NCBI RefSeq assembly: GCF_037042905.1
Contig: NC_087249.1
Location: 33,170,001-33,234,000, forward strand
Length of the DNA: 64,000 nt
Direction: 5' to 3'
Origin: Lytechinus pictus
Lineage: Eukaryota
Under the pieces are notes generated by a model. It ran no database searches and had not been told where the DNA came from. It was given only the letters and a program-made list of their open reading frames with translations. The position numbers and the translations under genes are program-made. Shown here one piece after another: positions 1-64,000 of this stretch. Numbering within the stretch: position 1 is the first letter of the stretch; each line of letters starts with the position of its first letter.

Positions 1-462
1 TTGACAATATAAGCACAATTTTAATTGTAAGACAACAGCTGAGTATGGAGTTGGTATCACAATAATAATAATAATATTAATAATAATAATAACAATAATA
101 ATATATGCGAACATAGCACTTAATATGAGACATTCGAATATGAGCATAAGGGTTAATGTCATTGATTTTGTGGGTCCTAAAAGCTATTCACTTTTCCTGT
201 TGTATAATCAAAGATTCATTAAAAACACAGGGGGAAATAACAAAATTTTGATATTTATATACTATAAAAAGAAAGCAAGTTCCATTTCCCTAATCACACA
301 TGCATTGTTAAATGGGTTTTTTTAATCTGTTTTTTTTATGAAGGAGCCCAATTGTCAAGGTTTGTCAGTACAGTGGGGGTAATCATCTCCCAAAGCTGTC
401 AATCGACCCAGCTGTCAGTAAATGTTGATGTCTCAGTAATTAATATATTGTGACGACTCTAC

Positions 463-569
463 CTGTTAATGACAGGCACAATTTCTTCTGCCTGAGCCAC
501 TGCCAAGGATCCATCAATAAAATCATTCTGTACATCAACTGCTATCAGAGCTGCTTTGGGTTGAAGAAT
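463..569 (-). CDS. Naam: Nicotinamidase (EF-hand type) coding exon 4; start of the isochorismatase-like catalytic domain; gene continues left of the window
   Basis: Translates ILQPKAALIAVDVQNDFIDGSLAVAQAEEIVPVIN(R), containing the nicotinamidase/pyrazinamidase DxQNDF..GSL motif. Acceptor ttttgatgttag, donor AG|gtagag; 107 nt, starts in phase 0. Not in the ORF track. Confidence 0.93.
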
Positions 570-675
570 CTAACATCAAAAGAATGACAGACATAGGCAG
601 TAATTAAGAAAATGGTAACATCTTTTCCGGCAAATGAATTACATATACATATACTTCCAAGTGATTTTTTTTTAA

Positions 676-1261
676 AGGAGAATGAAACCCTTGAAACCAG
701 CTGAATCCATATCAAAGAGAAAAATCAAAGAAACATATTGTTGAAAGTTTGAGGAAGATTGAATGAATAATAAGAAAGTTATGAGCATTTGAATATTGAG
801 ATCACTAATGCCATGTAGATCCTCCCATTGGCAATGCGACCAAGATCTGTGATGTCACACACGTACAACTCCCTCATTGCTTTAGTACTTATTTCACTTA
901 TATTCTCACTTTTATAGAATCTATCACAAGGTGAGGTGTTCTCTTTATATGAGAGGACAAGTACAGATGTTTCACATCATTATATCATTGATGAATTGTT
1001 TGTCATATGATAAGAATGAGCAAAAAGAGATGTTTTGGGGTATATTTTCAGTGTCCAAAAGGGAAGAGTTGTTCATCTGTGATATCATAGATCTTGGTTG
1101 CGTTGCCAATGGGAGGATCTCCATAGCATTAGTGATCTCGACATTCAAATGCTCATAACTCTTCTATTGCTAGTCCTATTTTACTCAAACTTTTGTTGAT
1201 CTTATTCTTTGATTTTTCTGCTTTCACAAAAGCTAACTTGCTCCAAGAGTTTCATTCTCCT
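676..1261. mobile_element. Kolobok-like MITE family A, copy 1
   Basis: TTAA|AGGAGAATGAAAC...GTTTCATTCTCCT|TTAA, i.e. TTAA target with purine-start termini. Near-identical copies at 47920 and 58527. Confidence 0.88.
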
Positions 1262-1598
1262 TTAAGTACCGGTAAAGTCTACATGTATATATGTGTGAAA
1301 ATGTACTCCAACTGCTGCAATTATGAGATGCTACATGTATAATGCAATGCGAGGGGGGGGGGTAATTGCTATGAAATACACAAAAATGTAGATGATAGAC
1401 AACTAAATACACTTTTTAGCCCTTCTCTTGAAGAACTCAATAGTCAGATCAGTATACATGTACATGTACAACACTGATGGAAGTTTTGACATTTTTGGCT
1501 TCCCATGATTTTAGCACAGAGTTTAATTAGACCATGGTCTCAGTTAAACCCCACTTCATAATACAGGCCACTGTTCAAACTTTTCTTGAAGTATTTAA

Positions 1599-2003
1599 AG
1601 ATAAATTATGGCAGTTCGGTACCTAACGATCTCAAAATGACTTTTACAGAATCCAATAAAATGACCACCCAAGTGTCTGTTTGTATGAATAAAAAATATG
1701 TGCCAAAGGATTCTGGAAGAAATTGTGTAATTGCTGAGAAATAAGCAAAATAAGCGCGGATTCGGGCACTTCCGTCTGGTCTTTATTCCAGCAATAATGA
1801 TATACACTGTCCCATGTGTGCCTACCTGTGTTGGCGATCTTCAGTGTGATCGTTTATCAGCTTAGAATTTATGATTTCACAAAGTTCAGTTTATGTAACT
1901 GCACCAGATCTAGATCCACGATGATATAGTAATACTTCACCTTGGTTTTACAGACTTTCTCACGAAATCAGTGTTTCACTGCAACTACTTTCATTTTATA
2001 GCT
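1599..2003. mobile_element. TTAA-flanked Kolobok-like element family B, copy 1
   Basis: TTAA|AGATAAAT...ATAGCT|TTAA; ~400 bp with short imperfect TIRs. Copies at 10269 and 59509. Confidence 0.85.
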
Positions 2004-2860
2004 TTAACAGAAAGCTCAGTCTATCTGCATAAGCTGTTGGAAGTGTTGATCATTAAGGTGGATTGTTTCACTGTTCTCTATAAAGATAATTTTACCCTGG
2101 CCTATACTTCATGTGTCTATCCATGTTTTCTCATGTCTTCATGAGCACTGAGCAAAAAACTGAGGAAGTAGTTCAATCTGCAAGATTTTCAATTGACCAA
2201 CCACCTGGCTGCATGCTCATTCCAACATGTACAGTATCCCTTGAAACGTTGTTTAGCAGGGGTATTTACTTAAAAATGTAGACATAAATAAAGTACCAAT
2301 ACATGTGCATGAAGAACTCATTGACTTTATATTGCAGATATAAACTAAAAGGGAAAAACCAGGGGAGCTTTGACCTTGCACTTGATGCTCCACATGTTGA
2401 TTAAACTTTCCTAATGGAGGAAATACTTCCTTCACATTTAAAAATGTTGACAGTGTGTTACCATGGCAACTAACAGCTAAAAAACACTACCCTGGGAAGC
2501 CCTCTAATGGGAAATGCAAACATGTTATCTTAAGCTACTACTAATTGCTTAGTTTTGGTCTATTGAACTCTACTGCTTTGGACAGGGGATCCAATCATGA
2601 GTAAATGGGGGGGGGGGGCAGGGCAATTCAAGAAATATCAGGAACAGAGGCAAATTTATGCAACCTCCATACCCGTGTACATGTACTTGCAGTTATCTGT
2701 ACTTTAAGACTCAGAGAGAGCATATAGCTCTCATAAAAACACTACAAACAAGTTTTTAAAAATTGTATGCACAATATATACACAAAACTATGCAACTAAA
2801 ATGTGAGATATGATGTATGTTGTTGAAAAATTGATCCAACACTGGCATGTACAGTACTAA

Positions 2861-3243
2861 AAGGAGTAATCCGGGCTGAATTATACCTAGATCTTTATAG
2901 AGTAAAATTCACTGAGCAAAATGCTGAAAATTTTATCTATATCTGATAAACAAATAATGAAGTTATTGAATTTGAAAATATTTGTGAAAACAATTTTATG
3001 CACTTTGTCATGAATATTCATTAGGTGGGCAGATGATGTCATGTGCTCACTTTCATCCTCTTACTTTATGTTATCACATGAAACCATAAATATTGTATAT
3101 TCTTAGATATATGTGGGTATGGTATGTCTCCCTTATAAGTTGAAGCAGTGAACATATCTAATGCTTCAAACTCAGTTGTCAATCCATTTTTTTTTTGGAG
3201 GACAACATTTGAATAAATTATATTTTCAGCCTGAATTGCCCCT
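2861..3243. mobile_element. Degraded Kolobok-like MITE family E
   Basis: AAGGAGTAATCCGGGCTGAA...TTCAGCCTGAATTGCCCCT|TTAA; related to 60985-61530. Confidence 0.6.
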
Positions 3244-3953
3244 TTAACGTGATCACATTTCATCTGTTGGTTTAGCTGAAGAATGTTGATGGAACAAATT
3301 ATAAAAAGTTAACTGTAGTTGGAGTTTATGGTGTAATTTTTACTCAATTAGACAAATGGATCGTGACTGTAATGCTGTTTAATCACCCCTTAATGAATCA
3401 AGTGGCCTTTCATGATATTAGCCTCTTTAATACTGATCACATTGTAAACATGACCATATGAAGATGTAAAATGTAACAAATTAATTTCATAATAACATCA
3501 TAAAATACCCCATTCCCTTCTCTCTCTCTTCTTCTTCCCACTCATCCTTTATTTTTTATCATTTACATTATTTTTTATGACAGATGTACTTTACCGACTA
3601 GACAGGAATAACCGTCGTTTCTGGGGATTTATTTAACAATTTCTGACATTTTACTATAATCCCCATTCACCGACGGTAGTGTGTTAGTGCGAGCCTGCAT
3701 GTGTAGGCCTAATCGGGTCAGCAATTCGGGCGACCGGGTTTGGCCGGAGAGGAAAAAATGGCAGCCATGTGTTGCTGCCCTCTACGTTCAACGAGTTGTG
3801 CTTTTATCAAGGCTTTCCGATTAAATTTTAGATATCCTGGCCAATCAATGCGAGCGACAAGTTCCGAACGCACGCACATCTACAAGCGCAAAGCAGCGGC
3901 ACAAATCGCGATTTATAGCGACTGGTAAATACGTCTGTAAGGATGACGTCATC

Positions 3954-4482
3954 CAAGATGGCATCTTACATTGACCAACGAAAGGATCGAAGATGACTAT
4001 GTTTCGATCATCATTTGAAAGGAATTAGCTGTAACTGGGGTCTGAGGTACGATATTTCTGAATTTTATATATTTTTTCGTAAGTTTGAATGTACTTTCTT
4101 TTTTATAATGTGACATTTTATGTACAAAAAAACGATCTGAAAATTGGGTTTCCGCCGAATGTTAGATCTAACGTTACTGCTAATACGTTGGCTGAACGTA
4201 TGGGCCAATAACTCTTCAGTCAAGATGGCAACTTACATTGACCAACGAAAGGATCGAAGATGACTATGTTTCGATCATCATTTGAAAGGAATTAGCTGTA
4301 ACTGGGGTCTGAGGTACGATATTTCTGAATTTTATATATTTTTACGTAAGTTTGAATGTACTTTCTTTTTTATAATGTGACATTTTATGTATAAAAAAAC
4401 GATCTGAAAATTGGGTTTCCGCCGAATGTTAGATCTAACGTTACTGCTAAAACGTTGGCTGAACGTATGGGCCAATAACTCT
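3954..4482. repeat. Tandem duplication, two ~262-bp near-identical units (period 267)
   Basis: 3954-4215 and 4221-4482 both start CAAGATGGCA and end GGGCCAATAACTCT, differing at only a few positions. Confidence 0.95.
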
Positions 4483-4706
4483 GAAGTATTGGTAAGTGGA
4501 GCCAACGCAGTTCAGCGGAACAACCAAAATACAGAGACTGAAGCTTTTGGTCTATTTACCGACATGAAGGCAAAAATGTACAGAAAATGGTGCCCCCCCC
4601 CCTCAGAAAAATGTGATATATCTGTACACATGCCAATTTTAGTTTTGGGAGGAGTTATCTGAAGCATAAAAAGAAATGAAGATTGTACATGTAGTTCAAT
4701 ACTTGC

Positions 4707-4763
4707 CATAGGTAACCAGTATCTCCATAGGATATGAAATTCCTCCCTGTCAATGTAGTTATC
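4707..4763 (-). CDS. Naam: Nicotinamidase coding exon 3 (second EF-hand), ending at a GC donor
   Basis: DNYIDREEFHILWRYWLPM; with exon 2 it completes the EF-hand loop DDNQDNYIDREE. Acceptor ttttcacag; donor ATG|GCAAGT gives phase 0, matching exon 4. Confidence 0.88.
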
Positions 4764-5442
4764 CTGTGAAAACAAATGATCATTAAAGCTACTAAATAAA
4801 TGTGATTCATATAGATAAAAAAAAAAGAATAACAACTTAAAAAATTGAGCATTTTCATCGAACAGGAGTTCAGTGATGCATAGATACATGTACATGATAC
4901 AGCAAAATATTTCAAATGACTTAATTTACAACTATCCGAAATTGAAGCAAAACAAGATTTTTTTTTATTAAAAAAAAAGAGGTTAAAAATTACCAACCTC
5001 AATATGAACATTTCTTATAAAAGAATCAAATGATTCCATGCAGGACAATACAAAGTTGACTGTATATTCCTTCACCAAGATATTTATCTATCTATGTACA
5101 TGTACATCGTACTGCTTTCAACTCAAATGAAGTACCTGGCAAGATTAATTCATTTGTATGCACCAAATGCTGGAAACTACAGCTGGAGTTACAACCAAGG
5201 TATAGGGTACTGCTGAAAAGGCAAAGTTCTAAATATTGTACATACTATATACCTCTGAACATATAAAAATTGCTATAATTATAATGCCTCACTTTATCTA
5301 CTGTAATATACAGGTCTACCATCCCCTCCCCGCCCCTCTCCCCCATCCCACCTACCCACCCCATGCCTAAAAATATCCCCCACCCTCCACCATCCCCTTG
5401 TCACATACAGTATATCATCATCATTTATCTTGCTTTGAATAC

Positions 5443-5569
5443 CTGATTATCATCTAGCTGTTCAAATATCCGTCTTGATTCTGTTTCTGTGAGAGGAAAA
5501 CTCTTGCCATCTCCTACAAAAAGATCAAGACACATCTCATGAAATTCATCTTGGTCTAACCTGCCATCC
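5443..5569 (-). CDS. Naam: Nicotinamidase coding exon 2 (EF-hand region)
   Basis: (G)DGRLDQDEFHEMCLDLFVGDGKSFPLTETESRRIFEQLDDNQ. Acceptor ttctttttcag, donor CAG|gtattc; 127 nt, phases fit exons 1 and 3. Confidence 0.9.
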
Positions 5570-6077
5570 CTGAAAAAGAAAAGGTTAAGGAATAAAAAAA
5601 AGAAAGGTAGAACTTCATGAAATACATAATCATACTTCTTAACAAAATTTATGATGAATATCTGCAAATTTTTTGCAATAATTGATATAAGGGATACCAT
5701 ACGCAATATGATTTTTTCATTTTTGTAAAAATTGCACATTTTCATATCACTTAGCTTCATAATCAGTTATATGGCATAAATTGTATCTTCAAAGTATTTA
5801 CATGTATATAATTTCTTCCCTTTCCTTCTTGTTCTTCTTCTCTTCCTTGTTCTAGTTGTCACTCTCTTTGCCTCATTCACTTTGCTATATTATTCATACT
5901 CCTCAAATTTATATTTCTATGTTTCAATTTTCATTATATTATCTTAAAATGATTTGTCTTTTTCTCACTTTCATTTTTATTATTTTCACAAACATGTAGC
6001 TAGTTTTGTTTCAGACTTCCTTTTTTTGGAGGGGGGGGGGGGTAAAATTTCCTGATTTTTAGTAACATGTACATGTA

Positions 6078-6228
6078 GGGGGTATGAATTGTACATGACA
6101 AGTTGTCAGATCTGACATCTTTCTCTGATGTTGATTGGCTGAGAGGTATTGTTACTATGGTAACTGTCGGATAAAATGGGACTTGTCGGATAAAACGTCC
6201 GACAAGTACTTTCATGAAACGCCCCCCT
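6078..6228. mobile_element. Short MITE family J (further degraded copies at ~22653-22827 and ~23021-23163)
   Basis: Three loci share the core ctgacatcttt..ctga..ttgattggctg..ctatggtaactgtc.gataaaa..ggacttgtc.gat.aaacgtc.gacaagt..tttcatg. Confidence 0.7.
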
Positions 6229-6624
6229 GGACTCAAGACTATCCTTAATTAACAGACTAATTGCTGAGCTATTGATGGATAGCTGCCTAGCTGCCTACCG
6301 ACTTGCATATAATGTACTGATCTGGTTAATACACAGAGATGCATTAATGGATTAGAAAACCAACAGGCAATCCAGTGGGCACTCACCCCTATCCATTCGG
6401 AAAAAAAAAAAAACAATACAAACTCAAAGTACCATCACTGGATGATTAAATGGGAGAATAACCAGGGACTGATGATACCTGTAGTTGGTATGGATGATGT
6501 ACATGTAATGTGACAAGATGACAGTATTTCAACTGGCTGAGAGACTTTGACATACATGTAGATACCGGTACATTTCAAAAGATATTAAATGAATCATTAA
6601 TTAAAAGGAAGATATTTCAATTGT

Positions 6625-6800
6625 GGGGGCATCGTGGTCTGGTAGTCTGACTCTCGATCGTCTAGGGCTCAAACAGAGGGTCTTTGGTTTGAATCCCATC
6701 CATGTTTTCCTTTAGCAATAAATTTATCAACAATGTGCTGCACCCAACCCAGGTGAGACGAATTTGTACCTGGCAGAACTACTTCCTTTGAATGCAACAA
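6625..6800 (+). mobile_element. Old tRNA-derived SINE
   Basis: Degenerate A box (TGGTCTGGTAG) and B box (GGTTTGAATCCC), then a tgctgcacccaacccaggtga..gtacctggcag core. Confidence 0.5.
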
Positions 6801-7747
6801 GGTAAAGCTGGTGTATAGTGACCTTTTGAAAAGGCAACAAGATAAATGTCACTTGAAGTATGTATTATAGTTTACTCAGAATTTTCAATAAACATTACAA
6901 AATGACTTATAAAATGGCAGGATGTTTACCCTTATCTACTGAAAGGCCTTATCATTTTGAAAAACATTTTGAAAATGTTTTCAGTCAGTATTTCGGCACT
7001 GCATGCTACCTTAGGGATAAACACTAAACACCCAGGTACTTAAGAAATTTGAGATCTGCAAAAGGTACATACATGTGTATGTATTAAAGGCAAAGGGCAT
7101 TAACTTAACAATTGATGCAAAATATCTATAGTGCACACAAGGAATAACACATAATAAATTCCATATTCCTATGTCAATAAAGCTTCTCAATTCTTGCATT
7201 GGGTGATTTGGGGAATTTGCAAAGTCAATGCCTTCTCTAAATCATGCAATGACATTTTACAAAGCTGAGAAATGGACATTGTACTGAATCAAGGAAATAA
7301 GGTGCTCTGATGTAGTGTACACCGTAGAAGCTCTTTGATTTCAACAATGGAAGTTTGTCTACAATTCTTGACATGATTTGCATACAATAAAGACTGGTCA
7401 GATGATAGGTACCATACATGAAGGCCCAACATGTTTGCATTTTTTTTATCACGAGGATGGAAAAGGCTGTGACAAAAGATTTAAAAAAAAATAATAATAC
7501 TGGTATATTTGAAAGAATACATGTAGTCCTTGTCATTTCATTAAGAAAATAACAAAGATCTAATCACAAGAGGTGTGTAGTCAATCATATTTCATTTGAA
7601 CGGATTATACTGTACTTTCTTTACCTTGGAATATACATTTTTTCAACCACAATGTATATTTTGGTGGGAGCACATCTAGCTTAGCATGCATGATGTACTG
7701 TTATTTTTTAAATTATTTTTACTGCCCAAGACCACAGTTGTGCAAGT

Positions 7748-8314
7748 CCCGGGGGGGGGGGGGGGGGGGGGCCATTTACATTGACGAGTGGATACCATGC
7801 GCGACCAAAAAAAACACGTAAAAAGGATGTCTTTTTCAAGATAGGGCACGTTACGTACGTAACGTGATAAGGGTGTCAAAAACACCAAAAAATTTCGCTA
7901 GGAAAGCTACGTGTTTAGGGTCAAATTTACGGGGATGATAAAACAAAATTAAAATATTAAAGGATGTCCTTTTTGCCCAACACTACATGTTTAGAGTCCG
8001 ATTTGAGAGAGGTGATGTGGAAGGTGGGGCCATAATAAACCAAATGGTGTACGTGTTAAGGTAAAACCGACGACCGACGGACCCGTACGTGACATAACAA
8101 TAAATTATCGCTGTACTTGTTTAGGGGTTCATTTCAGAGAATACTTGCTAAGAGTATCGTTTTGTTTCCAATACTTGTTAAGGGTAGGGTTTCACACGCC
8201 AATACTTGTTAAGGGGTGCATTTTCAGAATATGGAAAATACGTGTTTAGGGTGCTTTTCGAGACCCCATGGTCACGCATGGTATTCACTCGTCAATGGAA
8301 GTGGCCCCCCCGGG
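7748..8314 (+). mobile_element. Non-autonomous DNA transposon family F (CCCGGG/poly-G TIRs, 8-bp TSD), copy 1
   Basis: TIR CCCG(n)CCA.TT.CATTGACGAGTG.ATACCATGCG.GACCA; perfect TSD GTGCAAGT at 7740-7747 and 8315-8322. Confidence 0.92.
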
Positions 8315-8658
8315 GTGCAAGTAGAAGTTTAGAACAGCTCATTGTTGTACCAAACATCACTATTCTAATAAGTTACATGTACCAGCATTAGACATTGCAC
8401 TTTTATTCTCTAAGGACTTCAAGTCCACTATCACTGTATCAGCACAAAATATAAAAAGCTATTAAAACTCCAGGGCTGGTAGCCTAATCAACTTGAATTA
8501 TAAAGCCAGAATTTAAGTATTTTAATCAGAATTTGTATTAAAAAAACTTCTTTGGTATTCTCAATCTTCTTTTTTGGCTTAGAAGTATTTTGCTTATGTA
8601 CATGTACATGTAAAACTAAGTTAGCAGCCTACATGGCTAAAGTATGGCTTACGTGCAG

Positions 8659-8927
8659 CAGTGGCTTACAGACGGGGGAGGGGCTTGAGGAAGCTTCCCC
8701 ACCCCCCCCAAAAAAAAAAAGATCGAGGAAAAAAGAGAAGAGGAAAGAGAGAAGGGTGAAATATGATACCAGTGCCATTTTCTGAATATTATATCAAAAT
8801 CAATCACAAAATTTGATTTTTGTAGTAATAAAAATGCAGATATTTATGCTCGCTCTCAACTTTTTACAAATTTTGCCCAATTCGCCATATTTGGCCCCCT
8901 AAAAAGTTTTGACTCATTATGCCACTT
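8659..8927. mobile_element. hAT-like MITE
   Basis: CAGTGGCTTA...TATGCCACTT termini; 8-bp TSD ACGTGCAG/ACGTGTAG (7 of 8 match). Confidence 0.7.
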
Positions 8928-10268
8928 ACGTGTAGTTAACAAATGTACATATGTATGCATGCGCAGTCATACATTCTGCGTACAGGGTGGATACATGTAC
9001 ATTGTGCATTGCGCATTGTTTTGCTTACATGTACACTTTATAACATCACAATTAGTACGGTACATTAAGTACAGTGTCTGTTGAAATTCTGAAGGTAAAA
9101 TTAAAAACAATTTTCTTTTTTTTCTAGAAAATGACATCTGATTTTACTGATTTTTTTACATATTTTTACAATACATATAGAAAGCTGCTCGCACACGACA
9201 ATAAAAAACTTAAAATTATTTTAACCTTTAAATTTTTTTGATGGAATAAAAACCTTCACCAATATATTTTATTAGTTTTTCTGTTATTTTTTTACACTAA
9301 AATTTTGGGTAAACTTCCCCTTTAAATCCTACAGTCTATAGACTACAGACAGTATCACAACAAATTATACTGTGTATCTTTGTTTTTTAAATGTTATGGC
9401 AGTGAGTCCAAACTTTGCGTGTGTCAATACAAGTACATTGTACATGTACAGTAATGTACTTCGCGGACGGTCATTATCTTAAAAACTATCCAATATCTTT
9501 AAAATCATACACCATCAATGTGAAAGCAACCTAAAATTACCCTCTAGCACTTTAATCAGTTTGTTCAGGATGAGTTCAGTATTCATGAAAATATTGACAA
9601 AAGATCTGCAAATTTGTCACCGTTAGAGCCCATTCCGAAGAAATCTTAATTGCTCAACAAGCATCACGATATCATCGTTTTGCAAACAAATATCATTAAA
9701 AAATGTGAGTTAAATGTGGAACTGACCGATTCTATAGCATTTTGCCGTTAATCTATATCTCACCTTTAAGAGCTTCAGTTATTCTTTAAATATAAAAAAA
9801 AACTTTGGTCCACAAAGTTAGGTCACACTTTTTCAAAATGGTTTTCCATCACAGTGCAAATTCGTCGATCAGAATAGAATTTTGAGATCGCGATTCCGGC
9901 GAAAACCCTTGACCTACTGTACATGTACTTCACATTTTGTCGATAATTTTATACGTTACGATCTTTCTGTCAATTTGATAGCTATTATTTGAATTGTTTG
10001 TTTTATGAAATTTGAATATTTTAAAACAAATTTAGCTTAATGAATATTTTTCAAATGTCCGTGAAGTTTGGACACCCCAACAATGAACATACATTACTTG
10101 CAAAATGATCTTTTTTCAATGCAGAAAGCTGTAAGTCGTACAAATTATTCATACTTTCATGAACAATGATTCAAGCACACTGTATAGGCTATGTCCAAAA
10201 TATATTGTAGTCCTGGTATTTTAAATGTATTAAAAATCAGTCTCTGGACACAAAAACAATATTCTTAA

Positions 10269-10667
10269 AGATAAATGCCAGTTGTGGTACCTAACGATCT
10301 CAAAATGACTTTTTACAGAATCCAATATAATGACCACCCAAGTGTCTGTTTGTATGAATAAAAAATATGTGCCAAAGAATTCTGGAAGATATTGTGTTAT
10401 TGCTGAGAAATAAGCAAAATAAGCGCAGATTCTGGCACTTCCGTCGGGTCTTTATACCAGCAATAATAATACACTGTCCCACGTGTGCCTATCTGTGTTG
10501 GCGATCTTCAGTGTGATCGTATTTCAGCTTAGATTTTATAATTTCACAAAGTTCAGTTTATGTAACTGCACCAGATCTAGATCCACGATGATATAGTCAT
10601 ACTTAACCTTGGTTTTACAGACTTTCTCACGAAATCAGTGTTTTACTGCAACTACTTTCATTTAGCT
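10269..10667. mobile_element. Kolobok-like element family B, copy 2
   Basis: High identity to 1599-2003; TTAA on both sides. Confidence 0.85.
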
Positions 10668-12070
10668 TTAATCTCACATACATGAAGTCAATTGTAATAC
10701 TTACCAAACACTTTTTGGAGATTCATCATTCAACCAAACAAACACATTATTTTCTTAAAATTAATCTCACTATATTGTATCATGTATATATACAATTACC
10801 TAAAAAAAATAAAGATATACAATTTTTGCCGAGATCAATTCCTTTTTTATATCAGTTCCTATTGCACCCATCTACCGTATCTTTGCATGTGAAATATTTA
10901 GGCCATTTGAAAATAGTATCCGACATGTATGGTAGTGGATCGTATTACCGAACACTTTTCATGAATTCAATCATATCAAACACATTACTCTCATAAAATT
11001 CACCAAACTTCCACCATAAATACACAATTACCTACAAAATATAAATATGTAAAAATTTTGCCAAAATCGTTTGTCCCTTTTATGATATAAGCTTCCAATC
11101 GGACCCCTCTTCGCATGTGAAATATTTTGGTCACTTGAAAAAGGTATCGTATTACCGAACGTGTGTTTTCTATGGGAAAAGTTGTGAAAAAAACAAAATC
11201 ACTGATGAGCTATTTTGAGCATATTTTATTATTTTTAGAATATTAAGACTTTGAAAATGTGTTTTTGACAATTTTCATCATCTTTCTATTCAAGTTCCCT
11301 TTGAAAGGATGTTACAAAATTTTGAGCGTATGAAATTATTTTCTGACGCGTACGATGTGCGCGTTCGGTAATACAAGGCCGGTCGGTAATACAATCACTC
11401 ACTGTACATGTAGGATGGGGGGTCGGGTGTCCGGACACTTTATATTTTTGATGCATTCTTTTTTGTCTTTGGATTACACTAAAAATATGACTTCAAATAG
11501 TTGTAATCATCTTCTATTTTGTTCTCTATAATATTTCCTAACACTTTGTACTAAAAATTGATGAAACTTCGCTTGTAAATTTTTCCACAACCTGTCCGGA
11601 CACACAACAACTGGGTATACATACTGAACGTGTGCTTTCTGCGGGAGAAGATAGAAAATTAACAAAATCTTTGAGCTAATTTTACCATATTTTGCTATTT
11701 TGAAAAATACTTGGCCCTTTTCCATCTTCCTTCCATTCATTCAAAGAAAAAAGGTTGTTGCATTGCCTACTTGTATCAAATTATTTTCTGACATGCCGGC
11801 AGTTTGGTAATCATGTTTTTAGTTGATTATTTGTGAACTCTGCTGAGTCTGTAACTACCCTGTAATTTGTAACTGTGTAAGTAATCTTTGATTGAAATTC
11901 AATTTGAATATTAAATTATTGATCACCTTCTTTATCAAGACTCAAGTTCATTGATAGTTTATTACAGTGTAGTTGTGCACAAATTATGGTCACTGCACAA
12001 GCACCATCATGATAAATTAAAGGCCTCTTTCTAAGTAAGTTTAAGTAAAGTAAATAAATATTTTTCTAAC

Positions 12071-12171
12071 CCTCTTTTGTTGTAGCGTTTCAAACACGTT
12101 GCCTCTTTCTCACGATTTCCAGAGAAAGACAGATCATTCTTGAGATTATCGAAGAAGTTTTCTGCAGACAT
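12071..12171 (-). CDS. Naam: Nicotinamidase coding exon 1 (start codon)
   Basis: ATG at 12171 with an in-frame TAG 12 nt upstream. MSAENFFDNLKNDLSFSGNREKEATCLKRYNKR-GG|gttag; the GG joins the first G of exon 2 to build the EF-hand loop NKRGDGRLDQDE. Lies in a CpG-rich segment. Confidence 0.82.
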
Positions 12172-12490
12172 ATTGATTATCTAGTCGACGACAGAAGAGT
12201 GGAAAACAAGGCTTGGTCCTCCTGGTAGGCTAGTGCTTATGCTTGAGGCACCGACGTCTTTCTGGCTAACAAATGGCCTCAACTCTCGTTGTTCAACGGG
12301 GCAGCGCAGGGTGAAGTTTATACCTGCATCCGCTGCTGCAGCTTCACGTACACAAAGCACAGTTTGTTTACATTCGCGACTACCAGGATTGAGTAGTCAG
12401 CTGATTTATGGCGGCGCGCGATCGCGAAGTGACTCATCGCTCATGTCACGTCATCGCTCGTTAATAACGTTGACTCGACGCGCGCAGTGC
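12172..12490 (-). promoter_or_regulatory. CpG-rich 5' UTR/promoter region of the nicotinamidase gene
   Basis: Locally CpG-rich against a CpG-poor background. AP-1 site TGACTCA at 12430-12436 and ATF/CREB-type ATGACGTGAC (minus strand) at 12445-12454, directly upstream of coding exon 1. Confidence 0.55.
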
Positions 12491-12701
12491 AGTATAGATC
12501 TTTGGTATAGATACTGGATAGAGGGGGGGGGGGGGGGGGGGGGGGGGTGTCAGAATTTCGAAGAAAGGACGAGGTGCAATGAAAAAAAAGGAAGAGGGAG
12601 AATGAGCAAGGAGCTTGTGTTGGAAGCTCCTTGGAATGAGAAATGAATGTGCCAAAAGAGAGAAAAAAAAATAAGGCGTACCATACTTTTTGAAAAAAAA
12701 A

Positions 12702-12925
12702 GTGATAGCTAGGTTGGTAATACCAAGGTTTTTTTACCTGAATGCTAAGAAAGCACGAATGCCTGTGAGCAAGCAACCAGGGGACCAACGACTTAAGGTC
12801 CTCTCCGAGGGACCTGGTAATGAGGATAAATGCATGCCTTACCAAAGTGCACTAGCGCACCACTTGGGAATCGAACCCGGGTCACCCGGCCGGAATCCGA
12901 AACCCCCGCTCTACCGACTGAGCTA
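12702..12925 (-). mobile_element. tRNA-derived SINE
   Basis: A box TAGCTCAGTCGG and B box GGTTCGATTCCC, followed by a ~150-nt non-tRNA body; no closed cloverleaf. Confidence 0.8.
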
Positions 12926-14215
12926 AAGAAAAAAGAGGGAAGCAATATATAGAAACAATTAGGCCCCATAAAAAAGAAAAATTTAGCCCAAAATGTTTCT
13001 TTTTACAATTTTACATGTGCCAGAACGCCTACAGTGCATAAGCCCTTTCTAAAAATTACTGATTAATAGCTTCTACAAAAAGGGTAAATTGAAGCTGGCC
13101 ATAGGCTTTCTTCTGACATCTTGTTTCATGGAGAAATCTTTTTTCAACCTTGAGAAGAGATATACATTTACGGTTCCAATGCCCAGAGGGAATGTCTGTT
13201 GAAATTGTGTACAATAAAATCATGAGAAAAAACAGATAGCCATGCTTGAGGACACAAAGTAACCCTTTGAATAAATATTAAGTCCAACTCCAACCCAGCA
13301 AAAAGGATGATTTGATTTGAATAAATAGAGAAATTTAAAAAAAATAAAAATTTGTACTTGTTAAAAACAGAGAATATTATGCACATCATGGGTGACACAA
13401 TATTTATTTCTTATGCATTCTATTAATGATGCATTCTATTGTCAAATATTTCAATTTTTTATAGACTGGACCATAAAAGAAGCTCTGTATTGAAAGATAA
13501 TACGTTGAACAATTTAACATGTTCAGAGAGGAATCAAACCTGGCTTGTTTTATATAATTAAATGTTACATAAGAATTAAAATAGACATAATGTTCAATCA
13601 TTTAGTAGTACATGACTCCAGAGATTATTTGCATATGAGAAATTGCCAGTTTTATGTAAGCAACGGCAAGTAAAGAATTGTTATGGTAATCAAGTAGAAC
13701 ACAATATACATTCCATTCAATGGTAGTTGCATATTTCATGAGGCACTAAAATTTTCACCATTCTGAAATGTTAATGAAATACATGTGGTGTTTATCTCAG
13801 TAGACAATAGTGATCACAGGCAAGGAAAATGGCAATACATTCAAGATTTTTCTAGTGTAGAAGTGGACTTTTTAAAAAGAAAGCAATGTTCTTATGATAG
13901 ATAAAACTGGAAGCTTTTACTTTCATTCACGCCAGCATTTTGGGTTTTACCGGAAGGAGTTAATAGCTAATATGTATGTATAAGAAATTTCAGAACTGTC
14001 CCTTCAAGATACCAGCTGATTCATATACCAGATAATTTATTTTGGTTTTATTGTTAAAAGCTCATATATGTAAGATAATTAATGTTGGTATTATTTTTAA
14101 AAGATTCATAAGTAAGATAATTTGTTTGGGTTTCATTGTTAAGGAACAAGAATCATATCATCTTAACATACTTATCTCAGTTATTTCTAATGGTGCTTCT
14201 GTATTGCAACAGATA

Positions 14216-14345
14216 ATTTGGGGAAACGAAAACCAATTTTCAGGAATCAATAGCCATATTAGGGAATCGAAAGCCATTTTTAGGAAACCAACGTCAATTT
14301 TAGGAAATGAAAGCAATTTTAAAAGGTAAAAAAAAACATTTTTGG
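14216..14345. repeat. Degenerate ~20-bp minisatellite
   Basis: ATTTT.GGAA.C.AA.GCC-like units, with GGAA at 14222, 14243, 14263, 14283 and 14303. Confidence 0.65.
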
Positions 14346-14528
14346 AAAGTTCTAGAATATATCATTTCTTTTCAGAAGAAAGATCCAATGACTTATGACT
14401 TTTGAAAATTCCCCTCTTGTATTACCCCTCTTACAATTTTCATATTCTTTGCATTGATTTTAAGGCTAGAAGCAGGCACAAGCAGACAGAAATAAATAAT
14501 TGAAGACAGATATTTGAATTAGATGTAC

Positions 14529-14534
14529 TTTAAT
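14529..14534 (-). promoter_or_regulatory. Candidate distal polyadenylation signal (ATTAAA) of FHIP1
   Basis: ATTAAA followed on the minus strand by U/GU-rich sequence (ttctgtctgcttgtgcctgcttc). Several more proximal AATAAA hexamers also exist, e.g. 21350-21355. Confidence 0.3.
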
Positions 14535-14904
14535 TTGGTTACAACCATAATCTAGATAAAAAATGCTTACATTTTCAATTTAAAAAATAATTACACAACA
14601 CAAGTCCTGATTCTCCAAATGCATAATCTGATCCATGTACATCATATACAAGTTCAAATAGTATTTTAAAGTCTAAAATAATGTGAGAATGAAATACTAT
14701 GTACTAAAACTACATTTGACTACTAAAATCATCAAAAAGTAAAACCCACAGAAAAAATAGGTCCATGCAAATTCTCATATCAGAGGGTTGTGAATGTGTA
14801 TTGGCATTAAGTATGGGAAACTATTTCAGAGTAGCCATGGGAAAAATGGGAGGGAATGAGAGGACAAAGTCGAATGCAATTAATAAAACATGTTATGAAT
14901 AACT

Positions 14905-15091
14905 GTGTGGTCTAGTGGTTAGAGCATTGGACTCATGACTGAAGGGTTGTGAGTTCAAATCCCAAATCTGCCATTATCTCCACTTTAACCAAAAATAGAC
15001 CCGAGAGTAATTTCTGTTGTGTATAATGGTCAGCTACTATGACTGATTAACCTAGACGTAAAATATTTCATATGTAATTGATTATATACCC
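14905..15091 (+). mobile_element. tRNA-derived SINE (degraded)
   Basis: A box TGGTCTAGTGG and B box AGTTCAAATCC, followed by unrelated body sequence. Confidence 0.65.
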
Positions 15092-18000
15092 CAACAGAAA
15101 CAAAAACTCCATCTTTCATCATTTGTTTTAATAAGTTGCTGAAGTTGCTCATATCGATTATTGTATAGACAATGGTCCAACATTACATCACACTAACAAA
15201 TTTTAACCTACAGTATTTATTAAACTAATTTGAAATACCCATAGGAAGATATATTGCCAACATGAAACAATTTCTCCCTTACTACTAAATGAATTCATCA
15301 AAAAATTCACTAGTCAATACATCCAAGCATGATGCTGTATGTTGCAAGACTTGCCTCAAATCAAGATACTTCAGATTAAAGTGTAATCAAAATATGACTA
15401 AAATGGCTAATAATAGGATACTAGAGGTAATATAACTACAATACATAATGAAAATGCAAATCTGTGAAAATAATTCTGAAGAGAGAAGAAAAGAAAAGAT
15501 GTCACATAAAACTAAGTGATTTAAGTGCAGCAGAATAGATAAATAACATAAATCAGGGGAAAAGGAATTAAAATTAGATAGATATTAGAATTAAAATGGG
15601 ATATCAGAATTAAAACAGGATACAATTTTAATACCATTTTACAATTAAAATAGGATAGATTATAAGAATTATGAATAAAATACTATATTGTGACTATATA
15701 TAAGCAATAATTTGAATACAATTGAGCAACAAAATAAACAGGGATGTAGTCAAGGCTGGTATTTCCAAGTCATGAGGCTGGCAAAACGCAGCCTGGTGGT
15801 CGGCCTTGACTACACCCCTGAAAATAAATTTCAAAACATTCCTTTAACGTCCAATTCAAAATTCATAATCACACATAAGTAATCCTTTGCACTTTTAAAT
15901 TAAGTATTCAGAAATCAAGATATAAGCCTAAGCATAACTTAGCATTTTCACAAGTATTAAGGTCAATACCACCCCAACAATAAGTTGATTTAAAATGGAA
16001 TGAAGTTCAAATAAGCATGATTAAAATTTAATTGAAATTAAAACACGAAGTCTATAACCTTAAAAAAATCAATTACCGGTATATGCACAGCATAATCAAA
16101 CACTCACCCAACATGATATAATTAAATGTTCCTCCAAAATAAACATGTCTTGACCTCGCCTTGAATATGTGGAATCATCATAATTATAGCTTATTTTGTA
16201 GATTTAATTATTGAAACTGCAAACATCGCAATAATCCATAGGATTAAGTACAAAAGTAAGTATTGGTGTGTCACATCTTCATGGGTCCCATTTGCATAAT
16301 CACTTTTGAGAATTTAAAGATAAGTTCTTAAATGTCATAACATTCTTATTTCAAATCTGATTTGAAATGAATTTACAGTGTTATACATGTTTTTCTTTAA
16401 TTCATATCAACTTGTTGTGGGGTGGAACTGCCTTTGACAATCAACTTTTAATGTACTCTGTCTGCAGAAAGAGGGCACTGTAACAATTCCACCTGCTGAC
16501 ACCATTCATCATAACATTATTACCTTATCCATAGGATACACCATGAAAAGGCTATGTGCCTCTTTCAAATCAAGCACACACCTGGCAAAGTTATCCAGAT
16601 AAATGCAGACTAATAGAAAAATTGTTTAAAAAAGGGAAGAGGGAAGAGTTAATCATCTTTCAAGGTTAATTCACATGGGAAATTAGAGTTAAATGAATCG
16701 AGTATGATGGGATTTAAGGTTGGTCACAAAATTTCCGAGCAAAATATGTCACAAGCCATTTGTAACAAAAACAAACTTGTGTGTGTCTGGAATAATTCAA
16801 CTTGTGACTTCAATCTTCACAATGTAAGTAATGCCAGTTTGAAAAGTACTTCGGTCCCCTCCTCACCTCGATTACTACCCATGGTAATACCATGGACCTA
16901 CTAGCAAAGGTCAATGGTAATACTATATGAAGTTTCATCCAGATAAGACTGATTTGGAAGGAGTATGGCATACTGTAAGTGTAATGACTCTATGGATGTA
17001 CCGTTAATAAGGGAGTGTTTCATTGTTTCGACACCCCATGACGGGTGAGTGTTTGGCAAAGGGTCTCAAAAAAAAAAAAAGAGAACGTTCATGACTTTTA
17101 CTATAATTACATCCTGTATCCATCCTGTATACATTGATGAAAATGTCAAAATCCTGTGTTACACAAAATATCAGTTAAAAGTGAACTTAACTTACTTTTA
17201 TTCTTTCTTTGTTATATTTCTCAGTCTGACTGAAATTTATGAGATTTGTTTTACAAATATACGTGTAGATGCACTAGTATTATGTATCCTCACAATATTT
17301 GAAATAAAAATGAACATAGTTTAACATATCATATGTTAGAAGACCAATTAATATATAAGAAAAACAAGAAAGATGAGTTTATAGCTCACCAGATATCATC
17401 TTTGTCGACATGGGCATAAAAAGGTTTTAATTAGTCAGTGAACAATATTTGTTTTGATGAATAAGAGTCGTGCCAATATTTTACAAAAACACAGGTGACC
17501 CTTTGGAGTATTATGGTATTTACTCCTAATGAAAATAATAAATGTGCAAATTAATCCATACTGAATATTGACTGAAATTTAAAAAAAAATGAAAAATAAC
17601 ATTTCTTCTTCCAAACTTTTGAGTTCAAATCCACACAATATACTATTTTCTAGACTTCTCCAACTGTTAATACACATATAACTCGGCTGTCCATTAAGTC
17701 TATTCCTGATAAATATCTACCTATATAAAATTCCAGCACATTAAAAATAGAACTGTACAGTATTTATTGCAAAAATATTTACAGACCCAACATGATAGTT
17801 TCAAAAAATTATCCAAAAACATTAACTCCTCCATGAACATCAGCATAAGTGAAAAGTACAATGACTCTTAAAAGTGCAACTCTAATATTTAAAATATCTT
17901 GCATATTAAGTCTGACTTAGCTTTATTTCATATAAAATGCAAAAAAAAAAACAGTGACAACATTATGTCCTCATTATATCCAAAATTAATTAAGTATTAA

Positions 18001-20258
18001 CAGGCAAACAGATGAAGTTTACATACTGTGCCTGGAACAGTTGATTGCGAACTATCACTTCAGATCTTAGTAATAATTTTAGAGTCATATTTTAAATCTT
18101 AAAAAGTGAACTTATACTTATTCACAAAGCACTTGTAATTTGGCAAGTATTAGGGTAGGGATTTCTGTTTGAGATTAGAATATCTAACCTTTTCCTTCTG
18201 AAACTTGAAAAACAAATAATTTCTGTCAAAACAGTAAATAAAGATAACCAAATTTGCAAGCATTCATAGTTTTAGCTGCCACATGCATCTAAATACCCTA
18301 TTGATTGTGAATTACATTAAAATGGTTCATTAAAAAATATTGAACTAATGTTGTTTTTTTGTTTTTTTTCTAAAATGACCTAAATATATTTCTTGGGGTT
18401 TTTAAAGTTAAAGTTCTTTCATTCTCATCCAATTATGGCAAGATTTTTTTCCCTCTAAATATAAGCTGCAATGAATGCTCCTCTCTCTTTCTTTCTTCCT
18501 TCTAATACAAAAAGGAGGTTTCAAAAATTAATTTGATTAAAAAGCCATTACATGAATTGATGTATTCTTGTTTTTGAGTTCTTTCTTACAAATACTGCTG
18601 AAACATTTGATCTTCAGGAAACTGTTTAAATCCAAAAAGTGAACAAGATTAGACTTTATTTTCCAATGTCTGTGATCCCCCATTCATCCCTAATATGGGC
18701 CACAGTTAAGCAACATGACCCAACTCTGTGACAAAGAAAACACTTGAGAAAGCCAAGGTTAATACATTTGTAGTGCAAAGAAACATGTACTGCCAAAGTG
18801 TGTATCTAATAGGTATATAACACTGTTCTTTCTCACCTGAGACTTTGGGGTTTTTTGGCGACTGAAGCTTGTAGAAAAGATTAGAACAAGATGGAAGGAG
18901 AAGACACTTCTATGATCAAATTTTCAATTTTGATTTAAGGCACTTATTGCTAAAGACAACAGAAAAGGGGAACATCTATGTTGACCTCAGGACATTGTAT
19001 TACACTCTTTACATAACAAAAAATAAGGAGCTTTTTTATTTGGGATGCTGCTTATGTGATGTGAAGAGGCTGTCTAGCTTTCACCTCTTAGCTCATTTTA
19101 AAGTCATTTCAATAGTGATGAAGCCATTTGTGTACTTTATCATGAGAGGCTTGTGGACTAACAACTTTTTTTCTGAAAACATACACAATAGCATGGACCG
19201 CAATATATAATTGAAAAATTAAAGAAATATTTTACAGAAGAACAAATCCCAAGCACAGGGAAGAATTAGGATTAATCAGTAGACCTGCAAGCAAGATCCC
19301 AGGAGAACTATTGTGTTCAGATAAGGTTTTTTTAATCCATTAGAAAGAGAAACACCATGTTGAATGCACTGTATTGAGTATACCACGGTCTACCATGGAA
19401 TACATAACAAATTTTCCTCTGTAAACTTCAATCGAAGTTTTTAAAAGGCAATCCATACTTTGTCCTTCTATATTATCATGAATTAGAAAATCATTTCTGG
19501 CACTTATCTTTACCCTGTTATATCGTTATTTGATTTTCGGAATTCATCAATGAGATATATATTCAAAGTCAAGCATTGGTTCAACAAAATCATACATTAC
19601 AAATAAGAGTGCAAGAGAAATGTTTAAAACCTTCATATAGGACATTGAATTTTGTAACAGAAGCTTACACACTTATATATCATCAAAAGGCTAATTTACT
19701 TTAGGATGAAAGTAGGCGTTCGTACATCGTTACTGCATTATGCATATTAATCAGTGTTGGAATTGATCCATAATTTTGTTTTCCCCCTGGTTTAATATCG
19801 ACTGTATATCTGATGTGTAATTTAATCATCATTCTTTTGAAATATGAACTGCTTAAAAATAATTAGCCATCTATAAGTGCAAATCAACATCAGTGCTATT
19901 TTTTTTACAGTGCTCAATATTCAATGTTAAATAACACATAGGTCTATTTCTCATTAAAAAAACTGCAACAAAATTATGTATTTCAGTGTGGTTCATAAAA
20001 TCATCAAAGTCATAAAACCCATTTGCCAATGTTTATCTCAGAGTGTAAATGTTCCAGTTAATCTCATTTATATGGTTTGGTTCCCTTATATCTATCAATG
20101 AGACACTAAAGTGCGTATAAAGTAATTGATAAGTTCAATATCACATTGATTGATATTAGCACATTATTCAATTTTACATGTACAATATTCCCACATCCTT
20201 TTATCAATGAAGTAGTCTAAAGGCATTAAATTCTGGTCTTCCATAAGAACATAATTAA

Positions 20259-20757
20259 AGGGGAAGTTCACCCTGAAGAAAAGTTTGTGATAAAAATATT
20301 AGAAAAAAATAATAATAAATATTGGTAAAAGGGTTCAGGAAAATCCATCAAAGATTAAGAAAGTTATTAGAATTTTAATTTTTGCATTTGTGACATTATA
20401 AACTAACAGCTGCCCCATATGTTATGTAATGAAACAAGCATAAATTTCAATTTCCTAATGGTTCATGATGACTTATTTTTTTTTTTTTAGGAACAGACAT
20501 GAAATCATTTGTCTACTGGTATACTAAAGGTACAGTACATGTACAAACCATTGTCACTTTTCTGAGAAAATGACATTTCATTGATTTTTTGCCATACGAT
20601 ATGGAGGAAAGCTGCTCGCATATGATGTCATAAATCAAAAAATAGAATTCTAATAACTTTTTTATTCTTGGATGGATTTTTTCAACCTTTGGCATTATTC
20701 TTTATTATTTTTTCTGCTATTTTTACAATGCACTTTTATTCAGGGTGAACTTCCCCT
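20259..20757. mobile_element. Kolobok-like MITE family C
   Basis: TTAA|AGGGGAAGTTCACCCTGA...TCAGGGTGAACTTCCCCT|TTAA, a perfect 18-bp TIR. A degraded right half of the same family lies at ~9121-9321. Confidence 0.88.
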
Positions 20758-22280
20758 TTAATAGTTGTATGGTAAGCTGTCACAATTCAAAATAAGTGTC
20801 ATTTTCAAAAGTCATAAGTGCATGATAAATTCTTTAAGGGTATATTGTTTAACATTGTTCACAGTTCTCATTAAAAATGTTGTATTTCAGTGATATCAGT
20901 AAATATCCATAAAATTCATTGATTAATTACATGATGAAACCCATTAAATGGTGTGCTCAAGAGTGTATATAGCATAACCTTTATATTCTCAAAACACAGT
21001 TCAGTGTTTCTGCAGCATCAGTTAAAGCCAAATTATCAGGCATGTTTGAAGAATATGGATTATATATCATACAAAAAAACTACATTACATTTGCTCTATG
21101 ATTAACATCAGAAAGGGCACAAGTGGTTGTTAAGTACAGGAGCAATATATTAAAAATTGTGACCAAAGATATCATTAACAACATTTATTAGTCATGATAG
21201 TGAGTGCATTGTTAATTTCCCCATTTAAACTCAATTTAATAAAAGTATACCTAACTCCAACTAATTAAAAACCTCAGAACTATTACTTCCACTGACAACT
21301 TGATGTATTCACTAGCTGCACACAGTTGGACAGATCTCTTATCCTAATCTTTATTCAATGGTTTTGATGTGAAAAATGCAACCCTGCGGTCTGTTGCACA
21401 AACTTAATAAATGTAATTCTGCTAAGATAATAACTACCTGGGATAGCATGGTTTTGATGGCCCAGCACAGACCAAGCCTTACACATAACCACTAATAATC
21501 AATAAAATTCATGCAATGAGTTCATTAAAAAAGAAAGATAGATCTCTTCATACTCATGTTTTTTCTTCCATAATTTATAACATTTTTTCTGTCTTCGTAC
21601 AAATATACATCTTCCCATTATCACTATTCCTGAGAATTGAACATTTTATCAACATTTACTGTTTCTAGCAGAAAAGATGAGAATTTTTTTCTTCGTTTGA
21701 AATGTAAAAGGTCTATATTTAATCCCCTTTATATTTTACATTTTATATGAAAGCCAAGAGCAATAAGCATACACTGTACAACTAACAATGCTATAGGTAT
21801 GCAATGAGACAGAGAAAGCATAGGAAGGAAGGGGAAATGGAATTGGGGAAGAGCAACACATCAAAAGACCAAGGGCCAGGTGATACATGCACAGCAGAAG
21901 AAAAGATAGAGGGGAAAAGGTGAAGGGGTAGAAAAATAGGAAGGAAAGAAACCATGAACATAATGGGAGGTGATGCATAATAAAATAACAGTTTGGCAAA
22001 TCAATATGCATCATCTATAAATGGAGGACAATATTTTCATGTATAAATAAGCATTATAAAAAGCACCTATTAAGTAAGAGATTCTACGCCAGTGCAAAGC
22101 TATGTCAATAAAGTATCGCAAACTTTTATGAAACTGCATGCCAAGCAAAGTGTGCGGGCATGCATGTCTGGCATAGGGAATTTGAATCTCGTTCAAAATA
22201 TACTTGTAATCTCTCAAATCTAACTGGCCACAAAATAAGAAATGAAACTGACAAGGCTGATTCACAGCCCCCGAATATCT

Positions 22281-22546
22281 TTACAGTTCTTCAACAGATA
22301 ACACGGCATGTTCCTGAGCTAATGCGGCAAGTTCCTTCACAAACTCATCTAACACCACAGCACTATAGACAGCATTGCGTGACTTCAACGACTCATACTG
22401 GGCTGAAGTTTCCGGCGACATTGCTCCACTCTCACCACTCACAAGCCCTGATTCACGAATGGCAGAGAGTTTCTGTTTTTCTGAGCTCTTGATGGAGCGG
22501 TTGCGGCGCTTCAGGAATATGTCAGTAAGAGATCCTCGACGAGTAA
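22281..22546 (-). CDS. FHIP1: FHIP1/FAM160A-family last coding exon
   Basis: (V)TRRGSLTDIFLKRRNRS...SLKSRNAVYSAVVLDEFVKELAALAQEHAVLSVEEL*; the NAVY.AV...EF.KELAA motif is the FHIP1 C-terminus. Acceptor ttctttcag; TAA at 22281-22283. Confidence 0.92.
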
Positions 22547-23169
22547 CTGAAAGAATTAAAAAATAAACAGATTTTGCACAATAAATTCCAAGGAATTAAA
22601 ATGCTTTGTTCTAGAAAAGAAATATGAAACTGCATATAGAAAACACTGCCTCGGGAGAGTGTTTCAATTCACATTTGTCATCTGAAAAAAAAACCAGTCA
22701 GATCTGACATCTTTCTTAAAGTTCTGATTGTCCAAGAAGTGCAGTGTTCTGATGGTACATGAAACTTTCAGATAAAACATACTTTGTCAGATTAAACATC
22801 TGATAAGTCCTTTCCTGAAAGATCCCCAGATTTATAATTTTGAATGAGAGACATCTTGTAACATAGCCTATGATCAGATCAATGGGTCATATGGGGGCAC
22901 ATAAAAACATACAACTGAGATATATACCCCAACATAGTACGACGAGACAAATAAGTTCCCAATTATCTGTAGTCTACAAATAGTTTAGGATGGCCCTGTC
23001 CCTCTCTTCTACCATAGGACAGGGAAGTGTTTTATCAGCATTTTCGTCTGACATCTTTCCCTGATTTTGATTGGCTGGGAAGCACTGCTGCTATGGTAAC
23101 TGTCAGATAAAACAGGACTTGTCAGATGAAACGTCTGACAAGTCATTTCATGTAACATTCCCCAGAACA

Positions 23170-23246
23170 ATCTTTGGTTAGACCTTCTTAATCAGGGGAT
23201 TCCCTTGTCATCGCGTATCGCTTAGCTTCATGTAGGTTTGTATCCC
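23170..23246 (-). repeat. Degenerate intronic copy of part of the adjacent FHIP1 exon
   Basis: Aligns without gaps to 23332-23408 (offset 162); DTNLHEAKRYAMTRESPD* versus DTNLHKAKQYLMTRESPEQ. Confidence 0.9.
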
Positions 23247-23252
23247 CTTTAC

Positions 23253-23463
23253 CTTGTTTGATAGTGGTGAGAGTACCACTCCTTGGTTTGAGGGTGACCC
23301 TATCCCTCTCCTCAACAACAGACCAGGACCTATCTTTGGTTAGACCATCTTGTTCAGGGGATTCCCTTGTCATCAGGTACTGCTTGGCTTTATGTAGGTT
23401 GGTGTCCCACTTATCCACCTTTGCAGCGTAGGCATCCAGTCTGCTCCTCACTGATGTCAGGAC
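23253..23463 (-). CDS. FHIP1: FHIP1 coding exon
   Basis: VLTSVRSRLDAYAAKVDKWDTNLHKAKQYLMTRE...TLTTIKQ-G|gtaaag. Acceptor tttcctcag; 211 nt, phases consistent with both neighbours. Confidence 0.9.
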
Positions 23464-24919
23464 CTGAGGAAATGAAAGAACAGAACATACAATGAGGAAC
23501 AGAATAATCTTAAATAGTATCAACTGGCAGTAATGACTTAAAGCACCACCCTGAATCTACCTTTCTAAACCACAGCAGTTCAGGTAAAATAATTATTCTG
23601 GACTGAGTTAACATACAGAATTACAGATGGTATCAAATGCTGTAGCAATTTTAGTCTTGGATGAATTATACTCTTTTTTTAAGACAGCCATGACCGGACC
23701 ACAAATCATTCGCCAAAATGCATAAATTTTTACTAAAATATCTTTTCAATCTTAACATTATTATTATGAGTTATATCATTGATGACACATCAAACATATT
23801 CAACCTTTGGGTGCAATTGTTAAGCCATGCTAATTTATATTACATCTGACTAGAAGATGGCAAGGAATTTCAATACTTTGAATCTTTTAGTACTAGCTTT
23901 TGATAAAAATGTTTTGATTCAGCAGATCTCAAGAGATTAGATCGAAAGGTACAACAACCTGTAAGCTATAAAACATATCTAGGGTGAACCACAGGTAGGT
24001 CAATTGCTCTAAGTATTTCTTGCATAATACTAAATACATGTTGATAAAACCCAAAGGAACAAGGCCATACATAAATAAATACAAACTACTTGATTGTGTA
24101 GTATATTTCAAAATGGACCAAAACTTCAATTCACTGTCTTAACATTCAGGAGACGAAAGTCATGAACAACTGCTTTATAAGTAATGGGGCATATTTCTGT
24201 TGAACAATAGCTCTGTTAAACAAGGTATGTAACAAGGAAGTTGTATTGTGGGAAAGTTTATATTAAGCCCAGCATTGATAATATCTTGATTCCTCTTATC
24301 CAGGCACCTGTCTAGTTTTGATTGTGAAATAGTTTCAATCAGAATGACGCTATGAAAATGTCACTACAACTTTGTCAAGCTATTGCAAAATGCAGAGAAG
24401 CACAGTAGTATGAAGTCCATGGCGCAGCATCAATGATTTCACGGATTAAATCATTTTCTTTTGATGATCTAAATTCCACCAATCCCATAATTTCTTCTTT
24501 TAAATTGTGAAATAAGCGAAGTACTGTAACCAACAGGGACTTCCTGTCCATCGATATTAAAACCAAATTAATTACATAAATCGTTTTCTAGTTGAAGCAG
24601 TGAACTGGCTTCTATTCGCCAGGCTTTTTGTTGCAGACCATAGTCACCTATACTACTATGCTGACTAAATAATAGCAATGGATTTACTTTAGAAATTGGC
24701 AAAAAATAGCATTTCCATTGCATCATAGGAATGTGTGGTAAATCAAAGAAAAAATGTGTAAATTGTTTCAAAACAAAAAGCTCAGAATTATCCAAATTCA
24801 AGGTATTTTCTCCCAAGTCAGAATGGTTGGGAGGTCTGGTGTTGGTATGAAGGATATTGTTGATGTTGTGTTTTTTTATTTGAGTTTCAATACAAGGCAC
24901 ATAATCAGGTATGGATATC

Positions 24920-25320
24920 TATGCCTTCTTCTTCTTCTTCTTTCCTTGGTTGGCAACCAGTCAGGATTGACTATTTTTGCCACAGCTTTGTTCATTTTCA
25001 ACAGGTTGTTATTCTTGTTATTTTTCTTTTCTTTTCTTGTTATTTTTCTTTCTTTTTTCCTCTTATTTTTTTTTTCCCTCTTTTTTCCTATTCTTTTTCT
25101 TTTCTCTTCTCTTTTTTCTTTTTATTTCTTTTCTTTTCTTTTGTTCTCTTTTTTCTTTTCCTGTTTCATTTTTTCCTGCATTTTTTCTCTTTTCTTCTCC
25201 TTCTTTTCTTTTTTTCTTATATAGACATATTGTATTTTTGTCCTTTTAAAATAATAATTTTCCTTTTTTTCTTTTTTGTATGCGTTCTGTTTCTTGCAGC
25301 ATGTTTTCATTTTCTTCTGC
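24920..25320. repeat. Low-complexity T/C-rich tract
   Basis: Runs of T interspersed with C; source of several spurious Phe-rich and Lys-rich ORFs. Confidence 0.9.
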
Positions 25321-25454
25321 TACAGTAAGCTGCAATAGAAAAAACAAAAGTAAACTGGACTTGTGGCCTGATAAAACTTCAGGTTTCGGGACACCGAAAA
25401 CTAAAGTATGGGATGATGCCTTTGGATATCCTACTAGTCTCCTTCCAGACTTAC

Positions 25455-25633
25455 CTGAGTAAGAGAACGCACACTAGGCTGGAAAACCATGTTGGTATTA
25501 AGTAGGAAGGAGCGAAGGAGTGGCTGGGGGTAACAGGCTAACCGGGATATAATACCAGTAAGGAGCAGATTCACATAGAGTGAGTTCTCCATCATAGAAT
25601 CCAACTTGGCAAAGATGGTCACCATGAAAGGAC
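25455..25633 (-). CDS. FHIP1: FHIP1 coding exon (conserved C-terminal domain)
   Basis: GPFMVTIFAKLDSMMENSLYVNLLLTGIISRLACYPQPLLRSFLLNTNMVFQPSVRSLTQ, a hallmark FAM160A segment. Acceptor ttcctcag, donor CAG|gtaagt. Confidence 0.96.
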
Positions 25634-26358
25634 CTGAGGAATTAAGGTTAAAAACAAGGAGATTTTAAAATGTTGTGGAATATTCCATATGGGCATAAAA
25701 GTAGTAAAAAATCAGGATTTTTTTATATTCAGTCAGTACCCTTCATTCTGTACTTCCATTGACAAAAAATGTACATCTACAGCAACAGATGGGTATATGG
25801 AATTGATTTATAGCTCTGGTATCAATATGACCACAAAACAAATATATAGTAATAATTTCTACGGTCTGAAGGTTAGATTGGTAAAATCAGGGGGTTGGGA
25901 AAACACTTGAACATCAAAAGTTGCCCCAATACCAAGGTCCTATTCTATAAAAGAAGCAGAGTCTCCTCATAAAAAACTCATCACAAATAGACTTTACTCA
26001 ATCTATAAAAAGAGAACAATGGGGGAAGAATGTATGGGCTTGAAAAATTGGAACTATATTATTTTTTTGCATACTGTTTCACAAGGTGACAGAAGGAGGA
26101 TTAGGGCTTTGCAAAAAAAAAATAGTTGAACAGGATCATCTGACTCCTTGTTGCTTCATAAGCTAATTATTAAGCACATCCTGATCTTGGTTTTGTAGAA
26201 TTATCAATACAACACCTTACCCTTACATATTATACTTAGTACCTACTATTGTAAAAGGAATATAAAATTATCCAAACAAACTCTACAGGATACAGTTAAA
26301 AATGTCAAGAAGAGATCCCTTTTTTGGGGGAAAATTTGACATACTACTATCAAGTAGG

Positions 26359-27153
26359 AACAAGTGGAATGCCTCTGGCCGTCTCACCTGCATCACGCGA
26401 TTCAATATAGCAGCAGTGCTGATTTTGAAAACTACTATAACTCGCACAAGATGTTCAGTGATACTTGGTTACTCTTATTTCCACGTTTTATGAACTAGAC
26501 CAATACACTTATAGAGATATGATGGCAATTCAACAAATACCCCCAACGTGGCCAAAGTTCTTTGGCCTTACATGACCTTTGACCTTGATCATGTGACCTG
26601 AAACTCGCACAGGATGTTCAGTGATACTTGATTACTATTATGTCCAAGTTTCATGAATCAGATCCATTAACTTTCAAAGTTATGATGGTAATTCAACAGA
26701 TACCCCCAATTCGGCCAAAGTTCATTGACCCTAAATGACCTTTGACCTTGGTCATGTGATGTGAAACTCATGCAGGATGTTCAGTGATACTTGATTAACC
26801 TTATGTATAAGTTTCATGAACTAGGTCCATATATTTTCTAAGTTATGATGACATTTCAAAAACTTAACCTTAGGTTAAGATTTTGATGTTGATTCCCCCA
26901 ACATGGTCTAAGTTCATTGACCCTAAATGACCTTTGACCTTGGTCATGTGACATGAAACTCAGGCAGGATGTTCAGTAATACTTGATTAACCTTATGGCC
27001 AAGTTTCATGAACTAGGTCCATATACTTTCTAAGTTATGCTGTCATTTCAAAAACTTAACCTCAGGTTAAGATTTGGTGTTGACGCCGCCGTCGCCGTCG
27101 CCGTCGGAAAAGCGGCGCCTATAGTCTCACTCTGCTATGCAGGTGAGACAAAA
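26359..27153. mobile_element. Non-autonomous Helentron-type (HINE/DINE-1/pearl-like) element with internal tandem array
   Basis: Asymmetric subterminal IR GTCTCACCTGCAT (26381-26393) / ATGCAGGTGAGAC (27137-27149); terminal hairpin GTCTCAC..GTGAGAC; (GCCGTC)n microsatellite; tandem units spaced 163, 163 and 192 bp; A-rich ends. Confidence 0.82.
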
Positions 27154-27177
27154 TTACAAAGTAACTAAAGTTCTAAC

Positions 27178-28778
27178 CTATAGTGGGTGCTCCAGTGATT
27201 TTACCAACTGGTAATGCTCCTGGGCTACCAACTGATGCTAACTGAAGTCCAGCGGGACGGGGTAGGTTGTAGTTAGTCTTAGGTCCCGCCCTCCTAGGGG
27301 ATTCCCCATCATGAAGGGGACTTGATTTCCCTGATGAAGCCCCACTCTGAGGTGTGTCAGGGTCAGATAACGTGAAGTGGTTTTCATCAATATCTTCATC
27401 AAAGGAAAGTGGAGATGCTAAACTGGAAGTTCCGTTGGTGTGGAAAGATGTTGGGAACTCCCCGTTGTCCAGAAATCCATTATGATTATGGAGTACCGCA
27501 CCGTTCAAATCACCATTGTCATGTCCTGAATGATGATGCTCAAACGGATCATCAAAGAAGTATCCACCTCCACCCGTACTAGACATCCTCCTGTTCGGTG
27601 TTGCTTCAAGATCAGAGTCAAACTGCCAGAAGATACCAGGCTCTTCAAACTCAAACAAGGAGTCCTGTCGGCTATGAGATGTCGAGGAGAGTCTGCTTTC
27701 TTCAGACATCACATCACTACGGTCCAAAGCCATTTTCCGATACAAGGAATGTTTTGCATTACCACCACTACTTCTATCATCACTATCTCCTTGGCTTGAT
27801 TCCTCTTGACTCTCATTTGATTCATCTGCATCACTGGCTTTTAATTTATCCATGCTATCCACCAGCTCAACTATACTCAGATTCTCACCTTGGAAAATAT
27901 CCGCGAGTGACACATCATTATCAACCTCCTCCTTTTTTGCACTTTCATCTCCTATAGACATCTGTAGCACTTCTTGAATGGTGGAAGACAGTGTGCCTTC
28001 CAGTGCATTGTATTTATCGCTATCATGTGACCGGCTTAGAGGTTGTTCATTGGACGAGTCAAGCGTTCTCTTATTCTGATTCACATCAGAGGTTAATTCA
28101 TGGATGGGTGTAGATTCGTGACGGGGTGTGGTTTGCTGTGATCTGTTACCTATACTTGGTACGCTATTAAACCTAAATCGTTCACCTGGTCCTGGCGTCT
28201 CCACATCAGGGCTAAGGATCGTTGGTGCAGGGTTCAGGCCGTCGTAAGACGCTGACCATTGTTTGCAGGACTTACTGCATGCTATAATCGCGTGCCTTGC
28301 ATCAAGTAAATACTCTATATGGCTAGATTCAATATCACACACAGATTCCTCAGACGAAAGTCTGCTTGCTTGCGATAGCGTGTCACTGTCACTTGTCCTG
28401 CTTATATTGCTTGCAGCTGAGACTTCTGGAGTCTGTCTACCATGTCCGTTCTGTTGCATGGTATTGCTATCTATGCTGGTTGCATTGTTAAGGCTCTGAT
28501 TTGAACCAGTGATCATGACATGTTCCTTTGATGTCATCCTCACAGCATCCAGTGTTCCATTACTCTGAGTGTCCGCTACATCAGACATGTTACGGCTTCG
28601 AGATGACAGGTCTGTCTTGCTATCCCGGTGACCTTCCTTGTCTTTGGTCGGGTCCTTCAGTTGTTTGCAGCATACAGGACTAAGAGAGATGAACTTTTCA
28701 GCCCACTTGCCATAGAAATCAAGATCCTTGATGGCCCTTCGCTGGCTGGCCATGACATGGGTGCATGGCACCAGGTAC
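27178..28778 (-). CDS. FHIP1: FHIP1 giant coding exon (1601 nt), mostly Ser/acidic low-complexity linker
   Basis: Lies within ORF 27173..28837. Begins YLVPCTHVMASQRRAIKDLDFYGKWAEKFISLSPVCC and contains the YLLDARHAIIACSKSCKQWSASYDG block typical of FAM160A. Acceptor atgttcag, donor G|gttaga; phases fit. Confidence 0.94.
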
Positions 28779-29221
28779 CTGAACATAAGATAGGAGAGAC
28801 AGAAGAAATTTATTACCTCCTGATAAAACAACCTCAATCATAAAAATATAATGCTAAAATATATAAAATGCCTAAGCTATAAATATCAAATAACTGACAT
28901 ATGGATAAGATCAACACTAAATTGAAAAAAAATCATGATCCATCCAATTGCATGAAACCGAATCTAAATCTTACAGAACATTATAACCTCTCTGGAACAA
29001 GAAGACCTATGGATGATTACATAAAAGGGTCTTGGACTGTCTTTCGTGTCGCTGATTAACTATGAATTGTCTGCAAACATATGTTGAAATTAACATAACC
29101 AAATGTTTATAAATGATGAAATATTTCATTCAGTTCTATAAAGTGGTGTCCTTTCCTAATCCATGCTCCAGAACTAGAAACATCTGAGGATTTTGTAACC
29201 CAGCAGCAATAACCGACTTAC

Positions 29222-29301
29222 TTGAGAATCAGTTCCACCATAACATCCTCACAGTTGACATCTAGTAGAGTGTTGAATAGAGACAATGTCACCACACAAA
29301 G
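29222..29301 (-). CDS. FHIP1: FHIP1 coding exon
   Basis: LCVVTLSLFNTLLDVNCEDVMVELILK. Acceptor ttgtttcag, donor AA|gtaagt; phase 2 joins the G of the next exon. Confidence 0.94.
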
Positions 29302-29787
29302 CTGAAACAATTATTAAGAAATAATAAATAAAAAAATTATTAGTACTTGCAATGGACTGTAAGTTTGAGTTAAGAAGTTTACTTCCACTAAATTACCCCT
29401 TTGCCAAAATTGTAAAAACAATGTCAATATATTTGTCCTATCAAAATAATCTGGTATCAAACAAAAGAACTTGATCAAAATACACAGTGTATAAAACTCT
29501 GATTAGAGAACATCACTACTTGTTTCACAAAATGCTCCCTTTTATCAAGAGTGTGAAAACCGAAAAGGGGGGTTTGAAACAGTCATTGGATATCTTGATA
29601 CAGACATGATCAATTGAACTACAGTATATTTGCCACACTCACATACTCAGACATTGAATACCCCTTGCCTCACAACCCATTCCCCTGCAACCCATACCTG
29701 TTGCCATTCTGGTGAATGTTACATTTTGTTTTGTAATAATTATTTAATGACTAGTACGTAGTAATAATTTGAGAAATCAAATATCAC

Positions 29788-29955
29788 CTTTGAGTTAGTT
29801 CCTATCCTGCGGATTAGAGACTCCATGATGGTTGTATTGTCATACCAGCCAAGGCACAGATACCTGAGAAACGCCCTCATGAGGCGAGGATCGGATATGG
29901 ACCGTAGGAAGATCTCAACGTATGCTGTAGCAGACACAATCTCCTCATTCAGATT
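29788..29955 (-). CDS. FHIP1: FHIP1 coding exon
   Basis: NLNEEIVSATAYVEIFLRSISDPRLMRAFLRYLCLGWYDNTTIMESLIRRIGTNSK. Acceptor aaacag, donor AAG|gtgata; 168 nt. Confidence 0.93.
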
Positions 29956-31783
29956 CTGTTTATTGTTCAAGGAAATTTGGAAGATAGACATAATCACTGT
30001 GAGTTAAAATGTGCTTTTAAAAATATACTTGGATGTTCAACAACCTTCCTACAAAAAAAAGAAATGTTGTCCATATTTTGGTCCAATAAAAAATATGCAT
30101 CTACTATTTGACTTTGATACATGATTTTGGAACTTTATAAAAGGTTGACTTACATGTACATGTATACAGACTATACTGTATGTTTATACAAACATTCGGT
30201 CTAAACAATAAAAAATATGTTTACATACACTTGAAGACACAATTTAAATCAAAATCTATATATTTTCAGTAATGAAAAAAAAAGGAAAAATACAAAATTG
30301 CTTTGATATTTAAAGCAAATGTAGTATGAATAAATTCAAACTCCAAATAAATGAAATCTAACATTCTATGAGAAAAGTTGAAATAACTGTCAAACATGAA
30401 AAAGAAAACACAAAAAAACTATATGTATAAATTGTCTATAAAAAAAATATCTTTTTCATGCATGCACAGTCAACACAAACAAAATTCTATATAATTATAA
30501 AAGACTAAAAAATATTTGCAAGAATGGAAAAAGATGCATGCTAAAAAGTAAAAACTACTATAGAACTGCCATACTTCTGAAACTTATTCACAGGAGAAAT
30601 CTGTTACAAAATTCTAATCAGTACATGTCTATAATTTACATGTCTTCTTTTATATATAACATGATAAATATGGAATTACATCAAATTGCATTTCTAATAT
30701 TCTGTATATACCCTCATCACTCTTTCTCTCTCTTTCTCTTTTTTGATATTGTATTCTGCTTTTGAAACCATTTGGTATGTATTCTCTTTCATATTTCTTC
30801 CTTGTTTTGAATTGGTATACGTGTAGTTACAATGCCAGAGGCAATTAGGATAATTCAGATCATTCAAAACCAGTTGGTATGTTTTCTCTCAATCCTTTCT
30901 TCCTTGTTTTGATTCAGTACTTTATGAACAAATTGGCAATTCAGACCATTAATATTAAGTTTACTTTTACTTTTCCCTCATTCCTTTTGAATAGTTGAAA
31001 TTGCATAGTAAATATATGCTATTATTAATTCAGAATGAAGACACTGGTAAAACCCAAACACTTTCAATGAAAAAAAAACTGATTTCAATGAAAATGCAAT
31101 TTTTGAAGTCAGTGCCCCTGCATTCATCGAAGTGAAGAATGATGCTCCGTCGTCGAAGATAGTACCATGAATGCATTATCTCATAAATGTGGTCAATTAC
31201 CAGGGAAACAAATAAATTAGAGGCAATTTTGTTCCAGGATGTCAAAGTCTCATGGCTGCGTTTGATAGTACGATAAAAAACATGTGAGGAATTCAACGTA
31301 GTGTGTTATGATTATGAAGCAAGATGCAAAAAGTGACATGCATTTATGCAGGAAAAAAGATATGAAATGAGGCAACATGCTTCATGCAAGTAAATCAAAT
31401 CAATTTTGTTGATAATCTGACTATTTCATATTTTATTTTAATAGCTCAATTCACTTTCAAGATAACCTGTAACTGTACTTTTATATCTCTTCAATAAAAA
31501 AAATAATGATGATACGCATCAATCAATCAAAATCTCACATTATATGTATTCTTCATGCAAACACTGCAGTCAGAAAGGGAGGTAAAACGAATATTTATAA
31601 TTTGCTCATTGATAAATCATGTCAATTCAAAGAAGTTTCAATACATGCAATAATTCAAAATTGCAGATTAAATTAGAAAATGGAACAAACCAAAATAAAT
31701 TGCAAGTTGGAAACTTAAAATGGTATCACTGGATACCCAATGACTGGAAGTATGGCTATTAATATCACTACATCAACACCTAC

Positions 31784-31822
31784 CAAATCTGAAGTATTCC
31801 GCATGATGTCAGCATGTGAAAA
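31784..31822 (-). CDS. FHIP1: Candidate 39-nt in-frame cassette exon of FHIP1 (FSHADIMRNTSDL)
   Basis: Strong acceptor cattttctctccaaacag and donor TTG|gtaggt; 13 sense codons in phase 0/0 inside a phase-0 intron. No homology or transcript support available. Confidence 0.55.
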
Positions 31823-32789
31823 CTGTTTGGAGAGAAAATGTGTGATGGAATGAATGGCAAAGAATGACATATAAAACAAGGTGAAATTGGACACGAAGAA
31901 TAAAGATTGGAGAGAACAAAATGAGTGCAGCTCAAACATTTACTGAACATTGAATGTAAAAAAATAGATGTAAATGATGTGACCTTTGAACATCTGATTG
32001 TGATTTTGTAAATGACAGACTGTATTGTTCAAAGAGAATTTGAACTTCTAGAGTTCCATTATTTCAGCAAGCTTTTGTAAAGCGACATTAGACTGAATCC
32101 AAATTGGCATTTAAAACTCAATGCATGACTTAAAAAAAAATAGAAATCCCACTAGTGAAACAACCTCATACTGATTAATGTACTAAACTTGGTAAAATCC
32201 CCAAATAAAATTGATTCAATGAACATGTGCCTTTTCACAAAGAGAAGTCTTCATATATGAAAAATTGCTTCGAAAGTGCATTCTGGATTGGTTGGGAAAA
32301 TTGTGGTTAAAAGGTGAATTTGCTTTATACGGTAAATGGGCAGCATTTCTCTATTCATAAATAACTTGATGAATTGTGTATCAAAAAATGGGATTGAACA
32401 GTTTTAATACAAGGGGACTTTTAAAATAGACAATGTATATTTTCATGAAAAATCATTTTTTAGGCTCATTTTGAATTTAAAATGGAAATGAACTTTAAGA
32501 AAAATTATTTTCAGACTTTATAGTTAATTGACAAAATGGAAATAAAGGCCTTTTATAAGGGAATTGTGGCTGATTCATGTAGACAAGCAATAAACTGATT
32601 TCTGAATCCATGTTTTCTCATACCTACTCCATCCTCCTATTGTACTGTGAACCTCAAAATTCATGAATAATTAATGAGTTAACTAAACTTCAAATGGTTA
32701 TACATGTAAGTAATAACCACTTTCTTGAATTAATCTCATTTCAGGAATTCGTCATTTACCTCAAGAGATAATCATGGAATGTGACATAT

Positions 32790-34058
32790 ATCATGATTCA
32801 TGAAAAAATGGATTCCAAAAGAATTTGATCAAAATTTACAGGGGCACTGCATTTATTCCACTCAGTCAAAATGAAAAGTATTTTTATTTTTTTTACACAG
32901 GCTAGCTTCAATAATCTTTACCACACACATCAATATAATTAAGAGATTGGTTCAATCGCAGAGAGGTTATAGCCCCTCACATCAATTGGATTCAGAATCC
33001 AAAGTCACAAAATGGCAAAAGAAAGACGAATTAAAATGAGACGGGACTACAAAAAATACAAATTTATTACACATGTCCTTCACGGGCATGTTTAATAACT
33101 GGCTCAATCAAAAAGAAGCTACAGGAAATTAACTTCAAAATTCTAATGACTGGACCAATCACACAGCCAAACACAACCCTCCCCGCCACCCTGGGATGTC
33201 CCGGTAAGCGGGGGATAATCTGACCACGGTGTGTGTCTGTGTGTATCTCACTCAGCTGCACACAGATAACACCACGTTCAGATTATCCCCACTTAACGGG
33301 ATATCACCCCGGGATCAGTGTCTGGTTATGTGATTGCTCCTGTTGTTTTAATACTTTGATTTCTTTGTGATCAAGCCAATCACTATAGGCGGTGCTGCAC
33401 CATCCCGAGTTTGCTCAATCTCGAGATTTTAGCCCGATCGGCCCTCTTCGGGATTAATCTCGAGATTCAAGAAACCCCATCTCCACCATCGCAAGAAGAG
33501 CGATTCCTGCTCGAGCGAGGCATCGATGCATTATGGTCTGACGCCGTGAATAAATAATCCCGAGTGCGTCTGCACATACGAATTAGCGCGATAATTCGTA
33601 AAATAGCGCGCTATTTTGCAAATAATCCCAAGTTGACTTAGGATTGCAATCTCGAGATTAATCCTACGAACTAGCGCGATAATTGCGTCTCCATTGCAAA
33701 TAATCTCGAGATTGTTCAGATCGGGATAATTTGTCGGATCAGAAATAGCGCGCTAATTTGAAAACTTGGGATTGTGCAGACGGCCCTTATGAAATGGGAA
33801 GTTTGTAAAATTCCATCTCATTTTCATTGGTCTTTCATTTGCCATTTTGTGACTTTGGATTCTGAAACAAATTGATGTGAGGAGCTGTAGCCTCTCTGTG
33901 ATTGAACCAATCTCTTAATTATTGATGTGTGCTTTGTAAACATTATTGAAGCTAGCCTGAGTGTGTAAAATATTGTTCATTTTGACTGTGGAATTTTTAC
34001 AGTACCTTTGTAAAGTTTGATAACTTTCTTTTGAAACCCAGTTTACAAATACATGACT
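32790..34058. repeat. Long imperfect palindrome (foldback element) centred near 33248
   Basis: Arm 32790-33050 is the reverse complement of ~33800-34058 (e.g. TCAGAATCCAAAGTCACAAAATGGCAAA / TTTGCCATTTTGTGACTTTGGATTCTGA). The inner arms 33100-33243 and 33259-33378 also pair. Confidence 0.85.
33388..33786. mobile_element. CpG-rich Harbinger-like MITE inserted in a foldback element
   Basis: Imperfect TIR GGCGGTGCTGCACCATCCCGAGTTT / AAACTTGGGATTGTGCAGACGGCCC; internal repeats of AATCTCGAGATT and TAGCGCG. Confidence 0.75.
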
Positions 34059-37000
34059 ACATTGACAAGCATATATTTATGTACAATACATGTGTACAGG
34101 AAAAGTGAAAGGTCATGGAAAATTTGTCAAAAGAAAATGAGCTTTTCAAATTTAATTGAAATGAATCATGACACTTAACAAATTATTCACTCTTTTTTTT
34201 AGGGGAAGGGTTCAATGATGGACATTAAAGACCTTTTATCTTTTGGCAGGAGCAGAAAAGTCAAAGTGTAACTCTTGTTTTTCTGTTCACAATTTGAGGA
34301 AGACAGGGTCGTTCACTCAGATTATTAGTTCTAAATAGGGCTCACATCAACACAGAAAGGAAATTGATGAAGACAACATTTTAAAAAGCAACTAAGATAT
34401 AATATAACATTTATAGAGACTAGGTATTTGGTAAGTAGTTAGTTCCTCATTTTACCAACAACTTGGCACCACAATCAGATTGGATAGATGTTATAATCAA
34501 ACAATAGTGTTATACAAAATAAAATATATTCATTAATGTTAAGTTAGTACATGTAGCTGCTTATACACACTGGTATATTAATTCCAATTTTATATTCAAG
34601 AAAATGTCTATTAAAGTTAATATACTGCAAATGATAAATATTTTACCCAACTGTTAAAAAAAGTGCATGTCACCGATTAGAATATGTGCTAACAGTGAAT
34701 GTGTTTGACAGCTTTGTTACATTGAGTGAGAAATGTTAGAATTATTGAGCATGCATGTGATAGGCAAATTTCATGATTATAGATCTGGAACATAAAGACA
34801 AAACATTGATCTTAGAGAAGATTAAACATGAGCATGAAGAAAGAGAAATCATGAAATATAAATGTGCAGATCTAACCAAGCTGCGTAGCTGGTTCCATTT
34901 TATTGATGAAAATTTATTTCTCAGAAATTTAGAATACATATGAAAGTGAAAGTAAGCTTCAAGTGCTATGGAGTCTGGACAAGAGGTGTGCAGCAGATGA
35001 GGAAGTGATCTTAATGCATTCTCTTGAATACAGACAACTACTCTGTATTTAGGACTACTAGTACCTTTTTACCTTTTATTTAAGACAGACTATTTTTATC
35101 ATATGAAATTATGAAATACTTCCATGATATACAAAATACATGCACATGTATACAAATGGTATATTCTACTACCAGTACAATAACAAAACAGTGTTAGTTT
35201 TTACCATAATGGATATATTTGATTATAATAACCAGCAATATTCCAGAGGTCAATTTGAGCATAATAAATACCCCCCAAAAATCACAATTTATGACCCATT
35301 TGATTGACAGGGAAGCTCACATCTATATACGGCCTATGTACAGTGTATACTTTACTTTAACAAATAATTCTGAAATGTACAACTTACAACTGAATAGCCA
35401 CATACATATGTACACTTGTTCTGTTTTAATCTTCATGTATTGTTTTAAAACAAGATTCAGTTTGATAACTTTTATAGATGTTGTAAAACCTACATGTACA
35501 CATAGATAGATTCTTGATGATATCCTATACCCAATCTAGAGCACAGTGTCAATAGTGCCCTTGAACTGTTTACATAAACCACTGTGCTGGGAAACAACAG
35601 AGTCATATCAAGTGCAGGCCTACATGCATGGCATGCATGCAATGATAGTATGATTCCCACTTTAAGTTCACTCATAAACTTTACACTTCTGAGCCCTGTT
35701 TGACCAGAGATTGTAGGCAATGATGAGCTGTCATTCACCGACAGTATTTATAATCAGGTAGGCTACTAGGAGGGGTTGTTTTATTAAAGAAAAGCATCCA
35801 TTTCACTGAATTTTTGGTGAATGAAATTATTCAGGGAGTTCCTCCACACGCTCTTTAAAAAGTAAGCCCTTGAAGGAATGCCACTACTACTACATGTACC
35901 TGCCATATAGCTATAAAGAGGGGCGGAGTCAGGTCAGTGGTAGGGCAAGGAAACACCCCTCTACTGGGATGACAGGGTGCGATGTCAGTATGATCTATCA
36001 CCATCTGTCAGTATGCGAGTCTCCATCATATCCAATTTGTCTCCAGGCAAACTTGTGAATCACCACAAAGTTGTCAAATCTCAAGTTTGTACCATTTGTG
36101 TCTTTTGCACTTCAATAAAAACATGCTTTCAAGAAAAGTTTGGGTATGCTCTGTATACCATTTACACAGGTCAACATGTACATTAGATGACCACTATTAA
36201 TTCAAGACAAAGGACTGTCAAAAATTAATATTGCCTATTCCTGGCAAAAGTGTTTTTACGGATGCATGTATCAGATCACCGTCAGGCAGGCTTTTTCTTA
36301 CCCTTTCCTGGGAACTATTATATCAAGAAATCATGTCCCTTTATTTGTCAATTATTTTAGTACAATTTATCAAATATCAATTTTTTGTTTTGTTATTGTA
36401 TCAAGAAAATGTATTCAATTTTATAATAATGAACAATGAAGAAATTGCAGAAAAAAATAAACAGGCTTGTACGTAGGCCTACAGAATCCAGTCTCTATTC
36501 TAGCAGTGATCAGCCTTCACATTTTGTAGTACAAGATCCTGCCAATGTATGACTCAAGTTTAACTTATATTTGCCTAGGGAGTATACTGGAATAACAGCA
36601 GAAACATTTATAGAGATGCACATAGTTCTGTACTCAGCGCTGAGCCGTATGTTTTGATAGCACTGGAACTGCCATTTTGCATAAAATTTGTATTGCTAAT
36701 GGTATTAAAAAAATAACATGTAGGTGGGCGCACTGGCCCACTGTGCACCAAACATGTATCATACAGAAAGCAATAAGAAATTTAAAGTTGGTACATTCCT
36801 TGTACATGTACATATAGGGCTACAAAGTAACTTGATTTCAGTAAAATCCTCGAGCTAAAAACCATAGGAAAGAAAACCTCCAGTTACACATTGAGAAAAT
36901 TGCAAATTAAGTCATCCAAAATCAATCCATCCATTGTAAAATGATCTTCTTTGAATGCATACAGTACATGTGTGATTTAAGGTGAACAAATAAATCGAGT

Positions 37001-37824
37001 AGTGAAATATGATTATTTTTCAATTTATAGTTCACTGTACTTTTAATATAGGATGGACATGTACAGTACTATCATGTTCATTTTGTGCCATAAAATGAAA
37101 TGCAAACTCGCATTTCACCAGAGTGTAGCATAAAATGACACTGTACATTTTACAGTAGATGTAGACGCATGGATTGAAATGGCCATTGACAAAATCAGGA
37201 GAAAAACTTCACTGGGAGTCTCTTGCCAACATTATGCATACAAGTACTATTGGTATTCTTTGTTATTCATTCATCTATAAGTTTTGATGCAAGTCTGTAT
37301 CAACATTCATGTACATGTAGAATCCAACAGGGAGAAGTTCCCCAAGGAATAATTACGTTGAGCTCATGCTGTGTGTTAAACCGCAATGATCAAACCGAGC
37401 TGCATGGTGAAAGCGAAAAGGTTGAATTTCTGCAAGGAAATGGATAAAATCCCTTCTGGCTCTAAATGAATGATACAAGATGGGAAGTGTAATGTCGGAT
37501 CCTTTCAGTGTATATTCCTTACATTATTATGACCAGGAACCTTCCGTTCAAAACATTAGTGGAATGTGGATATAGCTTTGCACATCCTGATCAAAATACA
37601 AACGATAACAAGGTAAAGTTTGGGGTGCTTTCCTGATTCCAAACCACTACTCGACCCACATGATCTACATGTACTACATTACATGTTCCATCTTTTAAAG
37701 GGAAAATCAACTATACCATGAAATAATAATTTGATTTTTGTGTGTACTTGTTGAATTATAATTTTTGCGATCAGCATCTGTTTGGCATCAGATGCACGGT
37801 TAATACCTATTAGGCTGATGCTAG

Positions 37825-38396
37825 CCCAGGGGGGGGGGGCCACTTCCATTCACGAGTGGATACCATGCGCGACCAGGAGATCTCAAAAAGCACCCTAAAC
37901 ACGTATTTTCCATATTCTGAAATTGCACCCCTTAAACAAGTATTGGCGTGTGAAACCCTACCCTTAACAAGTATTGGAAACAAAACGATACTATTGGCAA
38001 GTATTCCCTGAATTGAACCCCTAAACAAGTACAGCGGTATGTCACGGACGTCGGTCATCGGTTTTACCTTTACCTACATGTACATCATTGGGTTTAGAAC
38101 AGCCCAACTCGCGCAAATCATACTCTAAACACGTAGTGTTGACTCCTGGAGCAAAAAGTACACCCTTTATAAAACATTTTAGTCTTGATTTTTATACCCT
38201 TGCAAGTTTGGCCCTAAACACGTAGCTTTCCTAGCGAAAAAGATACCCTTTTTTCATTACTTTAGTGTTTTTGACACCCTTATTACGTTACGTACGTAAC
38301 GTACCCTATCTTGAAAAAGACATCCTTTTTAGTGTTTTTTTGGTCGCGCATGGTATCCACTCGTCAATGTAAGTGCCCCCCCCCCCCCCCCCCCCG
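37825..38396 (-). mobile_element. Family F copy 2 (reverse orientation)
   Basis: Reverse complement of 7748-8314; TSD GATGCTAG/GATGCTAT (7 of 8 match). Confidence 0.9.
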
Positions 38397-38718
38397 GATG
38401 CTATCCAATTATAAACTTGAGAATTAAAGCGCGCATCAGCATTATACATTTTTTTATATACATGTACGCGGTATTAAAATAAGAGTAATTCATACAGGAA
38501 TCTGCATAAACCATGGACTTGATCAACCATGGCTTTTCAAAACCACCTTTGTGAATTTGGGCCATAGTGTTTGAAACAAGAGGCTAAAACTAGGCAGGCT
38601 GCCAGGCTCCATGACAAACAAGGATTTGCCTATTGATGGAAGACAGCGTTAAAACTTTTTTTTTTTAAAGCTGACCTACATGTATAACTTGTATTTTTTA
38701 AATCTTGAGCCTGACTAA

Positions 38719-39877
38719 GACACCGTTCTCATGCAATCTCATTATACATGTGCTTTCTAAATACTGGAAATCGTTTCAGGACACCATGCAGTTTCGAAGA
38801 TCGCTCTGCCAGCGTTCCCATTTGATCAGCCGAAACTGGTTTTCAAAACCACTTCATGTGAAGTGGCCTTGTTGCTATGGGAACGCTCTTAGTGGGGATG
38901 ACGTGTTTTTCGCCAAATTCGAAACCACAGCGTAGACCTTCTATACACAGTGTATACAGTAGCGCGCTCAAAATGAAGATCGCTTCCAGAAGAACAGTTG
39001 TGTCCTCACCCCGGGGGGGCCACTTACATTGACGAGTGGATACCATGCGCGACCAAAAAAAACACGTAAAAAGGATGTCTTTTTCAAGATAGGGCACGTT
39101 ACGTACGTAACGTGATAAGGGTGTCAAAAACACAAAAATATTGAAAAAAGGGTATCTATTTTGCCCGGAAAAATATACATCTTTAGGGTCAAATGTGCGG
39201 GGATGATAAAACAAAATCAAAATGTTTTATAAAGGATGTCTTTTTTGCCCCAACACTACGTGTTTAGAGTCCGATTTGCGCGAGGTGTGGAAGATGGGGC
39301 CGTACTTAACCAAAATAATGGTGTCTAAAGGTAAAACCGACGACCGACGGACGCGTGACATAAAAACAAAATATATCTGTACTTGTTTAGGGGTTCATTT
39401 CAGGGAATACTTGCTAAGAGTATCGTTTTGTTTCCAATACTTGTTAAGGGGTGCATTTTCAGAATATGGAAAATACATCGCTGTACTTGTTTAGGGGCTC
39501 AGTTCTGGGAATACTTGCCAATAGTATTTGTTTCCAATACTTTTTAAGGGTAGGGTTTCACACGCCAATACTTGTTAAGGGGTGCATTTTCAGAATATGG
39601 AAAATACGTGTTTAGGGTGCTTCTCAAGACCCCGTGGTCACGCATGGTATCCACTCGTCAATGGAAGTGGCCCCCCCCCCCCCCGGGGTCCTCACTTTAC
39701 GCTGAAACCAGTTTTATGAGGCAGAGCGATCTTTATACTACATCACGAGGTGGTTTTCCAAACTTGTTAGGAAGATTGCTTCCAAGACCGCTTTGACCAT
39801 TCTCATTACACGTTAAACAAGTTTCCACTTTTCACTTGTTTCTAGTTTTCGTTTTAGGGAGTAATGAGAACGGTGTC
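38719..39877. mobile_element. Harbinger-like MITE hosting family F copy 3
   Basis: 14-bp TIR GACACCGTTCTCAT / ATGAGAACGGTGTC with flanks TAA/AAA. Internal inverted repeat AAGATCGCTCTGCC / GGCAGAGCGATCTT lies on either side of the nested insert. Confidence 0.65.
39010..39687 (+). mobile_element. Family F copy 3, with an internal duplication, nested in another MITE
   Basis: Perfect TSD GTCCTCAC at 39002-39009 and 39688-39695. The segment ctgtacttgtttagggg...ggaaaatac is duplicated internally. Confidence 0.92.
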
Positions 39878-39894
39878 AAATTTAAGCTTATCAT

Positions 39895-40928
39895 GTATGG
39901 TCAGTTCCCCCATGTCTGCGCGGTCTCCCAAGTCTGCGCACCCGCGTATCTGCGCGATTCTAGTAAAAGAAGATACATGTACGCAACGAGCACGAACTTT
40001 ACACATGCAATACATAGACAGGTATTAATTAAAAAATCCGACTCAAAATAGTGGCAAATAATGAATTCAGGGCATTTCATGTGACGGTCTCAAAATGCAG
40101 CCTTTGTCATCAAAATCCCTGAATCGTGTGCAAAGTGAATGAGTGCGCAGACATGGGGTACCAATTTTTTTTTTCAATCTGGAAATGACTGCCCAAAGGT
40201 TTTTTCAAGAAAATCTTATATTTTCTTTCATTTTTTAATGAGAAATTTGGTACACTTACTCTTAATAATATAAGGAACACTATTAACCAAAAGACTTTGT
40301 GTAATAAGAAGAAATTCATGTTAAATCTTAACTCAAATTGTTAGGTGCGCAGACTTGGGGACCACCATCCCGGGGGGGGGGGGGGACTCGACCAAAAAAG
40401 TAGTGGGTATGTGCCGCGGGCGAGACAAAAAAAACGGGGGCCTTGGAGCGGGCTTATTGTAAAAAGGAGGGTCCTCGGAACGGGCTTCGGAACTACAAAT
40501 GTTTGTGAAAACGGGGGTCCTTGGAACGGGTCGCCTGTGAATGAGTGCGTTTTCATCCATTATCGAACGGGCATACGTGCATGCAGCTAGCCCGGCGGCA
40601 CGGGCGCCGGGTGCGCTAACGCAGATGCGATGGTCGGACAGCGCTCTGCGGCCGCTTTTCACCAAAATTGCGGCTCATTGTAGCAGATCAATACGGCTGG
40701 AACGGCGAAACGGAAAATTTGCGAAGCTTTGGAGCGGATTTCTCTCTTCTTTTTTCTCGATAAGAAGAAAATGCTATGCTTTGGAGCGGCTTTCTTTGTT
40801 CTTTTTCTCAATAAGACAAAAATGCTATGCCTTGGAACGGAAATTTGAGTGTAAAAACGGGGGTCCCCTCCGCGGCACATACCCACTATGCATTATGTAC
40901 TGAGTGCCCCCCCAGGCCACCATCATAC
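39895..40928. mobile_element. MITE whose right end is interrupted by family G
   Basis: Inverted repeat CCCAAGTCTGCGCACC (~39927) / GGTGCGCAGACTTGGG (~40344); ATGTATG../..CATACAT at the outer ends once the insert is removed. Confidence 0.55.
40370..40916. mobile_element. GC-rich non-autonomous DNA transposon family G (poly-G/poly-C ends, 8-bp TSD)
   Basis: Perfect TSD CCACCATC at 40362-40369 and 40917-40924. Inverted repeat TAGTGGGTATGTGCCGCGG / CCGCGGCACATACCCACTA; internal repeated TTGGA(A/G)CGG motif. Confidence 0.88.
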
Positions 40929-41924
40929 ATGTACAGTACTGTCCAATGATAACCAGCTCTTTGGCTTTAATAGAATATTCACACCATGTCATCAGTGAAC
41001 ATGGACAGGCCTACTACTGCTTGCATGCACTATATCAATTGCAAAATTACATGTAAATGGTCTACTGCTATGTCTACACGTATAATGGCATTCTTGAATC
41101 TAAATGGATGAATTTATACATGTCTTTCCTGATCTGCATCAGGGCAACCTTTTATAATTAAACTTGTTAAAATAAGATTAAAATAATACTGCACTTTAAA
41201 GCTACTGAAAAAGTGACAGTTGATATGCTTCATCAAATGTTACATTGGTTGTATAGTTTTATGGACAAGTGATGTTGAAAGGTGTTACTGCAATATACAG
41301 TATATTCACTTTGAACCTTCACCCTCCTGCCTCAAATCAGATGATAAGGTGACATCATTAATCAATGCAATATGAATGTTAAAGCAATCATAGCAACGCC
41401 TCCTAATCATGAGTACACCTACCTCCCTCAACCTCGATGATGCTATAACCATCTATTAATGTCAAAGGTCGCTACACATATATGCAATCATCTCACCACG
41501 CGAAGTAAAATATACATGTAACCAAAGCAAGAACTAAATGTGGTCAATTATCTGGAAAAATAATTTGGCGCATGAAGATAAAAATGCTGATAATAATTAG
41601 AACTCACTCTCTCCATCCCCCATCTATTCAGAGATTTCCAGAATATGCCCTAAATATTTGGGATGGAAAAGTGATTTTTATAAATCTGTACGCAAAAACT
41701 AATCCAACAAACATTAAAGCAGAGGATAAAGAACATCACTTTCTTGAAAAATTCACTTGAGAAAAATATAGCTTTAACAAAAAATGTGTACATGTACATG
41801 TAGTGAGTACCAAAAAATAGATATCAGAACAGATTCATGATAGATACAAAGGAGAGGGGGGATAAAGTGACCCCAGTCAAGGGTCATCCCACCCCTCAAA
41901 GGTTACCTCTAATTTAGACTCTAA

Positions 41925-42241
41925 GGCCCGTATTCTGAAGTCAGTTTTAACTTTTAGAACGTGGTCTAACTCTACGGTAAAATTATGGGAAGCCAAAAAT
42001 GTCAAAATTTGTTCACATGGTACATGTAGGTTTCTTTAATACATATGTTTACTGTGCTCTTTCCTTTTCTTTAATGGTGAAGACAATATATATCTTATTT
42101 ATCCTTCCCAGACAGTTAAGAATGATTTGAGAGTTAAATGAGCAGATACTCTAAACCTCTACTGTTAGAGATTGGCTATCCATAGTTAAACCACATCTTT
42201 AGTCCAGAGTTTAAATTAAACCAGACTTCGGAATACGACCC
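41925..42241. mobile_element. Family I, diverged copy
   Basis: GGCCCGTATTCTGAAGTC...GACTTCGGAATACGACC; internal sequence alignable to 51564-51880. Confidence 0.8.
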
Positions 42242-43014
42242 CCAAGGTCTGTCTATTAACACATCACATGGTCTTTATCACTTGTAACAACCTCATGTCC
42301 ACATCATCAACTTTAAACATGGAGTATTAAAAAAAAATAAACATCTTTGGGGATTAAAGTCCAAGTTTTACAACTACACAATGTTTTACAAAAATATACA
42401 GCACAAAAATACACTTGTTTGCACTACAAGTACCAAGATTTCATTCTCCAAACTTGGTTGTAATGATGTAATGTAATGTACATGTATTAAGTTATCAGTC
42501 ATCAAAAAGCAAACAAAAAAGATGAAATTTATATGTATTTTTCAAAAACCTTTTTTGCTTGCACCATACATTGCATTTACATGTAAAATTAAAGATGGTA
42601 ATATTATAACATCCATGTACATCAAGTACAATGTATGTACATGTAATTCATGATCTCCCAACACAATCTTGCATACATGTGAATTTTCAATTCATGATTC
42701 CAAAGAAATTTTCTGTGTGGGTGCAATTAGCATCTTGTACCCCTTTCCCCATAAAGGTATGGCCAGCCCTGGACAGGCCTAAATCTGCCCAATGCAAGTC
42801 CTTCCCACTGCCTAGATTTGAGTAAAAAATAGTAATGGGAAATTTGATGTAAAACTACCTATTTTCCTAAAATAGTGATAACATTAACAAATTCTACATG
42901 AATGTCCGTCTATTGTTGGTGTTTGTGCTGTACATGTAGTATACATTAACAGACTAATCCTGCAATGTAGACATACAGTATCTACATCTATAGTGATTGA
43001 ACATACAATGTCCA

Positions 43015-43233
43015 CAGGGATGCCAGTGGTATTGGTCCTAGGGCCAGAAAATTTATGGGAGGTAAATAATGTGCGCGAAGCCTATTTCAGGGATCATTTT
43101 CTTAAAAATTTAGCTCAAGTTTAGGGGTTATTTTCAATAAGTTGTAATTGCATGACATACATCATACCAAATCATTCATAAGAAACAATGATGCCGCAGT
43201 TCCGGCTAGATAGCCGAAACTCTGGCATCCCTG
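43015..43233. mobile_element. Small hAT-like MITE
   Basis: Perfect 12-bp TIR CAGGGATGCCAG / CTGGCATCCCTG; no TSD visible. Confidence 0.55.
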
Positions 43234-43713
43234 CGTATGATTTTTTCTGAATAGCTCCACATTTTACATACAAGCATTACAGAGCTCTAGAAAAAGTGAG
43301 GCAGAGGAGAGGAGATATGAGACTTGAGAGAGAACAGCAAGAGGGGGGTATTACAAAGGGGCCAGGCACCACAAAAACACAACATATAACTAAAAGCAAA
43401 ACAAAATATAACTAAAACAAAACTGTTTCATCTTGGTGATCAAAGAAGAAATGATTAGTGAAAGGCAGTGAAATTGTAGCATTTTTGAAAGCTGGTACTA
43501 TCACTTACTGGTCGAGTTTTGTTGGATCTAAGCAATATGGCTTCACGGTCCAGCTTGTGGGAGATTGAGGGGGTAGAGTTAAAACATGCATTAACTCCAC
43601 AATACAAGGTTGTTTTCATAAATTCTAAAGTTGCTGCTCTGTAGAAACAATTCCCTTTTTGCAAAGCATCAGTCCAATTCATTAGTGGCCACTTGTTTCA
43701 TATATACACTGTA

Positions 43714-44532
43714 CAGTGCGTCCCAGAAAAAATGAAACCGAGATTTAGCGATGATTTATCATAACTTAATCATAAATAAAATAGACAAATGACCTACCAA
43801 TGTAAAGCTTAGAATCTCCTCTTTCATCTGGTATTATTTAGATTATTCCTTATTCACGCATGATTGAGCAAAAACAATTCGAAGAAAGGATGCCAAAAAC
43901 CCATTTGGCGGGGGGTATCTGAATTTCAAAAAGAAAATCACATGACTAAAAAGTTCAATATCTTCTCTTTTCTTTGATACCTAAATCACAGAAAATGGTC
44001 AAGTAGTAAAAAAGTTATGATCCCTCGAAACAATGCTTGTATTTCCATAATTTCATTAAATAAACGTGTTTTCACCGGTTTCCCACAGAAACTATCGCAC
44101 GATAACAAAAGACTTAATGCATGGCTGATCGTCAACAAAACGGAGTGTCGAGTGAGTTTGAACGCTAGCCTGTAAAACCTCTTCATTTTATGAAATTATT
44201 GAAATTCAAGCCTTATTTCAAATAACCAGAACTTTGTTATTTCTTGACCATTTTCTGTAATTGAGGTATCAAATTAAAGAGCAGATATTGAACTTTTTAA
44301 AAATGTGGTTTTCTTTTTAAAACTCAGATACGGCCCGCCAAGTGACTTTTTGGTATCCCCTTTTCAAATTGTTTTTGCTCACTCATGCGTGAATGAGAAA
44401 TAATCTAAGTAATTTCAGATGAAAGAGGAGATTCTAAGCTTTAAAATGGTAGGTCATTTGTCTATTGTATTTGCGATTAAGTTATGATAAATCATCGATA
44501 AATCTCGGTTTCGTTTTTTGTGGGACGCACTG
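43714..44532. mobile_element. Tc1/mariner-type MITE with long TIRs
   Basis: TA|CAGTGCGTCCCA...TGGGACGCACTG|TA; inverted arms extend for more than 200 bp. Confidence 0.92.
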
Positions 44533-47142
44533 TACATGTACGTAGCAACTTGTGCACAATGAACAGTTCGTCTTTTTCTTCTGATGCTGCCCAACACAAG
44601 ACTCTGATGTCCAGTATCATGACAGCATTACATCTCTGAATCATGTACCAATTTTGTAAATAATAGTCCTTCCTATAGATTAGATTATCCCCTCAAAAAG
44701 AGTTCTAATGCCATTTTATCAAGCCAGGATCCCAGAGGGGTACTTAGATTTGGTTTGGACAGTGGTGTGCTTCTGAAGGTTCTAAACCCATACCCATATT
44801 TATGGGCCATTTTGGCTATTAAGGTACCCATTATTTATAGGGATCTATTAAAATTTGACAAGCAAAAAAAAAAGCCTGGATGGGTAGGGGCAAGGTACAT
44901 GTAGGATTTAAAATGGCAGGCCTAGGAAGGGGGCAAGTTGTTCAGGGGAGAGAGGAGAATCAAAAGGGATCAGAGGCAAGGGACGGGGATTGAAGACCTT
45001 GACTAGTATTTATACTGTAAATATTCTAGTAAATAATTTTCATGATAATTTTGAATCTTGTTTTTCAAGAGTGCATGCACTGTACTTTTGTCATCCAGGG
45101 AGACTGCTTTCTTCCATTCAACACACTGTCCAGCTTTCAAATACTTATACTCTGTTCAGACTTTAAAATATGATAGCAATGCATGGAGAAAAGTTCATTA
45201 TCTGCTTATCACAATGCTCAAAACACTAGATTTATAACAACTACAGAATGTAAAAAAAAATTAACACTTAATACCAACCACATGTAAACATCAAGATCAA
45301 TCTACATTGTACTTTATAATTGATGCAGGTAATATGTCATTTTTAATATGTTTTATTGTAAGTCATGAATTTACATAGATGCACTGTATGAATACAAACC
45401 AAACCCATCATACATTCATAATATCTGGCAGGTATGCATACTCTATTTTAATAGATGTAGTTGATTCAAACACCTTTGTGCTAGAATAAGCTACTTAAAA
45501 GAATACAAAAGGGTGCAGGAAAATAGAAAGTCAAAAATTTGAACATAACAAATTAGAAAGATACACATGGTAGTAGGGATAATTATTGTTAGTCAAATTA
45601 TGAATTACTGTTTTGTACAATTATGTTTTAAAATCTTCCAAACTAATCAAAATACAATGATTAAGGTTCTTTGTACAGACATGATTAAAGTACTCAACAA
45701 TTAATTTCCCGAGTGCAACAATATCATATTTACAGTTAATACTCCTCACTCTCTCACCACATTATCATAATGGAAAATCATGACTCAGAGCAAAAAAAGA
45801 TGGTTCAAAGATATCCTTTTAAGCTCAAAATTGCTGCCCATCACATTTTGTCACTGTGAGTTGAATATTAACAAAGAATAGTCACTGATCGAAACCAGCT
45901 TTGTTTACTTTTCTCGGTGATTAGAACATCGTAGTAAGAATACTTCATGATCCAAATTTCAAATTTTCCCGTTTCCAATATACATGTACATACTGGAGAT
46001 AATTGAAAGAAAAATCAACCTTTGGACACCATTCGTTTTATGATTAGACAAGCAGATCCACAACCTATCCATTTAATTCAGAAAGTCTTCCCTGAATGTA
46101 GGAGAAATCATTTATTTCAAAGAAATCATCATGAATAAGATATCAAAACTTCTGTAATCCAGTATGTTTCCTATATAAGAAGACTAGACTACCATAGATG
46201 GAGGCCTACAAGTAAATGCAGATGATTATTTTATTTGCTATAATTCAGCTTTTTTTTACCGTTATTTTTAATTAACTTGATTGTTCATGCAGTTCATCAA
46301 TATCCAGTAGCTCTGAAACAAATTAGTAACTATGGCTTAATATTAAAATTTTTGGCACTAATCTAAAAGAAATCAATCTGCTTGATTAATTTTATTCATC
46401 AAGAATATCACAGGTGATATTAAATACAATGAATTTGAAGAATACCTTGACAGGATAGCCCATGAAAGCCAAAAGGCTTATTTCCAATGGGGTCCTATTG
46501 TTAGTATAAAACTTTGTATTTGTTCTTCACCATTTATGTGGTTACAATATGAAATTCTTTACTGCATATATAACTACTGAATGCTTGAGATACTACCTAA
46601 ATCTATGTTTACCTGATTACTCATCCAAATGAATTCCTAGAATGTCTAACATTTTAATTTTTTAGGCTTAGGCCTACTCTTTTTTTTTTGCTATATTCAG
46701 TATATCATTTTCTGACAGCTACATGTATTCAATCAAAAACATACAGTATCACTGAGAACATAAAAAGAGGAAACAAATACATTTCCCACAGTTTTTATCA
46801 AAAAGACAAGTAAATCCCTGAAAATAAAATAATCTTCTTTCTCCTCCAAATCTTGTGTTGTTTGTTAACTTATTTCAAATATCTATAATTCAGTGTAATG
46901 TCTACAACTTCAGAGCAGGGAAGTGGGAGTTATGAAATGTGGTATAAAACATGGTTAGGAACTCATGCCAGTTATTTTCATAGATTGCAATTGACTAGAA
47001 AGTGTATATTATTCATACTAATGTAACAGTTCATAAAAAATGGTTGGAGAATAGTTATAATTAGAAATGATATGTACGAAGTAGGGAGGTATTACAGTAT
47101 TAGTCAGAAGGGAAGGGGAGGGGGGTGAGTGTTCAAGCCTAC

Positions 47143-47229
47143 CTGGTGAAGGGCTGGTCCTATAACTGGAACCAGGAACCCATCATGGAAGAACTGGACT
47201 AGTTGATCACTGACAAGGGGGTGCGCAAC
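47143..47229 (-). CDS. FHIP1: FHIP1 coding exon
   Basis: VAHPLVSDQLVQFFHDGFLVPVIGPALHQ. Acceptor ccttgtacag, donor CAG|gtaggc; 87 nt. Confidence 0.95.
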
Positions 47230-47719
47230 CTGTACAAGGGAGGAATATAATTTTTAAGTAAAGCTTCCCTTAACCATCGTTACTACATGTACATGTACAT
47301 GCAAGGGTACAGCAATATGGAATCATTGCAACTCATGCAGCCATGTACACAAATGAGTTAACTTTATATTTAAAAACTAATAAAAACTTTTAAAACCATT
47401 TTTTATACTGTCACAATGTATGACTATTAATTCATCAATAGTGGCTTCATAGTGAACATGAATGGACCTTCAACCCATAGCAAGGTTGGACCAAAGGCCC
47501 TTTTTTAATGTGGGACCTATTGCTTTCTTGCAAGGCACTTTCTGGCAAGATGAGATTGACAATGGCAATATAAGCACAATTTGCTATGCATGCATGGCCC
47601 ACTGATAGATCAGTTGACAGCTGACATAGAGCTCTACCATGGGTATATACAAGAGTAAAATACTATTATCATCAATTATATAAAACCTAGAACCATAATC
47701 TAAGTTGCATAAAACTAAC

Positions 47720-47878
47720 CTGTACAACTGCATTGCAGAACTCCAGGGAGTTGAGAAACATTGCTAGGTCGGGCATGTTTGCAAGGTCCTCATGTGTGAT
47801 CCGATGCCAATGATCAGGAGAGATGTCTAGCTTACCAGGCAGACGCGAGTATAAGGCACCTAGCCCACCTGCCAACAC
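47720..47878 (-). CDS. FHIP1: FHIP1 coding exon
   Basis: VLAGGLGALYSRLPGKLDISPDHWHRITHEDLANMPDLAMFLNSLEFCNAVVQ (FAM160A LF.NSLEFCNAV.Q motif). Acceptor cactctag, donor CAG|gttagt. Confidence 0.96.
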
Positions 47879-47919
47879 CTAGAGTGATAATCAGAGAAAG
47901 AAAAGATCTTCAGCTTTAA

Positions 47920-48503
47920 AGGAGAATGAAACCCTTGAAACCAGCTGAGTCCATATCAAAGAGAAAAATCAAAAAAACATATTGTTGAAAGTTTGAGGAA
48001 GATTGAATGAATAATAAGAAAGTTATGAGCAATTGAATGTCGAGATCGCTAATGCCATGTAGATCCTCCCATTGGCAATGCGACCAAAATCTGTGATGTC
48101 ACACACGTACAACTCCCTCATTACTTTAGTACTTATTTCACTTATATTCTCTCTTTTATAGAGTCTATCACAAGGTGAGGTGTTCTCTTTATGACAGGAC
48201 AAGTACAGAGGTTTCACAACATTATATCATTGATGAATCGTTTGTCATATGATTAGAATGAGCAAAAAGAAATGTTTTGGGGTATATTTTCAGTGTCCAA
48301 AAGGGGAGAGTTGTTCATCTGTGACATCAAAGATCTTGGTCGCATTGCCAATGAGAGGATCTCCGTAGCATTAGTGATCTCGACATTCAAATGCTCATAA
48401 CTCTTCTATTGCTAGTCCTATTTTACTCAAACTTTTGTTGATCTTATTCTTTGATTTTTCTGCTTTCACAAAAGCTAACTTGCTCCAAGAGTTTCATTCT
48501 CCA
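47920..48503. mobile_element. Kolobok-like MITE family A, copy 2
   Basis: Same sequence as 676-1261; right end altered (CCAATAA in place of CCTTTAA). Lies ~40 nt from an FHIP1 splice acceptor. Confidence 0.88.
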
Positions 48504-48644
48504 ATAATTTATTGTACAATAAATGTACATGTACACATATTATGCTACATGTAGATTTACATAATGTATTCATTATGATTGAGGCTTACTCATGCCTTCA
48601 GTTAAAACGCCGTTAAAAAATTTATGCAATGCTGAATGCTACTG

Positions 48645-49118
48645 GTCTTAGAGTAGTCTTACAGAGATCTTTCAATGGTCTTTCAGAGATCTTTTATGCA
48701 AAAAGTGATCTTTCAGAATTCTTTCCATGGACTTTGCCTGGTCTTTCAATGGTCTTTCAATGATCTTTCAATGATCTCTCAGGAGTCTTACAGTGATCTC
48801 CGCAAAAATCTTGAGAGACTGCCGAAAGATCATTGAAAGACTATTAAGACCTTTGAAAGTACATCGAAAGACTGCTGAAAGACCGCTGAAAGACCACTGA
48901 AAGACCATTTTCTTGTAAGACCGTTGTAAGACTGTTTTGAACCGTTTCAAAAAGTTTTGGAGCCCATGAAGACCATGAAGACCGCTGAAAGATTGGTCAG
49001 GACTCGTGTAAGACCTCAAAGACCATTGTAGGTTCATTGAGAGACCTCTGTGAGATCGACCAAAATTCATGGTCTTTGAAAGGTCTTTCAGTGGTCTTGC
49101 TCTCTGTGGAATGGCCCC
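48645..49118. repeat. Array of GGTCTTTCA / TGAAAGACC motifs in both orientations; probable transposon remnant
   Basis: Many copies of (G/A)TCTTTCA(A/G)TG to ~48790, the inverse motif to ~49030, then direct again; ends GTGGAATGGCCCCT. Confidence 0.65.
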
Positions 49119-49858
49119 TTCAATTTTTGATTTTTTTTTTAGAATCAATATTAGAAATTAAACTTTTTATTTTAATAAGATTTGAAATCCTTGTTTAAAC
49201 TGTAACAACATGTACTGTAAGGGTCATACATGTATAGTAAACAGCATTGTATGATAAATTTAAAGCATTTTTACTGTACAGTATGTGACCCTGTACACTG
49301 TATTAAAGCATGTCATACATGTACATGTACCTGCATGAGATTATATCCAATTTTTAATGACTAGAACAAATTTAAAGTGTGATTTAGAAGCAAAATTATT
49401 TTCTATGCTTTGACAAAAATCACAAAATATACTGTACACTACATGTAGACGTATGCACATGTACGGTATGATCACCACAATTTTCCTTTTACTTTTATCT
49501 CAATTCATTTATTGCATATGGATATTTATTTTGTTGGAAGACAGTCACAACTACAAAACGATGTGTTTTCTTTCAATTACCATACATTGTTCCTTTCTCT
49601 AACATTTAATTTTCAAAAGGAATTCACTTTGGAGTTGCAAATGTGATATCTGTGTTACGATGTTTCCGTATTTGAGGACAATTTGGTCATGAGAGGAAAT
49701 GACAGTTTCAAACCCTGGGCATTGGTACAGTTACATGTTAATGTACAGTGTACTCTTTATTAAGTCTTCATATTTGTTGGTCATTCATTTCAGTGTGTAT
49801 GTTTTTAACTGATTATCATTATTAATAATGACAACAAAGAAGGGGAAGACAACACTGA

Positions 49859-50076
49859 GGGGTTGTTGCAAGAAAATATTTGAAATCAATTGAAAATATT
49901 ATCCTGCAATTTTGATACATGTACATGTAGATCATTTTTAGCTGTACTTTTCACTTCTTGTTTCAAGAAGCAAATCAGCAATATATCCCAAATTTACAAT
50001 TAATTTCAAGATATATTATTGATTTTAGAGACTGCAAATAGACTTGAAATTGATTGGAAGTTTCTTGCAATGCCCT
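49859..50076. mobile_element. Degraded MITE
   Basis: GGGGTTGTTGCAAGAAA..ATCAATT / AATTGATT..TTTCTTGCAATGCCC inverted ends. Confidence 0.5.
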
Positions 50077-50247
50077 GTAATTCACTATAAAGCTCTTGCT
50101 CTTATCTTTTGCTATAAAAACATAAGAAGCTGTTTTGTAGTATTCTGTAAAGTAGTATGTAATAAAAATCCTTATGTTCTATAAATGTACATGTACACTG
50201 TACATATAACATTTTCAAATAGAATGAATGAAAAAAAATCTTGTTAA

Positions 50248-50848
50248 AGGTCAAGTCCACCTCAGAAAATGTTGATTTGAATCAACAGAGAAAAATCAGA
50301 CAAGCACAATGCTGAAAATTTCATCAAAATCGGATGTAAAATAAGAAAGTTATGACATTTCAAAGTTTCGCTTATTTTTAACAAAATAGTTATATGAACG
50401 AGCCAGTTACATCCAAATGAGAGAGTCGATGATGTCACTCACTCACTATTTCTTTTGTTTTTTATTGTTTGAATTATACAATATTTCAATTTTTACAAAT
50501 TTGACGATTAGGACCTCCTTGCCTGAAACACAAAATGTTAAAATAATGGAATTCCACGTGTTCAGGGAGGAATGGAACTTCATTTCACATGACAATGACG
50601 AGAAAATAAAAATATTTCATATTTCATATAATGAAATACAAAAGAAATAGTGAGTGAGTGATGTCATCAGTTCCTCATTTGCATACCGACCGAGATGTGC
50701 TTATAACTGTTTTGTGAAATTAAGCGAAACTTTAAAATGCCATAACTTTCTAATTTTACATCCGATTTTGATGAAATTTTCAGTGTTATGCTTGTTGAAT
50801 TTTTCTCTTTTTATTCAAATCAAGTTTTTGTTGGGGTGGACTTGTCCT
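50248..50848. mobile_element. Kolobok-like MITE family D
   Basis: TTAA|AGGTCAAGTCCACC...GGTGGACTTGTCCT|TTAA with extended subterminal inverted repeats. A degraded relative lies at ~15960-16435. Confidence 0.88.
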
Positions 50849-51243
50849 TTAAAAAGCTACATACAAATCACAAACGGATCCCATGTTTTGAAAAAAATTT
50901 AAAAAGCTATTAAATATGACTATAAACTTTAATATTGCTTTAAAAAAATACACCGGTAGTTACATGTATACTACTCCTGGTACATGTATGTGGCAAAATT
51001 TAGTGGAGCCATGCAGTTAATACATGTGCACACTGAATTAGAATATGGCTTCAAGGTGAGTCCGTACATGTAGTTCATAAATCATTAACAGAAAATGATG
51101 AACTAAATACTGTATGACCCTCCAGGGTAGATATGTTAGATTGCAAATTAATCATTTTAAGATGTAACACATTTGGTATCTTTATCATACTGTACATGTA
51201 CTTATCATCACCATTATTATTGTTTTCATAAATATTATTACCA

Positions 51244-51445
51244 NNNNNNNNNNNNNNNNNNNNNNNNNNNNNNNNNNNNNNNNNNNNNNNNNNNNNNNNN
51301 NNNNNNNNNNNNNNNNNNNNNNNNNNNNNNNNNNNNNNNNNNNNNNNNNNNNNNNNNNNNNNNNNNNNNNNNNNNNNNNNNNNNNNNNNNNNNNNNNNNN
51401 NNNNNNNNNNNNNNNNNNNNNNNNNNNNNNNNNNNNNNNNNNNNN
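51244..51445. other. Assembly gap (202 N)
   Basis: Run of N characters. Confidence 1.
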
Positions 51446-51563
51446 GTCATCATAAATAATAGGCCTATCATAATTTTAACAGTACATGTAGCAGCAGCAG
51501 TGTTATCCCCATTTGTATACTCTCCATGCCAAAACTATCAAAAGCTCACTAGTATAATCCATT

Positions 51564-51880
51564 GGCCCGTATTCTGAAGTCGGGTTTAATTTAAACTCAG
51601 GTTTAAAGTTATGGTTTAAGTATGGGAAGCCAAAAGTATCAAATTTTTTTTTCAAGTTGTATGTTTCTTATGTTTACTGTGCTCTTTCCTGATTCATCGA
51701 TGGTGAAGACAATAATCTTTTCATATTTCCTAAACAATTATGAATGATTTGAGAGCCAAATGAGCTGAAGTATCATACTGTATCTCTACTGTTAGTGATT
51801 TATGTAACAATTGGCTGTCCATACTTAAACCACAACTTTAAACCTGAGTTTAAGTTAAACCCGACTTCAGAATACGGGCC
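51564..51880. mobile_element. PIF/Harbinger-like MITE family I
   Basis: ~60-bp TIR GGCCCGTATTCTGAAGTCGGGTTTAA... with 3-bp duplication ATT/ATT. Older copy at 41925-42241 and an end fragment at ~1480-1569. Confidence 0.88.
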
Positions 51881-53889
51881 ATTGACTCTAAATTATAACT
51901 GCAAGATAAAGTACACCCTTATGATTTATGATATTGTACTTTAATTCTGCTATAAATGTTACACTGATGACAAGCACACTACACGAAACACGTAAATCTT
52001 GTGCCATGTTTACAAAGGAAGTGATAATTCATTTTTCACGCATCGCCTGCATCAATGTCAATTAAGTGGGCTTTACGCCATCAAGTCACAATCAGTGCTG
52101 TCTGCTTCACCATCTGTGTCACTATCCAATGCATTTCAGATTTTGCCCTACATTTTAAATAGTATACATGTAGGCCTACTGTACACGTTCATCTACAAAC
52201 TACATGTACAGTATGTTTGGGGCCGATGAAGTACACGCCTGATCTAAAATGCTACAGTAGTCATTCCAGTATAAAATCTGTATATATACATAGAAAAGTA
52301 GGCACGTACATGTACGTAGGTCCTACCATATTTTGAATTTCATTCACAGTATTATAGATCTATGAACAAAAAGAAATGCACTTTGAATCCTTTTTTTCCA
52401 TCCTCATCCTCAAGAAAAAAAAACTTAAAATGTCTTGAGGAAAAATTTGAAATCAGTATTGTCAGCAAAATATATCATTGGCAACTTTAAACCAAAATAT
52501 CTGATTTTGCATTTGATATTTAAGAAGGAAACAGCATACAGTTTTCAAACAATAAGGAAGTCCTGTCTTGAGTCTAGAATTCGCAAACACTCTCTATACA
52601 TGTATGTACTGTACATGATTTGAAAGTACACTGTTTACTATTTGCTGCACACTTGAAGAAAAAAAAGAGAGAGATTTCAGCAGTAAAGTTAATTTTCCTT
52701 CCTTTGAAATTACAAGTACACGCAGGTCTCCCTCCTGGCTACATGTACCTTCTTTATCAATCAGCAAGAAAAAAAGGTTTTCATGTACATATGATGTACA
52801 TATGTGATCGATCATACCGAAATGAGAGACAAGTCGCAAATCAAAATTCCTTGGAATTCGACACACAAATAAAAAAGTCAAAATTGTGAAGATTTTTTTT
52901 TTTTTCATTTTCTGATTCTTCCATGTTTCATAATTACTCTGTGAAAAAGATGAGTGAAATTGGTGACGGGAATATGATAAAAAATCAGTTTTTCTGCGAG
53001 TGTTTTTTTCGGTCAATTCGAAAAATTTCTGATACTTGGCACGTTCGACTTGATCGAATTTCGCTTCATACTAAGCTCCGCCCCTAGCAACGTATGCCAT
53101 TGTTGATTGGCTATTCATTGAAACTCGTGTACAGCTGGCGGCGGCCGCTCGCTCCATCGATCGATCGGTTCAATGATTCAGCTTCAAAAGAAAGATCAAA
53201 AGCATCGATTTCAATACGTATTCTGAAATTCAAAAGGGAGGCTTCTTGACAATAGTTAACAAACGGGATACAACTTCTAAAGGGTTATTTTTTGGTGATA
53301 ATAGTACCAGGCGGGGGTATTAGCGGTAGATTGATACCGGATTTAGAGTATTAGCCTGGCTATAATCGCGAAATAAAAGTCATGCAGAGACGCAAAGTAT
53401 TCAGAACACGGTTTGTTTGCGAGGATTAATTTCATTAAACATAACATGGACATGTTGAAGATTCTCTCCATCATTTGCAAGTGATCGGGATGTTTTCAAG
53501 AGAGAACATTTTCAAAAGAAAGGGTTTACAATCCTTAAAAGTATTGTTTGTTCGTGAATGTGAGTTAATTGATCTGCAGTATCTTTAACAAAAGAAACAA
53601 AATTTATGTAGAAAGCTTGGTGGGCTTCATTATTTCCAATTATTTATAATCAAGACATTGTTGCCCTCAATTTTTATCATGTTTGAATGAACGATAGAGA
53701 AAGCGAAAGAAATAACTGTACAAACAGAAAGTCTGAGACAGCTAACGTCGACCAATGAAAAATGGCCGAAACGACCATGCAGAAGGTTTAGTGCATTTTT
53801 TTGGATAAAGACATTGATTGAAAATATCAGTCATTTAAAATACACATATAAAAGTCATTGTCATGTTGTTCCATTCGACTGTGTCCAGA

Positions 53890-54710
53890 TCTATTCTCTC
53901 TTTCCCTCTCTCTTATTCTCTTACCTACTTCTTTCGTCTTTCTTGTGTTTTATTTCTTCCTTTCTTCCCCTCTCCCCCTTTTCGTTTGCTCTTATTATTC
54001 AGGTCATTCGGTCTCCTCTCTCTAACCCCTCCCCTATTCTATCTCATCCCCTTTCTCTTCTTTAATTCTTTCGTCCCTCTTAATCTGTTTTTCTTTCTTC
54101 CCTTTCGATCTTTTTTTTTTCTCTGCCGATTTTTCCCCCCTCCTTTCCTTCTTCTCTCTTGCCTTTTTTTCACCCTCCACTTTTTTTTCTCAATTTTTCC
54201 CCTTTTCTTCTTGTTTTCGTTTCTATTTACATAATTCTGTTTTTCGTTCTTCTCACCCTTCGATCTTCTCTCATTTTGCCGGTTTTCTTTCTTTTTTCCT
54301 TCTTTGTTTTCTCCCTCCCTCACCCACCGCCTTATTCCTCTTTTTTTCTTTCGTTCCTCTTTATATGATTATGTTTTCCTTCTTCCTCCCCCCTGCCCAT
54401 TCCCACCATCTTATTCCTCTCCCCCCTCCATTTCTTTTTCTTCTCCCCCGTCGATCTGCTCTCAATATTTTTAACCTCATTTCTTCCCCCTTTTTTCCTT
54501 CTTATTCCTCTCTCTTGCTCACCCCACCGTCTTATTCCTCATCCTTTTTCCTCTTATTTCTTTTGTTGTTCTGTATTATTCGTTCTTCTCCCCATTCGAT
54601 CTTCTATTTTTTTTCACAGCCGTTCTTTCTTCTTCCTCTTTCCTTCCCACGCGCGCCCATGCACCGTATTGTTCCTCCATTCTTCGTCTTATTTTTTAAA
54701 ATCCTCTTTA
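53890..54710. repeat. ~800-bp polypyrimidine low-complexity tract inside the 3.56-kb element
   Basis: C/T-dominated, with recurring CTTATTCCTC and TTCGATCT motifs. Confidence 0.9.
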
Positions 54711-54872
54711 TATGTTTGAGAGTGAACACATGCGAAAAAATATCGAACAGCTTTTATTGTTCTTCCTTTAATCATTCAATCTTACAAAGACATCATTGTT
54801 GCACAAGGCATTTGCAACAATCTTCTGATTCTTTATCTGTATTACTGCGTTAGAATATACATATTTTTTTTA

Positions 54873-55047
54873 AACAAGTGCACACCAAGCTACCAATAAT
54901 GCCTATAGAATTTCCATTTATTTGAAAGCAGGATAAAATAGCATTGCACATTAAATGCCTTGCTCACAGGCATAGGTGCCGCGGCCGGGATCGAACCCCG
55001 GACTTTTTATGTATAGCCAGGCGCCTTAGACCACTCGGCCACGGCAC
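54873..55047 (-). mobile_element. tRNA-derived SINE, left member of a head-to-head pair
   Basis: A box TGGCCGAGTGG, B box GGTTCGATCCC, body ..GTGAGCAAGGCA..GGTGTGCACTTGTT. Confidence 0.8.
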
Positions 55048-55098
55048 AACCAAAATATTGTTTGTGCTTGATATCGATCCGAAAATCAGCATTCGTGG

Positions 55099-55215
55099 AG
55101 GTGTCTGGCCGAGTGGTCCAAGGTGCCTGACTATACATAGGAAGCCCGGGGTTTATCCTGCATTCAAATAAGTGGAATGTTGTATGCATTATTGGTAACT
55201 AGGTGTGCACTTGTT
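55099..55215 (+). mobile_element. Internally deleted copy of the same SINE in opposite orientation
   Basis: TGGCCGAGTGGTCCAAGGTGCCTGACTATACATA..GGGGTT, then a deletion through the B box, then the same 3' end GGTGTGCACTTGTT. Confidence 0.78.
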
Positions 55216-56523
55216 AGTTTATAAAAATCTTAACTCCCCTAATCTATCCTTTGTTGGAAATAATTGTGGCGGGATTTTACTCAGGGTACCTCCTCGCTCT
55301 TTTTGTTGTAGAGTTAAGACGTTTATGCCAGGTTTTTTTTCCGGAATCAGTTTTAGAATCACTATAACTTTTTTTCATTAATATATCTTGGGGTTTTTTT
55401 TATACTAATTTTGAATCATTCCAATGCTGTAAATAATTATACCCCCCCCAACAAAAAAAAAGATCGATAATAGACGATATTGAGCAAATTATTCACGTTT
55501 TTTGTTCTCACTGCCTCAATCTAACATATAAGCATTCATAAAACATGATCACACAAGCCTTTCGTATAAAGATAAGGTTCAAATTGAAATATTTTGAAGG
55601 CTTATCTTACCATTTTACAACGGATAGTTCTTTTTATTAGAACATGCGGTTAAAGTTTAGGTCATAATGACTCGCTTGATAGATTACATGTGAGAGTAAA
55701 CGCGATCGACATTCAAACAACCGCATAGAGGCAATTTGCGGTATATGAAATTTTTATTATTATTTAATAAACAAGACGATGATACAATGAAAATCATTGG
55801 TATACTCCCTCCTCACTGGTTTTAGGTCCGACCTTTTCTCCCTGCCTTTTATTTCATTAAAAAGGGAGATCATGACAATTATGTCTTTCACGAATATAAT
55901 TATAAAACCCCAGTATAACTATGGAGCTATTACACTGCTCTGTATAGAAGATCAGTGGATTGACATATCGAACCAGAACATTAACTTTGTTTCGTCTTGC
56001 AGTCGCGCGTGACCTGCAAGTTCACTATTGTTCCAAATGCAGCCTCCTCATTGGTCAATCGTTTCGCCTTCTTTGGCAAGCGGTTGCTAGGACATTTCTG
56101 TTAGCTCGGCGGTGGCAAAATAGATTTTTTCATGGAGCGGATTCAAAACGGAAGTCAAACTTCGAAGGCGTTTTTCTCTTGATTTTTATTTTCAAAAGCC
56201 CAATTCTTCTTGCCTTCTAAGGCTAATATCTCCACTATTATTTACTCTTAAGGGTCGAGTGATATATCAAATTAAAGGTAAAGAAACGGAGAACAATAAT
56301 CACTACAAAACTTGGATTTGAAAAATTCCGAGTTGTCTCTCATTTCGGTATGACGAGTCACATATGTACATGTAAATGGCACGCATAATGTTGAAATAGT
56401 GGTTGGCAACAGGTCTACAACGGCTCATGCCAAAAAACCCTCAAAATGATGCATACTACTCAGTAGATCTAAGGACACTGCTGTACACTACATGTACATG
56501 TACTACATCTACTGTAGATCTAA

Positions 56524-57005
56524 TATGCTTTTCACACTGCACTTTTTGTCCTAAATTGGTGGGGCTAGGGGGGGGGGTCTTAGCCCACCAATTTCCCAGG
56601 GTTAAGCTTAGCCCACTTCGTTTTCACACTACGTTTTAATAGCAAAGTGGGCTAGCACGGTAAATAGTACAGTACTATCTGGCCCTGCAAAAAAGCAGGG
56701 TTAGCTGGCTTCACAATTGCGGTGCCAAGAGATGCAGTGTGAAACGAAACAGGGCTAAGCAAAAGCGGGGCTAAGCATTAGCCAATCACAGAAGTCGAAA
56801 TTGCACGTTAATCGCGCTCTGTATGGTAAAATCATCAATATTTATGAGCTGTGTGATTGCCTGGGGTTAAGGCGTTAACCCCGGCTAAGCAATAGTACGG
56901 GGTTAAGAAAGACAGTGTGAATAAAAAAAAAAGATAGTATGGGGTTAAGGATAGTCCGGGGTTAAGGATAGTATGGGGTTAAGGAAATGCAGTGTGAAAA
57001 GCATA
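56524..57005. mobile_element. Harbinger-like MITE with internal GGGGTTAAG repeats
   Basis: TAA|TATGCTTTTCACACTGCA...TGCAGTGTGAAAAGCATA|TTA, a perfect inverted repeat. Confidence 0.82.
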
Positions 57006-57820
57006 TTAGTGGGCTCAGGGCGATTTAGCCCCTGAAAATGCTAATTAATGAAAGAGCCCTGGATAATCTCCATTCATTGCAATGTTAAAATGTTGCAGAT
57101 TTAGGCATTAAGGTGTGAAAAGTACTTACATGTAGTCCCCCCCAAAAAAAAAAAATTGTCAGGATATAGGCTTACATGTATATGTACATGTAAATGTACC
57201 TGTTGTGTCAAATACATCATATAAAAGAAATTACGAATAAAGTACATGTATGGCAATTTTAAAACATTGGATGTGATACAGCTCTAGCTTTGCAACAAAA
57301 CTTGAACATTGTATACATGTATCCCTTTTCCGACACATGTTGATTGAATTTGGTGGCTCATTGCCATTTGTGTACAGAATTAATTTCCCTTATTTAAAGT
57401 GAAGGCTAGTTCATTTGTGACTAATTGTCACTAAATTATATAAATTACCTGCATTATTTGTCTGTTTGGCTGCAACAGTACATCCAAAGTACAGTACAAT
57501 TAGATAATGATCTTCAAATTGCAGTTACATGTACATGTAAAAGTTTCAATTGAATTAACCATTTGATTTCTGTGAAATGACAACATGTTCATGTAACCCA
57601 ATGTACATTTATGTTAATGTATCCTGAAAATCAAGGCACATATCCTCCTCTTTTTTTCCTTTTTTTTTTGGTGTTAAAAGAAAAGTTGTAAGATAAACAT
57701 GTGGTCTGAAAGGCTATAGAATATAGGTCCAAATTTGACATCTAGAGAGAAAAATATTATTTTTCCCTTGTACATGTACATGTAATATCTCACAGAAAAT
57801 GAATTGTGTTGGTTACAACT

Positions 57821-58119
57821 GGGCCCCGTCTTAAAAGAGTTACGATTGATCTAGTCAACCACAACTACGGAAAGCCAGCAATGTCAACATCACAAATTAT
57901 GCATGTTTGTTCAAAATATTTTCTAATTTGCTATATATTCATACTTTCATTGCTTTTTTTTGACAATTCAGTGTGCTTTTCTTTGTTTAACATAAGACAT
58001 TGTGCAAATTTCTGGAAGCAAAAATTATAACAATGATGGATTTCCATATACATGTATGTACTGTACATGTAGATGAGAGTAATTGGATCAATCGGAACTC
58101 TTTGTATAAAGACGGAGCC
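57821..58119. mobile_element. Degraded MITE
   Basis: GGGCCCCGTCTTAAAAGAGTTACGATTGATC / GATCAATCGGAACTCTTTGTATAAAGACGGAGCC, imperfect TIRs. Confidence 0.65.
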
Positions 58120-58526
58120 TTGGGATGGTCACTAGGAAGAAGCAATATTACATAAAATAAATATTGTACATGTACATGTACATGTAGCAACTGAAAGGCA
58201 GGGTAACAGAGCCAACTTTCTGTCAGCTACATGTACCAGTTTCAGCTCAGTTTACATACATATCAATATTTCATGCAGAGATTGCAATCCTATGAATACC
58301 CCTTCATATATAAAAACATTGAATTAAATATTTCAAAACTGAAATAATTCAATGGGCACAGATTTTCTGTGATAAGTGCCTAGTATTATTAGTGGGTCAG
58401 CATGATTTACAGAACTAATCTGTGATGATTAAGAGCTGCGACAGAGATCTACAGCGTACATAATGTAGCCACTGTAAGGCCAACTGGATTCTGCCCAAAT
58501 GAAACATATCCTGACTGAATCTTTAA

Positions 58527-59110
58527 AGGAGAATGAAACCCTTGAAACCAGCTGAATCCATATCAAAGAGAAAAATCAAAGAAACATATTGTTGAAAGTT
58601 TGAGGAAGATTGAATGAATAATAAGAAAGTTATGAGCATTTGAATATTGAGATTACTAATGCCATGTAGATCCTCCTATTGGCAATGCGATTAAGATCTG
58701 TGATGTCACACACGTACAACTCCCTCATTACTTTAGTACATATTTCACTTATTTTCTCACTTTTATAGAGTCTATCACAAGGTGAGGTGTTCTCTTTATG
58801 AGAGGACAAGTACAGAGGTTTCACAACATTATATCATTGATGAATCGTTTGTCATATGATTAGAATGAGCAAAAAGAGATGTTTTGGGGTATATTTTCAG
58901 CGTCCAAAAGGGGAGAGTTGTTCATCAGTGACATCATAGATCTTGGTCGCATTGCCAATGGGAGGATCTCCATAGCATTAGTGATCTCGACATTCAAATG
59001 CTCATAACTCTTCTATTGCTAGTCCTATTTTACTCAAACTTTTGTTGATCTTATTCTTTGATTTTTCTGCTTTCACAAAAGCTAACTTGCTCCAAGAGTT
59101 TCATTCTCCT
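58527..59110. mobile_element. Kolobok-like MITE family A, copy 3
   Basis: Intact TIRs and TTAA on both sides. Confidence 0.9.
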
Positions 59111-59508
59111 TTAATATGACAGGGAACTACAGTATGCAAGTTCTTGAGATGTCTGTGACTCTGACAATACAGTCAAAATTGAGATGAATCAAAATAGCAG
59201 TAGAATACCGCTATTAAATGGAGAGGGTGTGTGGATGATAATGGGAAAAAGTGAAGCTATATTAGATGTACATATTTTGTACATGTAGGTACATGTAGAG
59301 CCAATCAAACTGTTTTTAAACTCATAGCCTACTGTCTGCATTTATATGAATCCATAATTATAATATAATGCACACATTATGTGTTTATAGGTGCTGGAGC
59401 CTGGCGAGTACGCATGTCATTATTGGAGGTACATGTATGCTTTTGCTGTTGTCTAGGGCATTCCTCCTATTAAATTTCATTGCTTTTCAGGCTCTAGTAC
59501 AAATTTAA

Positions 59509-59902
59509 AGATAAATTCCAGTTTTGGTAACGAACTCAAAATGACTTTTTACAGAATCTAATATAATGACCACCCAAGTGTCTGTTTGTATGAATAAAAA
59601 ATATGTGCCAAAGGATTCTGGAAGAAATTGTGTAATTGCTGAGAAATAAGCAAAATAAGCGCGGATTCTGTCACTTCCGTCGGGTCTTTATTCCAGCAAT
59701 AATAATACACTGTCCCACGTGTGCCTATCTGTGTTGGTGATCTTCAGTGTGAACATTTTTCAGCGTAGATTTCAAGATTTCACAAAGTTCAGTTTATGTA
59801 ACTGTACCAGATCTAGATCCTCGATGATATACTGACAATTAAGCCTGGTTTTACAGACTTTCTCATGAAATCAGTGTTTACTGCAAATACTGGCATTTCT
59901 CT
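59509..59902. mobile_element. Kolobok-like element family B, copy 3
   Basis: High identity to 1599-2003; TTAA on both sides. Confidence 0.85.
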
Positions 59903-60984
59903 TTAAGTTGTTTTCGTGCTCAGTTATCATTTGTATGTATATTCTTTAGTCAGTCCGGCATGGGTACATTCAAATTCTTCCCAATATCCCTCTTTATTTC
60001 TTTTATCTTGCCTGGCAATACACACTGTACTTGTTAATAATATGTTGAATGTGTTTTATTTGAATTTTAACAATGTGTAACTTTATATGTTTATACCAGA
60101 ATGTGCAATACTCTCTCAGTGGTTTTTCTAGTGAGGGCTCGCATGCCTCTGGGCAATAGTACTGAATTTTACTTTTGCGAGCCCTGGCCCATGGAAAAAC
60201 CATTTTCTTACTCTTTTTTTCTTTTCTTTCATTTCTACTTTTAAAATAAATAAATAAAAAATCGATTTCAAATTATATTTTTGTATTGTACAATGTTTGT
60301 ATATTTTTTTATGGCCAAATAAATAATAATAATAATAATAACATCTTTGGAATGACATAGGCCTACATGTAGATTAAATTGATTTTGATGACAGATGAAA
60401 TTCCATTTGTAAAGCATTATTTGATTATGGTATCTCCTTCTTTTTTACTTAATTTAAAAAGGAATTTTTCAACACTTTTTACTGTAGGATATCAATTATT
60501 TGAACTTGGTACTAACATACATGTAATTCATAAACTACCTCACTCCTAAAAAAAATTGTTTTCCAATGCACTGAGAATACTAATCTTGGATTTAAGCTTG
60601 CTTGGATAATAGTTGCATCATATATCAAAGATCAGTGGCGGCCGCACAGAAGCGTTGTAAGCATAACAAAACGCTATTAAAACAGTAGGGCCAGTCACAT
60701 CTTTCACGGGCGACACCACCTAGACGCATTGTTTTCACGATTAACAGAGCACTAAAAACAGGAGGCCAATCGGTATCGATAAACTCACAGAAGCTTAGCC
60801 GAATTCCTAATAATCTAACAATAAAAAGCCCAGCATAAGCTAACAGTGGCGCTAATGTTAATACAAATCGCTAACAGTGCCAAGGGCACCAATAGTGACG
60901 ATGTTAACTGTGAATAATTTCTCCTTTTAAAACTTGTCTCACTTTCTTATACCAAGTAATTTGAAATAGACTCGACCGAATCAA

Positions 60985-61530
60985 AGGGGTATTCCGGGCC
61001 CACACAAGAATATATGAATAAATAGAGTAAAATTAGATGAGCACATTGATGATAATTTCATCAAAATCTGATAAAAAATAACAAAATTCTTGAATATTAA
61101 AAATTTAACACTGTATTTTGCAAATGATAATACTGAGCAGCATGTGGCCATGAATATGCAATAATAAAATGGAACGATGATGCCATATCCTCTAGCTCTT
61201 TCCTCTTTTTCTGATTTTATTGAAATGAACTCATAATTGTCTTGAATGTGTGCATGTCACCCGAGTAACAAAATGATGATCTTTGAAGCAATATTCTGGG
61301 TGGACAAAATTCAAATAAACCTAATTTTGTATGATACAACATACCCTCATTGCATATTCCTGAAGACATGAAATATAATTCACCGAAATAGGGCCTAATT
61401 AATGCAAAATTTTAAGATAGCATAATTTTTTGTATTCATTTTCAATTATATTATTAATTTATCAGTGTTTTGTTTCTCTCACTTAATAACTGTTCAAACC
61501 ATATTATTTTCTCCAGCCTGAAATACCCCT
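60985..61530. mobile_element. Degraded Kolobok-like MITE family E, second copy
   Basis: AGGGGTATTCCGGGC...GCCTGAAATACCCCT|TTAA; shares the subterminal tagagtaaaatt..tgagca..a segment with 2861-3243. Confidence 0.6.
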
Positions 61531-61950
61531 TTAAGAATGGGTATAGCGGAAGATGTTGATTAGTGCCAAGATATGATCCTTTTCATCAAGATTTTTTTCT
61601 TCCAAGATATATCATTTTTTAAAAGTCTTTGAAGACATTTTTAAGAATAGACCCTACATTAGAAAGAAGAACAATAGCTGATGAAATTTGTCGCATGATA
61701 ATCATCATTGGCAAATACTCTTTCATGAGCTTGATTATTGAGTGAAGTCTGCGAAGAGCATTTTCAAACAAAATAAACTGATGAAAAGTCGGATTGCATT
61801 TTCTTTTGGTACAGAATCTCCATCGTAATATCAATTCATAATAGGCTAATTTTCTTGATCTTTTTTCAATCTTATTCGATATTTTTAAAATTAAATTAGT
61901 AAATTATAAATATATATTTACTACTTACTGTCATTTCATGTTTAAAATAT

Positions 61951-62890
61951 AACTAGAGATGCTCGGTGGGTCGCACGGCCGAGCACATGTATCCCCCGAA
62001 CCCACCGCGTCATCCGTCATTGCGTATATAGAGCTCACACAGATATTCAACAAATAAATACAATTGTCATGGCGACAATGACCCTGACCACATTTTGCCT
62101 GTGGGTACCAAATTTGATGACAATAATATGACGTAGCAGCATGACTCTGCAGAACCTAAAATATTGTCCAGTATCACCTGTTGGGGAATACAATTATAGA
62201 GTAATCTGGATATATTTTATAAACCTAACCCTAAGACCCCCCGACAAAAATTATAGGCATCTTCGCTTCACCTTCTAATATTGCTTCTGTGTGCCAACTG
62301 TTACATGTATGACAAACCGGAAAAAAAGCAGAAGTTACAGGTTTTACCAAATTTTCCACAAAAATATGGTTACCATGGCAACCATGTCTCCACCCACTCC
62401 AAAATCATTAGCCAGCTTTGCTTTACCATAATAAACCTTCATGACAAATCAGAAGATAATTGGAGAAGAAATGCAGCCAGTAAAGCACTCACAAGGAAAT
62501 CTCTTCTATTTCCACAAAAACTCTTGTTACCATGGCAACGATGTCATCGCCCACACCAAAATCAATAGGCGGCTTTGCTTTACCATAATGGACCTTCATG
62601 CCACATTTGAAGATGATCGGAGAAGAAATGCAGCTGGTAGAGTGCTCACAAGGACATCTCTGCTATTTCCACAAAAAAACTTGTTACCATGGCAACGATG
62701 TCTCCGCCCACACCAAAATCGATAGGCTTCTTCGCTATACCATACTCAACCTTCATGCCAAATTTGAAGATGATCGGAGAAGAAATGCAGCTCATAGAGC
62801 GCTCACAAGGAAATATCTGCGGCGGACGCGGCGGCGGGACGAGGCCAAATCCATAGTATCCTCCGAACTCTGCTCGGGGGATACAATAAT
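61951..62890. mobile_element. Second Helentron-type element with a 157-bp tandem array
   Basis: Subterminal IR TGTATCCCCCGA (61988-61999) / TCGGGGGATACA (62874-62885); terminal hairpin; GCGGCGGAC microsatellite; TACCATGGCA recurs at 62371, 62528 and 62685. Confidence 0.82.
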
Positions 62891-63871
62891 ATTTAATGAA
62901 ATTTTTGTAGGCCTATAATACATTACATTCCTTTACCCTTTCCTAGACAAGATTTTAAACTTGTAGGATGTGCAAATAATCATGACTAAATCTCAAGTTA
63001 AATCTAGAATAGATCACTACGCACAAATTACAGATTTTGCCTGACTCAAATCCCCTAACAACACTCGCGCCTAACGGCGCCCTAACAGTGCTTTCTGCGC
63101 CTTCTGTGCGATCATTCTACCCATGTTGCTAGTAGCCGATTCGTTAAAGAATAATGACAGATTGTGATGTCAAGCCACAATCTTTGATCCCAGATGTAAA
63201 TAATGCATTAATAGCTCCATGCTTTGACATTAGCCATCGCGGCAAGATTACCGGTTGTAACAGGGCCCTTTGTTAGCGCAGTGTTAGCGCAATGTTACCT
63301 AAACAGTGTTTCTGTGCGGCCGATACAGAATGTTCTGAATTTACATTGCATATTTTCAGTATCAAGGTCATTTCCCATATTCATTTTTGTGAATGAATTT
63401 AGTACCTTCCTTGGGTCTCTTTCACAATGACTGGCAGATAGAAAGTGTATTCTCTATTTGTATTTCCTTTCGTCATGGGAACAATATGATATACATAAAT
63501 TCTTCATTAACCCCACATTTTCAAATAAATTCATCACAGCAATTCTACATGTAAAAAAAATCAATCTTGCATTTTATTCAATGATGCATTTCTGTTTCAT
63601 AATTTATGGTATGGGTAGCACATAATGTACATAGTTTTACAATACGTCCATGGAATTACCTGATCAAAGGTAGATTTCACATATCAATGAGCTCAACCAC
63701 AATCTGATTGATGACATTAATAAAATATTAATATGTTTTTCTATCTAATTTTTAAAATCACATTTGGATAGTTTGTTTACATTCTATTATTCTACACTGT
63801 TAACAATAATGAACAACTTCCAAACTCATTTCCCTCCTAAAGATCTAAGGACAAGTGAAATATTTACTTAC

Positions 63872-64000
63872 CGGACAGAGATTGGTGCTGTCTGCAATGT
63901 ACTTCCCAATATGTTTAGCTTCGGCTGACACAGAGATACACAGTAGGAGAGCATCCCGAGCCTGTTGACCCATTAACCCTTCTCGATGGATGTAAGGGAT
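63872..64000 (-). CDS. FHIP1: FHIP1 coding exon, truncated by the window edge
   Basis: IPYIHREGLMGQQARDALLLCISVSAEAKHIGKYIADSTNLCP|gtaagt; the HREG..GQQARDALL motif of FAM160A. Phase 0 joins VLAGGL. Confidence 0.95.

Follow-up and report, generated by a model that had tools for sequence, protein, structure and literature searches.

What has written the same eight-letter palindrome, TACATGTA, so many times into one part of the Lytechinus pictus genome? In the stretch analysed here, a window of 64,000 nucleotides, the word is matched 96 times, roughly fifty-fold above chance, against 1.83 +/- 1.26 matches (maximum 5) in 100 dinucleotide-preserving shuffles and an expectation of 1.6 to 3.9 under Markov backgrounds of orders 1 to 5. 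These copies form 84 sites, namely 73 single, 10 double and 1 triple, and their flanks are unique and all different. The hexamer ACATGT is enclosed by T..A in 96 of its 143 occurrences in the window, and by its very definition the word has a TA at either side of the extra bases. The window also holds an assembly gap (51244-51445), which has no effect on the result since words containing N were left out of all counts and no counted motif crosses it; the nearest motifs are a TACATGTA at 51193-51200 and a TAGGCCTA at 51460-51467. An assembly artefact was rejected as the source of the motifs because they recur in an independent sample, where the sites at 59280, 59290 and 59430 are present in a contig with only 4 gap letters.

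The original prediction held that TA-NN-N'N'-TA octamers are in excess as a class. Among the 16 such palindromes, counted in the window against a Markov background, the excess is borne out for TACATGTA and for TAGGCCTA (7 matches vs 0.42 expected; Poisson p = 9e-8, order-3 background) but not for the class as a whole; twelve of the others are at expectation. The remaining two, TAGATCTA (5 matches, two of them within one tandem duplication) and TACCGGTA (3 matches), had also been proposed as enriched and are borderline, with p between 0.002 and 0.005 uncorrected for 16 to 136 tests. The heptamers TACAGTA and TACTGTA are indeed frequent, as had been described, with 43 matches vs 8.2 expected, a number reached in no shuffle. 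Furthermore, every coordinate given for the motifs proved correct: the seven TAGGCCTA stand at exactly the places listed, and 21 copies of TACATGTA were counted in the first 12 kb, where about 20 had been estimated.

The flanks of the TACATGTA arrays show a palindromic preference, ATG|TA|CAT, with A at -3 in 46% of the arrays, T at -2 in 48% and G at -1 in 43%, mirrored on the right. The chance of finding a motif at a given TA is about 8-fold higher when three flank bases match. This preference ends sharply at -4, so that the flanks are not decayed repeat units. The point bears on the idea that the motifs are a hexamer microsatellite, (TACATG)n, produced by replication slippage or by tandem duplication of 6 bp, which would account for the 11 arrays with 2 or 3 units and for flanks that continue the period in part. 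Moreover, where contigs of two other samples cover the triple array (TACATG)3TA at 58167-58186, their net length differs by -12 and +6 letters. However, the similarity of the flanks is limited to 3 bases per side, and slippage may alter the length of an array yet cannot create sites, which leaves this origin extremely improbable. Hexamer duplication was rejected as the origin of the sites, as 65 of the 73 single ones have fewer than the four periodic flank matches required and 25 have none.

Substitution, for instance the decay of CpG in TACGCGTA, TACGTGTA or TACACGTA, is another way in which the word could have arisen. CpG is depleted in this DNA (observed/expected 0.51), and at 38075, the sole well-aligned repeat case, two sister copies of the repeat read AACACGTA where the motif stands, and the motif derives from this word by substitution and a 4-bp indel; this contradicts a bare TA as its ancestor. 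Nevertheless, the three precursors are rare (0, 3 and 1 copies, respectively), and as a general explanation substitution is scarcely credible. CpG decay as the main source was discarded, given that the other products of double decay of TACGCGTA are at background, with 0 copies of TATGTGTA, 6 of TACACATA and 3 of TATGCATA vs 96 of TACATGTA. Slippage and CpG decay had both been named in advance as processes that would overturn the transposon origin originally proposed; judged by the flank periods and by the unenriched sibling products, neither accounts for the motifs.

The pattern of related words is informative in another respect. When the bases retained on each side are arranged as a matrix, the maximum lies at CA+TG (96 vs 2.8 expected), the two forms one base shorter number 25 and 18 vs 6 each (43 in total), and those one base longer, CA+CTG and CAG+TG, number 4 and 3 vs 0.4 each (7 in total). 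CAG+CTG is absent and the +4 forms show little or no excess, the words TATGTA and TACATA together giving 78 matches in the window vs 72 expected. A spectrum of variants of the kind left by end joining thus surrounds the main product. TACAGTA and TACTGTA, which had been compared with the Sleeping Beauty footprint, differ from TACATGTA only in lacking one central base and call for no separate family of the Sleeping Beauty type. One-mismatch variants of TACATGTA number 82 vs 38 expected, beside the 96 intact copies, a count that fits fairly recent events with a mean divergence of about 5%.

The units also chain through shared TAs, far more commonly for the CA/TG grammar (161 single, 26 double, 3 triple and 1 quadruple) than for two control grammars (41 single and 2 double; 40 single and 0 double). 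The longest mixed chain, TA-CATG-TA-TG-TA-CTG-TA-CATG-TA, occupies 58049-58071 and has a near copy at 52597. The chains that had been reported at 52165 and 60358 are as described: TACATGTAGGCCTACTGTA (52165-52183) joins CATG, GGCC and CTG units through common TAs, and TAGGCCTACATGTA lies at 60358-60371.

Two inverted-repeat elements flanked by TA reside in the window. The first, a Tc1-like non-autonomous element at 43714-44532 with ends CAGTGCGTCCCA..TGGGACGCACTG and arms of 363 nt that are 85% complementary, had been noted as TA|CAG..CTG|TA and is confirmed as TA|CAGTG..CACTG|TA (it starts CAGTGCG..); the TA on its right also opens the TACATGTA at 44533, and its left flank is TACACTGTA. The second, of 3.57 kb, lies at 52799-56366 with ends CATATGTGA..TCACATATG and arms of 46 nt that are 87% complementary, and its insertion point, ATG|TA|CATGTA, is the TA with which a TACATGTA begins. 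It is regarded as young and has 0 internal motifs vs 7.4 expected (p 6e-4). Both elements therefore occupy a TA that belongs to a TACATGTA, for which the joint chance is 0.0012 given that motif TAs make up 3.5% of the TAs in the window. Their target sites, CTG|TA|CAT (43714) and ATG|TA|CAT (52799), share the flank preference of the motifs, albeit in two elements only. CA..TG are the terminal bases of both (CAGTG.. and CATATG..). The proposal that each core records the termini of a TA-targeting family is thus supported for CA..TG, while a family for each of the other cores is hypothetical, the 64 kb of the window having yielded no element that ends in GG..CC, CC..GG or GA..TC. A search of the window for inverted repeats starting with TA|CATG returned only the motif arrays themselves.

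On these grounds we lean, if narrowly, towards the view that a cut-and-paste element of the Tc1/mariner superfamily, ending in CA..TG, left the TACATGTA motifs behind as excision scars. We infer from the sequence a 6-bp insertion at each motif, the family that would have made the scars and the geometry of its cuts. A transposon with such ends would enter at a TA, duplicating it, and on excision staggered cuts would leave its outermost bases on the flanks, which end joining would seal as TA-CATG-TA, a scar of 6 bp. The overhangs might be of 2 nt (CA and TG), both retained, or of 3 nt, with an element CAT..ATG pairing on the central AT, in which case the product would correspond to the TAC(A/T)GTA left by Sleeping Beauty. 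The loss of one base would yield TACAGTA or TACTGTA. The elements would favour the flexible palindrome ATG|TA|CAT, and scars would chain because each supplies new preferred TAs. What speaks for excision is the excess, the unique flanks and their preference, the graded forms, the chains, the position of both elements in motif TAs and the established excision chemistry of Sleeping Beauty and Minos. Conversely, what speaks against it is that no pair of sites before and after the event was recovered, the case of 38075, the lack of +4 excess and a ratio of scars to resident TA-flanked elements of about 40:1, to which may be added that the window holds no transposase, no second copy of either element and no GG..CC element for TAGGCCTA. 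With regard to the transposase, a Pfam search of 40 ORFs from the window, including the element at 52799-56366, revealed no domain of this kind; a DDE transposase source was thus not found within the 64 kb, and one may lie elsewhere in the genome.

Comparison with known systems shows both likenesses and differences. The excision scar of Sleeping Beauty is TA-cag/ctg-TA (PMC5224488), which, as here, has TA on both sides and the outermost transposon bases between them. In a further likeness, overhang pairing makes the product uniform, and the corresponding heptamers are also enriched here (43 vs 8), although the main product, with CATG, is one base longer. The Sleeping Beauty scar is known from an assay, whereas the motifs of this window would be a fossil record of natural events. 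The Tc1 element of Caenorhabditis elegans resembles the proposed system in its TA target, its CA..TG ends and its 2-nt stagger, but in 73-78% of events keeps one overhang and leaves a +4 scar, TATGTA or TACATA (PMC12632400), while here the +6 form dominates and the +4 words are unenriched. Minos, a Tc1-family element, leaves a 6-bp scar at TA (PMC10992017). No Minos-like element was identified in the window. The four end bases of the Minos scar come from one arm and the scar is non-palindromic. In rice, the excision polymorphisms of Mariner/Stowaway elements likewise form a natural, genome-wide catalogue of TA-targeting events; only 8 of 94 of these excisions are perfect, most being untidy, and insertions are commoner than excisions (PMC4423477), in contrast to the single exact word that dominates here, about 40:1 over the resident elements. 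The rice pattern counts against excision as the origin of the motifs.

The perfect palindromes could also be produced by micro-insertion at TA in which no mobile element takes part. A break made preferentially at ATG|TA|CAT, whether by a nuclease, a topoisomerase or a domesticated transposase, would be repaired by a short palindromic fill-in to yield TA-NN-N'N'-TA, for the most part with CA/TG and to a minor extent with GG/CC. Such a process would suit the enrichment of more than one core (TACATGTA and TAGGCCTA), with TAGATCTA and TACCGGTA ranking next among the 136 TA-N4-TA classes, the 40:1 ratio of scars to elements and the missing GG..CC element; the confinement of the motifs to fields, described below, would agree with a process that depends on chromatin or on transcription. 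However, CA..TG are exactly the ends of both resident elements, which have the same target preference, and the graded forms CA+CTG and CAG+TG hold a third transposon-end base. To our knowledge, no known repair pathway adds the same dinucleotide and its complement at thousands of sites. We consider micro-insertion unlikely.

Selection offers a different kind of explanation, in which TACATGTA is bound by a dimeric DNA- or RNA-binding protein and is maintained in certain genes. The perfect palindrome, its restriction to fields and the small number of decayed copies (the 82 one-mismatch forms, of which 38 are due to chance) would be in line with such a function. This is nonetheless very improbable, since one site every 485 bp amid unique flanks, intronic or intergenic, together with overlapping chains and chains mixed with other units, is unlike the pattern of regulatory sites, and the insertion of mobile elements into the motif is tolerated; the literature search gave no link between the word and an animal factor.

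Excision scars predict that the motif should be found opposite a bare TA in related sequences. No orthologous or paralogous pair of TA and TACATGTA was recovered, either by comparing the window with itself, where the repeat copies are too diverged or free of motifs, or from other samples' reads on 56300-62299. The latter stretch is dominated by MITEs of very high copy number; in four other samples' reads no motif indel was seen among the 12 of 106 rows listed, and the net length differences of other samples' contigs are -12, +6 and -9. The alignment behind the control at 42021 is 73% identical and speaks neither for nor against a bare TA. Among metagenome contigs scanned for the high-copy MITE, one 1.3-kb match turned up, with no further similarity, and protein searches towards contigs of other individuals gave one distant relative and no match for an ORF spanning two motifs. 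Scans of the window for tRNAs and Rfam families found nothing.

What is known of excision scars comes from assays and a handful of polymorphic loci. In the literature searched, no report was found of such scars making up a genome component both dominant and countable, and searches for the word or the phenomenon returned nothing relevant. If the TACATGTA motifs are excision scars, each of them represents one past insertion and one past excision, so that transposition rates could be measured over evolutionary time and target preference free of the bias toward elements that stayed. Insertions of 5-6 bp would be a sizeable source of indel variation, arising per TA at a rate of the same order as point substitutions per base, and sharply bounded fields would show which parts of the germline genome were accessible. 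As a tentative extension, on which we would place rather less than even confidence, one or a few Tc1-like families may have followed a long 'hit-and-run' regime in the germline, visiting and vacating about one TA in 35-40 within permissive chromatin fields; the scars, at 40:1 over the elements, would then be a countable map of germline openness to transposition, and TAGGCCTA, as another kind of scar, would point to a second family or a second state of the chromatin.

The excess had been described as window-wide, which it is not, for 82 of the 84 sites fall within two dense fields. The first (1280-11412) holds 21 TACATGTA octamers and the second (30151-63553) holds 73, with about one array per 485 bp when the element at 52799-56366 is left out; 52748-56366 has none. 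Fields with such sharp limits are unpredicted by simple Tc1/mariner biology and count against excision scars. Sleeping Beauty integration is near random. Likewise overstated was the suggestion that introns grow by repeated insertion and excision, since all 96 units add only 576 bp, 0.9% of the window. The sparse field between the two (11413-30150, 18.7 kb) has 2 arrays vs 24.7 expected (p 1.3e-10), a depletion to be read with the caveat that it contains coding exons on the minus strand (22284-22595, 23191-23556 and 27176-28837). Its only two TACATGTA, at 20175 and 20536, lie next to and within a TTAA-type MITE (20254-20762), respectively.

The eight-letter palindrome TACATGTA, with the grammar TA-CATG-TA, occurs 96 times in the window, against a mean of 1.83 and a maximum of 5 in 100 dinucleotide-preserving shuffles, and against 1.6 to 3.9 expected under Markov backgrounds of order 1 to 5, computed with TACATGTA masked. 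The window has a G+C content of 35% and is depleted in CpG (observed/expected 0.51); N-containing words were left out of every count, and its sole assembly gap (51244-51445) is spanned by no motif. The octamers group into 84 arrays, of which 73 are single, 10 double and 1 triple, and T before and A after accompany 96 of the 143 occurrences of ACATGT. Except for 12 overlaps within multi-unit arrays, the listed flanks vary between sites, which are therefore not copies of one dispersed repeat. The original prediction, whose coordinates are all correct, including those of both mixed chains and of the element at 43714-44532, extended the excess to TA-NN-N'N'-TA palindromes in general. This holds for TACATGTA and for TAGGCCTA, with a GG/CC core (7 against 0.42 expected), while TAGATCTA (5) and TACCGGTA (3) are suggestive only and the remaining twelve palindromic TA-N4-TA words in the window stand at expectation. 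Two of the TAGATCTA lie one per copy in a 272-bp tandem duplication at 3949-4487 (97% identical), and are thus counted as one event. The heptamers TACAGTA/TACTGTA number 43 against 8.2 expected. Altogether, TACATGTA shows a strong and real excess and TAGGCCTA and TAC(A/T)GTA a solid one; that of the remaining cores is weak.

The excess was thought to be window-wide and proves to be confined to two dense fields, 1280-11412 and 30151-63553, which hold 82 of the 84 TACATGTA arrays, about one per 485 bp, as well as all seven TAGGCCTA and the surplus TACAGTA/TACTGTA. The 18.7 kb separating them contain 2 arrays against 24.7 expected (p 1.3e-10), one beside and one inside a TTAA-type MITE. This sparse field is not gene-free: minus-strand coding exons at 22284-28837 represent one or more genes, and include a disordered exon with a 554-codon open frame, 55% identical to a relative (P0001), a DUF5917 match (E 2.9e-6) and a KELAA motif match (E 1e-12).

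Several origins not involving excision can be set aside. If TACGCGTA decayed at CpG, all four of its double products should be equally common; the three besides TACATGTA occur 0, 6 and 3 times, and precursor words are scarce (0, 3 and 1). A 6-bp tandem duplication would need four further periodic flank bases, absent at 65 of the 73 single sites, and 25 of these have no periodic flank bases at all. Recognisable young repeats are nearly devoid of TACATGTA, which speaks against a repeat-consensus origin. With regard to an assembly artefact, a contig from another sample spans 59109-59503 with four gap letters only, so the three motifs of that interval are present in that sample too. Public samples of this animal have just 13-30% of sampled 31-letter words in common with the window, which indicates a highly polymorphic species.

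The flanks of the arrays show a symmetric preference, ATG|TACATGTA|CAT, with A at -3 in 46%, T at -2 in 48% and G at -1 in 43% of arrays; the right-hand flank mirrors this, and the preference drops off sharply at the fourth base. The share of TAs bearing the motif is about eightfold higher at three flank matches than at zero. Such a pattern is that of a palindromic target site (ATG-TA-CAT) and does not fit repeat units in decay. When retained left and right ends are tabulated against each other, the maximum falls at CA+TG (96 against 2.8 expected), flanked by forms one base shorter (TACAGTA 25 and TACTGTA 18, against 6 each) and one base longer (CA+CTG 4 and CAG+TG 3, against 0.4 each), with no CAG+CTG form in the window. 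Units of the CA/TG grammar also chain through shared TAs (161 single, 26 double, 3 triple and 1 quadruple), against single/double counts of 41/2 and 40/0 in two control grammars. The longest chain, TA-CATG-TA-TG-TA-CTG-TA-CATG-TA, lies at 58049-58071, and a 21-letter chain, ATACATGTATGTACTGTACATG, is common to this site and 52597-52613, through either shared ancestry or convergence.

A search of the window for TA-flanked inverted repeats returned two real elements, a Tc1-like element at 43714-44532 (ends CAGTGCG..) and a 3.57-kb element at 52799-56366 (ends CATATGTGA.., 46-nt arms at 87%), and none with GG..CC ends; no transposase was found among 40 ORFs. Each has CA..TG ends and is inserted in the first TA of a TACATGTA, the contexts being CTG|TA|CAT and ATG|TA|CAT. 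Motif TAs make up just 3.5% of TAs, which puts the joint chance at 0.0012; the agent making the motif and the resident elements therefore share end sequence and target preference. Flanks, retained ends, chains and resident elements all point to transposons. Immediately to the left of the Tc1-like element, which has ..CACTG at its right end, TACACTGTA at 43705-43713 looks like an older scar of its family with five end bases kept; TACACTGTA/TACAGTGTA number 7 against 0.8 expected. The 3.57-kb element contains a small nested palindromic element (54873-55215) whose arms carry TGGCCGAGTGGTC.., resembling part of a tRNA; ARAGORN called no tRNA in the window.

The 3.57-kb element begins CAT, and Sleeping Beauty excises with a stagger of 3 nt. 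On a CAT-starting element, such a stagger would leave a CAT overhang on each of the two strands; these would pair on their central AT, and fill-in would then give exactly TA-CATG-TA. We infer that this product would correspond to what Sleeping Beauty leaves, TAC(A/T)GTA (PMC5224488), similar to it and one base longer; TACATGTA also resembles the scar of Minos, which is 6 bp long (PMC10992017). The scar chemistry would be that of Tc1/mariner excision. New are the scale of the phenomenon, its uniformity and its restriction to fields, for which no precedent paper was found in the searchable library. On balance, scars left by transposons excised from TA are the best explanation, slightly more likely than not; the main rival, a repair process at TA that involves no mobile element, seems rather unlikely.

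Certain observations weigh against excision scars, among them the absence from the window of a GG..CC element and of a transposase in the 40 ORFs, and the fields, which simple Tc1/mariner biology does not predict. No clean pair of bare TA and TACATGTA was seen: in-window repeat copies are too diverged, the alignment at 42021, the original control, is just 73% identical, and at 38075 two sister copies carry AACACGTA in place of the motif, which amounts to substitution plus a 4-bp indel. In a stretch dominated by very-high-depth MITEs, contigs from other samples differ in net length by -12 and +6 letters across the triple array, and one differs by -9 across 60211-60662; these differences are at most compatible with 6-bp steps. 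Furthermore, the usual Tc1 scar in C. elegans is +4 (PMC12632400), and such words show no excess in the window (78 against 72), which means that repair would need to end differently than in the worm. Scars outnumber resident TA-flanked elements by about 40:1, unlike rice, where insertions exceed excisions and scars are untidy (PMC4423477). Elements that hop many times before decaying could produce such a ratio; by our own estimate, excision at around 1e-6 per generation would be enough.

One-mismatch variants of TACATGTA number 82 against 38 expected, alongside the 96 intact copies; under neutral decay, such a ratio fits a mean divergence of about 5%, or else a steady process spanning roughly the last 14%. 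The interior of the 3.57-kb element holds no motif against 7.4 expected (p 6e-4). The element is itself inserted in one, so most events are older than it or such elements are refractory. The proposed growth of introns by repeated insertion and excision is overstated, as the motifs contribute 576 bp, or 0.9% of the window.

With regard to other repeats, a TTAA-bounded MITE at 59505-59906 has further copies at 10265-10671 and 1595-2007 (91-93% identical), and words of its family reach very high depth in each of the four runs. A contig of sample X1 lacks it, joining 59503 directly to 59902, and it is therefore a presence/absence polymorphism. A 595-bp TTAA-type MITE with ends TTTAAAGGAGAATGAAAC occurs at 671-1265, 47914-48508 and 58521-59115 (94-96% identical), with TACATGTA in none of the three copies. 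Finally, a family with G/C runs at its start and end (GGGGGGGCCACTTACATTGACGAGTGG..), at 7765-8311 and 37829-39681, is the source of much of the G8 and C8 word excess, and is arranged as a nested inverted complex at 37.8-39.7 kb.
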